The position numbers were made by a program, and so were the translations under genes. From Protoeuglena noctilucae (lineage: Eukaryota): a stretch of 64,000 nucleotides of DNA. Below are positions 1 through 64,000 of this stretch, piece by piece. The notes beneath the pieces are model-generated. The model was not told where the DNA came from, ran no database searches, and saw only the letters and a program-made list of their open reading frames with translations. Each line of letters starts with the position of its first letter. The stretch's first letter is position 1. Where the stretch lies: positions 806,001 to 870,000 of the forward strand of contig OY253684.1 in NCBI GenBank assembly GCA_958009085.1, written 5' to 3'.

Positions 1-3000
1 CATGCAGAGGCAGTTGGGGCATGGCCCCTGAGGCCCGGTGCCCTCGCACAGCAGCAGGTCGCCGCCCAGCCCGCACGAGATGCAGTGGTACGCCCAGTGA
101 CCCGCGTCCGCATCCGCCTCCGCAGCCGGCGGGGGCGGCGGTGCGGCGCTGGCTGCGCGCTTGCTGCCCGGCGTTGGCGCCTGCACCTCCGCAGCGCGTT
201 TGGCGGCGCCCCGGGTCGCGTGGGGGTCCGCAGCGCTTTTGGCCATGAGCCCGTTGCGCTCCAGGTAAGCGAAGAGGATGGCGGAGCGGTCGCGGAGTAC
301 GGCGGCGGAGTAGGTGGCGAGCTCGAGGGACCCGCGGGTGATGGCTGCCGCGACGTCCCCCTGCCATATGCGTCTCTCGTTGAGGTTGTGCCACAGCTTG
401 CCCGGGTGCTTGGGGTCGTCGTCGTCGATCTCCTGGGCCACCAGGGGCACCACGCGCGTCATGCGCACTGCAATTGAGGGGGGGAGATGGGAGAGGTGAG
501 ATGAGAGGTGGGGTGAGAGAGGTGCTTGGTGGGTGCAGCAGTCATGCGCACTGGGGGGGTGGGTGGGGTCGCGTCACATGCACCCTGCATTTGGGGGGGG
601 GGAGATGAGAGGGGTGGGGTGGGAGAGGGGGTCGTTATGTGCAACAGCCATGCGCACCGCGGGGTGGGTGGGGTCGTGTCATGCACATTGCCCCAGTCCG
701 TCCCACTGCCCCCATCCATCACACCGCCCCACAACGCACTTGACACCCTCATGTCACCAGTCACTCACCCGCCACCCTGTCTTCTTCATCCTCCGGCCGC
801 CTCTTCCTCCTCCCCCGCTTGCGCTTCTCCTCCATGGCAGCAGCGCCGCGGGGGGCACTGTCGCCGCGGCCACGGCTGGCGTAGCGGGGGGCGGACTGCG
901 AGGGGTGGGAAGGGGTGGGGGACTATGGGGTGGGGATGGAGGCGCGGCTGTTATGCGAGACAAGCGCCGAGTTGTCAATGACTGGCGACCAGTTCCTGTG
1001 CTGTATCGCTTCCTGTATTGCACACACAGTCCCCTCACAGTCCCTTATCGCTTCCACCAGTCCCGTCTCTCCCATCCCACCCCTCACCTCCTCCCCCTGC
1101 AAGTCCTGCATGGATCCGTCCCACTCCATCCCCACGTCCGGACTCGCCGCACGCGCCAACTCTTGCGCACCACCACTGCCGCCACCACCGCTGCCACCGC
1201 CACTCGCACCGCCACTCGCACCCCGCCCGCCACCGCCACTCGCACCACCACCACCCGCGCCACGACCTTGTGCGTCCGCTCCTGGCCCTCCCTGCACCTC
1301 GTTCCACTCTGGGCTGAGCCTCTCGGCGTCCACCGGGTGCATGTCCTTGACCCTGTCTGACAGGGCAATCCCCGTCAGATTGTCGATGGGGTCGGGGGCG
1401 GCGCCAGTGACGGCCGTGGCGCGGTTGTCCAGGCGAGTGATGGCCATCTCAATGACCGTCTGCGGGGTGGCAGTTGTGTTATGGACACGGGTGATGTTAA
1501 TTAAAGAGAGAGTTGCAGGGCAGAGGGGGCATACCATGACCGTCATGCGCACGGGCTGCCCCTCACCATGCACTCGCACAAACTGCGCACGTCCTGGATC
1601 GCCTGCACCCGCGACTGGAAATCCGAGAGGGACAGGTCCCCCAGGTCACCCCCCGCGCGCCAGACCTGCGTGTCAGGAAACGATCCTCGATGTTCACATT
1701 GATAATCAGATCTGCAGCTAATCCATGCTCGTCCATGTCTCGACTCCAACTCACAGACCCAGCAACCCCACCGCCATCCCCCCCCGCCCCGCTCGCCACC
1801 ACTCCCTGCCCACCCCCCACCACCACCTCTCTGCTACCCTCTGCCCCTCACCTGCTGCGCCATCTGGTCCAGCAACAGACCCATGGCGTTCGCCCACCCC
1901 GCCTGCACCTGCGCCGTCGCCTGTGCCCGCTCCTCCTGCCCCACCGCACGCATCGACCCGACCAGCCCCAGCGAACCCTGCTCTCGCCCCACGCCGTCCT
2001 CCAGGCCCGTCAAGTGCGTCGTCCTCTCCCCGTACTCCTCTTCCTTGTCACGCAACCCCGGCAACGCACCACCATGCACCCCACCCCCATGCACTGCCCC
2101 GTGCATCTCTGAACCCAGGACAGGGCCCGTGGGCATCACTCGATCCACCCCGCAGTCCTCCGGACTAGCCATCCCCGCCGCCAGCGCCCCAGCGGGCACG
2201 TTGGCGCCCGTACTGGGCGTGCTCTGCTCCGCCGCCCCCGGCGCCACCCCCATGCCGCGCCGGCCCTGCCCCGCACCACCCCCGCCCTCGTCGCCCGCCG
2301 CAGCGCCCGCCGCCGTCTCCGCGCCGGAGCTGGCGCGCCCCCGCGCCCCCTCGGCGCCCTGCCCCGCACCGCCCGGCGGCGACAGGGCCGCAACAAGCAG
2401 CGTGTACCTGGCAAGCAGCGCCCTTCGCAGTGGCCCCTCCCTCTCGCCCCGCACCAGCATCGATAGGATGGCGGCGTCGAGCTCGGCGCGGGTCGTCAGG
2501 ACGCGCCACTCGGGGGGCGCGGCTGCTGGGCTTGGTGTTTCTGGCAACGCCTCTGGCGTGTCGAGCGTGGGGGACGAGGCGGGGCGGGGCATGGACGAAA
2601 TGGAGCGGTGGGGGGGGCAGGGGAGGGAGCGGACGCCCCATGGATCCATCTGGGGGGCAGGAGGGGATGTGAAAGAGGTTTGGTGCATGATAGTGGGAGA
2701 TGATTGCGTGAGAGAGAGCCAGGGAGCCACCCCAGGCTTGGCAGCCACCAAGCAGCCACCCAAGCCCAAAAGTGTGCCCCTTCTCACCTCGGGGTCTTGC
2801 ACGAGGATGCACGATGGCTCCGAGAGCAGCCACGTCCACCGACAGAAGTACCGGTCGGTCCCGAGGGGCTCGGTGCGAGTGGCGGCAATAGACGCGACAT
2901 CCGCGAAGGCACCCGGGATGCCGTCCGGGGTAGCCAGCGGCGCGGCGAGGCTCGGAGAGAGGCGGGAGAGGCCCACGCGGGAGGCGGAGGGGCCCATGGC

Positions 3001-6000
3001 TGGCAGGGTGGGGGTGCGCGGGACGGGCGCAGCCGCATCGGCAGCGGAGGTGGCGCCGAGGGCAGGCAGCGAGCCCGCGAATGCCGGGAGGGCCGGGCCC
3101 GGTCCGCGCGACGTGGCGAAGTTCATGCTCGCCGTCGAGTCGTGAGCACGGAAGCCGATGGGGTCGCCTGACGTAGCGGAGGGGTGGGGGCCGCCTGGGG
3201 TGGCGTTGCGGTCGAGCGACGTGGGGTTGGGTGGAGTGGCGAGGGCGGTGGGCGGGGCGCGGCCGGGCATGAGGGAGAGGTTGTTGTTGCTGGCGGCAGT
3301 GGGGAGCAAGGACATCGGGGGGAGGGTCGTGGGGACCTGCGGGGGGTAGACAGCACAGCACAGTCGGCAGTGAGCGACTTTAAACGCTAGCAAACGCAGC
3401 CAATGCACAGACCATCGCATCCTTTCCACAGACATCCTTTCCGCTAATCCTCGCGTCCCAGCAAACGCAGCCACAGCACCCTTCCCCACCCTCCCACTCC
3501 AGCCATCGCAGCCACTGCACCCATCCCACGGACATCACACACCTGAGCCCCACCCCCCTCATCCCCGCGCGCCCATTCGCTGTCCGGCGGCATCGCCTCC
3601 TGCGCTGACCGCCCCGCCCCGCCAGCCTCCAAGCTGCCACCCTCAGACATGGCCGGCGTCATGCTATTCAGCACCATGTCTTGCACCGACGCCCTCCCAA
3701 ACGCCCCACGCATGCTCACGTCCGCACCCACGGCCCCAGACTCCCCCATGCCGGCGTTGCCAGTCCCCGTGCCAGTGTTCAGTGCCCCGCCCAGGTGACC
3801 CGTGGCGGGGAGAAGGCTCACGGCACTCGCGCTGCCCAGCAGAGTTCCCACGCCCGCTCCCGCCCCCCGCCGGTGCGCGTCGGATCGCAGGCGAGCCTCG
3901 TCGGCCCTGGCGGCCGCCGCCAATCGCTGGTCCATCACTGCTCTGAGCTCCGCGGTGTCTGCTGCATCGTCACAGAGCGCTCTCAGTGCGCGTGCCAGCT
4001 CTGTGGCCGTCAGGGCGTGGAGGGGCGCCTGGCCCATGCGTGCCGCCGTGCGCACCAGCCACACCTCGCCGTCCACGGCGGTCGTGTCACTGGGGAGGTC
4101 GCCGATGCTGCGGGGGCGATGGGGAGGTAGACGGTCAATGCTTGTTACAAATGTGCTGTGCCAACATCAAAGTCATGTAATACACAGATACGGCTGCACT
4201 GCAATCCAAGCCGAACAAGATTATCACTGCGAACCTATCCTCCCATCAGAGCACCAAGACTGTCAGCACTCATACAATACAATCACGCCCCTCTCCTCCA
4301 CCGCCATTCGCACAGCCGCTCACTTGAGGATGTCGAGGAAGTGCCGTGGATCAAAGTCCTTAAGTCCCCGCGTAAAGAGCACCGCGCGTCGGAAGACCTC
4401 AGGCCACACCGCCTCCTGCAGGATGCGCAGCCACCGCTTGACGCGGGACCCCTTGGGTGAGGTGTCCTTGCTCGCGAGCTCCTGGGAAGGAGTCGAGGAG
4501 AAGGGCAGGGGATGAGATGAAATGAGGTGCGGTGAGGTGAGGTGAGACGAGGTGAGACGACCGGTGTGTTTGTGGCAATGCGTCTGTCGCGATGTGTCAC
4601 CACCCTCACCCTCACGCTCACCCACCGTAGGTCCCCCACAAGCCCCCTCTCACCTGCAACAACACCCGCAGGAGCCCCACGAACAACCTCCCGACGAGGG
4701 GGTGGCTCGGCCCCTCCAGCACCGCCTGTGCGACGTCCGATGGCCGCATCGGGCGCACCCCCAGTGCCTGGCTGAACGCAGCTGTGAACTCCGCCACGCA
4801 GACGCAGTCCTCAAACGCCTCGCGGGGCAGGTAGCCCGGGTCGGCGACGAGCGGGGGCAGCGGAGGGGTGCACGCCTGGGCCGAGAGGGCCGCGGCGGCC
4901 CGGGTGCATTCCTGGGCCAACGCACGCAGGCGTGCGGCCACAGCGGGGGCGGTCGGCGCGAGCGGGGCGGCGTCGGCCGGGTCGGCGCCGATGGCGGGAC
5001 CGAGTGGGACGGCCACGCCCTCCTCCTCCGCCCACTCCTCCAAAACCGCGTCCCCCGGGCCCTGCGCCAGCCAACGCAGGGGCAGCCCCGGGGCCCGCAG
5101 CAGCGCCTCGGGCCACTCCACGGGGCCGTCTGCGCTGAGCCCGGACGCGGCTGCCGTGGCTTCCAGCCGCTCTGCCTCGGCCAGGCAGCAAGCCGCGTGT
5201 GACCGCAGCCGATCTGCGTCCAGCTCCGCCTCCCGAACCGCCTCTTGATCCTCCAGGAACCTGAAACGAGCGGAAGAACAGATAACTCTATTGTCTATTG
5301 TTGAGACCGGGCTGGGTCAACAGATTAGATCGACACGCGCGGCACCCTGTCACGTTTGTCTCGCAACCCCCGCATGTGATCTCATGCCGCAATACCCATC
5401 ACCCCCGACTCACTTGGGCACCGACACGCGCCGCGCTTCCGCCAACTTCCGATCCCGCACCGCGTCCCGGGCCCCCGACCCCCGAGCCGCGCCACCCCCG
5501 CCACGCCCGCCCGTGCGCCCACCGCCCTTGCCCACCGACTGCGCGCCCTCTCCCCCGTCCTCTCCCCCGCTCATCGCCGCCCGCTTCTTGCCTCCGCGCT
5601 CCTGCGAGCCTCCTTGGCTCCCGGACGGCACCGCCCGGCAGTGTGCACACCATGCGCCTGGTGCCTCTCCCAAGCACGCAGGGTGGAAGCCTCGAGCACA
5701 GGCCGGGCACGTCGCCGCCGCCGCTCCCGCTACGTCCAAGCCCTGCCCACACGCCTGCGGGAGTCGGGAGGACAGCTGTGAGACGACGTGAGATGGCTGT
5801 GTGACATGCTAGTACAACAGCTGCGACGTGCAATGCCACGACCCCCCCCAATCCAACAAGCCCGGTTCCCACATCTCCCCCATACAGCAACACCTTAGAT
5901 GCTGGCAGCAACATCCCGTCCTCGCCCCATTCCCTTACATCCCTCCCAACAGGCATGTGCAAGTTGCAACACGCGCCCATTCGACCACTACGCACCGGGC

Positions 6001-8017
6001 ACGTGACTCCGTCCCAGACGAGATTCGGGGCAGAGCGGATTTTTTTCCTCGCCGGTTCGGAGACCGCGGGGGCCAAGACCGACAAAGCAAAGCGCCCCTT
6101 GGACAGCTTGGTGAACACGGGGTCGCCCCCGCATGCGGCCGTTACGAGTGACCGCGCACTCTTGGCGCTCGGCCAGTCTCGCAGCCCCTGGTCCTGCATC
6201 TCATCCACGATCTGCTTCACCGTCATTCCCTCCTCGCCCGCCTCCCACAACACCTGCGAGGGTCAGATCGGAGGGCTGTCGGTCGCTGGCCCAACCAACG
6301 AGCCGTCAAGAGGCTGTAAATCACTTGACTGTCCAATTGACATCAATTGCGCAATCAGTCAAGCCTCTTGTAGTATGCAACCCAGGTACACAGGCTGTCA
6401 GCCTCGCCACCCATCCTTCAGCCTCCGCCCCTCCCAACCCCACAACGTATCCAAGCCTCACCTGGACGATGCCGTGTTTCACGTGACCCTCCGGATAGCG
6501 GCTGAGCAACTCCTGCAGCTCCGACGCGGGCCGAACGTCCCGGGGATGCCCCGCATCCTCGTGAACCAACAGCTCCGCCCTCGCCCCAACCGACGCCGCG
6601 CCGCGGACGGGCGCCGCCGCGCCGTGGGACGACGCCCCGAGGTTCGGAGAGGGCGCACCGGCGGAGCGGCCCGCGCTGGCGCCCCGGCCGGAGGAAGAGG
6701 GTGCGCCTGCGGTGCGCTCCCCGCTGGATGCCGGGCCGGGCACTGGCCAGGGCCCAGGGACCATTTGGCGCGGCCCCGGTGCCGGCCCCGTCTGTTGCCG
6801 AGGCACGACGTGGGCTAGGACGGCCTCTGGGATGGTGGCCGTGATGCCGTAGGCCTGGGCCAGCTCGGGGTGCACCGCCCAGATGCGGTGGAGGTTGGGG
6901 ATCCCCCGCACCGCCAGCTCGATCGTGCTGGCGCGGACGAACGCCTGGATCTGCGCCTCCGTCACCTGCGCGCGCGCGGCAGCAGACGGGGCGGTTACAT
7001 ACACAAGTCTCAACCGGCAACAAACGCATGTTAGGGTGAGTGCAACCCAAGCCAGCTGACCGGGCAGCAGCCATCACGCTTTGCACATTCGCAATCGCTC
7101 GTCATTGACGTTTCCGCTAGCCTCGGAGCCCCCATGGTGGCAACACAGGCCCAGGGCCGATGCATAGGAACACCGATCATCGCAGCCCCACCCCGTCGCA
7201 CCTGTGGGTAGCGCTGCAGGTGCGCGCCCGGCGCCTGCGCCATCTGGCCGTCCGGTAGCCGCAGTTGGTATAGGGTTTGCCCGTCCGGTGCGGGATCCTC
7301 CACGGCCGGCAGCTGCTGCACCAGGCGCATGAGCTTGGCGGAGCGTGGGGGCGGCGAGATGTCGGTGCGCATGCTGGAGATGCTGACGACCTCCGCTGGC
7401 ACAGGTGCGCCGTCCCCCAGGGTGGCGATCACGCGTTCGCCCGGCATGAAGAGCCTGCAGGGGCCGGGAAGCCACATGAAGTGCAGCGGTGCTGGCGTGC
7501 TCGCTGGGCCGATCGCGCTGGAAAACGCCCGCAAGCCGCGCACTGAGTGCTTGATAGTTGTGGGACCAACGAGACCGGCCAGAGACCCGCGGGCAGCGGC
7601 GCCGAGGCACTGCAGCGGGGCTGCAGCGCCGGGCGACCGGTTCCAGGCGAGCCCCGCACCTGGTCAGGTAGTCCAGGACCTCACGCGAAATGGCGGTGAG
7701 GTCGGCCATGGCGTGGTGGATGTGCAGGAGGACCGGGCCGTGCAGATGCGCCGGAAGCATGTCCGCTGCGCACGGGGCACGAGTTCCTGGTCGGGAAATA
7801 CGTCGCTGCGCTGATCCGGCGGGCCGAAGAAACCACACCGCGACTGGGTCTCTCCCCCGTCGAGTCGCCCGCGGGTCGCTCTGCCGGGTCGGGCTCCCCG
7901 GGCTCGTGCAAGGGGAACCTAGGGCACGCAGCGCGCAGCTGGGCAGGGCAGCTCACCAAGCTGCTGCCCGGCCGCGCCCGGAGGCCTATGGTCCGGCTGC
8001 AGCGCGTGGAACGACAT
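1..8017 (-). CDS. Multi-exon DDT/WHIM chromatin-remodelling partner protein (ACF1/WSTF/RLT-like); 3' end runs off the window
   Basis: Spliced translation gives a WAC-like region (LPAHLHGPVLLHIHH..RLFMPGERV), a HARE-HTH domain (PEGHVKHGIVQ|VLWEAGEEGMTVKQIVDEMQDQGLRDW..FTKLSKGRFAL), a PHD finger (CPACARGFHPACLG..WCAHC), DDT (AFEDCVCVAEFTAAFSQALGV..LFVGLLRVLL), WHIM1 (ELARALRALCDDAADTAELR), WHIM2/3 (RTEPLGTDRYFCRW; WRVLTTRAELD..GEREGPLRRAL) and a second Cys finger at 1-100 (CISCGLGGDLLLCEG..CPNCLC). Start ATG at 8017 is inferred. Confidence 0.8.
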
Positions 8018-8551
8018 GGCGCCCGGAAAGCCGCCCGATCTCCATGGGCGGGGAGGAGCGTCCTGCACCTGGCCTTTCCAGGGCTGTGGACCACGTTCAA
8101 AGGGCCGAGCGTCGCGCGCGTCCCGCGAGGGAACGGCGGGGACACGAGAAAAAGATTAAATTAAGCTTTCCTCCTCGTCTGCGGCTCGGACGGGATCGCG
8201 GTGCGTCGGACCTCAACCTTCCGCGGTCGATGGAACGCGGAATCCCGATCACGGGGCGCAGCGCAAGTCTCTCAGCCCGCAACTATACCGACATTGTGCC
8301 ACCGGAGCGGGACATCGGTGCTGCGCCCCAGCCCCACGCGTGGGGGGGAGCCCCAAACCTCACCGAGGGCGCTCACCAAGCGTGACACTGCCAAATGCAG
8401 CCTCGGACCCCGCACATTCACCACCCACAAACGGCCTTTCTCGGCAGGAGCTCCACCAGCGGCTTGAAGCATGGCGAGACGGAGTCGCCAGTGCTGGCGT
8501 CAGAAGCGCTCGTTCAAAGACCTAAGGGCCCGGCATCGGCAGCTGCGGCCT

Positions 8552-9919
8552 CTACACTGTGTACTCGCCCGGCCCCGGCAGCGGGAAGAGCGATGTGCCA
8601 CCCAGGCTCTTCCCGGTCTCTCCGCGCTTGATCTCGACGGGCTTGATCTCCGAGAAGCGGTCGCCCGACCCGAACTTGAAGCCGCTCGAGTTCTTCTTCT
8701 TCGACAGCCGCTGCGGGCGAGGGACTCGTCTCTCTTCCACGCTTGACCCAGGCTCGGCAGTGAGCGGCAACACGTGCATGCCCGTCGACCTCGCCCAGCT
8801 GCACCCACCTGCTGGCCGATGGATGACACCGGGTCGTAGTTGGGTCCCGGGGAGTGTTGTCCCTGCCACTCCTTCTCGTGCTGGGGCGAGTAGTAGAGCT
8901 TGGAGCGCTTGTCACGCGTGTCGGTGCCGATCTTGCCCGTGGGGGCCGTGGCCTTGCGAGACACGAGCTGCCGACCGAAGGACGACCCCTGGGTGTAGTC
9001 GCCCGGGCCCGGGTTCCTCAGGTACGACGGCACGTTGCCGGGGGTGCCCTGCTTCATGGGGTCATACCGGCCCCCCTTGCCGGAGAAGCTGTACGACGGA
9101 GCGTCCCCGAGGTTGCCCGCGGGCATCTTGCCGTCGCCCACCACATGGCTGCGGAAGACAAATCCGTGGGACAACTTCGGCAAAGCTGAGCTCACTGTGC
9201 TAGCGAGGGACGATGCTAGCAAAGGGTTCGTACACCGGGGGTGCATGCGTGTGCAGGCGTCTCGCCTGGGGCAGTAGAAGTCGGCCCAGAAGTCGGACTT
9301 GAAGTTGCTCCAGCGATTGCCCGTCTTGAACTTGGCCGTCTCGAAGTTGCCCCTTGTGGACAGGAGCTGGGGGCCTAGGGAAGACGGCGCCGTGTAGGAG
9401 CCAGGGCCGGGCCCCGGGTCCGCGGGGAGCACCGACAGATCGCCTCGAGCCCTGCGTGGAGTCAAGCGAGCGAGGTTGGCTTCCAGATGACAGCCGGTGT
9501 CAGCACGGGCGCTGCGGGAGGCCTTCCAAGCAGCCTACGACCCTCGGTGGATGGTCCATGGCAAGGCCCAAAGCGCAGTCGGCCTGCGCTGCGCACCCGA
9601 AGCGGTAGGACGGAGACGTGGCGTTCTTGGACAGGACCTGGGACCCCAGGGCAGACTTGGGGTCATAGTTGAAGCCCGGGGACACGGTCCCAAGCAGCAA
9701 GTCGTCGCATCCCTCCAAGTAGACGGGGTCGCTGCGCTTGGACGTCCCAAACTTGGTCTGCGGAGGGGGAGATGGGGATTGTTTCATAGCGCTTTTGCGC
9801 CTGGCGAGGCATCCAACCCACACCCTTTGCGCCCTCACGTAGGGGGCCGTCTGTCGCTTGGAAAGGACTTGCGTGCCGAAAGTCGACTTGGTCCCGCCAA
9901 TCTCCACCGAGGTCGTCAT
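8552..9919 (-). CDS. ODF3/SHIPPO (sperm-tail PG-rich repeat) flagellar protein
   Basis: Repeated PGPGxY motifs (PGPGSY, PGPGDY, SPGPNY, PGPGEY) separated by SxKxTAPxxxFG-type segments. ATG at 9919, TAG stop at 8552, about 4 short introns. Confidence 0.75.
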
Positions 9920-10873
9920 GGTCGCGGGGCACGGGCGCGGTGAGCGCGCGCCGGGTGGCGTGCAGGTGCTGGGGGCAGGGCTGCCGGGCGCGGCGTCGCG
10001 GCGCAAACGGGCAGCTTGACAACTAGCGCGGCGTATGCGCGTTGAAAAGGAGACGGCTACTGTGCGAGCGCTCACCCGCAGCGCCCCCCGCTCAGCGGGC
10101 TCGCGACACCAACACCTCAGCTGCAAGGCCCCCTTGCGCGCTCGTGCCCGCAGTGGAGACCTGCAGACGAGTCACGAGCAGGCTGATAATGAGACGAAGA
10201 ATATCTCAACGCAGTCTGGGGGCGCAAAGTCAACCGTGCAGCCCGCTTCAGGCACTCCCATGTGCCTGCCGGGCATCGCATCTCGCGGCCCTTGTGCGTA
10301 GGCAGGGGCGGCCATAGGCAGCGCTGACCGGTCATAACAAGCCTCCTCGTCACAGCCTCTATCAGAATCGCCATGCCGACGTTTAGCTGCGTCCCCAGGC
10401 GTTGGACGGTAGGTGCATGTCGGCCCCCAGTCACCTGGGTGTCGCCTTGAACGGCGTGCACTTTTAGTAAATGCGTCCACTGAAATGTCAAGCGTCATCG
10501 CCGGGACTTCGGTCGCCGGTCAGCGGGGAAGGACCACAGCCAGTCGGACGGAGGCTGACACGGGCCGATCCTTGCGGGATGGGGCATCCTTGCTGTCGGG
10601 GATTGCCCAGATGCGGTGCGCACCATCGTCGGCGCAGCTCGGCGACTCGATCCGGCCTGAGGTGACAGGTAGTATGCGTGCGCTGGGCATCCGCGCTCCT
10701 CTTGCGACCGCTGGGAACGACGGGATTTCCTCGCGGTTCTCGGTGGCAACATTGGGCTCCTGGTCCCGTCGCTGGTCTCGTCTCATCGCTCCAGTCGCCT
10801 CCCCCGCAGTGGTTGACCCTTCCGGGGCCCGTTGCGTCGCCGTCGCTCGACAATCGATCATCTGGCGATAGGC

Positions 10874-13800
10874 ATGCTGAGGAGTGTCGGCAAGAGGGCC
10901 TTGAAGGTGATCACACAGGGGCATTGACGGCCGCATCGCCCGATAACTGCTCAGCGTCCCTGTGGGCGCGCGTGGAGAGCGCTGGTCGCCACTTTCGTGC
11001 CTGGGCCCCACGCAGGTCGGCCTCTGGATTGGGGGCCTGGCCGCGCTCGGCCACGTCGTGGAGCGCTACCAGTTCGCGAAGACGACCAAGCTGCCCAAGG
11101 CGTTTGTACTTGACGTCGACTTTGACGACCACCAGGGTGCGCGCCGCCCGCTGCGCCATCGCGGTGCGAGAGAAACTAGTGCTCTCTACTTGCGACGCCA
11201 CTCGGTGTCCCCGTGCGCGCAGTGGTCGAGACGGCTCCGAGCAAGGTGGAGCAGATTTTCAGGCCGAGCAAGAAGTACGAGCTGCGCAGTCTGCTGGAGC
11301 ACATCGCCGCGGCGGGGAACGACAATCGCGTCAAGCTGCTGGAAGGTGCAGGCGGGGGAAACCCGGGTAGACTAGGCGGGCGTCTCTCGTTTTACGCTTT
11401 GCAAACACCAGCGTTTCTCCTCGACTCCGCAGTGCGCCTGGGCCTCGGTGCGCCGAAGGTGTCCGGCCTCGCGACCATCCAGGACATCCGCGACGCGATC
11501 CACGCGTTCCGGGACGCAGCGGGCGACCGGGGAGCCCTGGCCGTCGCCCATGCACAGAGCTACGGGGGCGCGGCGAACGGCACGCCCGCCTATCTGATCG
11601 CCTCCGCCTGTGACAAGGTGCGTGGCGATTAGCACATACATGCTGGGCCACCGCATCACCCAGCACACGCACCCACCCCCATACCCACCACCCACACTCG
11701 ACACCCCACCCCACTCTCCCTCGTTCTCCACCCCCCCAGGTGTGGGTGATGCCCACGGGCCGCCTGAGTCTCCTGGGCGTGGCATCCCAGCAGGTCTTTG
11801 CGCGTGGGTTGCTGGACAAGTACCACATTGAGTTCGTATGTGCCAAGCGGCGCGAATACAAGAACGCCGCCAACATGCTCACGGAGGCGAGGGGGCGTGT
11901 GTGGTGGTCGTTGCATTGTGGTTGTAGCAGCGTGCTTGTCAGTTGTAGCTGACCATGCGTGCTCACGTGCTCACGGAGGCGATGGGGCATGCGTTCGTGA
12001 CTTATGTGTTAGTTGGACTGTACACCCGCACCCACACCCACACTGCCACCCACACCCACACCCACACCCACACCCACACCCACACTCTCACCCACACCCA
12101 CACTGCCACCCACACCCACACCCACACCCACACTCTCACCCACACCCCACACTGCCACCCAAACCCACACACACAGCACCCCCACCCCCCATTCCCGCAG
12201 ACGGGCTTCACGAAGCAGCATCGCGAGGCGACTGAGCACATCCTGCAAGAGGCTTACACGCTCATCTGCGAGGCACTCCAGTCGGACCGATCCCTGCGCC
12301 AGCGGCTGGTGTGGTGGGCGATGCGGGAGGCGCCGCTGAGCGCCGCGGACGCTCTGCGCTACGGCTTTGTGAGCGAGGTGGTGGCGGCTTCGGATGTTAC
12401 AAGGAAGCTGGTGGACGCGGCGCATGACGGCATGCGGGGGTGGGTCAAGCGGGAGGCGAAGAAGGACGAGGGGGAGCTTGCGCAGGGGTGGGAGAAGGTG
12501 AGGGGCTTGGGAGGGTGCATGGGGGTGGGAGTGCGCATGCTTGGTGGGAGATGGTGGGAGGTGGGACGAGGCGATGGGGGTAAGTGATGGCAAACAGTGG
12601 AATCACGCGTGGGTACTCATAATTACAATAACGTTATAAAGCAGTTGGTATAGCAGTTCGCATCAACCTCCCCTTTCCCATCTCCCCACTCAGGTGGTGG
12701 ACGCGGTGGTGGATGCCTCAACCATCGGTCGCGTGTCGCTGGGTCGCTACATCAAGGCGTGCATGGCTAAGGAGGCACAGGCGGACAGGCGCTTTGAGAG
12801 AGAAGAGGCCTGGGGGCAGCTGCGGAAGGCGGTGGGCGAGGCGTGGGACGAGGTGTGGGGTGCGAGGGAGGGTGGGGAGGAGGGGGCGGAGGGGTTGAGC
12901 GGGATCAAGAGGGAGAAGGGGAAGCTGCCTTTGGGGGAGAGCGAGGAGGCGGGCAAGGGGGCGGAGAGCGGTGGGGAGGGGGCCAAGGCGGCGCCCACGC
13001 ACACGACGGTGGCGGTGGTGACAGGTGAACGGTTGGGGTTGGTGGGGTGATGTGGGAGTGGTTGGAGTGGTGATGGGTGCATGGTGGGTGTGGGAGTGGA
13101 AGGCGTGGTGACAGGTGCGGGGTGGGGGTGGTGGGGTGATGTGGGAGTAGTGGGAGTGGTGACAGGTGCGGGAGTGGGAATGGTGGTGCGTGTGGTGGGG
13201 TGCCGTGCGAGTGGTGGCGGTGGTGACGGGTGCGTTTGGTGTATGGGTGGTGTGAGAGGTGGAATGGAAGGTGCGTAGCTGAGAGTGGTGTTGACTAAGA
13301 CGATGTCTTAGCCGCGAACACCGTCTCTCCTCCCCCGCAGCTGCCGGCCCCATCTACGACGGTCGGAGGAGCGAGACGCAGCGGCAGGGGGCGGGTGTGT
13401 ACGCGGCAGACTTCGTCAAGACGCTGGTGAGCGTGGGTGGATGGGGGTATGTGCACGATGGTGGCTTTGTATGTCAGGGCGCTAGTTAGCGCAGGTGGGG
13501 GTACGTGCATGACACACCACCCCTCTCATTCCCGTTCTGAGATATCATCAATGCCTCAAATATCATCAACAACTCGTGCCTCACCCCCGCAGAGCGATGT
13601 TGCCAAGGACGAGTCGGTGTCGGTGGTGCTGCTGCGGGTGAACAGCCCCGGGGGGTCGGCCGCCGCGTCGGAGCTCATCGCCAGGAAGATACAGGAGATG
13701 AAGTGAGCAATGGGGATGGGGGATGTTAGTTACTGAGCCAACCCACTTCCCTCTTCTCGTCTTCCCTACCACGCCGCCACCCCACGGCGCTACCACAAGC

Positions 13801-15226
13801 CACCCACCCCGCCCCACCCTACACCCACACCACCCCACATCACCCCACACCCCTCCAAACACCTCCCCACCCCCAGGGCGTCCGGCAAGCAGGTGGTGGT
13901 GTCGATGGGCGACCTGGCAGCGAGCGGCGGCTATTACATCTCTGCGTTCGCCGACCGCATCTACGCCCAGCCAGGCACGCTCACGGGCAGCATTGGGGTG
14001 ATTGCGGGCAAGTTCAATCTGGAGGGGTTCTTGAACAGGCAGGGCGTGAAGGTGGAGACGGTCGACAGATACGGGCCCAACGCGGCCGGGATGAGGTGAG
14101 GGTTTGGAGCGAGTGGTGGAGGATGTGATTGTTGTTATCACATCTCGTGCATTCAGACTTGCGGATGTCATCCTCGCCACCCACTTTGCACCCCACCTTT
14201 CGCTTGCCAACCATCCCCCCATGCCACCCCATCACCCCTCACCCGACACCCCCCTCCCTCCCCCCCAGCGCCCTGTCCGGCTTCACCCCCGCCCAGCGCC
14301 GCGCCTTCGAGCGCACTGTCGACGAAATCTACGACCAGTTCAAATCCGTCGTCGCCGAGGGCCGGAGCGTGCAGCCCTGGCGCGTGGAGCGGCTGGCCCA
14401 GGGCCGAGTGTGGCCGGGCAGGGACGCCCTGCGCCTGGGAATCGTCGACGAAATCGGGGGATACTGCGCGGCGCTCGAGGACGCGCGGGGTCGCGCGCTC
14501 GCCGCGCTGCGGGCCGCGGGGGCCCCGGGCGCCGCCGTTTCTGACGTCCGCATCAGGGCGTACCCCGGGGCAAGGTCCCCGGTGGGGGAGCTGCTGCAGG
14601 GGCGGGAGGAGGGCGGGATTGAGCGGGACTTGGGCCGGGGGACGCCGCGGGAGAGGCGAGAGGAGAAGAGGGCGGCCAAGGGGTGGCTAGGGTGGGGCGA
14701 GCGCGTGCTGGGGGCGGCGTGGGCGGTCGGGGTGGTGCTGGGTATCGTGTCCGAGGTGGAGGTCGGCGGGGTGCGGTGCGGCGCGGCGGGGCTGGCGGAT
14801 GTGGCGGCGGGGGCAGTGGGAGCGGTGGCAGCGTGGGCGGCAGGGGCGGCGGGGGTGGCGGGGAGTGGGGCGGGGGATGTCGACCCCGTGATGCGAGGTG
14901 AGCGGTGGGAGTGTGTCTGCGTGTCCGCGACTGCGTACACACGCTGCCAGTTGCACTTGCCATACTACCTCCCTCATATCGCCTTGTCAACTTTTGTGTA
15001 AGCGTCTTCCTATCATGCCAATCTCTTTCTCATATCGACATCTTCCTAATCCGCAGAGGCCCTGTCCCGTGCGGGCCCCGAGGCTGCCCTGGTCTACGCG
15101 GCATGGCTGGCGTCGGGTCTGCCACGCCCCACCAGCCTGCAGCAGTGGGCAGTGCTGGCGGGGCAGCCCATGGCGCTCAGCCCGGGAGCGGAGGGGCTGG
15201 CGAGGGCGGCCGCGGGGCTGGCGTGA
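10874..15226 (+). CDS. sppA: Signal peptide peptidase SppA (protease IV, peptidase S49), long two-domain type, organellar
   Basis: Motifs [86 protein letters not shown]. The N-terminal domain contains [11 protein letters not shown] and EYKNAANML. About 10 introns. Confidence 0.93.
12021..12190 (+). repeat. (CCCACA)n-type minisatellite at the 3' end of an sppA intron
   Basis: More than 20 imperfect CACACC units directly upstream of the acceptor at 12200. Confidence 0.9.
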
Positions 15227-15332
15227 GGGGTGGGTGTGGCGTGTGGGGTTGGGGCTGGCGTGAGGAGTGGGGCTGGCGTGAGGGGCGCATGGGCGTTGGC
15301 CGCCCTCACACCCCCCCACGTCCCCTGACCGA

Positions 15333-15337
15333 TGTAA
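15333..15337 (+). promoter_or_regulatory. Candidate TGTAA polyadenylation signal of sppA
   Basis: TGTAA about 107 nt after the stop codon. UGUAA is the known chlorophyte poly(A) signal, but a 5-mer match is weak evidence. Confidence 0.35.
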
Positions 15338-15899
15338 GCTGACCGGCTGGGTGCGTGTTGTGCGTCGCTGTAGGTAGTCATCTTCGTTTCTCTCTGTTTC
15401 GCGATAGGTGACGTAGCTGTGCGGGACATTTAAATCCTCTCAATGCATGATTTCAAACAAAGGGTCACGGAGACCACACTGCCCAGCCTGTGATGGAAGT
15501 GGAGACGCCCCGACTGGATGGCTTTAGGGGTCAGCGATGGGTCGGTATGGGACGGTAGGGGCGGGGCCTATGAGACGAGATAGGCATAGTAGCGACGGTG
15601 GCATCGGGATGGACAACCCACCCAGCCAGGGTGGCAGGCTAGGCCCTCGCTATGTGTGCCGCGACAGCTGCGGCAGGTTGAGAGCTCAGGGCTGGGCGGA
15701 AGGAGGCGGGGAGTCAGGCACGGCAGTCTCACGAGGGGCCGCGTCATGTCACAGAAACGGACCCTGTCCAAACTCCCAAGGCTGTGTTTTGGAGAGAGGC
15801 CCAAAAACGTCACAGCGCGAGCCATGGCATGACGAGCGTGCTGCGTCAGCTGGCCAGGGACTGGCGGGCGTCGGGCGGTCCATGGCATTTGCATCGATG

Positions 15900-17752
15900 T
15901 CATTGCAGGGCCGCGAGGGCCACGCAGAGCTTCCGCCGGTGTCCCACGAGCACGACGCCCATGTCGCGCAAGTCGTCGGACGTCAGGTGCGGGAGGGTCG
16001 CCCAGTCGACGCGGTGTATCGCGAAGAGCGGAGCGTAAATACCCAAACCGCACTGCGCGAGCCAGTCGTTCACGCGGTCGTCGCTCGCGCCCACTGCCTC
16101 TGAAACGTCTGCCTCGGCATCTTCCCCGCCGCTGAGGTCCCGCGCCCGCGCGCCGCGGTCGCGGGCGTGCCGGTCGCGAGTTTGACGCTCGGCGCGCGTC
16201 CGCGGGGCGGCGGGCGCGGAGATCGGGCCCGCGGCGCCCAGGGTGGCCAGCACGGCCGCGGCGCTGCGGTCGCTGCGCTCCGTCGGGTCGCGCGCGCGCT
16301 TCCGCGGGCGCGCGCGGTCCACGGCCGCTGCGCGCGACGACGTCTGCGGCGTCCCCGGCTGCGTCGCGTCCAGCTCCTGCGCAGCAAGGCGAACAGTGGC
16401 CGAATGAAATGCAGCTCGTCTTGATCCCGTCCCAGCAAGCACGCGCTCGCCGCGGCCGCAGCGCCACACCTGCGTCTGGCGCTCCTCGCTGAGGCGGTCC
16501 TTGGAAGCGGTAGGGGCATTCGCGCCTCTGCTGTTCGTGGGCCTGGGTGGGAAGGGACCGTGGAAGCGCTTGAGCCGCTGCGACATGTCTGGCCATCCCA
16601 GGTATCGCGCAGCTGTCGTCTCGATCGCGTCGTGAAACTCGCAAGAGCCGCGGGCACTCACCTCACGCTCGCCTTGGCCTGGCCACGCCCCGATGCCCCC
16701 GGGTCCTTTGCTGCACCCTTCCCATGCTGCTCTGCATCCCGATGTTGTAAATCATTCTCGCCCGAGCTGGCGACGGGCGGTAGAACCTCGATGGGTCCGA
16801 TGGGCTGGAGCTCGTCCGCCTCGTCCGGTTTTGGATAGACGAGGAAGGCCTCGCGCTGAAGGTCGACCCACTCCTCCACGTCCTGCGGAAAACAGCCGCG
16901 GGTGAAGGGGCACTTAGTTACGGAAGAATCATGGGAACACAGAAATTGCGAATTCGCATTGCCAAGCGCGGGATGCGAGTGGATGGGCGCGGGGCAAAGC
17001 GAGGGTGGGCGCTGCGCATGGGCGGGAGTGCGCGCGGGCGCAAGTCGGAGAAACCGGCGCAGTGCAACGCGTGCTACATCTACCAAGCGCTGTCCTGAGA
17101 ACATGGGAAGCTCGGCGCTCACCCCGTCCTCGTACATCAGCCTCGCGAACCGACCCTGCTCGATTTCCTCGACCTTGGCGCAAAAGTAACTCTGCAGTCA
17201 AAAATGATGCTTGCAGTCAAAGGTTATAGTCACATGGTCTCGATACATCGGCGCACGCGCCCACGAGACGCGTCGCGCAGGGGAAACGGCCCCCGTTGCC
17301 ACGGAAATGAGCCGCTGCATCCCGCCGAAAGGGACCCCGCCGACCTCTCGGCGCGAACGCCGATCCACGCCAATAAGCCCATGGAAATATTTCAAGGATC
17401 CGTCGCCGTCCGGGCGCCAACACCCGCGCATCGCCGGGGACGCCTCGCCGTTAGCTTGATTGCACCGCTCCCCACCTTCTCCCCATCCCAGTACAGATCC
17501 AGGACGACTCCAGGCGTCAGGAAGAACTCCGTCAAGCTTTGGTGCGGCTGATGGCACCCGATGACCTGCGGGCGTGCGGATGCCTCTGCAGGGTGGCCCA
17601 GGTGAACGGCAACGGCGACGCAACGCGCCCAAGGGATTCCCTCGCACCTGTCCAAGCTTCCCTCGCCACCCGGGGAGCACGGTGGGCTCCTCCGTCAGCA
17701 GCCCCGCCCCTGGCCCCGGCTCCGGACCTGCCTCCACCCCAGCAGCCGCCAT
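15900..17752 (-). CDS. Tudor-like domain + C-terminal SAM domain protein
   Basis: Spliced PGVVLDLYWDGEK|SYFCAKVEEIEQGRFARLMYEDG|DVEEWVDLQREAF resembles plant PDS5/MSH6-type Tudor domains. C-terminal VNDWLAQCGLGIYAPLFAIHRVDWATLPHLTSDDLRDMGVVLVGHRRKL is a clear SAM domain. Confidence 0.75.
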
Positions 17753-18151
17753 CGCGACTCCCGTAGACCACGTTTCCTGATGGCAGACGAGTAAGAGATG
17801 GACTGCCGGCAGGAAGGCGCCCGGGCTTGGACAAGGGCTCCCCCTCGGGACACGACCTGACCGCGTCAGTGTAGGACCGGTCGCGATGCCCAAGCGGTGT
17901 TTTACGCCGTCATGACGCCGCGAAACCGGTCAGAAGCATCCAAGGAATAGGATCGCTGTTCAGGCCAGGCAATCGGAGCGCTTTTAGCCACCGCTTGGTC
18001 GGGGCCTTCGCTTTCGACCCGCTGTCCGCTCGCCCCGGATCCGCAGCGATCTCCGCCGTTGGAGGGCCGAGCGTGAAACACGCAGCGAGCCGGCCGCTGT
18101 CCTTTTTGGGTCAGCCAAGCATTGGAGGCGGCCGCGTCTGGTGGCCATAGA

Positions 18152-21781
<3,630 letters not shown>

Positions 21782-22164
21782 GGGGCAGCGGTGGGGGTCG
21801 GGGGTGGGTGATAGGGTGTGTGGGTGTTGCAGGGGTGAAGAGGGGGTGGTGGGGTGTGTGGTGGAGAGGGTGGGACGCGATGTTTTGTTTGGGTGATATG
21901 AGGGCGAACAGTTTCAGTCTGATGAAGTTTGAATCAGCAATTGCTTCTCTTGTTCCCACGGCAGGCAGCCTGATGTGACGGGAGCTTTCATAAGATTGCA
22001 TGGAAACACACAGCCGCGCAGAGGGGAAGCCGTGGCCACCACCGCAGCGGAACCGAATGCGCGTATTAGCAGTGGCAGAAACATCGCGCTCTCTGACCCA
22101 ACACAGACACCGCTCATGGCTGCATTGTGACGAACGTCGCGTTGCTTGCACTCGCGCCCCTTGC

Positions 22165-24378
22165 TCATCGCCAGGACGGCTGCTGCGGGCGGGGCAGGGC
22201 ACACGAGACCAGCTGAGCTGTACATGGGGCGATGCCAATCAGGCCTCACAAATGCATGCGCATGGCACAAGGTGTGACACCTCATCCACCCCCTCACATC
22301 CCTCCACTGCCCACTGCACCCCATACCACACCAACACCCCACTCCACCCCACTCTCCGCATTGCTCACATCCGTCCACATCCCACACCCCACCCCACCCC
22401 CCGCATTGCTCACCGGTGGCTGCGCGTACGCCTGCGGTGGCCCCCTCTGCCCGCCCCCGCCCCCGCCCGCCATGCGGCTGGTGAGCCGGTCGATGATCAT
22501 GTTCACGTCGAGCCTCTCCCCCCTCGCCGCCAGCTCATTGATGACCTCCCGAACCTCAAAGGGCGCGAACCCCATGCCCGCTACCTCCTGCACCACCTGG
22601 TCGACCGTCAGAGACAGGGACTGCGAAAGGGGATGATAAATATATGTGGGAGTCATCAAGGGCGGAGTGGAGGGTTGAGAGTTGGTTGCAGTACGGGTGA
22701 GGCGTGGAGGGGCGGCTGCGGTGGTGCGTGGGAAGGCGCATCGACTGCCAATGCCACCGCGACGCCCATTCTGAGTCAGGCACCTTAATGTAACATCAGC
22801 AAACCGTTTCAACCCTCACCGTGGGCTTGGATGACTGCGGGGGAGCGCCCGCGTGCGCAGGGGGGGCAGACGAGGGCGGCTGGGCCGGCCCAGCGCCGTA
22901 TCCCTGCCCCGGGGGGCCGTAGGCAGCGGGCGGGGCGATCTGCGGCACGTACGGGTGCCCCTGCTGCAGGCCATAGGGGTAGGGGGGCGGGGCGCCGGGC
23001 TGGGTGGCCGGCGGGGCATAGGGCGGGGCCTGGGCGGTGGGGGGCCGGCGGGGCTCCGGTGCCGAGACTTGCATGGGCTGGGCGTGGGGCTGGGCCATGG
23101 GGGGTGCCGAGTAAGGGGGGTAGTCTTGGGGTGGTGCGTAGGAAGAGGATGGAGAGGGGGCGTAGCCGCTTGACGAGTGCTGGGGAGGGGCGTAGGGCTG
23201 GGGCTGGGCCTGGGGTTGGGCTTGGGGCTGGGGCTGGTAGGGCGCGGCGGCGTAGGGCGCGGCGTAGGCGCCGGGGGCGGGGGCGGGGGCAGAGGAGGGG
23301 GCAGGGGATGGGGCGGGGGAGGGCGCGGGGCTTGCGACGGGCGCCGGGGCCGGCTCAGGCGCGGGCGCTGCTCGCGGGCGCCGCTGCGACTGCGCCGCGG
23401 GGTCCGCGCGCTGCGCCGGCTGGGCCCCGGCGCTGGCGTCGGTCCCCGTCATCGTCTCGAGGTCTCTCCGCGCCTCCTCCAGGTTCTTCCGGTCGACGAG
23501 GACCTGGATTCCCTCGCGAATCTCCACAATCGACCGTTCGACGGTCCCGAACCGCTCCAATATCGTCTCCTCGCGCACCATATCGGACTCGGAAAGGCTG
23601 CCCACGGACGCCTGCACCTCGCGGAGGCCCCGCTCGACGTCCCGAAGCCTGCAGGAGGGCGGAGTAGGGAGATGGGAGCGCGAAAGAGAGAACAGATAGA
23701 AAGAGCGGGCCGGGCGCGCGGCGGGGGGCGCACCGGTGCACCACGTCGGACAAGACGTCGTGGAGCGACCCCGTGAAGCCGCGCAGGGCCCTGTCGACGG
23801 CCTTCTGCACGATATCCTCGATGGGAGTGTCCTGCTTCCGCATCGGGTCCGACTTGCCCTGCAGCGGGGGCGGGGCGCGGGGCTCGGGACGCGCCCAACC
23901 TGGAACGGCAGCGGGTGCGCGGTTGCGCGGCTCCGACACCGAGATTCCCAGGCCAGCTGCAAGATTCCTCTGCGTGTCAGTCGTCGGAAGGGTGCAAGCG
24001 CCCTCTCCGCCTTCCCTTGAGTCGAGGTCCCGGTCCTTGCCCTAGAGGGCACCCACCCCCCACCCTGCCGCGCAGCAGGTCCCAGGCGAGAGCGCAACAT
24101 GATCCACCGCCCCTTCTTCGTCCCAAGAGGCCGACGCGAGGGAGAGCGAGGCACGGGACGCGCGGAGTCCTCCCAAGCGCGCAAGCAGGACTCACGTAGG
24201 GGACGCTGAACTCGCTGGGATCGAGCGCCGAACGTGCTTGCTTGTCCTCCGTGCTGCCCTCGTTGGAGGCCCCCTCCGCGGCCGAGTCGCGCTTGGGCGA
24301 GACCGTCTCCTCCGACCCCCGCTTCTTCTTCTCGGGGAGCAGGTCCCCGAACGGATCGCTCCCGCTCTTGGCCTTCAT
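22165..24378 (-). CDS. FLOE-like / DUF1421 prion-like protein
   Basis: Acidic/Ser-rich N-terminus, coiled coil (VERSIVEIREGIQVLVDRKNLEEAR), long Q/P/A/Y-rich disordered region, and C-terminal VDQVVQEVAGMGFAPFEVREVINELAARGERLDVNMIIDRL (DUF1421-like). The last micro-exon QPSWR* is inferred. Confidence 0.8.
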
Positions 24379-24680
24379 GGGCACCCCAGGCGCCGGGTCC
24401 GGATCCTCAGCGCTGCAATCGGGACTTTGACCAGTTTCGATGCTGCTACGCGACGAATCGAGAGAAGAAGGGCTCCGACCGATCCGCTGACTCGCGATGG
24501 AGCAGCAAGAGGCCTCACTTCCGCCCAAAGTCCTCCGCGCGTCCGGGCCGTTTCACTGGCACGCCAGTTGTGAAGACCGGATGCGAAAGCGCCGCCCAAG
24601 GACCGGCCACACCAGCCTTTCGCGTGGGGAGTCTGTTGACATAGCCGCACCGACGGCCCTGGCTTGCTAGCTCGTGGGAG

Positions 24681-25862
24681 ATGTCCGCGCTCAGCTTCCG
24701 GGCCAACGTGGCCTCCGTCTCGGGGCTCCACGCGCAGGTGAGCCGCGCGATGACCAAAGCGCGGAAAGGTGGCCCCGAGCGGCCCGTAGCCGCCACTCCG
24801 GGCCGTCTCCCCGGGCGACCAGGCATTCCGCGCGACGGCCGGCCCCCGCCGGCGGCCTGCCGGAGGCGCGGGAGTCGGCTTGCATTTCTTTCTCGCGTGG
24901 TCCACGTCGCCGCTCCTCGCTGGGGCCTCGGGAGCCGGCTTCCCCAGCCGCGTTCACATCCACTCGCTCGCCGCTACGCGCGAGTCCTCCGGCCGCCAGA
25001 ACGCTGCTTGACGCAGAGACCGCGTCGTAGTCGCGCCGGGCGGCGGCGCTGGAGCTATCGTGTCGCGCTCGCGGTCCTCTGACCCCCAACGCACGTCGCC
25101 TGCTCGCAGGAGTGCTCTGTGCGCGCCACCCGCAGCCCGCTGCAGGTGGAGGCCCGCGTGGCTCTGCGGTTTTCCCGGGGTGGCCGCATCCACCGCCCGT
25201 TCTACAGGTGCGCGCCTGCGGCTGCCACTTTCCCCAGCCCGTCGCCTGCCCAGCCCAGCTGCGGTCGGCGCGTGCCATGCCGGCCCGAGGCGGGTAGTAA
25301 GCTGAACATTTGTATGACCGCCGTGCTCGGCTCCCTCTCCCCAGGCTGGTGGCGATTGACTCGAACAAGCCCCGCGACTCGCGGCCCATCCAATACCTGG
25401 GGTGGTACGACCCCATCTCGAAGGCGAGTAAGAATCAACGCGATGCCACTGCTCTCGATTTATGCTCGCGGTGGCAGCCAGCACACCCCGCCTTTGCCTG
25501 CGAGCCCTGCGCATGCGGTGGCAACCAGAGTGCGATGATGAGCCCAAACCACGCAACGCTTTGTCGGACTGCCTCGTGCACGTGGCGTCAACTAATTCCT
25601 ACGGTTTCTGAGCACTCGAGCGGACCAGCTCACGGCGCGCACCCACCGCGCACCCACCGGCTGCCGGCACCGTTCCGGCTTTGTTGCAGCAATGCGTTGC
25701 ACTCCGCCGCCCCCTCCGCGGCAAACGCGACCCTCCTCGCTTGACCTCTCGCAGCAAACTCAGCTCAAGGCGCCGGAGATCAAGAAGTGGATTGGGCAGG
25801 GGGCCAAGCCCTCGGAGACGGTGACGCTGCTCCTCAAGCGGACCATGATCATCACCGAGTGA
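24681..25862 (+). CDS. rps16: Nucleus-encoded organellar (probably plastid) ribosomal protein bS16
   Basis: Four exons give a transit peptide followed by [66 protein letters not shown]. Confidence 0.93.
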
Positions 25863-26596
25863 TTTGCACAGCACGGCGTGCCCGGAATAGAGAGGCACGC
25901 CTCCCCATGTCTTGTTCCGACCTGTGCCCCGCCAGCGGGCCTGGGCGGGCTTTGGATTAGACGCTCGAGCCTGAATTGCTCTCTTGCATTGAACAAACTG
26001 CCTTACGATAAGCGCACGCCACGGATGAACTGCTTGGTCTCCGCTCTCGTCTGCTCGACGTCCAGCGCGCGCGGACGTGGTTTGAGCGCGACTGGCACAG
26101 CGTCAGGACCTGACGGGGCGGGCGTGGGATCGCCAAGCAGATCGGGCCGCGCTCTGGAGGGACAGTTCAGCGCATCGCGATCCCATCACGCACCTTTCTA
26201 CCCCCGCTGCTCCACCGAGCGACAGGCTCTACGCACGATCCGACCCAGACACCATCTGCCGTCCCAGCTGCCCTGGGCTCGGTCAGGAGAGCAGATTTCA
26301 ACTTCTTTTTACAGCGCGAAGGGCTCGGACGGTCCGCACCTGTCGCCGCCATGCCTGCGGGGCTGGGGTCCTCGCACACCATCAACAGCGGGTTGGTTCG
26401 CGCGTCTCGGGCCGTGACGGCCGTCAAGGTGAAGCCAGACGCTTTGTGGTTCGGCATGGAATAGGACGCTGGCGGCTGAGCGCTTCCGGCGCGTTCCGGG
26501 GATCTGGTTGGCTGGGTTTTGCCCGGGCCACCCTGTTGGCTGCTTTGCCGCGCGACCCCGCAACCTCGGGCACCGGCTGGTGCGGTGCCAATTTCA

Positions 26597-27643
26597 ATGG
26601 CTCTTGTCTTTGCGGCGCAGCTATGCGGCTGCCGCCTGCCGGGGTCCACGGCGAGGCCGAGCGTCGGCCCGGGGGTTGTGCGTGCGGGGGCGAACCGGGC
26701 GTCGCCGCGACGGACGGGCGAGATCGAAGAGGGCTTCAACCCGTGGCAGATCTTGCGCGTGAGCCGGGGCACGACCTTCCAAGGACTTATGGTGCGTAGC
26801 ACGAGCCGCGCCGCTGCAGAACACACTTTTGCGCACTCCCGGGGCGGTCGTGCACCGGGTGCCCGCCCCGCCGCGCGTGCAGAAGGCGAAGGAGATGGCG
26901 AAGGAGAATGCGGAGGGTAACGAGGCACAACTGCAGGAGATCGAGCGCGCGTTCCGCTTCTTCGTCGACGCGTCGCAGCAGCGGCTGGAGGAGCAGGTCC
27001 GGGGCGCTCCCGATTCGCCCGACGTGGCGTTCCAGTACGCCAATTTCCTGCAGACGGTCGGCGAGAACGCGAGCGCCCAGGCGAGCAGGCCGCGCGGGCG
27101 CGGGGCCGCCAATAGGTCGCGTAAGTTGTTGCCGCCCGCCGCGCGACGCCACGCCCTGCGCGCCCGCAGGACTGGTACCTTCGCGCGTTGGAGTTGGACC
27201 CCAAGCATATCGATAGCATGAACCAGCTGGCGATGCTCAAGGCCGCGGAGGGCGACCTCGACGCTGCGGACGATCTGTATGGCAGGGCCGAGGAGGTGGC
27301 GCCCGACGACGTCGACATCCTCTTCAACCACGCGTCCGTCAAGTGAGTTATGGTTACCAGCGTGGCCGGAATATTGACCTCTCGAAAAGTGTTGCTCTCT
27401 TCACCGCCACGCCCTCCGGTCCCGAGCGCAAGCTGTGGAGCGCGGGAGCCGGCGCGTTGCTGTGTTATCGCGACGCTTTCGAGCTTTGCCGAACCTGGGA
27501 TCGCAATTTATTTTAAACATTTGCGCAGGCTGGCCAAGCGCGACATTGAGGCGACAAGGGAGCTGGTGGATCGGATCGTGGTGCTCAATCCGGAGCTACA
27601 GGACCACCCTTTGGTGCGGGAGCTTCACAGCAGCGACAGCTGA
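26597..27643 (+). CDS. Transit peptide + degenerate J-like (CPP1-type) segment + TPR repeats
   Basis: FNPWQILRVSRGTTFQGLM|KAKEMAKENAEGNEAQLQEIERAF followed by TPR-like YANFLQ..DWYLRALELDPKHIDSMNQLAMLK..LYGRAEEVAPDDVDILFNHA. Confidence 0.75.
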
Positions 27644-28206
27644 CGACGTGGATAGGCCAGCCGCCAGCGGCGGCAGAGAGGATTGATCGTTGACGGCTGC
27701 GGACATCTGAGATGACGCCATAACCACACCATGATCGGTGATGCCGTGTTAAGGTTTTTCTGAGCATCATCCCCGGCGGTTTCCGTTCCTGGCTCGGTCG
27801 GCGATGCAAGCGGCATGCATTGGTGCGGGATGCAGTGGTCCGGCCATGCACATGCGCATGTGCGGCCTTGCATCGCCACACTCCTCAAGTGCCCTCGGTA
27901 GCTGAGCCTGGGTCGTTGCTATGGCGTGTTTCAATTGGAAAACGCGAGTTGCGCGGAGCTGGCGGTGTCACTGCGACCTCGCCGTGTCAAATCCGCACAT
28001 CTCAACTAAGAGGCTGGAAGCTCTATGCGAAAGAGTGGCCCACTCTTATGCGGCCGCATCAACCATCCACACTCAATGCTCAATCCCCACTTCCACACCA
28101 TCCACACCCCTCAGACACCAACTGCCCCCGCACATCTCTCCCCACTCCCGTCCCTCACGCCCCTCCCTCACACACCCATCTCCACCCCTCCCTCCCCACT
28201 CATCCC

Positions 28207-30627
28207 TCACACCCCCATCTCCCTGAAGAACTTGACCGTATGCTTGAGCGCCTCCACGAACGCATCGACCTCAGCATGCGTGTTGTAGAGATAGGCCGAT
28301 GCGCGCGCGGACGCGTTGACCCCCAAGTACGCGTGCAAGGGCTGCGTGCAGTGGTGTCCCGACCGCACCGCGACGCCCGCCTGGTCGAGAATGGTAGAGA
28401 CGTCGGTGGCGTGGAGGCCGTCGACGTTGAAGGAGCATAACGACGCGCGGGGCATGCCCGGGGGAGGGCCGTAGATTGTCACCCCGTCCACCCGGCTCAG
28501 CTCCTGGTACAGGTAACCGCCGATCTCCTCCTGAGGGGATAGTAAGGGAAGATAATATGAATGAGCAGAATTGATGATGGGAGAAGCAAGTCAGTCAGTC
28601 AGTCGTTGTCAGTCGTTTCAACCACGCTCTCCGCCGATGCACCCTCTCCATGCCCATACCCGTGCTATGTCAGACAACCCCACCACTCCCACCACCCACC
28701 ACTCACCTCGTACTTGTGCACCTTGTCCATGCCAATGACCGTCAGGTAGTCGATTTCATCAAGCAACACCACCCCCACCCACTCACCTCGTACTTGTGCA
28801 CCTTGTCCATGCCGATGCCCGTCAGGTAGTCGCACGCGGCGCCCATCCCGATCGCCTCGGCGATGGCGGGCGTGCCGGCCTCAAACCGCCCCGGCGGCTC
28901 CGCGAACGTCGAGTGGTCCAGGAACACATCCTGGATCATCTCGCCGCCCCCCATCCACGGCGGCATGTCTGCCAGAATTTCCCCACGGCCCCACAGGAAC
29001 CCCGCCCCGGTGGGGCCGCACATCTTGTGGGAAGACGCCACGATCCAGTCCGCACCCAGGCTCTGCGGGGATGAGAGAGAGAGAGGAGGTAACAGTGATG
29101 GTGAGAGTGACGCGCATGATGTGCCCTCATAAGGCGTATGGTGGGGTAAAGAGGTGCGTACTGTATCTCTCACCGACACGTCGACCGGCAGGTGCGGCAC
29201 AGCCTGGCAGGCGTCCAGCAGCACCCGCGCCCCGACCCGGTTTGCGATGTCGACGATGTCGTGGACCGGGTTGCGGCACCCAAGCATGTTGGACACGTAC
29301 ACCAGAGCCACAAGCTTCGTCTGCGGTTGCGGAATAGAAATCGGGTCGAGTGTTTAGACGCGGTTTGTGCCTGAGGGTGGCTACAAGGGGCTGCGTGGGT
29401 GGATGCGGCGACGGCCGACAAGTCATAGCCACGAGCGTCACATTCGTCCGTTCCCTCACCCTCGGCGTCACCAACTCCCGCAAATGGTCCAAGTCGAGGG
29501 TCTGGGTGTCGCGCGTGAGCCGGCAGAACTGCGACGAAGCAAGGGGGACAGCAACGAACCGATCAGCGCTCGTCAAACGCACAGCAGCATTTTTAGTACC
29601 CTAAATATGCCATTCGGCCCGCAAGTGCGCATCTGCGGCCCCGCTTCGGCCGCAGCGGGGCTCGCCTTGAGGACGGCGCGCTTGCGCTGGGCCAGGAGCT
29701 GCCAGGGGACCAGGTTGGAGTGGTGCTCCATCACGCTCAGCACAATCTCATCCCCCTCGCCGATGTACTGCCCGCCCCAGCTGTTGGCGACCAGGTTGAT
29801 GGCCTCGGTCGCGCCCCGCGTGAACACCACCTCGCGATCCGACCGCGCGTGGATGAACTGCACATCCGAATCGAGGATAAGAAAGATAATGATATAAATG
29901 AATTGTCGAAATCAATTGCAGCCTCTAAGAAGCCCCGTTCCCGGCGCACCTTGGCGACCTTGGCGCGGCTCTCCTCGTAAGCGGCCGTGGCGAGCGCGGA
30001 GAGGTGGTGCACGCCGCGGTGCACGTTAGAGTTCATCTCCGTGTAATACTTGTCCATCGCGCTCAGCACCTGCGGGATGCGCGCGGCCGAGGGCGCGGTA
30101 ATGCCACCAAAACGCGCGCTCGGCCACCCACCGTCCCCGCGCGCCGCACGCGCGCCCGCGATGCCGACCGCGCGCACCTGGGTGGGCTTCTGCGACGTCG
30201 CTGCGTTGTCGAGGTACACCAGCCGCGTCCCGTTGACGCGACGGTCGAGGATGGGGAAGTCGGCCCGGACCGCCTCACCCAGCGCGACATCGGACGACGC
30301 GGAGGCCGCTGCCTGCAATCGGAAGCAGTTGGACGGATGCTCGCATTGACTATCGCCATCAGGCGCCTGCATCTGCGCCGCATCGCCACGGCGCGGGGCT
30401 CCCGAGGCCCCGACGCACACGTGTCCCATCCCTGGAATAGACGGCACACGGAGAGGGCGCGCCGCGAGTCACGCGCGGAGAGCGCGTGTTACGAAGCACT
30501 GGAAACGATAGTCGGAGCCCCCGCCCACCTGGCAAGCCACGCCGGCGCGATGAGCCTTTCGTGGCGCAACGCTGCACGTCGCCCCCGCCGCCGGGGCCGC
30601 GAGCCCCAGGGCCCCTGCCGCAGCCAT
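28207..30627 (-). CDS. sufS: Plastid cysteine desulfurase SufS/NFS2
   Basis: [73 protein letters not shown] (PLP lysine), [24 protein letters not shown] (catalytic Cys). Confidence 0.97.
28701..28832 (-). repeat. 52-nt direct duplication of an sufS exon end + donor into the intron
   Basis: 28781-28832 versus 28701-28752: 2 mismatches, 80-nt offset. Confidence 0.95.
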
Positions 30628-31219
30628 TCCGTCGCACGAAGAGCGAACCTCGACGCTGCTGCAGGCGTGCGAGGAGGAGAACCGCGACGCAGGTGGAGCT
30701 GGGTTCTGTCTAAGCGCTCGCTCTCGATACCAGTCAGCGATAGGTTAGTATGAGCACGCTGGTTTAAGAACGGAGATTTGACAGGTGATCGGGGTCGACA
30801 GAGCAGACGGCTGTGCCAGGCGGGGACGGGACTGACGCGCGTGTGCCAGCAACCAGCGCTTTAAGATCATTCCTGCCGCCTTCTTTACTGCCTCTGTGTT
30901 GCCTTGCTCTAAGTAGCCTATCGTGGAGTGACCCCACGCGTCCCCCATCGCATCGTCGAGTGGCTGCGCGATCAAGAGTGAATCCGCAGTCTAGGGCTGA
31001 TGGCCGCGGCCTCTCTGGGCCCCTATATGGTCGGCATGGCGCATCCGATGCAAAGAAGCCGGTGTCATGCAGCCGTCACGGCAGGGGCCCATGGGATGCA
31101 CTCTCGGGCCCGCTTCGCTCCCCAGACCGCACACGCTCTGCACGCCCCGCGGGCCGCACGTGAGGCGTGCAACTGCGCTGCGATCGTCTAGTGCGCATCT
31201 TTACTTCCGGTCTTAGCCG

Positions 31220-32977
31220 ATGCTTGCGCTCACGCGTCCCCTCCGCGTCCGCATCGCAGGCGGGAGCCGTCGATGCGTGTTACCCCGCGCCCTAGACCCC
31301 TTCCAGCCCCAGCCAGCGGCCCTGGCGGCGGAAGCGGTCCTCTCTCCGACTACGGATAATATTCCCGCAGCCCCTCAGCCCTGGTTCCCCTACGAGCGCC
31401 ACACGTGGACGTGGCGCGGCTATCGCACGTCGTACTACGTGGCTGGGTGTGGCAGCCCCGTCATTCTGGTGCACGGCTTCGGTGCGAACGCCAAGCACTG
31501 GCGGCGCACGATGCCGGAGCTGGCGCGGCATCACAAAGTGTACGCGATTGACTTGCTAGGGTTTGGTGACTCGGAAAAGCCGGGGGACCGAGGCTTTCAG
31601 TTCACGACGGAGGTGTGGGCAGACCAGGTGTTGGACTTCGCCAAGGAGTTTGTCGGCAGTGCTCCCGTGGTGTTGGTCGGCAATTCAATCGGCTCGCTCA
31701 CGTGCATCATCGCCAACGCACGCGCACAGCAGGTGAGGGGGTGTTGCTTTAGTGGGACGTACGTGGCAGCGCACAGGTGTATGATGTGCCACGAGGGCAC
31801 AAACATATGTATGTGTGTCCGTCACCCTCTGTCATCCTCTTGTCATATCTCCGTTATACTAATGAGAATGCCACTCACCGTTGCCCCTGCCCCTACGTCC
31901 CCAGGCGGGCGTAACGGTGCGTGGCATGGCGCTGCTCAACACGGCGGGTGCGATGAACAACAAGGGTATCGCCGAGGACTGGCGCGTCATCCTCGCGCTC
32001 CCAGTCATCTACCTCATTGATTTCCTCCTCAACCAGCCCAGCATCAGCCGAAACTTATTCGACCGGTTCCGGAGGCGAGAGGCGTGCTTGGCTATTTGTA
32101 ACGTGGCCTGTTGGTGTCTCTCAATGACATTGGGTGTCTCACTGACATGCAACTGCTAACCACTGTTAATCGACACACTGCACACCCCACGCCATGGTGC
32201 ACACCCCACCTCACCACCTCACCCCACCCGACCCCACCTCACCCCACCCCATGACACCTCCCCATCTCACCCCATCCCATCCCACCCCCCAGCCGCGCCA
32301 ACGTGGCCAACGTGCTGCGTCAAGTGTACGTGAACCACGACGCCGTGGACGATGACTTGGTCAATTTGATCGTGCGACCGGCGGAGGACGCGGGGGCACT
32401 GGAGACGTTCGTGTCGATCATCACGGGGCCACCCGGGCCCAGGTGAGAGATGGTGACAATGCATGTGCATGCGGGGGCACTGGAGACTTTGGTATCTCTA
32501 TCATCACATGCTGTGGTACCATCGCATGGCTATGCAACCCTCCTAATGCAGCATTCTTAGACTGACCATCAGATTGCTTGCCAATTTGCATTCGTGCCAG
32601 CAACATACAACATAGCACTGACCATCAGACTGCCCATCCCATGCCGCCCATGCAGGCCGGACAAGCTGGTGCGGGAGGGCCTCGTGACGGGCCCGATGCT
32701 CTTCCTGTGGGGTGACCGTGACCCTTTCACCCCCATGGATGGCCCCATCGGCCGCTACTTCCAGTCGCTCCCATCCACGCGCCCGGACACGACATTCACT
32801 GTTCTTCCGCAAGTGGGTCACTGTCCCCACGACGACAGCCCCGATGCCGTGCACGCGCATCTGCTGCCGTGGCTGCGGCGCGTGTGCGGGAGCGAAAGCG
32901 AGGGGGGCGAGGAGGGCCGGGTGGGCGCGGGGGGGGTCGTGGGGAGCAGAGAGGACGGTGTTCAGTTGAAGCCATGA
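31220..32977 (+). CDS. Alpha/beta-fold hydrolase, plastid (pheophytinase-like family)
   Basis: LVHGFGAN, YAIDLLGFGDSEKP, LVGNSIGSL (nucleophile elbow), LWGDRDP, GHCPHDD. Four exons. Confidence 0.92.
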
Positions 32978-33121
32978 AAGATAACGTCACTGTGAGTAAT
33001 GAACTACTTCGTACTACCAAGCAGCGATCGCCTGCCAGTGAGCAGTGCTACTGAGGAACGATGGCCACACCAACCAAGTAGTACTTATGTACGCTTGTTG
33101 TACCTAACAAACAAAAACACT

Positions 33122-35164
33122 TCACTTGTTGTCCGCCGACCCCCAGTGGTCGTAGAGCGTGCTGCTCGCCCCCTCGTCGAACCCCCTCATCATCGCCCCC
33201 CCTTCCATCACTTTGGTATACCTCGCTCTCCGCCGCGCGTCGTAGTCCCCCCACCCCTCCATCTCTCGCAATTGCTCCAGCGTCACTTCGTTGACATGCA
33301 GGGATAGCAGGTGCAGCGCCGTGCATCGGGAGAGCAGGCCGGGGGGGAGCTGTGGGAATACGTGAGGTGGAGATCTAAACGTGCTTTGGCCTCGGCACGG
33401 CACACCGCCTGCCCTGGCTGACAGGGGTGCCCCTCCATGCCACCCACTCAGCTACACGCACCTCCCAACCCCACTCAGCTACCCGCACCTGCCACCCTCA
33501 CTCCACCCCCCATGCACCTCGCCATCCCCTCACCTGCGACAGTCGGTTGCCGTCCGCCGTCAGCACTTGCAGCTGGGACAAACCAGAAAACGATCCCGGC
33601 AGTGACATCAGCCGATTGCGGTCCAGTCGCAGCTCCTGCAGCCCAGGCAATGCTTCGCCCATCTCCTCCGGCAGCGAACTGAGACGATTGTCGCTTATGT
33701 CTAGGACCTGAACGCAAGGGTGAAGCGTGGAATGAAGTGAATGCATGTGCTTAACTTGTGCTTGTGTCCTTAAAATGACCAAGCATACTGTAACAAGTCT
33801 CATCATGCCCTCACCTCTCATCATCCCCACAACACCAAGCCGCAAAATATGCTGCACACCCCACCCTCCACATCACCTCCAGTTTCGCCATCCCCGCCAG
33901 CGCCTCCATGGTCAGACTCTCAAAGGCATTGTTCCTCAGATTAAGCTTTTTCAAATGTCTCAAACACCCCAGCACCCCGGGCAGGGCTTGCAGGGCATTG
34001 CTGCTCAGATCCAGCACCAATAGACCCACCAGGCGGGTCAGCACATCGGACGGCAATCCTGCGAGCGTGCAGGAAAGTGGATGGGTGTTGCATGGTAAGG
34101 CGTGGGATGTTATGAGCGTGCGTGGTGTGGTGGGGTAGCGAGTCATGCTATAGAGTCAGCAGCCCCACAATGACCCACCAATCACGGTGACACCCACCAC
34201 AGCCACCTCGCATCGACACTCACCGTCTGCAGTGATGCGGTTGCTTGCCAGTGACAGCCGCGTCAGGGACGGCAGCTCTGGAAGGGTCGCAGGCAGGGCG
34301 GTGAGGGCGTTGTTACTTAGGTCCAATGCCCGCAGTCGGGTGCCGGTGGGCAGATTGGCGATGGCCTGCTCGGGCACAGATGTCAAAGCGAGGCCGGACA
34401 AACTCGCCACTCCGCTGTGGGTGCGGTTGAGGTGGGACGTCGACACGTATCATTGGAAATATAGCACACTGTTGCAAATGACACATCGAGTGTGGCTCAT
34501 TGGATGAGAGGGATGGCCTTGAGAGGCCCAAGGGTGTGGCACACCGCTCGGCCCATCACACACGCCCACCATCTGCGACAACATCAACTGCATGCGAAAA
34601 GCGTCACCTGGCTGCCCAATTCCTCCCTCGCTCCTCCCATGTGCCGATGGACTGCCCGCCCTTCTCTTTTGCCCCTCTCACAGCGTCCATGCCCGGTGCA
34701 GCGGCCGGGCAACGAAGTACTGTAGTCGATGGCTTGCTGCTCGTCGCGGCCGCCGCCCCGCGAGTTTGTACCTCTCCCGACGTCGCAATCAACATGACCT
34801 TGCTGCCATCGACCAACCCAGCGGCCGCCAAGCTGTCGCCTGCTGCGAGCACCTGCGGTGAATGCAGCGCGCATGCGTTGAGCGAAGTCGCTGCGCATTT
34901 TCCGGCAATCTACGTTTGCGCATGTTACCGCCGCATCGGTCCGCATGTTACCGCCGCATCGGTCCGCGCGACGTATGGCGCGCGCGTCGCTGCGCTGCGA
35001 GCTGCACGAAAGCTGCGCCTCGCCTTCCCCTTGTGGACGAGCTTCTGCTGTCGAGCCAGGACCCCCGTCGGCCCAACGAGCGCCGCTTGCAGGTCTTTCG
35101 TCGCGGCATCGGGCGGAACCTCCACTTCATGCGCCTGGCCCTGGAACGAGACGAGCAGACGCAT
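33122..35164 (-). CDS. Ubiquitin-like domain + leucine-rich repeat protein
   Basis: N-terminal UBL (MRLLVSFQGQAHEVEV..TGVLARQQKLVHKGK|VL..LAAAGLVDGSKVMLIA), LRRs (LRALDLSNNALTALP, LDLSSNALQALP, LDISDNRLSSLP) and a plant-family C-terminus WGDYDARRRARYTK..FDEGA. Confidence 0.88.
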
Positions 35165-35602
35165 CCCAGCGCTTTGACGAAGTACCGGAGACTGTACGCG
35201 ATCTCATAAAGCAGCGAGACCACCTAGCGCTTGCGCTCATGCACATACTCGCAGCGGCCGGGCAAACGTTTGCCCGGTGTGTTCCGGCGCCGGAGCCACG
35301 CGAGTCGAGACCGCTCGCGGTGGCCCTGCGCCGCGATAACGCCTCGGAGCGATCGCGTGTGTGTCCAATCCGCGCACGACTACCGCCATCTCGCGCCCGT
35401 GTCTGCCTAACTGTGACGGGGCTTTGGCTGCCCTCTCTCCGCGGGAGGGAAGCGGCGGAGCTCGCCTCGCGCATCCGATCTGGTGCTTTTGCTTGCCTGT
35501 TATCGCTAGCAGCGCAGAAGGGAGCGCTGCGTCCGGCCTGGGGCCAGGGGCCGGGCCCCTGGTGGACCGTTGGGCCCGCGCCCTGCAGGACCGCGCGGGG
35601 AG

Positions 35603-38600
35603 ATGGAGGGGCTGGAGAAGCATGTTGACGGGGCCCTCATAAGGGACCTCGTCGGCAGGTGAGCTGTCCGGAAGGCGCCGGGGCCGAAGCGGCCGCGGGA
35701 CACAAGGGGAGGGGTCTTTGCGCCAAATCGCGGCCACGCGAGATCCCGGAACGCGGTGTGGGTTTGACCATGCGCTGCGATATACGATGTAGTCGCGGAT
35801 GCCGCGCGCTTTGGAGCGCTCGCCGCTTCCCCTCGGTCCCGAGCGCCCCGCCGGTCAGGGGCGCGCTCGCCCGCCCTCCCCGCGCCTCCGCCGATCGCGC
35901 GCGCGTCCGCTCCTCTCCCCGCAGATTTGTGGTCACGAAGCACTCCTGGAAGGGCCGTTACCAGCGCATCTTCTGCGTCTCGACGTCGCGATGCGTCACG
36001 CTGCATCCCCAGACGCTCGCGGTCACCAACGCCTGGAGCATCGTCAACGATCCCGACGTTTCCGCGATATCGATCGGCGCAGGGGACGCCTCCGCGCAGG
36101 ACTTCACCCTCACGTGCCGCAACGACAAGAAGTCCAAGGCGAGTTGGTGGAGACACGTTGTGGCAGCGATGCGCAGATTGCTCCTGTCGCGAGCTGTTAC
36201 GTAGCTGCGCTTCGTATGACACAACTACAGCATCTCCGCGCATCGCCGCGGCCCCATCCGTCGCATGTTATGATGCGCCCACCACCCTCGCACCTGCACA
36301 CAACCCACAGCTGACTTACATGGTCACATCAATCACAGCAATCTCACCGACTCATTCTCGCAGTTCAAGCCGACGAAGTTCTCGTGCGCATCCCGCGCGC
36401 ACCTCCTCGCCTCCCTGTACCAGGCGCTCGCCTTCGCCTCTCTCCAGGGCCCGTGCCCCCTGGCCAGCTCGGTGCTGGGCCAGCCCCGCGAGTGGCCCGG
36501 ATTCAAATATCGTGCTTCCAAGGGGACCTGGGAGCCATGCGTGCTGCGCGTGGCGGCCACGGGGATCGAACGGATGGACGCAAAGGCGAGGGTTGCGTGG
36601 TGTATGGGGGGGGGGGGGATGAAGGGGGGTGCGGGTGGGGGTTTGAGTGTGGATTGTTGACTTGCTGACAAATACTATTTGTTTGTTCTCCTAGACCCAC
36701 TCGCTGAGACGCCACGCCACCTCCCCGTCTCTCATTTGCGCATCGCTCACCTCTCCTTACACCCCACCTCACCCCACACAACCCCTCCCCTCTCTCTTCC
36801 CCCCCCAGACCCGTCTCATCAAATGGCGCGCCCCCTTCCTTCTCCTCGGCTCCCCCGGCGTCCAGGCACTCTCGGGGCCACCCCAGGCGCCCCAGGGCAT
36901 CCTGGCAGTCACCACGATCGATGGGGCGCGGCCCAAGGTGTACGCAGTGGCACAGAGATCCGAGGCGAGTCTTTTGTGTATGGTTGTATCTGTATGTTTG
37001 TTGATTATGGATGGTAGTACTGGTAGTTATAATGGTGTACGTGACAGCATGGAGATCCGAGGCGAGTGGCTGTGGCTGGGTGATTGTCTGGGCTTACGCC
37101 ACCACCACCCCACACCCCCCCCCCCCCCACCACCACCACCACCCCACCACCCCAACCCACACCCACACCCCCCCCCCCCCCCCCCTTCCCCCCCAGCTCA
37201 TCCGTCGCGTGCAAGAGGAGATGCAGGGCCGGCTGGGCATGGTCAGCGTGGTGGGGATGCAAGAAACGCATTCGTTGGAATCCGTATTGGATGCGTTTGC
37301 GCAAACGGAGAAAGCGCTGTCCATGTCGAGTGGGGACGTGCCATTGGGGCAGTGGGTGGTGCAGAAGAGGAGAGGGGGTGGAGGTGAGGGGAGGGTGGGT
37401 GGGTGGTGGTGGTGGTGGGGAGTGGAGGTGAGGGGTGGTGTGGGAGGCTGATGCGCTTACTGCCACTGCTATCGCTACCCCCACTGCCACCCCCACCCCA
37501 CCTCCGCAGTCACCCCCACACCCACCCCCCAAGCCACCCCCACCACCCGCCTCCGCCCCCTTCGCCTCGTCCTCACCGCCACCTCTCTGATCGAAAAGCG
37601 CGACGACACCTTCGCCACCGTCGCCCGGCGCCCCCTGCGTGGCGTAGCGCGGCTGGTGCGGTCTGCCGTCGACCCCCACTGTTTCGGCATTGAGTGGACC
37701 ACGGGGGAGGACGCCAGTGTCTACCTGTCGCACTGCGCGGAGGACATCGTGGCGGCCACGCTCGATGCCGGTGAGTGGGGGGGGGAATGGGGGGTGCGAG
37801 GTGTGATGTGGTGGGGTGGGGTGGGGTGACTGCTATGCTCGACGCGGGTGAGTTGAGGGGGGGGGAAGATGTGATGGGGTGGGGTGGTAGGTTGTGATGT
37901 GGTCTGATGGGGTTGCGATGTGGTGGGGTGTGTTGAGAGAGCATGCCGTGGCTGCACGAGTCATACTAACAGTCGCATCAACGCCCTCTACGTCACCCTC
38001 CTCCTAGGCACAATGCACACTTCCGCAACACACACAACTCTCTCCCCACCCACCCACCCCCGTTCGCAGCCCAACACATACCCTACCCCCCACACCCCCA
38101 CACCCACACATCAAACACACATCACCTCTCCCCACCCACCCACCTCTCTCCCCGCAGCCCAACACCCACCCTACCCTCCCCGCGACACACACCAACCCTC
38201 CCCCCACCCACCCCCAATCGCAGCCCAACACCCACCCTACCCCCACACTCGCACATCAACTCTCCCCCTCAACACACATCACCTCTCCCCCCCCACGTCC
38301 TCCTCTCCGCAGCCCAGGCCACCCCGGGCCGCGCCATCCCCGTTCTGACAGACCTGACTCCGGCGGGCGCCAGTCTGACGGCGTCGGGGGGCGCGCAGGG
38401 GTGGGCGCCGGATGCCGAGGTGGAGGTGCTGTGTCTGGAGCATCTATCGCAAGCAGCGGGGGAGATGGCGGCGCTGGGGTTCCCGGGGGCGATGGGGGGG
38501 GGCGGCGGTGGGGGGCGGCAGGGGGGGCAGGTGAGGGGTGTTGGGGGAGGGGGGGGGGTTGGCAAAAAGGGGGGCAGGTGAGGGGTGGGTGGGGTGCGTG

Positions 38601-41600
38601 TGGGGGTGGCACGGCATGGCATCGCGTGTGGGGGTATATGTTAAGATGAGATTCAAAACGCGCAGGGTGCTTTGAAGCGTTCCCGCCCATTCCGCCCATC
38701 CACGCTCCCGCCCTCCCGCCTGCCCTGCGCAGTCCAGGCCGTCAATGCACGCTCTCTTGCATGCACTTGTATCAGTACTGGTATACTACACATGACAGAT
38801 ACTGCATACTATTATTTACATACCATAACTTCTCATAATCGTCCTTCCCCCCCAGCCCGACCCCGACACCTTCGCCCTTCACCGCCGTGTGTGCGAGTTC
38901 AACGCATCCGTCCCTTATGGGGGAGTGGGTCCCGGCGCTAAAGTGGACGACAACGTGGTCATTGCGTTGCTAGCACAGCTGCCCACGCAGGGGAGGCTCA
39001 ACGGTGAGGGGGTATAATGAGGCTGACTTGTGGGGGTGGGAGGGGGTGGGAGGGCAGGGTGAACGTGTGGTAAGCGTGAGTGGGCCATGGTAGGTCAGGC
39101 GGAACGGTGAGGGAGTAAGCGGGGGGTTTGCTAAGCGGGGGGTTTGCTCGGTCCAACTCGCTGTGCAACTCGCAAACGTTTGAGACCCCCCAGCCCCCGG
39201 CAGCGCATCAAAGGCACCCCATCCCGTCACATCCTTCCTCATCCCCCATCTCACTCAATGGCCGATGAACCGTCCTCATGTCTTTCCCCCATTCCCCATA
39301 TCTCCCCCGCAGCCCCCGGCAGTGCCAGCGAGACCCCCCCCCTCCGCACCTCCGCCCCCGCGGATCAGCCCCCCGCGGACGCCGCGTCCGGTCCCGGATC
39401 GAATCTCGACGATTTCAGGGAAAAGGAAAAGGACCGGGACGGGGAGCGGGAGGGGGGTGACAGGGGAGGGGACGGGGGCGTGAGTGTCGGTTTCAAATCC
39501 CAGGATGCCGCGTCTGCATCGCAGCCATCGAAGCACGATTCCCCCCTGCTGTCAAAGCACGAATCTTCGAACTGCGTGGCGGTGCTGCAGTGCCTGACCC
39601 GCCTCAGCAGCAGCACCCACGTGGCGCAGGGGCTGGCCACCTCGCAGGTGAGAGTGTTGGGGTGTGGGATTTGAATGTGAATGCGGATTTGAATGTGGGG
39701 GTGAGTGAAGAATTAGGGTGGCATTGTGCAGGGCCGGCTGTGTCGCAGTTAAGACCGTCACTGAAGCTCACCCACTCGCACTCACCCACTCACCCACCCA
39801 CCCAGTAACACGCTCATGCCACCCCCTCCCCCTCGCCTCCCCCACGTCTCTCCATCCCTCACCTCTCCCCTCCTCTCATCTCCCCCACCTCCCCCATCCT
39901 CTCCCACACTCCCCAGGTCTTTGCTTCCCGCGTGATGGGGCTGGTCACGTGTTCGAACCCCGCCGTCGCCGCCGAGGCCCTGCGCCTTTTGCTGAGGCTC
40001 TTCGCGCCGCAGACGGCCAGGACGGGGGCCGTGCCATGGGCGCTGAAGGAACACATCGCGGGGGTGAGGGGGTGTGGGTGTATGGGTGTGGGTGTGTGGG
40101 TGTCGGTGTGTGGGTGTGGGTGTGGGTGTGTGGGTGTGGGTGTGGGTTTGGGTGTGGGTGTGTGTGTTGACTGGGCGTGAGCAATGGATTGGGCGCTCAA
40201 GGAGCACATCGCGGGGGTGAGGGGGTGTGTGGGGTGTATGTATGAGTGTAGGAGTGGGAGGGAGGGGGTTGTGTTGACTGGCAACGAGCGGCGGTGGTGT
40301 AAGGTCTGCGAGGCGTAATTCATGTCAATCCCATACCATTCCTTCCTCCACCACTCACCCCCACTCACCTTACCCCTTCAGGCCCCCTCCCTCACTGCCC
40401 GCCGCCCCGTGGCAGTTGAGGACGCCCAGCTGGCACGCACATCCAAGTCGAGCCTCCTCAGCCCCGCATCCTCGCGCATTCCCGTGCTGTTGCGGGCCCT
40501 GCGACAGGGGCCGGGGGTGGGGGGCGGCAGTGCGGGTGGCAGTGCGGGTGGCGGTGCGGGGGGCAGTGCGGGGGGTGCGGGTGCAAGCGCCAATGCAAGC
40601 TCGGGTAGGGATGAGGGGAAGGGTGCGGGTGCGACGGGGCAGGATCAGTTTCAAATTCAAATGCGGGAGGCACCGCTTCTGTCGATGGCGGCGGTGGAGT
40701 GCATGGCGGCGGTGGTGTGCCCGCCAGGCGAGTGCGCGTGTGACGGGGGGGTGGTTGGGGCTGGGTGGTTATTACTTGGATTTGTGATTGCTGATAGAGA
40801 GTGCGAGCTCCGTCTCACTTCTACTCCCACTCACGCAACCCACCGACTCCCTCACCCACTCACATCATCACTCTCACTCTCACTCACTCACCCCCACCCC
40901 CATTCACTTACAGGCAGCTCCACCACCCCTTCATCTCTCCTCACCGACTCCCTCGCCCACTCACACCATCACTCTCACTCTCACTGTCACTCACATCATC
41001 ACTCTCACATCACTCACCCCCATTCACTCACCCCCATTCATCCCCACTCACTCACAGGCAGCTCCACCACCCCTCCACCTCTCCTCACCGACTCCCTCAC
41101 TCACGTAGCGTCCCTCGGCCGCCCCCTCTTCGCCCTCTTCGCCCACCCAGCTGCGAGGGTGGCGCAGGGGGCAGCACTGCTGATGCGCAGTGTGGCGGAG
41201 GTGGGGGCGGCGGCGGCAGATCCGATGAGAGAGGCGGCGTTGAGGGAGGGGGCCTTCCTGGCGCACCTGCTGACGGCGGGTGAGGCTGGGGTGGGGTTGG
41301 GGTTGGTGGGGGTGGGTGGGGGTGTGGGTAGCAGTGGGGGTGCGGGTAGCAGTGTGGGTGTGGTTGACGGCAGCAATGCACCAAGTACCTCACACCTGCT
41401 ATCCCCCACATCACTAGCACTGTCATCACCCCCTCTCATCAGTAGTACTGCCATTGTTATGACCCACTCACATCCCCCCCTCCCATCCCCCCCTCTCGTC
41501 CCCCACATCACTATCACTATAACCCCTTATCATTATCACTAATATCACCCCCTCTCACCCCCCCACTCTCAGTGCAAGGCCCCCCCGATGCGCGCCTCCT

Positions 41601-44600
41601 GAGCCGTGAGCTCGTGTCCCTGTGGGCAGACGACTACCTCCCAGCGCTCGCGTTGATGAAACGCATATTCCCACCGGGGCTGGTGCGAATGCTCACGCCC
41701 GCATCCGCCAAGCGCGGCAAGGGGATGGGGGTGGCGGTGGGGGTGGGGGCGGGGGGTGCGGGTGCAGGTGCAGGGAGTGGTGGCGTGGGAGGTGTGTCTG
41801 GGCTGGCGAGGGTAAGCACCAGTGCGCCCACGCAGCCGCAGATGTCGCGGGGGGTGGGTGTGGCAGAGGGGGTGGCGGGGAGTGCGATGGGGGGTGCGAC
41901 TGTACAAGCGGTGGGGGGGCCGTTGTTGCAGCCGGGTGGCATTGCTGGGGAGGGGGCGGCTGCTGCGGGTGCCGGGGCGAACGGCGCGGCTGCGGGGGTG
42001 GAGGGCGGCGCGCAAGTCGCAGCGCAACAGCAACAGCCACAGCCACAGTCGCAATTGCAGCCGCACACCATCCCACCCCCGCCGTCACTGTCGCTGCCGA
42101 CGGCCCCGGTGCAGGCGGGCGTGTCGCGTCTCTCCCCCCTCATGCGCACCGTTCGCGGGATGCAGCTCCCGCGATCACTGGACGCCTCCCCCCAGGTTTC
42201 GGGATCGATCCCCGCCGGCGCCCCTTTATCCCCCCGCGCCCCCTCGCGCGGCCCGGGGAGCTTCAGCGGCGGCGCGGCGCTGGAAAGCGAAGATTCAAAT
42301 ATCGTGGACGTGTTTGGGGATCTTTTGACGTGCGACTGGCGCGCGTTCTGGCATGCGGTGGATGGGGAGCATGCGGGTGCGGCGCTGGTGTGGGGGCAGC
42401 GGTGTCGCGGGGAGCTGGGACAGGCATTGGAGGCGGAGATGGCGGGGCTGAGGAGGGCGAGGGAGAGGGTGGCGCAGGTGGGTTGAGGTGGGGGGTGTTG
42501 ATGGTAGTGGGGGATGCAAGGGTGTGTTGGGTTGTGTGGGTGAGGGAGAGGGTGGCGCAGGTGAGGGGGTTGCGGTGGGGGTGGTTGTGGTAGTCGGGAG
42601 TGTGGGGTGGGTGTGGGGTTATGGTGGGTGTGAGAGGGAGGGTGGTGCAGATGGTTGTCGTGGGTTGTTGTAAAGTGGGGTGGGTGTCGTCAAACTGCTG
42701 CAGTGCTGCGCTTACTACATGCCAAGCGTCGCTGACCCAGCCCCTCATTCAACAACCACTTCTCTTTTTCAAATTCCCATCCTGCTCTTTCAAATCCCCC
42801 CCCCCCCCCCTCTCTTGCAGGGCTCCGGCTCCTGGCCCGCCTGGAACCACGAGGAGTTCTCGGTGCATTACCCCTCCCTGGCGCAAGAAACGTGCATCGG
42901 GGGCGTTTATGCCAAGTACCTGATCGACCCCCACCCGGACGCGGCACAGCACGTTATGGATATGGGGCAGCCCAAGGACTTCTTCCATGCTTGCTTCCAC
43001 CGATTCCTCACCGCGGACCTCGCGGGCAGCGGCGATCGGGCGATGGCAATGGCCGACGGCGGTGGTATGAGCAGGGGTGGCGGTGCAGGTGCGGGTGCGG
43101 ATGCGGGTGGCACTGTGGGTGTTACTACGGGCATTGACGGGCAGTCGCATTCGCATTCGCATTTCGCAAGCGAGTCGGCAACAGCAGCGGACGCCGAGCG
43201 CGTGCTGTGCCTGCGGTGCATGGCGGCCGTGTACCGCCAGTGGGCCTCCGATATTGGCGCATTCGAGGGCACGGCTCATATGGTGCGAGTCGCCGATACC
43301 GCCACCACCCGCGCGCTCCGCCACGCCGCTTTGGAGTTGATTGAGGCGCTCACCATGCCAAGAGGGTCGCGAGCACTGACGGGTGCAATGGCGGCGCTGG
43401 GGGTGGGAGCGCACGCCCCCCCGCCCCCCGCACACGCGGGAGAGGGGGATCGAACCTGCGACGCGCCCGCGTGGATGCTCGCGCAGGCAGCCGGGGCCGT
43501 GGCTGTGACGGGGGCAGCTGCCGAGCGTGCCAGCCGTGCATCGGCTGCCAACTGCGCGGCTGTGATGGATGCGGGGGGTGTGGCGGTGCTGGTGGGCGCG
43601 GCCTGCATGGCGCATGGGATGCGGGAGCAGGGGGGGCAGGGCGCGGCGGGGGCGGGGGTGGGCATGCTGGCCGATGCGGCGTTTGTGGAGCCGCCTCGGT
43701 TGTGGCACGTGAGGGTGGGGGCGAGGGTGGCGGAGGAGGCGAGGCGGCGGCTGGGGCTGCGGGCGGTGGGTGGGGGTGGGAGTGGGGAGGACGAGGGTGG
43801 GGAGCTGAACACTGCGGGAGGGGGTGCGGGTGCGAGTGGCAGCGTGGATGGTGGCAAGGCGTCTACAAGTGCTGCTGCCCCCCCCGCATCCCAGCCCGCG
43901 ACCTCAGATAGCAAATCCCAACAAGGCGATGGGCTGGTGGAGGTGGGCCCGTTGCTGCGCGAGGAGTTGCTTCAGTTGGCGCAATGGGGATTGGTGAACT
44001 ACAACACGTGGGTGTGGGCGAGGGACATGCCTTCCCCGAGTGTGTTTGGGGATGTGCGGGAGCTGCGGTGGGCGGCGGCGGTGGGGGGTGGGTCGCTGGG
44101 GGCGGCGGGGGAGGCGATGCTGGCGATGCGGGTGCTGACGGGGATGGCCACCATGCACAGGCGAGGGGGGGGGGGGGGGGGGGGGGGGGTGATGATAATA
44201 ATCATGATATCGTGAGTTGCGAGGGTGTTGCTGCCGCATGGTTGGCGTTGCGGGTGCTCATATTTATCATCGCTCACAACGTCACTCATATCTCTGTCAC
44301 CATTTCTCTCACATACCACCCTTCTCTCATACACCATCACTCCTACATAACATAACACACCAGCACAACTCTCTCCCCACCCCCCCAGGGCCGTCGACGC
44401 GGATGGCTCCGCGCTCCACCCCCTCTCACTCACACAGCCACTCACCTATACATCGCCATCTCACTCACTCACTCACTCACTCACTCACATATCCCCCTCT
44501 CTTCCCCCTCCAGGGCCGTGGATGCGGATGGCTCCGTGCTGCACCCACTCCCCCGCGCCCACCGCCTTTTGACCTCCCCCACCGCACTGCCCCACATATG

Positions 44601-47600
44601 CCAGCTCGTGCTCACGCGACACCCAGCCATCGTGGCAGCGGCCGCCAGGCTGCTCTATGTGGTGCTGGAGCACAATGCCCAAGCGCTGTCGCGGTGAGAT
44701 GGGTGGGGTGTTTGTGTTGGGTGATAGAGGGGGGTGATGGAGGGTGGTAATGCCTGGGGGTAGTGGGGGGGTGGCGGAGGTTGGGAGGTAGTGTGGGGTG
44801 GTAAGTGAAATGGATGTGGTGAAGATTGCAACTGTTCGCTGTGTACTATCACTTATTCTATGCATATCTATCACGTACTGCCAATATCACATATATTGGC
44901 ACACACACACACACACACACCCACCCACACACACACACACACACAGTCCATCTCAATTACTATCTATCTCAATCACTATCTATCTCAATCACTATCTATC
45001 TCAATTACAACCCTCTCCTTCCCAACTCAGCCTGTACGCGACCGGCTTCTTTTACTTCGCTGTCACGCACCTGGGCTCGGACGTCGCCGATCTGGCGCGC
45101 GTGCTGCGGCTGTCGCACCTGAGTCAGCGATTTAGGGGGGAGGCCGACGCGCGACAGGGGCCCGCCACGCCCCTGGGGCAGAGGTCGTACCTGGGGCACG
45201 TGCTGCCGGAGGCGAGTGGCGTTAGTATCTACTGATTGTTCGGTATGGATCGCGATGTTGTTATTTATCGCTAAATGCATGTGGCTGGGATGGGTGGGCT
45301 GTCTGTGCCCCCGTGGCAAAGGTCGCATCTCCGGCTCGGTTGCCCATATATCTATGTTTGTCATCAACATAATATACATAATATACACGATAAATACTCC
45401 CCCGCCCCCCTCCCCCCCCAGTCTTTGATCTATGTGCTTGAGCACGGCACCCCCGATGCCTTCTCGGCCGCTCTGTGTGGGGAGCACGACACGCCAGAGC
45501 TGTTGTGGACGGAGCGCATGAGGAGGGGGACGCTGCAGCCGCAGGTGACGGTGATGTATTTGAATATATCGATTGGCAGTAATTATAAGCAGATGAGTGA
45601 TGATGTGTGAGGATATAGCTGGCGCAGACGCGTGCGGATGCCATGGTGGGGTTTGGTATGTATACATGCAATCCCACATTCAAACGACGTTCAATCAACT
45701 CTCAATCGACTCCCACACCACCCCACCCCCCAGGTGTCCCAGCATCTGGGTCTCTTCCCCCTGGTCATCAAGCAGCGGCATCAAGCAACGTACGACTACA
45801 CCCCACTCCCGCCCATCGCATACCCGGACCTGCAGGCGAGTTGGGAGGGGAGGGAACGGGGGAATGAGTAAGTATTATATTATATTAGTTAATATAGTGG
45901 TAATAATACTTGGGATCGTATGCTGGGCAGGGGTAGTGTATGGGGGTAAATAATTCAGTAAGTATTGTAGCGATTACTGCAGTGGTAATTATACTGGGGA
46001 TCGTATGCTGGGCAGTGCGTCGGATGTGTGGGATCCGGTGCCACCGCTGCTCCTCTCGCCCCTCACACACACATCAACACCCCCATTCACCCACCCATCC
46101 GCACCCATATCACTCCTACCCCTCACAATATGAACACCCCCAATCACTTACACCGAACCCCTTGTCTAACTCACAGGGCGAGATCTGGTGCCACCGCTAC
46201 CACCTCCGCAACCTCTGCGACGAGCGCCGGTTCCCCGATTGGCCCGTGGTGGACCACTTGCGTGTGCTGCAGTCACTGATGGGGCTGTGGAAGCAGGAAC
46301 TGGCGAAAGAAGGGCCCGGGATGGGGGAGGAGGAGGCGATGCGAGTGATGGGAATAACGAGGGGGGAGGGGGGGGAGTGGCCGGGGGCCGAGGCCGTCAG
46401 GCGGGCATACCGCGCCAAAGCGAGGGAGTGCCATCCCGATCGGTGAGATGGGGTTATGGGGTGGGTGTTGATGGGTTAGATGAGTATGCGAAATTGAGTG
46501 GATGGGGAGCGCGTACAGTTGCGGTCACACACCCACCATTGCCCACCCCAGCCTCTCTCACATTCCCTCTCCCGCACTCCCCCACTCTCCCACCCCCCCC
46601 TCCCCTCCACCCCCGCAGCAACCCCGGCGAGGACGCCGCCGATCGATTCGCCGCCCTGCAGCGAGCCTACGAGTACCTGCAGGGATCTTTCAATGCCAGA
46701 AACGGGGCGGGCAATGCGGGCACTGCCCCCGCCTATGGGCCCGACCCCTCTCGTCTGCTGCTGGTGCTGAGGGCGCAATGCGTGCTGTACCGGCGATACC
46801 CCAAACAGCTGTCGGAATTCAAATACGCGGGGTATCCCATGCTGCTCAGGGCCGTGCAGGTGAGGGGTGGTGGATGGGGAGATGATGTGCGCTTGCTGCT
46901 GTCGTTGCTGTGACCACCGCTGCTTTCGATACCCCCACTGCCACCCATGCCACCACCCCCACCCCCACCCCCACTCCCACCCATATCACCACCCCTACTG
47001 CCACCTTTACCGCCACCCCCACTGCCACCCATACCACCACCCCTAACATCACCCCCCCCACCCCTACACAGGACCACATGCGCACTTCCGCCCCCCTCCA
47101 CCCCACCAGCCCCGGCCACCCCCTCGTGCAATCCTCCGCCGAGCTGTGCTGGCTCACATGCGCCGCGTCTCCCAGGTCAGGACTCGAACTCGTGAGGTGC
47201 GGGGGGGTGCCGTTACTGGCGGAGGTTCTGGCGAGGGCGATACCCGCGTTGAGTGGGGAGGGGGAGGAGGCGAGGGGGGCGGCGGAGTTGGCTGCAAATG
47301 CACTGCGGACGTTTGCGGGACTGGGGGTGTACGATGCGGGGAGAGCGGAGGTGCTTAAACGGTGGGGGGTGGTGTGCGACATTGTGCGGGGCTGTGGGGA
47401 GGGCAAACACCCTGCAGTTGCGGACGCGGCTGTGGCTTGCGTGGGGGCGCTGGCGGGCAGCCCTGGGTTGCAAGCGGCGTTGGTGGCGGCGGGGGCGTCG
47501 TGGGTGCTGATACCGTTATTGTTTGCGTATGATGCGGGGGCGGGTGGGGATGGTGCGGACGTGGCTGCTGCTGAGAGGATGCTCAGCTTGCGTGCGAGGG

Positions 47601-50600
47601 GGGTGCAGGGTGCGGGGGCGGTGGGAGATGGGGAGGGGGAGGGGGAGGTGGATGGGGCGGAGAACCCCGCGCTGGTGCTGGGGGCGCTGGGGGCGCAGAG
47701 GGCGAGCATGCAGGTGAGAGTGATGGGAGTGGGTGGGGTGGGATGTGTGTGGGTGTGTGTGTGGGGTGGGTGGGTGAGAGTGAGCATGCAGGTGAGGGGG
47801 AGAGGGAGGTGGGGTGTGTGTGGGGTGTGGATGCGTGCACAGTGGGTTTAAGCACCTCTCATTATACCCCTCTCCTCTCACCCCACCATACCCACTCATC
47901 CCATCACTCACCATGCCCTCACCATCCCCTCACCGCCCCTCTCCCCCCCAGGCCGCCCGCAACGTGCGTGCCATGCTCGCCGCACGCGCACTGGCGAGAC
48001 TGGCGGGGCTGATGGGGCGGGGAGGGCGATTTGGCACATCCCCGCTACCGCCACTGCAAGATGCGCTAAAAGCGCTGCTCACCCCTTACCTGGCGGGGCG
48101 ACTGGCGGAGATCGACCCGAGGGGTTTTCTGGCAGACGCGTGCCAGAGTTGCGAGCGGCCGCATCTGATCTGGGACGCGGAGATGAGGGAGGGGGTGGGG
48201 GAGGTGTGCGGGGGAGCGATGGAGGTGAGATGGGGGGGTGAGGTGGAGATGGGGTGGTTGTGATTGAGTGGTGTTATAGATGGGGTGATGGTGATATACG
48301 GGGAGTGGTTGAGGGGTAATGAGGGTGACCTTTGCTTCTTAACCCATCCCCACACTCCCACTCACCGCATAACTCACCCCCCACTCACCCCAACCATCAT
48401 AACCCCCTTCCCCCCCCCCGCAGTCCCTCAACCTGCAAGAGCCCCCCTTCCTCCCACCCCTCGCATCCCAGCCCCCCTCCACCCCCCTCCCGCCCCCCGC
48501 CCTCGCGCACCTCACCGCCACCCTCGCCCCCGCCCTCTCTTTCCACCACTCATCCCTGAAGCACGAATTGGTGATCGCGGGTGTGTACGTTCGCGTGTAT
48601 AACGCGCAGCCTCAACAGCCCCTCTTCGACGCGGCCACGTTTCTGGCAGAGACTCTGGCACAGGCGGCGTTTCTGGCGAGGGCGTACCTGCAGGCGCGGG
48701 GGCTGTGGGTGCCGGCGCTGCTGCCGCGATTGCCGGCGGAGGGGGCGACGAGGGCGGGGCAGGGGGGGATGGGGGGGTACATGCCAAGCGTTGCGCCGGG
48801 GATGGGCGGGAGGGGCGGGGGTGCGGGTGCGGGTGGGGTTGCAGCGAGGCAATCTGTCAAGAGCGAGGGTGCGGGTCCGCTGGAGCAGGGAGGGGAGGCG
48901 GCGGCTGCGGGTGGCGCGGCGGCGAGTCGCAGAGAGGCTGCGTGGAGTGCGGGGGATGAGGGGCGGCTGCTGGCGTGCTTGCAAGCGGCGGCAAATGTGG
49001 TGGGTGGCAGCCCGGGCTTGGCTGTGCTGGCGGCGGGGAGAGCGACGGTGGCGGCGCTGCTGTGGGCGATGCAGGCGGCGGTGGCGGCGGGGGTGGGGGG
49101 TTGTGAGGGCAACGGGTCGGTGGCAAGTGGCGGTATGGGGCATGCATTGAGGGACGGGGGGGCTATCGGCACTGCCACTGCCACTGCTTCTGCCAATGCG
49201 GGTTCGCCCTTTGTCAGCAGCACCACGAATGTAGCGGCGGGGGCGACATCGGTGGGCGGTGCATCGGCGGTGGCAGTGACGGCGTTTGACGCCTCTCTGT
49301 GCCTGGCATCTCTGCGACTGATGGCCCAATTGGCTGGCCACCCCAAAGGAGCAGAGTCGCTTGGTTGCGAGGCGGTGGTGTGCCGGCTGATGTGGCTGGT
49401 GCACCGACCGCCCACCCCCGCTTGCCGCGATCACTGCTTGCGGGTGCTGGGGGCGCTGGCGGGGCGGCCGGCCGTGGCCTTTTGCGCGGCAGAGCAGGGC
49501 GGGGCGCTCATGCTGCTGTCCGCAATCATGCCGGGATCGGAAGCCGCTTACACGCTGGGTGGAGGGGGGGCGGGTGTGGGTGGCAGTGGGGGTGCGGGAG
49601 AGGGGCAGAGTGCGGGGGTCACTTCAACAGCGGCCACTACTGCTGCGGGCGCTAGGAGTGACGCAGCAGCTGCGATGACGAGGGAAGCACCGACAGCAAG
49701 CGTAACAGGCAATGACAGCGCAAGCGAGGACCGGCTGCGTGTGGCGGCTGCTTCTCTGCTGGGTAGACTGGCGCAGAGCGGGGCCCACGGCTCCCGCATC
49801 GTCGCTGTGCTCTGCGCTGTGCTGCCTGCGGGCATTGTCGATGCGCTGAGGGACGGGCCGGGGGAGGCGGCGGTGGGGGTGCTCGAGGCCGTGTCGGGTG
49901 AGCAGTTGATGTGTGGTTATATCGATATCATATGTGTTGGGTTAGGGTTTGGGCAGGGGTTGTAATTGGTTGTGACTGTTGAAGATAGTGTTGCTGTGGT
50001 GAGTGGGTGGGTGGGGGAGGCGGCAGTGGGGCGCTCGTGGCCGTGTCGGGTGAGCAGTGGTTGCAACGATGATACCATTTATATTACTGTTATTCCGTAT
50101 GGTATGGATGTTGTCAATACGGTACGAATCGATCATTATATGTCGTAGCGACTGTAATAATAACAGATGCAATGATAAATAACAACAATACTACTATCAC
50201 TGTATGTGCTTGCTAATCAACTCCCACTCATCCTTCCCCCCTTTCAGAGACCCCCGAGCGCGTGTGGAGCCGCGCCATGCTGAGCCGCGCCTCGTCCGCC
50301 GTTTCAAATCTCTGCGCATCGGCACGCGCCCAGCAGTGGCGGGCGATGGCGGCGGGGGGAGGGGCGGAGTGGGCGCCGGGGGCGGGGGGTGCGGTGGAGT
50401 TTGAGGAGCTGAGGGGGGAGCTGCAAGTGGGGGGGGTGTACGGTGAGTGAGTGGGGGGAGCTGCAAGTGGGGGGGGGTGTATGGTGAGTGAAGGGGTTGG
50501 GGGTTGCACATGTGGGGGGGGTTGTACAGTAAGTTAGTGTTATGTATATATTTATTCTGTCGTCTGTAGTAGATATGTATATTTGTATTATTTGAATTCC

Positions 50601-52240
50601 TCCCTTCCACCCCCACCCCCACCCCCGCAGTCCGCCTCTTCCTGAAGGACCCCCGCCACCCCCTCCGCGACCCCCGGGGCTTCCTGCAAGCGCTGCTGGA
50701 CGCGCACCTGGCATCGGCAGCAAAGGTGGTACCGATCTCGAATTCAAACAGCGTGGGGAGAGGAGCAGCGGGGATGGGGGGGATGGGGCCTGGGGCGGCA
50801 GCCGAGCGTTGCGTGACGCTGGGGGCAGCAGCCGTGGCGCTCATGCAGGTGAGGGGAGAAAAAGGGATTTGAATGTTGTGCGAGTTTAAATGGCAGTTAC
50901 ATGTAAGTGGGGCTGAGGGGTGAGGTTAGTGGAGGGGTGCGTGGGTGGGTAGCGCGGGTGGCGTGGAGCGCCCGTGTCACTCCAAACACTCTAGCGACCC
51001 ATAACATGGCCCAATTGATGACCCTTATCATGTCACATCATCCCTCAATCACCCTCACCCCTCTCTCCCCCTCTCCCTCACCCCCAGGTCCACCCCCTGC
51101 TTGCCGACGCGTCTGCCTCCACCGCCGCCCCCTCTCACCTCCTCTCTGCGCTGCTCTCCGCCTGCCACCTGCTCGCGAGGGGCCCGCACGCCCCGCTGCC
51201 ACCCGACGTGAAGAGGCAGGACGTGGTGGATGTGGCGGGGAGCGTGTTGCGCATCACACACCTCATGGCAGGTGAGGGGGTGGGGGAGTGGGTGAATGTG
51301 GGGGGGAATGGAGGGGTGGGATTGAGCAAAAGAGGGGGTGAGGTGAGGTGAAAGATACTTCACCCATTCTTCATTGCACACCACTCTTTGTCCCTCACGC
51401 AACGCACCACTCCCCCTCACTGATCGCCCACACCCCACACCATCACACCATCACACCATCACACCCCAGAGGGGTGTCCAACACCCCTCTCTACCCCACT
51501 CCCCCCCCGCAGTGTCCCTCGCCTTTGCCGAAGCATCTCCGACCACCACCCCCCCCGCCCTGCACGCCCTCGCACCCGCGCTGTCGTGGGAACGCGGCGC
51601 GCGCGTTCTGGCGCTTGAAACCATCAAGCGGTGCCTGAGGGCCGACAGCCGCGCGAGGGACGCGGCGGTGGGGCAGGCTCTGGCGATGAAACTGCCAGAG
51701 AGGCTGCTGCGAGCGCTGGACTGGCGGGGGGGTGCGGGTGCGGGTGCGGGTGCGGGTGCGGGTGCGGGTGCGGGTGCGGGTGCGGGTGCGGGTGCGGGTG
51801 CGGGGGCGGGTGCGGATGAGGCGCGGAGCAGCGATGGGGGAGTGGAGAGGGTGCTGTGGTGAGTGATGGGGAGATGGGATAGGATGGGGTGGTTAGCAGG
51901 GGTGGTAGTGGTGATGGGCAGCGATGAGAGACGGGCATGCTGCGCGTTACTCCCACCAATTCTGATAACTGTATCTCATATCCCTCATCTACCCCCCTCC
52001 CCTTCCCTCCCTCCCAGCATCGACATCCTGCGGCTGCTGTCGCTCCCCGGCGCCCACCACACCGCCGTCCAGTCCATCCTCGATGCCTCTGACGTTTGGG
52101 GTGCATACCGGGACCAGCGTCACGAGATGTTCTTGCCGGGCGCCGAGGACCGGCAGTCGGGGGTGGTGGGGCTGCTGACGGGGGGGGAGGTGGCGACGTT
52201 TGCGCTGCCGGCCAAGGAGGGGGAGGGGGCTGCGCAGTGA
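35603..52240 (+). CDS. DNAJC13: RME-8 / GRV2 / DNAJC13 endosomal J-domain protein (more than 25 introns)
   Basis: RFVVTKHSWKGRYQRIFC, WNHEEFSVHYPSL, GEHDTPELLW, EIWCHRYHLRNLCD, J domain VRRAYRAKARECHPDR|NP, FKYAGYPML, ELVIAGVYVRVYN, ELQVGGVY|VRLFLKDP, VWGAYRDQRHEMFLP. Confidence 0.96.
40064..40165 (+). repeat. (GGTGTG)n array at the 5' end of an RME-8 intron
   Basis: GGGTGT-type repeats start at the donor at 40064. This is the reverse complement of the CACACC arrays found at intron 3' ends. Confidence 0.85.
44900..44945 (+). repeat. (CA)n microsatellite in RME-8 intron
   Basis: Interrupted CA dinucleotide run. Confidence 0.9.
51730..51812 (+). repeat. Coding (GGTGCG)n repeat encoding a Gly-Ala run near an RME-8 exon 3' end
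   Basis: About 13 GGTGCG units translated as GAGAGA... Confidence 0.9.
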
Positions 52241-52741
52241 AGGGGGGAGATAAGGAGTCGAGTAAATGAGAATTGGATATGGGAGACGGTTAAAATGAAA
52301 GGATTGGGATGGGATGGGGATTCGGTGGGGGTAGGGGTTGGATGCAAGGCGGAGAGTGTAAAGATGAGACATGAGCATGCGCGTACCTGTGCTGAAGAAG
52401 ATGTTATGTTTTTGAAGAGTGGGAGTGTTTTCTTGTAGCCAACACCCATTGTCTCAAATGCGGTCTGAGCTAGCAGTCGAGCGCCGCTTCCTCTGCCATT
52501 CATCGCCTGCCGTTGAACGCATCCGCTGGCGGGAACGTCACGGCTGGCACAGCGATGCTGCCACTGCTTCACACACGTCTCATTCACGACAGCAGGTTCC
52601 CCAGCAGGCACAATTGTTTGCATGCACCCCATCCCAATCGAAGTAATGACTCTCGGCAGCTGCCATCACTTCACACACCTCCGTCCCCAATCAAAGCAAG
52701 GAGTCTCTGCAGATGTCATTACTTTGACACGTACATCCCAT

Positions 52742-54473
52742 TCACGATAGCAGGTTCCTCAGCAGCCTCTCCGCTTCCTCGAACTCTAGCGATTTCCGCT
52801 CTGTTTCCGACGCATGCGAAACGTAAGACTGCAGGAAGCGGATGCCCTCCTGGGGGGAGGGAGGGCACGGGGGTAAGGGATAAGAAGGGATAAGAACGAA
52901 AGGACGAGTAGGTAGTGAGAAGGAGTTACAACTTCGTTTTGTAAATGGGCGAGTGATGGTGCAGCTGGGCAAGCGAGCTCGCAAGCTGCGTCCCATGCAT
53001 CATACCCCGCATTCTCACCTGCGTGCTGCACCCTTCATCTCCATCACCATGCATATCCCATTCACCTGCGTGCTGCACCCCTCGTCCTGCACCATGCAAA
53101 TCCCCACGTCCCTGACCACATCCATCGATGGAAAGGCGTACGCCAAAACGCGACACGCCTCCAAAGCCTCACGGTACCGGCCAGACGCTGCAGGGGGTGG
53201 GGAGTGATGAGATGAGAATGAGAACGGTTGATGACATGGCCAGGCGCACACCCTACCTCACACCCACAGCCACCACCCCCCTCCTCGCATGCACCCCCTC
53301 CCTCGCATGCACAACCCCCCATCTCTCCACCCACACACCCACCCTCACCCATGGCTACCACCCGCATGGCATCCACAACGCGATACACGAGTTCCTCTCC
53401 CCCCATGGCCACCGCATTCCTGGGGGCGTCTGCCGCAAAGAACCAGGGATACCCCACGTCGAGCACCGTCTCCAGTCCGGGGGCTTCGTCGCCCATGACG
53501 CGGGTTCGAATCATGACGTGGTGGGGCGCGCCGGAAAAGGACACGGCCTCGGAGGGCACGCAGAGGCGCGCGAGGGCGTCCAGGGCGATGGCGGCGCACA
53601 GCATGTGGGACGCGGCGCCGGTTTCTGGCAAGCGGTGCAGCAGCCAGTGATCCAGGACCTGCAAGGGAGGCGACAGTGGGCGGTGGAGCTGGGGAGGAGC
53701 TGGGGGTGGGCAGTGGTGGGTTGGGTGCGTGCGCATGCGGGGAGGTGGGAGCAGTATATAGTGGGGGAGAGAGACACATAAGAGACAAAATAGAACCATC
53801 GACATTCGCCAACCCCCCACCCCACCTGCAGCTCGTCCACCTCCCTCTTGATGTCTACCCTCTGCATGACGGCGTTGTTGACCGCCTCCACCACCTCGTG
53901 ACCCATGCCGCCCTTAGCCTTGGCGGCCATCTCGGGCGCCCGGGACACCAGCCTGCGAATACGATAGAAATGGTTAAGAATTTGGCACACGCACACATGG
54001 CCGCGCGCCGGCCGGCACTGCGTCACGCACAGCATAGCACGTCCCGCACCGCTTGCAGATGCCGCGCACGTCCTCCAGCAGCTCGCCCACGTCCTCCGTG
54101 CTGCCCACCACCTGCCTCCCGGCCAAGAGAATCGCCTCCAGCACATCTACGGAGCCAGATTGCACCATCTCGCGCACGCGCGCAGCGTCCCCGTCGTCGT
54201 TCGCGTTGCCGAACGCGGGCAGCGATTTGAGGACCTCCGAGGCCCCGCCGTCTTCCTGCGAGTCAGCTACGTGCGCTTCGTGGCTTCGACCGGCCACAGA
54301 CAGGCGGCGAGGCCACGCTCGCGAGCAGAACGCACCGGGATGGCCCTGGCTCGGCGCAGAGGGGGGCGATGCGCGGTCCACCGCGCGCGCATCATCGACG
54401 CAGTGTGTGCGATCGGCCTGCGCTGCACCCCGTGCGCCCATCGGCACACGGGCGAATGGATGGGCGCGGACAT
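52742..54473 (-). CDS. SirB1-like (transglutaminase-like core + TPR) protein, probably organellar
   Basis: VVEAVNNAVM..VLDHWLLHR..LCAAIALDALARLCVPSEAVSFSGAPHHVMIR..VLDV, then helical GRYREALEACRVL..VVRDVGICM..EGIRFLQSYV. Clean spliced frame; family assignment is by eye. Confidence 0.6.
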
Positions 54474-54807
54474 GGTGCGGCTGTGGATGTGCCTGCCCGG
54501 AGCGCCCTGGCGTCACGCGCGATGTGCTGCTCGCAGTCGCAAACTTCGAGAGAGTCTGCTATTAAGCCGCAATAACTCTCCGGCGCGCGAAACTGCTGGG
54601 AGCCCAGGGGAACCCAAGTCAGACGGGAAACGCGAGCGAAAGCGCCGGCCTTCGAGCCGATGCCGCATCTGTGCGTGACCCTCTGTCCTGATTGTTCACG
54701 CTGCCTGTCCTTTGCGGCGAGAAGAGGACCTCGTTGGGGGCGCGGCACGGCGTACGAGCTCCCTCTGCTTTCCCACGCGGGGCTGAGGTGGATCCCGAGA
54801 AGCGAAG

Positions 54808-57800
54808 ATGCTCGACATCAACGCATTCCGCGTAGGTGACGCACCCGCTCTTTGCCGGGCATTTCCAGCCCTCCGCGCAGAGCCTTGCGTGTCTGCGACG
54901 GACTCTGGCCTTGCAGCGAGCTCTGATGGGGGGCTAGGACCGGGGACTGCGTGCGGCACGCGCCGGATCTCGACACGGCGGGCGCGGCATGCATGGCTCA
55001 ACCGACCACGGCGGCCGTGGCCCGGGGCTTGCGCTTGCGGGCCCGTGCGCACCGCGAGGCGCGCCTTGCGCATCTTCCTGTCGCGTGACAGCTCTCCCCC
55101 CGCCGCGTCGGTCCCCCGCGCCTCCAAACAGGCCACTGCAGGGGCGCGCAGCGTCGTCCACGTGCCCCGCCGCGACCGTGCGCGCCCCAGCGCCGCGCGG
55201 CCGGCCCTGCGCTCCGCGTCTTCAATCGCTGCGCTTCCGCTCCTCGCGCTCCGCAGACAAGGGCGGCGACCCCGAGAAGATCCGCGAGTCGCAGCGCCGG
55301 CGCTTCGCGGACGTGGGGATCGTGGACCGCGTGATTGATCTCGACGAGCAGTGGCGGCAGGCGACGTACGATATGGGTACGTACTACAGCGCGAGGGCAA
55401 AGCGGCTGCCGTCGCATGCCGGCCGCGCTGCTTTGTGTTTTTTCCAGAGTGGGCGCGAATGTGCTCTCCGCGCCCCCGCTGCGCGCAGAGAGCGCCAAGC
55501 GCGAGGCGAATCTGATTTCGAAGGAGGTGGGTCGCAAGAAGAAGGCGGGCGAGGACACGGAGGCGGAGCAGGAGCAAGTGCGGAAGCTCAAGGTCACGAT
55601 CGCCGAGCTGGAGGACAAGGCCAAGGTGAGGAGATGGGATGAGATGGGATGTGTGGCAGGCTGTGAATGTTATGGTTACTGAGCTGCAGGACACGGCCAA
55701 GGTGTGATGAGATGAGATGGGATGGGATGGCATGCACTCAACACGCCGTCGAGTTTGCGACATCCCGACTGCAGTACCGCTGCACCCGCACCCACCTCAC
55801 TGGCACCCGCACCCCCACCCTCCGTCTCACCTGTACCCCCCCTCACCCCACCCCACCCACCCCCACCTCACCCCCACCTCACCACTACCCCCCACCACCA
55901 CCACCACCTCAGTCCCTGGAGTCTGCCCGCAATGACCTGGCCGCCCAGGTGGGCAACTACGTGCACGAGTCGGTGCCCGTGTCCCAGGACGAGGCGATGA
56001 ACGCCGTGGTGCGCGAGTGGGGGCAGCCGCGGCAGGACGCCAGGCACAACCACGTCGACCTCGTGCAGATGCTCGGCATTGCGAATTTGGACCAGGGAGT
56101 GGTGAGTGGGAGCGCGGGTGTGTGCTCGCAGTGCAGATGCTAGCGATTGCCAACGCCTTCCTAGCGCCCTTCCCAACCTCACCCCACCACCGCACCCCCC
56201 CCCCCCCCCCCCCCCCCCTCCCCAACAGACGGTGGCGGGCGGCCGCGGCTACTACCTGATGAACGAGGGGTGCCTGCTCAACCAGGCGCTGGTCAGCTAC
56301 GCCATGGCGTTCCTCTTCAAGCGCGGCTACACCCCCGTGCAGACGCCCTTCTTCATGCGCAAGACCATCATGGCGCAGTGCGCGCAGCTGAGCCAGGTGA
56401 AGGGGGTGGGGGGAGTAAATGAGTAAGTGAGGGAGTGAGTCAGGGAGTGAGTCAGGGAGTGAGGGAGTGAATGAGCATTATGGCGCAGTGCGCGCAGCTG
56501 AGCCAGGTGAAGAGAGAGGGGTGGATGGGGAGGGGAGGGGTTGGTAGTGATGGAAGCGAGGATCAATGTTTCTGACACACCGTTTCTCCTCTCACCCTCA
56601 CTTTGGCATCGCCCGTCCCAAGTAACTCACCGCAGTTCGACGGCAAGCTCTACCACGCGACCACTCTCACTCACCTCATTCTCACATCCCCATGTCTCAT
56701 CTTATTTTACCACACCCCCCACCCCAGTTCGACGAGGAGCTCTACCACGTGAGCGGCGAGGGCGAGGACAAGTACCTGATCGCCACCTCCGAGCAGACCC
56801 TCTGCGCCCTGCACCTGAACCAGTGGGTGGAGCCGCGCGAGCTGCCCATCAAGCTGGCGGGGTACTCGACGTGCTTTAGGAAGGAGGCGGGGTCGCACGG
56901 CAGGGACACGCTGGGGATATTCCGGGTGCACCAATTCGAGAAGGCGAGGGGGCGATTGGGATGATAAGAGATGGTTGGGAATGGTGTGTGACTGGGTGAC
57001 TGGTTGTGTGGTTCATTGGGTGAGTGGTGTGTGACTGGTGAGAGGTGAGGGGCAGGATGGGGATAGTCGAAGTGCACCAGTTTGAGAAGGCGAGGGATGA
57101 TGGGGGGGGGGATGAGTGAGTGATTGTGGGGTGTGTGGTTTGTGATGCGATGCGGTGCGTCAAGTGACGTGCGATGAGCATCGAACGGCCCCCATGCAAT
57201 CTCAACCTGCCTCGCTTCCCCTCACACCCTACCACTCTCACCCCCACCCCCACCCCCCTTTCACCCAACGCAGGTCGAGCAGTTCGTGGTGGCCCACCCC
57301 TCACAGTCATCCCCACAACCACTCACCCAATCACTCTCACTCTCATTCTCACTCTCATTCTCACTCTCACTCTCACTCTCACTCTCACCCACCCATCACC
57401 CCCACCCCCTTACTCAAACACAGGTCGAGCAGTTCGTGGTGGCCCACCCCGACGAGTCGTGGCCGCTGATGGAGGAGATGATCGGCAACGCGGAGGCCTT
57501 CTACCAGTCCCTTGGATTGCCCTATCGAGTCGTCAACATCGTGTCGGGGGAGCTCAACAATGCGGCCGCCAAGAAGTACGACCTCGAGGCGTGGTTCCCG
57601 GGGGGCAAGGCGTACCGGTGAGAATTGAGATGGGGTGTTTGTTAGTATAACTATTACAAGTAGTAATAGTAGCATTACTTGTGTGTACCAGTACGACCTG
57701 GAGGCGTGGTTCCCGAGGGGGAAGGCGTACCGGTGAGAGTGGTAGTTGATATGAGTAGATGTGATGGTTAGTGTCTGTAGTGGAGAGCGATGGTGGTGTT

Positions 57801-58406
57801 TGCGAGTTGTTGTCACTCCCTCTCCCATCACATCGCAGTGAGCTCGTGTCTTGCTCCAACTGCACCGACTACCAGAGCCGCAACCTGGAGGTCCGCCTCC
57901 GCACCCCAAAGGCCCCCGGGGCAGAGCAGCGGAAGGACTACGTCCACATGCTCAACGCCACCATGACGGCCACGGAACGCACGCTCTGCTGCCTGCTTGA
58001 GAACTACCAGACGGAGGTGAGAGAGAGGAGGGGTTAGCGATAGCAGCATAGTACACTAGGTGTGATGGTGGTGGTGATAGTAACACTGACTGTGCTGCCT
58101 GCTTGAGAACTACCAGACGGAGGTGAGGGGGTTGGTAGTACAAGGGGATAGCAACAGTTCGGCTGTTCTCACATAATGTGATGGCCCCTGCGCTATTAAA
58201 GACCCATTGCAATGCCTTATCTTAGACTTACAATTCACCTGACCCCTCCCCTTACCGCCCAGAACGGCGTGGTGGTCCCCGAGCCCCTGCGCCCCTACAC
58301 GTGCGGGGTCGAGTTCATCCCTTTCCGCAAGGAGTTCGACAAGAACGGCAAGCTGGTGGACAGGGCCGCGCCCAAGCCTGACGCGTCCATGGGGTCGGTG
58401 AACTGA
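54808..58406 (+). CDS. SARS1: Seryl-tRNA synthetase, cytosolic
   Basis: [108 protein letters not shown]. Confidence 0.98.
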
Positions 58407-58984
58407 GGGGATGGGTGGGTGGGTGTGACGTAGACGGGGAGAGTGGGTGGTATATGACGATGGGGGGCGGAGGGTGGGAGTGGGGGGTTGCTGGCGATGA
58501 GGGGGTGTCGCGAGATGGGGAGAGGGGTGGGCGGGGGTGGCAGCGGGTGGCGGTGGTGGGGACGTGTGTGAGGGTGCGCAAGTGTCGCCGACGATCAGCA
58601 TGCTGGAGGAAGCTGTATAATTTGATCAAGCGTGTGTGGGGCGTGTCTCGTGGCGCGAGTGTGAGGGCTGATTCAAAGTGCACCCCGGCTTGCACCCATC
58701 ATAGCACAGCGAAAATGCACGGGCACGGGGGCTGGATGCGCGCGCGTGTATGGGATGGAGGCTGACTGGCGGGAAAAGCGGAGACGATGCGCGAAAGAGA
58801 CGGAATAGAGCAAAATTGCACGGCACTGCATTGTGATGAATGACGCATCCAATGGCCAGACGACACTCCTGGGTGATGGCGATGGTGATGGTGGCAGCCC
58901 CACCCATCCATCGATGCTCCAACTCATCGACTCATCATGGCATCCACCGTGTCATGCCATGTCTTATCAATTCTTGACGAATGA

Positions 58985-59709
58985 TCATGGCATCCACTGG
59001 GTCATGTCTTCCCTGTAGGGGTCCTCCACCACGCAGGCGAAGAGGTGGTCGCAGACATCCACGCCCAGCGACAGGCAGTCGGGGGGAGAGCTGAGAGCGG
59101 GGGTGAAGAGGAGGGGGATGTGCATGTGTGGATGGATGTGCATGTGTGGATGGATGGAGAGACAGCAAGAGTAAGAGCCGGCGGGGGGTGAAGAGGAGAA
59201 GGGTGAAGAAGAAGAGGTGAAGAGAAGGAAGAGGAGGAAGGGGTCAACACAAGCTTGCTTGCTTGCTGGCTGGCTGGCAAGCGATCGCTCATCGCGCATC
59301 TCACTCGGCCGAGTCGCGGACGCAGTACTGCCCCGGGGGGAGGAGGGCGCTCTCGAGAACAGAACCGCGGACGCGGCAGGGGACGCCATCCGCGCTGCGA
59401 GGGTGGGAGGAAGGATGGTGGCAGTGCGGGTAAGCGTGAGAGTGAGCGGACGAGTAAGCATGCCGGCCTCGTCCCCTGCAACCGCTGCTCGGCTCACCCG
59501 TAGACGCGAAGCTGCGGATCCGTTCCCATTTGCACCTCGAACACCCCGGAGAGCCCCTGGCACTCGATCACGCCGTCGCCCAGAAAACGGCAGACCGTGA
59601 AGTTCGCGGAAGCGGCGCGCGGGAGCCTCCGGGACCCGGACGAGCGCGCAGTCCGAGAGATGCGTTGCACTCCGTGCGCGATACGCGCCGAGGACCACGC
59701 GGTCTGCAT
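58985..59709 (-). CDS. Small uncharacterised protein (about 105 aa) with transit-peptide-like N-terminus
   Basis: Two exons join in frame (..CGC GTC TAC GG|gtgag...ctctcag|C TCT CCC CCC GAC TGC..), giving MQTAWSSARI..FTVCRFLGDGVIECQGLSGVFEV..YGSPPDCLSLGVDVCDHLFACVVEDPYREDMTQWMP*. Confidence 0.55.
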
Positions 59710-60491
59710 CGCGCGCTGCGATTGCGGGTGGAGAAGACGAGAAGGTGCAGTTGGAGGCCTGGCGGCCTCGCGACGACGCGGCGACCGCTCGGCGGACTCG
59801 TGTGCGATACGAACGAGAGCCAAAAAGAAGCGGAGGCCATTTTCGGAAGCTCATAGGAGCCGATACGCCATGGCCAGGTGGATGGGCGCTTTGGCCATCG
59901 TGGGCACAGCGTGGGCGCGACAGGCGCCGGCGGAGGTCGCGACGGCACGCCACTAGCGCAGGATGGGGTCAAAAAACGCCAGGCGAGGGCAACATTGCTG
60001 ACGGACGCGCGAATCCCCAGGGTCAGCGGGAGATTTCGTCACGGACGAGGTTGGCCAGGTGATCCATTCCGACACGGGATAACGGCTTTGGCGAAGCACC
60101 ACGCGCGCACAGTCCATGTCCTATGTCACGTTGTTGTCCATTGCTTACGCATAGAGAGGATGCCGCGCTCGCAGCGCCCACCTGAGGTCGGTGCACCGAA
60201 GCGGCGTGAGAAGGAAATGCGATAAGCCCGCGAAGCAACCTGGGCGGACGATGCGTGCAACTCTTTTGATGGCACGTAAACGGGTAGCGCGCAAAGCACG
60301 TCGTCCCGCCGAGGATGGCTCTGCCAGGCTGGCGTCAGACGCAAGCCGTGCACTTTTCAACGTTCGGCGCCCAATGGCATCCGCCATTCACCTGCGGCGA
60401 GGAAGACATTACGAAGCTACGGAACCGACTGCCAGCTGGAGGCTTTTGCTGCACCCCTGCGTCACACGCGACTTTGTTGCGAGCAAGCACC

Positions 60492-62435
60492 ATGGCTGCG
60501 CCTCTGGTGGCAGCACCGCGGCCGCTTTGCAGTGCACTCTGTCGTCGAAATGTCCGCACGCGGGGAATGGGCGGGATGCCTCCGGGTGAGGCCAGCGGAG
60601 TCGATAAGCGTGCATGCCCAGCGACCCTGCTCTCCCCGCGCTGGTGGTTGTTTCCGATGAATCTCGCCGCGACTGCCGCGCGCAGGGTTCCCCGGCATGG
60701 GAGGGATGGGCGGGATGGGCGGCATGGGCGGCGCGGTGCCTGACGTCGCATGGTGACGGCAGGGGCGCTCTCCGCCGCGCTTGCCGCGACTTGCGCTTCG
60801 TCGGTTGGCTCAGATGCTTTATACGTGATATGTGCGCTACATGACATGAGATTCGCTGCGGGGGCGCCCGCAGGGACCCCGAGGGCCTGCTGCAGCGACG
60901 CGAGGCGAACCTCATCGACCGCAACCTGATGAAGCGGAGGATGCAGCAGGTGCGCGGCGCGTCGACTGCAATCATTCAACATCTCTACGTCGCGAGCCTC
61001 CGCTCGCTTTCCGGCGCCCGCCTCGCGCGCGGCCGCCCCGTCACGCCCACACCAGAAGATTGGCGCGCGCGCCCGCGCCATCCCCCGCCCCGCCTCCCCC
61101 GCAGGACGCCCAGTACCGCACGGAAGTGGAGGCGCAGGCGGTCAAGCAGTACCGCGCGGTGACGCAGCGTCGCCAGTCTCGGGTGCCTCCCGAAGGCGAC
61201 TCGTTCCAACTCATCGACTATCTGCTCCAAACGCACCCGGAGGACATGGAGTGGGAGGTGGCGAGGTGCAGGCCGTCCCTGGGTGACTCCTTCTTCGCGG
61301 CACTGGAGCGCGAGATTGGAACGTGCAAGGTGCGGGACGCGCACGCGCAGACGGGGCCCGTCTGCTGCAGAGAGTGGGTGGTACGTAGCACCCTGCCTAT
61401 GCGCACCCGCCCCAATCCGGTCTGTCTTGGCCAAGAACCACTGACTGCTGTGCAACATGCGAGCCCAGCGCTGCCTGCGAGCACGCGCAGTGACAGACAA
61501 TAACCCTTGCTCACAATCACCGTTGCGTCGTGGCTTGTGTCGCAGTTCGGGGTGCAGGCGGAGGAGCAGAAGGATCGTCTGGCGGAGTTGGAGGGCCTCA
61601 GGGATTTCCTGAAGATCGCCGTGGCTGCGTTGGACGAGCGCGTCGCGTCGCTGGCGTCCCCGGTCGACCGGATGAAGAAGCTGCTGACTGCCAAGGCGAG
61701 CGGGGGGGATGGGCAGGGTAGAGAGAGTGAGCGGACAGTGCAAAGAAAGCGAGAGGGCCATCCTCGCCACACACCACATCGCATCGCATACATCGCATCA
61801 CACCACACGCCCTCCCTGCCCCCCCTCGCAGGACAAGAAGGCGATGATTGCGCAGATGGCAGGCGACAACGAGATCGACGACGACCTGATTGCTCTGCTG
61901 GACCAGAACATCGAGGCCGCACGCAAGGCGGGGCAGGAGGAGGCGGCGGACTTCATGAAGCGCGTGAGGGACGCGGCCAATCGCTTCGTCATTGCCACGC
62001 CCAGCGCGGAGGAAATCCGGGAGAGGTTCCAGAGGGGGCTGGAGGTGAGGGGAGTGTCCGTAGAGATCCGGGAGAGGTTCCAGAGGGGGCTGGAGGTGAG
62101 GGGGCTTGGGGCTTGGGTGCTGGATTGGGCATGGCAGTCAGCAGTCGGGGCTGGAGGCGCAGGGCTGAGGGCGCTTGTGTGGGAATGCCTGCACTTGTAC
62201 TCACAACCTCGGCGGTATCGTGCCATCTCTTCGCTTACTCTCGCTTACTCTCGCTCACTCTCACTCTCTCTCGCCCTGGCGGTCGCAGGAGGCAGAGAAA
62301 GAGGACCAGGAGAGCGACAAGGGGGCGGCAGTGGGGGCAGTGGGGTCATCGGAGGGGGCCAAGGGGAGGAAGGGGCCGGTGGTGCTGGGGGCGGGGACGC
62401 CGCCCCCCGAAGAGCCCAAGAAACTCATCTTGTGA
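60492..62435 (+). CDS. Conserved uncharacterised plastid-targeted helical protein of the green lineage
   Basis: Transit peptide, DPEGLL, LIDYLLQTHPEDMEWEVARCRPSLGDSFFAALEREIG, DRLAELEGL, MKKLLTAK|DKKAMIAQMAGDNEIDDDLIALLDQNIEAARKAGQEEAADFMKRVR. Confidence 0.8.
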
Positions 62436-62932
62436 AGCCACGAGTGGCTGCGTGAACGTTTGAAAGACACAATCTGCTAAGGACACAATCTGTTGCATAT
62501 ATTCTAAAGGATGGCCCAGCCGACGCGCGCATCGACGCAGACGGCGGCGCGGCGGCCATCGCTGGCCTGGCACGCAACCAGCACAGGGCCTCCCCCGCGC
62601 GGCCCGGACACCGACCGCGGGGCTCGGGGCCGGCGCAGCGCACATCTCGCGGGTCGTCGGATGCGAGCTTGCGCCATCGATCGCGAGCACACGAGCGCAG
62701 AGAGCTGCAACCAGCTTGGTCACCGTTCAAAGCTTGCGGCCTTGCCTGCGTCTGTGCTGCGTCGTTCCGGGTCCGACGGGGCGGTGTGTAGGACGCGTGA
62801 GTGGGTCGTAAGCTGCAGAATAGGACGGGACCCGCATCGCGCCATCCGTCGCGGCAGCCGAGCTGGCTGACTGGGGCGCATGCCTGGGCAGATTTGACGG
62901 TGCGCGGGGACGTGTCCGCAGGTCCGTGCGCA

Positions 62933-64000
62933 ATGGCGGGCGGATATGTCCAGCAAACGCTGCAAGCCGAGCTTGAGGGACCGGTGGTCGGTGAGGGCGT
63001 GCAGAGGGAGGACTTTTGTTGCATGAGCACCGGTTGCCTTCGCGATACTCAGGGTGGGTCAGGTCGCTTGCGCAGGGTGGGGCGACCTGCCCGGGGAGCT
63101 GCATCGCGAGATCCTGCGGCTGGTGCCGCTGAGCGACGCGACGGTGGCGCGGCAGGTGTCGCTGGAGATGCGCGACGAGGTGGACGAGGTGTGGAGGGCG
63201 TGGAGCATCCGGGCCACGGCGGAGGACAAGCGGATAAAGATTCGCAAGCATGTCACATTTCAGGTCCAAGAGGGTGCCCTTCACCACACCCCGCTGGTTG
63301 TGCACGCGCATGGCGGGTCGCATGCGCACCACCTGGCAAGCCTGGGGCTGTGGTGGCTGGCGGTGTTGGCGGCGGAGGCGCCGGACATCAATGGCTTCTC
63401 TTGGGCCGTGGATACGGACGGGGACATCAAGTAGTCGCCGCTGATGGTGGCAGTGCGGGCACTGCGGCCGGTGGGGCGCCGGGTGGGTGGCGGGGTGGAG
63501 TGGGCGCACGCGCTGGGGGATGGGGAGGTGGCGCAGATGGTGCGGGTGGTGGTGGGGATGGGCGCGGACGTCAATGGGCGGCTTGAGGAAGCCTTGCCGC
63601 TGATGACGTACTGCGCGGCGCGGGGTTGCGTGGAGGCGGTGAAGGCGTGCCTGGCAGCGGGGGCGGAGGTGGACGCGCCTGGAGACGACTATGGTAACTG
63701 GATGACGGCGCTGGTGCATGCCGGACGCGGGGGTCACGAGGCGGTGGTGGAGGTGCTGCTGGAGGCGGGGGCGTCGCCCACGGTTGGGGAAGGTGACGAG
63801 GATCACACCTTGGCGACGGTGTGCGAGGTTCATCCGACGCCGGGCATTGTGAGGCGGCTGGTGGAGGCGGGGGCGGACGTCAACGCTTGGGATGAAGATG
63901 GCTATCCGTCGATAGTCTATGCTTCGGAGCGTGGTGACCTGGCCTTGATGAAGGTCCTGGTGGAGCTGGGGGCCGACGTGAGGGCCACCACTGAGAATGA
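62933..64000 (+). pseudogene. F-box-like + ankyrin repeat gene with an in-frame TAG at 63432-63434; runs off the window
   Basis: WGDLPGELHREILRLVPLSDATVARQVSLEMR (F-box-like). The same frame continues after DGDIK* as SPLMVAV..GADVNG..CAARGCVEAVKACLAAGAEVD..GGHEAVVEVLLEAGA..LVEAGADVNAWDEDG..ASERGDLALMKVLVELGADV. Confidence 0.7.

Follow-up and report, generated by a model that had tools for sequence, protein, structure and literature searches.

Exon–intron junctions recur as direct repeats inside their own introns in a 64-kb window of a green alga

Results

Genes and echo-bearing junctions in the window

In the window analysed here, a single 64-kb stretch of DNA from a marine green alga, 8 genes were examined and 75 introns modelled. 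The gene models were built for this analysis. Junctions were taken from RNA contig joints, from tblastn with an Auxenochlorella DNAJC13 homologue as query, which supports several RME-8 junctions, and from our own HMM for the remainder. The RNA joints confirm 11 introns, among them those of 7 donors and 2 acceptors with an echo. Nine of the 11 were reproduced exactly by our models, and the HMM was wrong at no fewer than three junctions (20384, 41055 and 62045). We call an echo a same-orientation copy of the sequence at a splice junction that lies inside the adjacent intron. The original prediction listed 22 such loci (16 donor-side and 6 acceptor-side), and a same-orientation repeat was found at or within a few nucleotides of every one, three being weaker than stated. 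Features lie on the forward strand unless noted, and fractions give matched positions.

The sppA-like gene (S49 peptidase, Pfam Peptidase_S49) carries a donor echo in the GC-AG intron 11887–12200, where 11 nt of exon plus GCGAGGGGGC (11876–11896) recur at 11968–11988 (20/21, offset 92). In the second intron (13025–13340), the exon end GGTGGTGACAG with the following GTG recurs at 13105 (13/13), at about 13156 and at 13213–13232 (19/20, offset 205); these repeats (13008–13232, with a TRF array at 13037–13195) are a minisatellite-like array. For MetRS (Pfam tRNA-synt_1g), with its donor at about 20384, the source 20350–20403 begins with 35 nt of exon and GTGACGCATGG and is copied at 20459–20484 (23/26), 20528–20581 (49/54) and 20622–20642. 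On the acceptor side, the exon start 20772–20787, a KMGKS-coding stretch, is copied at 20695–20710; this echo, predicted at 20694, has a 16-nt exact core (16/16), but the ~45-nt match as a whole is just ~75% identical. The sufS-like gene (class-V aminotransferase, Pfam Aminotran_5; reverse strand, intron 28531–28786) repeats 46 nt of exon and 18 nt of intron (28769–28832) at 28689–28752 (59/64, offset 80). The alpha/beta hydrolase gene (intron 32443–32655) is the exception to junction anchoring: a copy of 32390–32406 (~38 nt with mismatches) is present at 32471–32487 as predicted, but its source is exon-interior, stops ~16 nt before the donor and includes no splice site.

The RME-8/DNAJC13-like gene contains the longest series. 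The GC donor of the GC-AG intron 36965–37196 is copied as GC, with a 16/16 core (36955–36970 at 37052–37067, offset 97) in an echo of ~34 nt from 36937 whose middle has diverged. At intron 37771–38312, whose donor is supported by tblastn, 37760–37785 recurs at 37837–37862 (22/26, offset 77) and the similarity runs into the spacer. Intron 40064–40381 repeats 27 nt of exon and 13 nt of intron (40037–40076) at 40190–40229 (38/40, offset 153) behind a spacer that is mainly (GGGTGT)n. Intron 42478–42820 repeats 42455–42480 at 42538–42563 (25/26, offset 83), where the echo donor GTGAGGGG outscores the real donor GTGGGTTG. From 47704, GAGCATGCAG followed by GTGAG recurs at 47782–47796 (15/15, offset 78; intron 47714–47951). 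Two pairs share the RNA-confirmed intron 49898–50247, which uses its outer donor: 49876–49906 at 50028–50058 (29/31, offset 152) and 49860–49878 at 50013–50031. In the RNA-confirmed intron 50443–50630, which uses its first donor, a tandem array (50413–50539) is formed by three 41-nt units arranged head-to-tail without a spacer, and the first unit crosses the exon-intron boundary. Among the acceptors, 41055/41056 is supported by homology (our HMM put it at 41108) and its copy 41042–41098 is echoed at 40898–40954 (53/57, offset 144), while the copy at acceptor 44513/44514 (44505–44550, 9 nt of intron and 37 nt of exon) is echoed at 44380–44425 (40/46, offset 125). A weak acceptor-side echo predicted at 46031 stands as a repeat of the exon start (46182–46198 at 46032–46048, 16/17), but it lacks the AG. 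Two low-complexity cases lie beyond the earlier list: GGGGGGCAG with the adjoining GTGAGGGGTG from 38522 recurs at 38569 (19/19, offset 47, spanning 38522–38587; intron 38531–38855), and CCCCCCAG followed by CCCC at acceptor 39312/39313 (39305–39322) has a copy at 39186–39203 (17/18).

All echo-bearing introns of SerRS are RNA-confirmed. Donor echoes are found in intron 55626–55912 (55605–55628 at 55681–55704, 22/24, offset 76, with similarity extending ~26 nt into the intron), in intron 56397–56727 (56366–56402 at 56476–56512, 36/37, offset 110), in the GC-AG intron 56944–57423, where GC is copied as GC (56902–56950 at 57048–57096, 40/49, offset 146), in intron 57618–57838 (57575–57623, 43 nt of exon plus GTGAGA, at 57690–57738, 46/49, offset 115) and in intron 58017–58262 (57987–58021, 30 nt of exon plus GTGAG, at 58093–58127, 35/35, offset 106). 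The last two have complex spacers of 66 and 71 nt, respectively, unlike the sequence 3' of the echo. Acceptor echoes accompany two of these introns: in 56397–56727, the real copy 56720–56749 (8 nt of intron and 22 nt of exon) is echoed at 56628–56657 (26/30, offset 92), and in 56944–57423, the real copy 57417–57450 (7 nt of intron and 27 nt of exon) is echoed at 57267–57300 (33/34, offset 150).

Two further genes are unnamed, and Pfam searches of both gave no match. In the one earlier called 'SirB1-like' (reverse strand, intron 52850–53065), 53062–53080 is copied at 53015–53033 (19/19, offset 47). In the other, a 38-nt exon end plus GTGAGGGG is repeated exactly (62015–62052 at 62066–62103, 38/38) across a 13-nt unique spacer. 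Its offset of 51 corresponds to 17 codons without a stop, and the reading frame would be kept with either donor. This is the one in-frame candidate for intron sliding.

Copies are enriched at junctions and confined to the same intron

Windows of 38 nt around each donor junction were compared with their own intron on the same strand at a match score of at least 14. A strong match was found for 18/75 donors, versus 1/900 in the other-intron control that the original prediction had proposed (Fisher p=2e-20). Acceptor windows matched their own intron in 6/75 cases and other introns in 0/900 (p=2e-7), and exon-interior windows gave 2/71 on the donor side and 0/75 on the acceptor side. With a complexity filter, 13/75 donors and 5/75 acceptors still matched, as did 5/282 and 7/260 intron-internal windows (12/542 together) and 0/418 windows of unannotated DNA; unfiltered, donor windows exceed intron-internal windows by just ~2-fold (18/75 versus 62/542, p=0.005). 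No inverted copies were found in the own intron (0/75 donor and 0/75 acceptor windows), and there were no copies in the intron across the exon's other side (0/60 and 0/60). The echoes are far beyond chance, which is excluded, and the predicted junction anchoring holds in this window, where the copies are strictly direct and restricted to the same intron. They form part of a local duplication regime that is specific to introns and accounts for a quarter of their sequence. Local direct repeats make up 25.5% of intron bases, a share that drops to 1.5% when the sequence is shuffled in 100-nt blocks; the corresponding values are 6.6% for exons and 1.9% for unannotated DNA. Tandem repeats are likewise abundant in introns (97 TRF rows).

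The introns are low-complexity and repeat-rich, and contigs from short reads are interrupted where exact echoes are longest (e.g. an X5 contig starts at 58098), as would be expected if the echoes came from assembly or haplotype collapse or from chance low-complexity similarity. This explanation is largely refuted and hardly credible. Independent metagenome DNA contigs span both copies with 0 differences at four loci, namely 49861/50014 (contig 48835–50434), 40898/41042 (40172–41275), 46032/46182 (44976–46600) and 55605/55681 (51825–55851). The presence of both copies on one contig establishes the echoes as real genomic duplications and not an assembly artefact. The echoes, moreover, consist of coding sequence of high complexity and reach 64 nt, and neither the other-intron controls nor the block shuffle approaches the observed values.

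Anatomy of the echoes and intron length

Each copy comprises 9–46 nt of exon and just 3–20 nt of intron, spans 15–64 nt in total and lies 40–205 nt into the intron, and every echo sits in an intron with normal outer splice sites. Copies are 82% to 100% identical to their originals, which indicates duplication events of different ages and bears out, in this window, the prediction of a recurrent process. Unusual donors are reproduced faithfully: all 3 echo-bearing GC donors have GC echoes, and GTGAAG, GTGACGCATGG and GTGAGCAGT also reappear in their echoes. As had been proposed, most copies are not perfect tandem repeats. The spacer is unlike the sequence 3' of the echo in 7/13 donor cases tested, including the 35/35 and 46/49 echoes, while similarity extends into the spacer in 3/13. 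A tandem repeat is absent from 12/18 spacers and 6/18 are largely microsatellite; plain head-to-tail arrays occur at 3–4 loci (50413–50539, 13008–13232 and 20350–20642). The spacers, including the complex 66–121-nt spacers of near-perfect echoes, have no match elsewhere in the 64-kb window, and within it they share no common family, terminal repeats or tails.

Echo-bearing introns have a median length of 314 nt versus 172.5 nt for the others (p=6e-7), which fits the suggested intron growth. Once the offset is subtracted, their median is 176 nt, indistinguishable from echo-free introns (p=0.97), although this argument loses force should echoes become steeply more probable in longer introns (P=0.003 to 0.2 according to the weighting). 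Each event thus probably lengthens the intron by the whole offset, spacer plus copy, and the pattern points to a recurrent route of intron growth.

These features bear on two other origins. Ordinary tandem duplication, by slippage or unequal exchange, could have involved units that span a junction by coincidence. Selection would purge exon-internal events, the unstable G/T- or C/A-rich part of the unit would later be scrambled or expanded, and the complex exon plus splice-site core alone would stay recognisable, leaving an apparent spacer. The three arrays with a boundary-spanning first unit, several perfect echoes with short spacers (0, 13, 28 and 28 nt), the microsatellite spacers, the packing of introns with tandem repeats and the equality of length minus offset with echo-free introns all agree with such an origin. 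We nevertheless regard it as rather unlikely, because the 35/35, 46/49 and 36/37 echoes stand behind complex 66–73-nt spacers that resemble neither the post-echo sequence nor any other sequence of the window, and the time for scrambling would be too short. Most spacers lack a tandem repeat, and the junction is near one repeat end instead of being uniformly placed, the intron part being less than half of the repeat in 16/17 pairs (unbiased scan, hand-tabulated). Alternatively, foreign or filler DNA (a captured filler or a mobile element) might be inserted beside the splice site at a staggered break, whose fill-in would leave a copy of the exon end and splice site on either flank of the insert, in the manner of a long target-site duplication. 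The layout of copy, unique spacer and copy with sharp borders, the growth by the whole offset and the unrelatedness of spacers to their surroundings suit an insertion. It is improbable all the same, since the spacers have no family, terminal repeats, tails or second copy in 64 kb, the variable duplicated length is unlike transposase footprints, the spacer is absent at some loci (50413), and multi-copy arrays are a poor fit to single insertions.

Splice-site strength, use and decay of the echoes

The introns are, as predicted, filled with decoy splice sites: the 75 introns contain 41 internal sites that resemble donors (PWM >=6), and 95% of these lie in the first half of their intron. Echo donors score like real ones (6 higher, 5 lower and 5 equal among donor pairs counted by hand). 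The echo sites are silent in dominant transcripts, because the outermost donor and the outermost acceptor are used. RNA contigs show the outer donor at 7/7 echo-bearing donors covered and the outer acceptor at 2/2 acceptors, the best-supported RNA joints are outer-site joints only, and homology backs the outer sites at 37771, 42478, 41056 and 44514. Look-alike splice sites in roughly a quarter of introns raise the question of how the cell passes over them.

The strength of the echo sites would be expected if selection kept them for a splicing role, as back-up or decoy sites recruiting U1/U2 factors, in nested or consecutive splicing, or for regulated unproductive isoforms. Two SerRS introns even contain a complete inner 'mini-intron' between donor and acceptor echoes (56507–56635 and 57090–57273), and in Lipomyces a single-gene precedent in which donor duplication leads to consecutive splicing is described (PMC7138796). 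We consider such a role very improbable. Mismatches between echo and exon occur at every codon position (7/136, 11/136 and 19/140 at positions 1, 2 and 3), the first two positions changing about half as fast as the third. A freely drifting echo would be expected to show this pattern, and the echoes decay like neutral DNA. Their range of identities resembles a birth-and-decay series, and offsets show no frame preference, just 3 of the 16 listed by hand being multiples of 3. The exclusive outer-site use in the best-supported joints also speaks against it.

Proposed origin by short-range re-copying

We favour, with a probability of about 0.5, an origin of the copies from short-range re-copying, that is, template switching or duplication in replication or repair at repeat-prone intron edges. 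Replication or break repair would fail in the low-complexity intron flanks, which are G-rich directly after the donor and C-rich directly before the acceptor. If a DNA end stalls or breaks beside the splice site, it could be extended on an adjacent template, or else the junction unit could be duplicated, so that the exon end and splice site would be written again within that intron. The survivors would be the events that keep the outer sites in use. These steps are reconstructed from end products in one window, and the plain arrays together with the similarity running into some spacers suggest that more than one route may operate. Counting against re-copying, templated repair insertions usually yield inverted copies too, whereas none occurs here, and the complex 66–121-nt spacers in near-perfect echoes lack an explanation; the one echo without a junction (32390) counts against junction anchoring.

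Discussion

Small duplications and templated insertions arise from polymerase-theta or synthesis-dependent microhomology end joining, and also from replication template switching. As in the alga, a short stretch within ~200 nt is rewritten nearby, at times with filler. These pathways also yield inverted copies, whereas all algal copies are direct and have one border within ~3–20 nt of a splice site; to our knowledge, no anchoring of these pathways at splice junctions is known. PMC12153051 belongs to the literature on this subject. Introner-type transposons leave target-site duplications, whereas the 64-kb window yielded no family of repeated elements; 10.1101/2020.10.14.339549 belongs to the work on introners. 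Direct repeats at both intron borders are described by Rogers and Bendich 2025 (PMC11782384). Border repeats and introner scars share with the echoes short direct repeats at splice junctions, read there as insertion scars. Such repeats flank the intron (5' versus 3' border) and measure 4–30 bp, whereas the algal second copy lies inside the same intron, reaches 64 nt and includes the splice site.

In the AGGT model, tandem genomic duplication leads to intron gain. Duplicated exon sequence with splice signals likewise becomes intron sequence while the mRNA is unchanged. The whole new intron there is duplicated exon sequence with repeats abutting both splice sites, whereas the algal introns are pre-existing with normal outer sites, the copy lies mid-intron and the remaining intron is unrelated. 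Hellsten et al. 2011 (PMC3265369) and a report on a potato RdRp case (PMC4974935) concern intron gain of this kind. In Lipomyces [D] stwintrons, donor duplication gives rise to nested introns (Ag et al. 2020, PMC7138796). There, a functional donor element is duplicated in an existing intron, with alternative or consecutive splicing options, at one intron position of one yeast gene and with abutting donors; in the alga, 9–46 nt of exon are copied too and no consecutive splicing was seen.

The literature searched contained no account of junction echoes as a systematic pattern. Analogues at single loci do exist, among them the minisatellite in intron 7 of human F7. This is a 37-bp VNTR whose first unit crosses the exon 7–intron 7 boundary (Borensztajn et al. 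2006, PMC1557585). As in the alga, the exon end and donor are repeated in the intron, the pseudo-donors look functional yet are silent, and splicing takes the most upstream donor. The F7 case concerns one locus in a strict head-to-tail arrangement, whereas the echoes described here affect about a quarter of donor junctions across 8 neighbouring genes of a green alga, most copies stand behind unrelated spacers, and acceptors are echoed as well.

Genes and gene models of the window

The window has a G+C content of 57-71% and is densely filled with tandem repeats (97 TRF rows) and with genes rich in introns. Single-exon translations gave Pfam matches to Peptidase_S49, class-I MetRS, Aminotran_5, alpha/beta hydrolase, LRR and class-II SerRS. 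The long gene at the centre of the window aligns with DNAJC13/RME-8 of Auxenochlorella, which is the only match of the RME-8 exon (41% identity), and the closest named relatives of the SerRS exon, at ~83% identity, belong to various green algae and plants; the source was accordingly treated as a chlorophyte. At 42821-44158 and 48424-49896, the RME-8 exons carry long Ala/Gly-rich low-complexity inserts separating conserved blocks, and tblastn with the Auxenochlorella homologue aligns only patchily on them. The AT-richest stretch of the window lies at 44000-46000 (GC 0.567) and holds the intron repeats (CA)23 at 44900-44945 and a 16-nt unit repeated 3.5 times at 44950-45005, together with a complex repeat internal to an intron at 45896-45930 (offset +85).

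A single sample, sequenced in two runs, provided the RNA contigs that defined 11 introns with GT-AG ends (GC-AG in one). With these introns and long exons as training set, a small HMM gene finder produced 20 gene models with 75 introns. The models are approximate: 9 of the 11 RNA-confirmed introns are exact, with the remaining two located in the 5' part of SerRS, the MetRS donor 20384 and the donor 62045 are misplaced, and the HMM call of an RME-8 acceptor at 41108 is wrong, the acceptor being 41055/41056 by tblastn with the Auxenochlorella protein. GC-AG introns are frequent, with 12/75 predicted donors, all of the GCGAG type (11887, 19642, 20026, 32075, 36586, 36965, 40728, 44161, 45212, 45836, 56944 and 61696), a count that excludes one dubious GC call at 53953-54001. 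The GC-AG intron 56944-57423 is confirmed by RNA contig joints.

Splice junctions are repeated inside their own introns

Junction echoes, same-strand second copies of an exon end plus its splice site inside the adjacent intron, are confirmed within the 64-kb window. All 22 loci listed in the original prediction contain a same-strand repeat (22/22), three of them in weaker form: 32390 is an exon-interior copy without a splice site, 46031 matches at 16/17 positions without the AG, and the exact core of 20694 is 16 nt long. An unbiased scan along the diagonals, run over the entire window (+1/-2 scoring; offsets, the distances from source to copy, of 10-500), found 266 segments scoring at least 14, of which 189 were non-tandem, or 120 once overlaps were collapsed. 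Among high-complexity repeats, with a dinucleotide entropy of at least 2.8, 12 have a junction-spanning copy upstream of an intron copy and 5 have the two in the reverse order; another 10 are intron-to-intron and 6 exon-to-exon.

Junction windows were then compared with intron interiors, a match being a score of at least 14, and the counts were evaluated by Fisher tests. The 38-nt donor window (30 nt of exon and 8 nt of intron) matches its own intron in 18/75 cases, against 1/900 for other introns (p=2e-20) and 2/71 for an exon-interior window at -68 to -30 searched in its own intron (p=2e-4). For acceptor windows, the corresponding counts are 6/75 in the own intron and 0/900 in other introns (p=2e-7), with 0/75 for the acceptor-side exon-interior window. 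After complexity filtering, 13/75 donors and 5/75 acceptors have a match, and the filtered controls give 5/282 (forward search) and 7/260 (backward search) for intron-internal windows and 0/418 for unannotated DNA. Unfiltered, donors exceed intron-internal windows by a smaller margin (18/75 vs 62/542, p=0.005). Reverse-complemented junction windows reached the score of at least 14 in their own intron for 0/75 donors and 0/75 acceptors; donor windows were copied into the intron on the far side of the exon in 0/60 cases, and acceptor windows into the next intron likewise in 0/60. The share of bases lying in local direct repeats is 25.5% in introns, 6.6% in exons and 1.9% in unannotated sequence.

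Anatomy of the echoes

On the donor side, the exon contributes 9-46 nt to the repeated segment and the intron only 3-20 nt; on the acceptor side, the intron part is 7-14 nt. The junction falls in the outer part of the repeat in 16/17 pairs of the unbiased scan. The duplicated segment is variable in length (15 to 64 nt), and every echo has its source within the same intron-exon unit, at a distance of 40-205 nt. The copying includes the splice site itself and is more than mere similarity: unusual donors such as GTGAAG, GTGACGCATGG and GTGAGCAGT are reproduced in their echoes, and GC is kept in the echo of 3/3 echo-bearing GC donors. By hand count, echo frequency is similar for GC-donor introns (3/12) and GT-donor introns (15/63).

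Scored with the donor matrix used here, the echo is higher than the real donor in 6 cases, lower in 5 and equal in 5. The predicted abundance of decoy sites was borne out, with 41 internal donor-like sites in introns at a PWM score of at least 6, 95% of which are in the first half of the intron. Two SerRS introns have both a donor and an acceptor echo and so enclose a complete inner 'mini-intron' (56507-56635 and 57090-57273), G-rich at its own start and C-rich at its own end. At 62015-62103, an exact 38-nt junction repeat with an offset of 51 nt is in frame and free of stop codons. Use of the second donor would add 17 residues repeating the preceding peptide; the HMM chose the longer exon. 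The locus may represent an alternative 5' splice site or a case of exon extension.

Physical reality and splice-site use

Near-identical DNA and RNA are present in runs labelled marine metagenome and metatranscriptome. At four loci (48835-50434, 40172-41275, 44976-46600 and 51825-55851), independent metagenome contigs carry both copies without a single difference, showing that the echoes are not an assembly artefact. Over 20 kb, the sole base difference reported between the window and the metagenome and metatranscriptome contigs is at position 43835 (A>G, in both X5 and X7), indicating that the environmental population is almost identical to the assembled strain.

Among the RNA joints listed (15 of 64), the outer, authentic donor is joined at 7/7 covered echo-bearing donors and the outer acceptor at 2/2 covered echo-bearing acceptors; RNA contigs drop rare forms, so these counts leave room for low-level decoy use or minor isoforms. 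At a further four RME-8 junctions, support for the outer sites comes from homology. The echo offset is divisible by 3 in 3/16 cases, and decoy use would therefore mostly shift the reading frame.

The echoes also mislead gene finders, which makes them an annotation hazard in the Protoeuglena noctilucae genome. With introns only weakly penalised, the HMM read echoes as micro-exons and found 4/11 confirmed introns, against 9/11 under heavy penalties. Under ordinary intron penalties, the spurious micro-exons within SerRS (55626-58262) include 55690-55701, 56489-56506, 56636-56656, 57274-57288 and 58117-58122.

Spacers and tandem structure

The spacer, the sequence between the source copy and the echo, was compared with the post-echo sequence by gapped alignment, shared 7-mers and lenient-gap alignment. 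No excess similarity was found in 7/13 donor cases, including the youngest echoes, those of SerRS at 57987-58127, 57575-57738 and 56366-56512 (35/35, 46/49 and 36/37 identical over aligned nucleotides), in agreement with the original prediction that the copies are mostly not perfect tandem repeats. Simple tandem duplication, which would repeat the spacer together with the junction, fits a minority of cases: the spacer is duplicated after the echo in 3/13 donor cases (37760, 42455 and 55605), and true head-to-tail arrays occur at three to four loci (50413-50539, 13008-13232 and 20350-20642). As a general account it was rejected on the 7/13 spacers that are not duplicated after the echo. A tandem repeat is present in only 6/18 spacers, and 12/18 have none.

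A mobile-element family is unsupported within the window, where 13 spacers searched by BLAST on either strand gave low-complexity matches only and no other copy. In the intron 49898-50247, the spacer between donor and echo holds the telomere-like G-run motif GGGTTAGGGTTTGGGCAGGGG at ~49939-49959, a potential four-stranded DNA motif.

Intron length, decay and polarity

The predicted association with longer introns holds: echo-bearing introns (21/75) have a median length of 314 nt, compared with 172.5 nt for the others (p=6e-7), and are thus ~140 nt longer. Subtraction of the full offset or offsets brings the echo introns to a median of 176 nt, indistinguishable from echo-free introns (p=0.97), whereas subtraction of the copies only leaves 256 nt (p=1e-4). 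This favours, without being decisive, events that add spacer and copy together over copies dropped into an existing intron: the length test gives P=0.003 to 0.2 depending on the weighting, and it weakens if longer introns are steeply more likely to gain an echo. The original interpretation is supported in part, namely for a recurrent junction-anchored process, for decoy sites and for the link with longer introns.

With identities of 82% to 100%, the echoes resemble a birth-and-decay series. Echo and exon differ at 7/136, 11/136 and 19/140 sites of codon positions 1, 2 and 3, as expected if the echo drifts freely and the exon changes mainly at synonymous sites. This pattern argues against coding constraint, steady gene conversion and strong selection on the echoes. 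A metagenome scan with the SerRS exon for orthologous introns gave 80 loci, the best with 83% amino-acid identity. Among the SerRS loci inspected, uninterrupted coding sequence runs across the downstream (3') junction in 8/8 and across the upstream one in 7/8, the exception being one metagenome locus, L010.

The introns are strongly polar, G-rich over their first half (median GC skew +0.45) and C-rich over their second (-0.62), clearly so in 41/75 introns (for example 56397-56727 and 56944-57423). In predicted RNA folds, the 5' half pairs with the 3' half end to end (median 71% of base pairs). MFE z-scores are -3.6 and -2.5 for the SerRS introns 56397-56727 and 56944-57423, and z is below -2 in 34/75 introns relative to whole-intron shuffles. 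Such an end-to-end fold, as modelled, could bring the splice sites together. Hairpin shielding, by which real sites would be exposed and decoys hidden, was rejected as the cause of outer-site choice: the pairs that close the folds involve the region of the real donor itself (median distance to the donor 1 nt), and the folds accordingly give no evidence of such an arrangement.

Possible origin and significance of the echoes

Copies that are direct, confined to the same intron, anchored on the junction and often made without duplication of the spacer point to short-range re-copying. Such re-copying may take place during replication or repair at the border of an exon and a low-complexity intron flank, and the candidate routes are a template switch, a short junction duplication with filler, or slippage followed by change of the spacer. 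From 24 recognisable echoes on 150 junctions within ~20% neutral divergence, we roughly infer a per-junction echo rate comparable to the single-base point-mutation rate.

A bolder proposal, to which we give a probability of about 0.3, is that splice junctions are mutational hotspots. Transcription-, splicing- or replication-coupled stalling exactly at the border between the exon and its structured G- or C-rich flank, perhaps at RNA:DNA hybrids or folded G-rich DNA, would repeatedly re-write the exon end and splice site into the intron. This would constitute an undescribed major route of intron lengthening, in which perfect decoys continually challenge a spliceosome that always takes the outermost pair.

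If genome-wide, the echoes would represent a concrete, countable mutational route of intron growth. They also form a natural library of perfect decoys, with up to 49 nt of identical exon context and a site of equal strength 50-150 nt into the intron, and allow a direct test of an old question, namely what guides the choice of splice sites where sequence cannot decide.

Comparison with known systems

A full-text literature search found no systematic, many-gene description of junction echoes. Several known systems share features with them. In the tandem-duplication (AGGT) model of intron gain, the repeats abut both splice sites (PMC3265369, PMC4974935). The intron in this model consists of duplicated exon sequence, the upstream exon end recurring at its 3' end and the downstream exon start at its 5' end. 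In contrast, each echo lies 40-205 nt from its junction, and the intron sequence after it is unrelated, as at 58093-58127 in the intron ending at 58262. Unlike introners or transposons, the 13 spacers include no multi-copy family with defined ends by BLAST within the window, and unlike target-site duplications of a fixed short length, the duplicated segments here span 15 to 64 nt.

Templated insertions by polymerase theta/SD-MMEJ usually occur as both direct (loop-out) and inverted (snap-back) copies. The echoes resemble them in having a nearby template (0/60 copies in neighbouring introns, 1/900 in other introns) and differ from the textbook form of this repair in the lack of inverted junction copies (0/75 donors, 0/75 acceptors). 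In the copy-border contexts listed, no microhomology recurs consistently, one 8-nt stutter being present at 11960-11975.

Stwintron-like nested introns are removed by two consecutive splicing reactions. For one gene of Lipomyces, a donor duplication inside an intron is proposed (PMC7138796). Junction duplications are also known among disease alleles (PMC9052919), and direct repeats shared by the two borders of the same intron (PMC11782384) are a different pattern from the echoes.

The closest published case found is intron 7 of human F7, where the first unit of a 37-bp minisatellite extends across the exon-intron boundary and the pseudo-donors are silent because the most upstream donor is chosen (PMC1557585). 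Unlike in F7, head-to-tail units are confined here to 50413-50539, 13008-13232 and 20350-20642. As in F7, an authentic donor is followed by look-alike donors with equal PWM scores (18/75 donor windows echoed), and the most upstream donor is the one used, at 7/7 echo-bearing donors among the RNA joints listed (15 of 64).

Follow-up and report, generated by a model that had tools for sequence, protein, structure and literature searches.

Among the 39 introns mapped in the 64-kb window (the whole stretch of DNA analysed, from one genome of a GC-rich marine eukaryote), a G-rich 5' part followed by a C-rich 3' part is the usual architecture once a gene's first one or two introns are set aside. Base asymmetry linked to splice sites is already known from vertebrates, and the pattern here is an extreme form of it. 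On balance, we lean slightly towards an origin of the tracts by junction duplication and slippage, with their polarity kept by splicing constraints.

Intron mapping

Introns were mapped without skew as a criterion (Table 1), and 23 of the 39 come from a single RME-8/DNAJC13-like gene. Metatranscriptome RNA contigs revealed 14 GT/GC..AG joints, none of which was found in the DNA run, and supported two further introns, 44161-44513 by contig pieces and 56102-56228 by a loose contig end that was later placed, giving 16 RNA-based introns. Another 13 in the RME-8 gene were anchored by a profile of 27 homologues, a method that recovered 10/10 RNA-verified RME-8 introns as the top candidate. Pfam or reading-frame anchors placed the other 10, i.e., nine in five further genes by Pfam hits and one read directly from the sequence. 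The RME-8 assignment is based on a Pfam RME-8_N match at 35917-36141 (E = 4.3e-16), profile hits that run colinearly over model positions 11-2227, and tblastn hits with homologues of 2000-2700 aa. The acceptor was CAG in all 39 introns.

Five introns had been put forward as examples in an earlier note on this DNA. The one at 50443-50630 is RNA-verified, 21068-21261 and 47714-47951 each ranked first among the frame-consistent candidates, and 40064-40381 was frame-consistent on direct sequence check (the search ranked acceptor 40648 first, and 40381 fell beyond its extension limit). The fifth, 37771-38311, is an intron, but its end was corrected to 38312.

Table 1 Mapped introns, with GC skew of the 5' third/3' third
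Gene	Position	Strand	Placement	Skew	Remarks
S49 peptidase	14096..14268	+	Pfam-anchored top candidate	+0.44/-0.90	GT-AG; weak G side, strong C side
MetRS	21068..21261	+	frame- and Pfam-anchored top candidate	+1.00/-0.85	GT-AG
Ribosomal protein S16	25424..25754	+	Pfam-anchored	-0.09/-0.32	GC-AG; no pattern
sufS-like (Aminotran_5), distal	28531..28786	-	Pfam-anchored	+0.47/-0.56	donor echo 28695-28724 (28/30)
sufS-like, second	29321..29665	-	Pfam-anchored	+0.16/-0.35	GC-AG; no pattern
sufS-like, first mapped	29858..29949	-	Pfam-anchored	+0.29/-0.09	92 nt; no pattern
LRR	34059..34223	-	Pfam-anchored	+0.55/-0.64	
RME-8/DNAJC13-like, whole gene	35887..52237	+			23 mapped introns, about 3 unmapped between 36.6 and 37.55 kb
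RME-8, intron 1	36139..36363	+	profile-anchored	+0.19/-0.51	GC-AG; weak G side
RME-8	37771..38312	+	profile-anchored, end corrected	+0.77/-0.85	donor echo 37830-37859; 154-nt repeat x1.9 within C tract; TACTAAC at 37964-37970
RME-8	38531..38855	+	profile-anchored	+0.75/-0.45	
RME-8	39004..39312	+	donor anchored, acceptor from frame-consistent model only	+0.68/-0.65	
RME-8	39648..39916	+	profile-anchored	+0.73/-0.93	
RME-8	40064..40381	+	donor anchored, acceptor frame-consistent	+0.94/-0.31	(GGGTGT)n array 40062-40167; donor echo 40199-40228 (29/30)
RME-8	40728..41057	+	profile-anchored	+0.21/-0.93	GC-AG; acceptor echo 40902-40931
RME-8	41280..41572	+	profile-anchored	+0.75/-0.96	
RME-8	42478..42820	+	RNA-verified (joint in X7, X11)	+0.89/-0.67	
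RME-8	44161..44513	+	RNA-supported (X7 pieces 43825-44151, 44511-44692)	+0.48/-0.71	GC-AG; 25-nt G run 44165-44189; acceptor echo 44377-44406
RME-8	44694..45030	+	RNA-verified	+0.91/-0.96	
RME-8	45212..45421	+	RNA-verified	+0.36/-0.73	GC-AG; C tract only
RME-8	45545..45733	+	RNA-verified	+0.70/-0.81	
RME-8	45836..46176	+	profile-anchored	+0.78/-0.86	GC-AG
RME-8	46443..46618	+	RNA-verified	+0.92/-0.90	
RME-8	46860..47071	+	profile-anchored	+0.28/-0.87	
RME-8	47714..47951	+	profile-anchored	+0.91/-0.92	donor echo 47774-47803
RME-8	48225..48423	+	profile-anchored	+1.00/-0.90	acceptor 48423 or 48471
RME-8	49898..50247	+	RNA-verified	+0.81/-0.40	donor echo 50032-50061
RME-8	50443..50630	+	RNA-verified	+0.85/-0.57	junction repeated in 41-nt x3 array 50413-50539; first donor used
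RME-8	50849..51087	+	RNA-verified	+0.76/-0.77	
RME-8	51272..51512	+	RNA-verified	+0.96/-0.72	
RME-8	51859..52017	+	profile-anchored	+0.93/-0.93	upstream in-frame (GGGTGC)14 array 51730-51815 codes for (Gly-Ala)n
Unnamed minus-strand gene, distal	52850..53065	-	RNA-verified (CT..AC joint in X7, X10, X11)	+0.63/-0.79	
Same unnamed gene, proximal	53953..54049	-	RNA-verified	+0.22/-0.60	weak pattern
SerRS, intron 1	54836..55256	+	RNA-verified	+0.01/-0.22	no pattern
SerRS, intron 2	55377..55488	+	RNA-verified	+0.04/-0.07	no pattern
SerRS, intron 3	55626..55912	+	RNA-verified	+0.62/-0.94	pattern present
SerRS, intron 4	56102..56228	+	RNA-supported (contig stops at 56101, continuation matches 56229-56248)	+0.38/-0.94	long C run
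SerRS, intron 5	56397..56727	+	frame kept, CAG/GTGAAG ... CCCCAG/TTCGAC; acceptor also top candidate	+0.65/-0.66 (computed with start 56398, one base short)	donor echo 56490-56519; acceptor echo 56624-56653
SerRS	56944..57432	+	Pfam-anchored	+0.76/-0.64	GC-AG; acceptor 57432 or 57423; donor echo 57072-57101; acceptor echo 57271-57300 (30/30)
SerRS	57618..57838	+	Pfam-anchored	+0.48/+0.19	G side only, no C tract

Base composition follows the splice sites

The 5' third was G-skewed and the 3' third C-skewed in 37/39 introns, including two (54836-55256 and 55377-55488) with the correct signs and near-zero skew, and 21/39 passed a strict cut, with a skew of +0.5 or higher in the 5' third and of -0.5 or lower in the 3' third. 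At least three GGG in the first 40 nt combined with at least three CCC in the last 40 nt were detected in 22 introns and the reverse in none, against a chance rate of 5.8% in either direction for random intervals. For the first 14 RNA introns, the GC skew of the 5' third minus that of the 3' third averaged 1.27 (random intervals, 0.00 ± 0.14), a difference reached by 0/5000 random intervals. A metagene of 28 introns, the check proposed in the earlier note, agrees with its claim of a G/C-skew wave locked to splice sites. Composition shifts sharply at donor and acceptor alike, with G at 0.50-0.57 and C at 0.06-0.07 in the first 30 nt, and C at 0.53-0.65 and G at 0.03-0.05 from -30 to -11.

The 5' part consists of 60-150 nt of G runs mixed with T (GGGTG, GTGGG, GGGGT) and is nearly C-free; the 3' part, also 60-150 nt long, combines C runs and A or T (CACCC, CCCAC, CTCAC) and is nearly without G and therefore nearly without AG. 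The gap from G to C segments has a median of 21 nt, that from C to G segments 159 nt. As proposed earlier, the 3' tract has no richness in U; pyrimidines nevertheless make up 75% of it (C 0.52, T 0.23). The AT-richer core likewise exists (GC 0.47-0.50), but at -70 to -31 from the 3' splice site, not at the exact centre. That the pattern flips with gene strand is uninformative, given that a G...C layout is its own reverse complement, so that the plus strand reads G then C whichever strand the gene is on.

The pattern had been ascribed to distal introns, consistent with its absence from the 5'-proximal introns of SerRS (introns 1 and 2), sufS (introns 1 and 2), and S16, and it is weak in RME-8 intron 1. 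Splicing of the tract-less introns 54836-55256 and 55377-55488 is RNA-verified, and the G/C-tract architecture is therefore not required. Flanking exons carry a weaker gradient of the same sense (exon ends +0.16 to +0.39, exon starts -0.10 to -0.42), which could be a sign of a regional mutational process; exon ends encode low-complexity Gly/Ala peptides and exon starts Pro/Ser/Thr peptides.

Complementarity of the intron halves

The earlier note proposed that these introns may be defined by pairing of their mutually complementary halves. In silico, the complementarity appears to be compositional only, with no matched pairing predicted. Cognate 5' x 3' duplexes (-54.9 kcal/mol) were no better than non-cognate ones (-53.3 kcal/mol; permutation p = 0.19, mean z -0.05), no stronger than flanking-exon duplexes (-60.0 kcal/mol), and within the spread of random 80-mers of the window (-47.3 ± 15.6). 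The excess of native-half pairing whose absence the note had named first as counting against its proposal was thus not found. Native pairing better than within-half shuffles was not found for 13/14 introns, the sole exception being 51272-51512 (z = -5.0). The comparison with half-swapped introns, also suggested in the note, gave no native advantage, the swapped versions being equal or slightly more stable (-150.1 vs -148.6 native).

A generic form of bridging, in which the G and C tracts zip into a G:C (and U:A, G:U) helix that unites donor and acceptor and partly substitutes for recognition of a U-rich polypyrimidine tract, as in the (AC)m-(GT)n introns of fish, seems unlikely to us. Minimum-energy folds of three introns did pair the 5' third mostly with the 3' third (60/72, 74/75, and 31/37 bases), native introns were more stable than whole-intron shuffles (-95 vs -84), and 5' 5-mers matched the reverse complements of 3' 5-mers (rho 0.43 vs -0.10 same-sense). 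The structural end-to-end path was also shorter than in shuffled introns (12.4 vs 15.0; p = 0.01, 26/37), but this gain is small, and the duplex, within-half shuffle, and half-swap results all argue against bridging. The fish precedent, as described in PMC4691745, likewise relies on generic non-cognate repeats, but its polarity (AC 5', GT 3') is opposite to the G(T) 5' and C(A) 3' seen here. The closest precedent is the human GGG...CCC class, an arrangement of G and C triplets described in the same source. In human LCAT intron 4, the stem-loop was dispensable, splicing persisting after loss of a possible G:C stem (PMC2481429), which also speaks against bridging. The other suggestion of the note, definition by G-run- and C-run-binding proteins, may by analogy fit the additive action of G-rich and C-rich intronic enhancers in human GC-rich introns, as given in PMC2481429.

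Predicted local openness of the splice sites

The clearest predicted folding effect of the tracts is local: in silico, both splice-site regions are open, in local windows only. In self-folds, the energy per nt was -0.169 over the first 80 nt of the intron and -0.060 over the last 80 nt; flanking exons reached -0.304 and random windows -0.286. In co-transcription-like windows of 60 nt exon and 90 nt intron, the unpaired probability of the 5' splice site was 0.52 for native and 0.33 for swapped halves (p = 3e-5, 28/35), and that of the last 35 nt was 0.74 and 0.44, respectively (p = 1e-8, 33/35). Whole-intron equilibrium folds showed no difference in openness between native and half-swapped introns (5', 0.32 vs 0.29; 3', 0.41 vs 0.40).

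Junction repeats and the origin of the tracts

The tracts consist of imperfect micro- and minisatellites and of short local tandem duplications. Tandem Repeats Finder reported (GGGTGT)n, (GGGTGC)n, (CA)n, and 12-48-nt C-rich units, together with the 41-nt x3 array that includes the 50443 junction. The junction echoes mentioned in the earlier note are real. Counting matches above the 99th percentile of non-cognate comparisons, copies of an intron's own exon end and donor, 40-120 nt downstream, were found in 14/39 introns, and copies of the acceptor and exon start in 4/39 (13 and 3, respectively, in the set of 37 introns). They look like plain tandem duplications, and nothing found ties them to G4 or R-loops. 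The outermost site was chosen in the RNA-verified cases 42478, 49898, 50443, 55626, 52850 (minus strand), and 44513; its use wherever RNA shows a choice indicates that introns grow inward from both junctions.

Descent of these introns from an introner family, i.e., transposon-like elements whose terminal inverted repeats are G-rich and C-rich, is highly improbable. The G...C layout is reverse-complement symmetric, as such repeats would be, and certain tracts reach very high depth in metagenome runs. However, self-BLAST of the introns gave only low-complexity cross-hits, the arms have no specific complementarity, and the donor and acceptor junctions have no word in common resembling a target-site duplication (cognate mean 3.8 nt vs non-cognate 4.1). 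The echoes, moreover, are tandem and lie near the junction they copy rather than at the far end of the intron.

It is also doubtful that the wave is a by-product, made by junction-spanning tandem duplication and slippage alone from the G-rich donor consensus and C-rich acceptor region of a 65% GC genome, the long tracts having no splicing role. Such a process accords with the echoes and tandem arrays, the exon skews of the same sense as the introns, the low-complexity peptides at exon ends and starts, the splicing of tract-less introns, and the lack of an energetic advantage of the native arrangement. Against it stand the strict exclusion of C (6-7% from the first bins) and of G (3-5% at -30 to -11), the triplet arrangement that is forward in 22/39 and reverse in 0/39 introns, and the loss of local openness at both splice-site regions when halves are swapped. 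Duplication alone also leaves unexplained the absence of opposite-sense repeats in the wrong half, and AG is depleted past local composition.

Under the favoured combination of duplication and constraint, junction duplications would expand introns inward from both ends, with G-rich sequence from the donor side filling the 5' half and C-rich sequence from the acceptor side the 3' half. Splicing constraints would hold the polarity because they read the direction of the sequence. G runs after the donor may be tolerated or act as intronic enhancers. The 5' splice site is G-rich, and any C close to it would pair with it. The 3' tract may serve as a C-type polypyrimidine tract and as a long AG-exclusion zone, probably spanning from a distant branch point to the CAG. 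AG-exclusion zones occur with distant branch points (PMC1431707), and polypyrimidine tracts are shaped by AG avoidance, according to PMC10946897. Here, the AG-free stretch before the 3' splice site has a median of 82 nt, with AG at 0.59 of expectation after correction for local base composition. The exclusion is not absolute, as some C tracts hold internal CAG copies, e.g., three in 37771-38312.

Gene content and mapping of introns

Genes were placed by Pfam scans of open frames and by profile hits in the window (64 kb, 65% GC), which comes from a eukaryote whose DNA is present in marine metagenomes and whose RNA is present in marine metatranscriptomes. Introns were mapped independently of skew. 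Three RNA runs and one DNA run were mapped onto positions 36300-56299 and, among the joints listed, at least 14 of intron type were found in RNA contigs and none of them in the DNA run. These 14 RNA joints comprised 11 GT-AG and one GC-AG on the plus strand and two GT-AG on the minus strand. Intron 44161-44513 was supported by RNA via contig pieces, and intron 56102-56228 by a contig that ends at 56101 and has a continuation matching 56229.

For the RME-8/DNAJC13-like gene (RME-8), a profile of 27 homologues gave a colinear chain of 26 exon matches. Of the GT/GC...AG pairs that kept the frame between neighbouring matches, we chose the one that scored highest against a small splice-site matrix and needed the least extension. 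The first choice of this rule was correct for all ten RNA-verified RME-8 introns (7/7 in an earlier trial), and 13 more RME-8 introns were obtained with it. Applied to Pfam-anchored exon pairs, it gave nine introns in five other genes; one further intron was taken straight from the sequence, for a total of 39. In several of the 39-intron analyses the intron starting at 56397 was computed with a start of 56398, one base short.

An ab initio parser that chained exons by codon log-odds and a small splice-site matrix was dropped: of 12 RNA-verified introns it found 3 in one trial and no more than 7 in another, and with a homology bonus 2-4 of 9. The search for homologous proteins yielded, besides the ORF of the window itself, a single distant protein and no spliced transcript proteins, and no relatives were found in the metagenome contigs searched for related loci. 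Rfam at the gathering threshold gave no families across the whole window, and neither snoRNAs nor any other known RNA family turned up in the AT-richer cores of the introns.

Word depth was very high at 36967-37633, 50974-51640 and 55643-56299 in one metatranscriptome run and the DNA run. Tract k-mers there are likely common to many loci or organisms, which makes depth unusable in those stretches. Against the 27-homologue profile, long low-complexity stretches rich in Gly/Ala/Val are inserted in the RME-8 orthologue at 41709-42325, 43000-43900 and 48700-49300, and their exonic status was confirmed by RNA contigs.

Genes, introns and junction echoes in the window (window positions; echoes are copies, inside an intron, of its own splice junction)
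Feature	Position	Strand	Basis
DDT/WSD/HARE-HTH gene	1.8-6.3 kb	-	Pfam/profile
S49 peptidase gene	11.6-15 kb	+	Pfam/profile
SAM domain gene	about 16 kb	-	Pfam/profile
MetRS gene	18.3-21.8 kb	+	Pfam/profile
Ribosomal protein S16 gene	25.3-25.9 kb	+	Pfam/profile
sufS-like Aminotran_5 gene	28.2-30.5 kb	-	Pfam/profile
Alpha/beta hydrolase gene	31.2-33 kb	+	Pfam/profile
LRR gene	33.5-34.4 kb	-	Pfam/profile
RME-8/DNAJC13-like gene	35.9-52.2 kb	+	Pfam/profile
Unnamed gene	52.3-54.1 kb	-	
SerRS gene	54.8-58 kb	+	Pfam/profile
Weak/tractless intron	54836-55256		
Weak/tractless intron	55377-55488		
Weak/tractless intron	29858-29949		
Weak/tractless intron	29321-29665		
Weak/tractless intron	25424-25754		
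Weak/tractless intron	36139-36363		
Weak/tractless intron	53953-54049		
GC-AG intron	36139	+	
GC-AG intron	40728	+	
GC-AG intron	44161	+	
GC-AG intron	45212	+	
GC-AG intron	45836	+	
GC-AG intron	25424	+	
GC-AG intron	56944	+	
GC-AG intron	29665	-	
Echo	40199-40228		
Echo	50466-50495		
Echo	28695-28724		
Echo	44377-44406		
Echo	57271-57300		
Echo pair in one SerRS intron	56490-56519 and 56624-56653		

A skew wave at splice sites

In the first 14 RNA introns the GC skew, (G-C)/(G+C), of the 5' third exceeded that of the 3' third by a mean of 1.27, compared with 0.00 ± 0.14 in random intervals (0/5000 reached 1.27). A G-then-C skew locked to splice sites, as the earlier note had described, was borne out by the metagene, the per-intron skews and the triplet counts. 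The metagene of 28 introns had a sharp step at both donors and acceptors: skew was +0.16 to +0.39 in the last 60 nt of exons, +0.76 to +0.81 in the first 30 intron nt (C 6-7%), -0.87 to -0.90 at -30 to -11 (G 3-5%, C 53-65%), and -0.10 to -0.42 in the first 60 nt of the following exon. The 5' end was G-skewed and the 3' end C-skewed in 37/39 introns, two of these being marginal, and 21/39 passed a strict cut of +0.5/-0.5. At least three GGG in the first 40 nt together with at least three CCC in the last 40 nt were present in 22/39 introns, against 5.7-5.9% by chance (random intervals and random GT..AG intervals), and the reverse arrangement in 0/39.

Across the whole window, strongly G-skewed segments were followed by C-skewed ones at a median gap of 21 nt (43/49 within 150 nt), whereas the median gap of C-then-G segments was 159 nt, corresponding to the exons between. 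G triplets form clusters in the roughly 70 nt that follow the donor (GGG in 5' half/3' half, e.g., 11/0, 10/0, 16/5 and 17/3), and the top 5-mers on the G side were GGGGG, GGGTG and GTGGG. Such clusters are also a mark of G-run intronic splicing enhancers, which act on donor use with a binding protein of the hnRNP F/H type. Since a G...C order is its own reverse complement, genes of either strand read G then C on the plus strand, so the idea that the pattern flips with gene strand has no content. Homopolymers occur at some junctions, with a 25-nt G run directly after a GC donor (44165-44189) and a C run of >20 nt before an acceptor (about 56197-56220).

Splicing-coupled strand asymmetries, i.e., base skews at intron 5' and 3' ends that are distinct from transcription-coupled skew, were reportedly described by Touchon et al. 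in 2004, and the skews here are likewise locked to intron ends. To our knowledge, the amplitude (about +0.8/-0.9) and extent (about 100 nt) seen here are far above those reported for animals and plants.

Complementarity and folding of the intron halves

The two intron halves had been read as mutually complementary. Complementary composition is indeed present, but duplex energies, shuffles and half-swaps gave no pairing specific to cognate ends, i.e., those of the same intron. Duplexes between the first 80 and last 80 nt had energies of -54.9 (cognate) vs -53.3 kcal/mol (non-cognate; 28 introns, permutation p = 0.19, mean z -0.05), with -60.0 for flanking exon pairs and -47.3 ± 15.6 for random 80-mers. 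The native fold was no better than within-half shuffles in 13/14 introns, the exception being 51272-51512 (z = -5.0). Relative to whole-intron mononucleotide shuffles, native introns were about 13% more stable (-95 vs -84, p = 3e-7), and their ends lay slightly nearer each other, the end-to-end path being 12.4 in native vs 15.0 in shuffled introns (p = 0.01). Comparing native with half-swapped introns, in which the interior halves are exchanged, came out negative, as the swap left energy and equilibrium accessibility unchanged. The complementarity of the two halves is compositional. A functional generic G:C bridge between intron ends gained no support from these energetic tests, and we regard it as unlikely.

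Duplexes between same-side ends were weak (5'x5' -28.4, 3'x3' -7.9 kcal/mol), and the intron ends hardly fold on themselves (-0.169 and -0.060 kcal/mol per nt vs about -0.29 elsewhere). In windows of 60 nt of exon plus 90 nt of intron, the 5' splice site was open at 0.52 in native vs 0.33 in swapped sequences, and the last 35 nt at 0.74 vs 0.44. The segregation of G and C is thus predicted by folding to alter local structure. A canonical G4 motif was present in the 5' half of 13/28 introns.

Two vertebrate systems invite comparison here, both taken from the part of Lin et al. (2016, PMC4691745) that deals with them. There, 16% of highly structured human introns open with three G triplets and close with three C triplets, the gain in stability being small, and G-triplet enhancers of short GC-rich introns are cited to McCullough & Berget. 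The introns here resemble this GGG...CCC class in carrying three or more G triplets within the first 40 nt and three or more C triplets within the last 40 nt, in their GC-rich setting and in that any stability gain over shuffles is small. They differ in frequency (22/39 mapped introns vs 16% of the most structured human introns), in tracts that are about 100 nt each and repeat-built, in the near absence of C from the 5' tract and of G from the 3' tract, and in a host that is a marine protist and not a vertebrate. The zebrafish (AC)m-(GT)n bridging introns, as that source presents them, share with those here simple-repeat expansions of complementary composition at opposite intron ends, the co-occurrence of complementary repeats across introns and not exons, and complementarity that is generic and not cognate. 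Their polarity is opposite, with AC 5' and GT 3' in fish vs GT-containing G-rich motifs 5' and CA-containing C-rich motifs 3' here; fish units are dinucleotides, whereas those here are G-run/C-run motifs, mostly 5-6-mers; and, unlike in the fish class, no large stability excess was seen. The fish class is further marked by splicing that is independent of U2AF2 and by repeats that are needed for splice sites to pair correctly.

The 3' tract and its AG-poor zone

The earlier note had these introns closing with no U-rich polypyrimidine tract. The 3' tract is not U-rich, but a polypyrimidine tract is present and is of C type: base frequencies in the last 40 nt of the 39 introns were C 0.52, T 0.23, A 0.18 and G 0.07, and the acceptor was CAG in all 39. 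The nearest AG upstream from the 3' splice site lay at a median of 82 nt (range 1-188, n = 37), with an observed/expected AG ratio of 0.59 given local base composition. CTRAY branch motifs were rare and CTCAC-type words were enriched (18/37 introns). A perfect TACTAAC, the yeast-type branch consensus, lies at 37964-37970, at the G-to-C switch of the 542-nt intron 37771-38312 and 343 nt upstream of its acceptor. The C tract of this intron contains three internal acceptor-like copies (...GCAG/CCCAAC) between TACTAAC and the acceptor.

In the portions of Murray et al. (2008, PMC2481429) that describe them, G-rich and C-rich intronic splicing enhancers compensate for weak, C-rich polypyrimidine tracts, and a stem-loop between them was tested and not needed. 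GC-rich introns, C-rich polypyrimidine tracts and the joint presence of G and C runs are shared with the introns here; the motifs there, established by mutagenesis, amount to a few triplets lying upstream of the tract, whereas the tracts here are long and segregated. Zones of AG-dinucleotide exclusion that go with distant branch points (Gooding et al. 2006, PMC1431707) and the avoidance of AG in polypyrimidine tracts (Yildirim & Vogl 2023, PMC10946897), as set out in the relevant parts of those papers, likewise involve a long AG-poor stretch before the 3' splice site and depletion beyond composition. In contrast to these systems, the zone here is C-rich and not U-rich, and some examples hold duplicated CAG copies.

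Repeat make-up, junction echoes and origin of the tracts

Tandem Repeats Finder and self-BLAST resolved the tracts into imperfect arrays of GGGTGT, GGGTGC, CA, CTCA and 12-48-nt C-rich units, together with local tandem duplications, and self-BLAST of the window found no similarity between introns beyond low-complexity repeats. The 5-mers of the 5' 100 nt mirror those of the 3' 100 nt when the latter are reverse-complemented (rho 0.43; e.g., GGGTG 83 vs CACCC 59, GGGGT 53 vs ACCCC 54), which indicates that both halves contain the same repeat types, each oriented as its position permits.

An echo is a copy, inside an intron, of its own exon end plus donor or of its own acceptor plus exon start. 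The echoes noticed earlier proved real with an ungapped 30-nt probe (18 exon plus 12 intron bases) scoring above the 99th percentile of non-cognate comparisons: donor echoes were found in 13/37 and acceptor echoes in 3/37 introns, or 14/39 and 4/39 when 39 introns were used. They lie 40-120 nt from the source junction, and two SerRS introns have donor and acceptor echoes together. The 50443 junction belongs to an array of three 41-nt copies. In the RNA-verified cases, the outermost site was used wherever RNA reveals a choice.

An introner or transposon origin was rejected, as there was neither a shared multi-copy family in the window-wide self-BLAST nor a match resembling a target-site duplication (longest word common to donor and acceptor junctions 3.8 nt cognate vs 4.1 nt non-cognate); cognate-specific arm pairing was also lacking.

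We lean towards a composite reading in which growth by junction duplication and slippage is combined with constraints that read direction and keep polarity. The tracts would grow from both junctions, so that the 5' half would automatically receive donor-like G-rich sequence and the 3' half acceptor-like C-rich sequence. Polarity would then be held at the 5' end by G-run enhancers and avoidance of C beside a G-rich donor, and at the 3' end by the C-rich polypyrimidine tract and AG exclusion before the acceptor. That the tracts are a pure by-product fits the echoes and the gradient common to exons, yet it leaves the strictness of exclusion, the extra AG depletion and the 22-to-0 polarity unexplained, and we consider it improbable. 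We are equally doubtful of a wider proposal, by which most introns of the lineage would be recognised via a G-tract/C-tract code replacing the U-rich polypyrimidine tract, with G-run factors or G:C bridging at the 5' side and a C-tract reader scanning the roughly 80-nt AG-free zone at the 3' side. In that proposal the same tracts would drive growth via junction-spanning tandem duplications, giving nested decoy sites, an 'outermost site wins' rule, and low-complexity Gly/Ala and Pro/Ser peptides spilling into exon ends.

The case described here shares the logic of known systems and is set apart by its amplitude and prevalence, the length of its tracts, their being built of repeats, and the lineage of its host. 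No description of such an architecture in algae or haptophytes was found in the literature searched, to which supplements, e.g., of haptophyte genome papers, may add. If the pattern holds genome-wide, the organism would be a natural extreme of GC-rich intron definition and a good system for how the spliceosome copes with C in place of U-rich signals; it could tell G:C bridging from the action of proteins that bind G runs and C runs, and could reveal how introns are lengthened and exon ends remodelled by tandem duplication at splice junctions. On such genomes ordinary gene finders will fail, as the tracts have no stops in any reading frame and contain decoy donors. Since the tracts mislead gene finders (our own parser reached at most 7/12), the skew wave is a useful annotation signal.

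Exon ends beside donors tend to encode Gly/Ala/Glu-rich low-complexity peptides, as in (GGGTGC)14 at 51730-51815, which is an in-frame (Gly-Ala)n, and Pro/Ser/Thr-rich sequence tends to follow the acceptors at exon starts (48424, 47072, 41573, 39313 and 51513). The make-up of these exon borders suggests that splice sites slid into former intron tracts.

Exceptions and GC-AG introns

The exceptions to the pattern are 5'-proximal introns, i.e., SerRS introns 1 and 2 (RNA-verified), sufS introns 1 and 2, and the S16 intron; RME-8 intron 1, whose G side is weak, and the proximal intron in the 52-54 kb gene are weak cases. The first one or two introns were without tracts or weakly tracted in all five genes of known intron order, and 5'-proximal introns were more evenly GC-rich (GC up to 0.78).

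GC-AG introns are frequent, with 8 among the 39 mapped and 2 among the 16 RNA-supported. Donor usage of the E. huxleyi type, going by the part of PMC4028052 concerned, involves about 60% GC donors, a share that the 8/39 here do not match, and pelagophytes have fewer introns per gene than here according to the corresponding part of bioRxiv 10.1101/2024.10.30.620910. In nearly all GC-AG introns the donor was AG/GCGAG. Their G tract tends to be weaker, with a 5'-third skew of +0.16 to +0.48 in five of the eight and -0.09 in one more.
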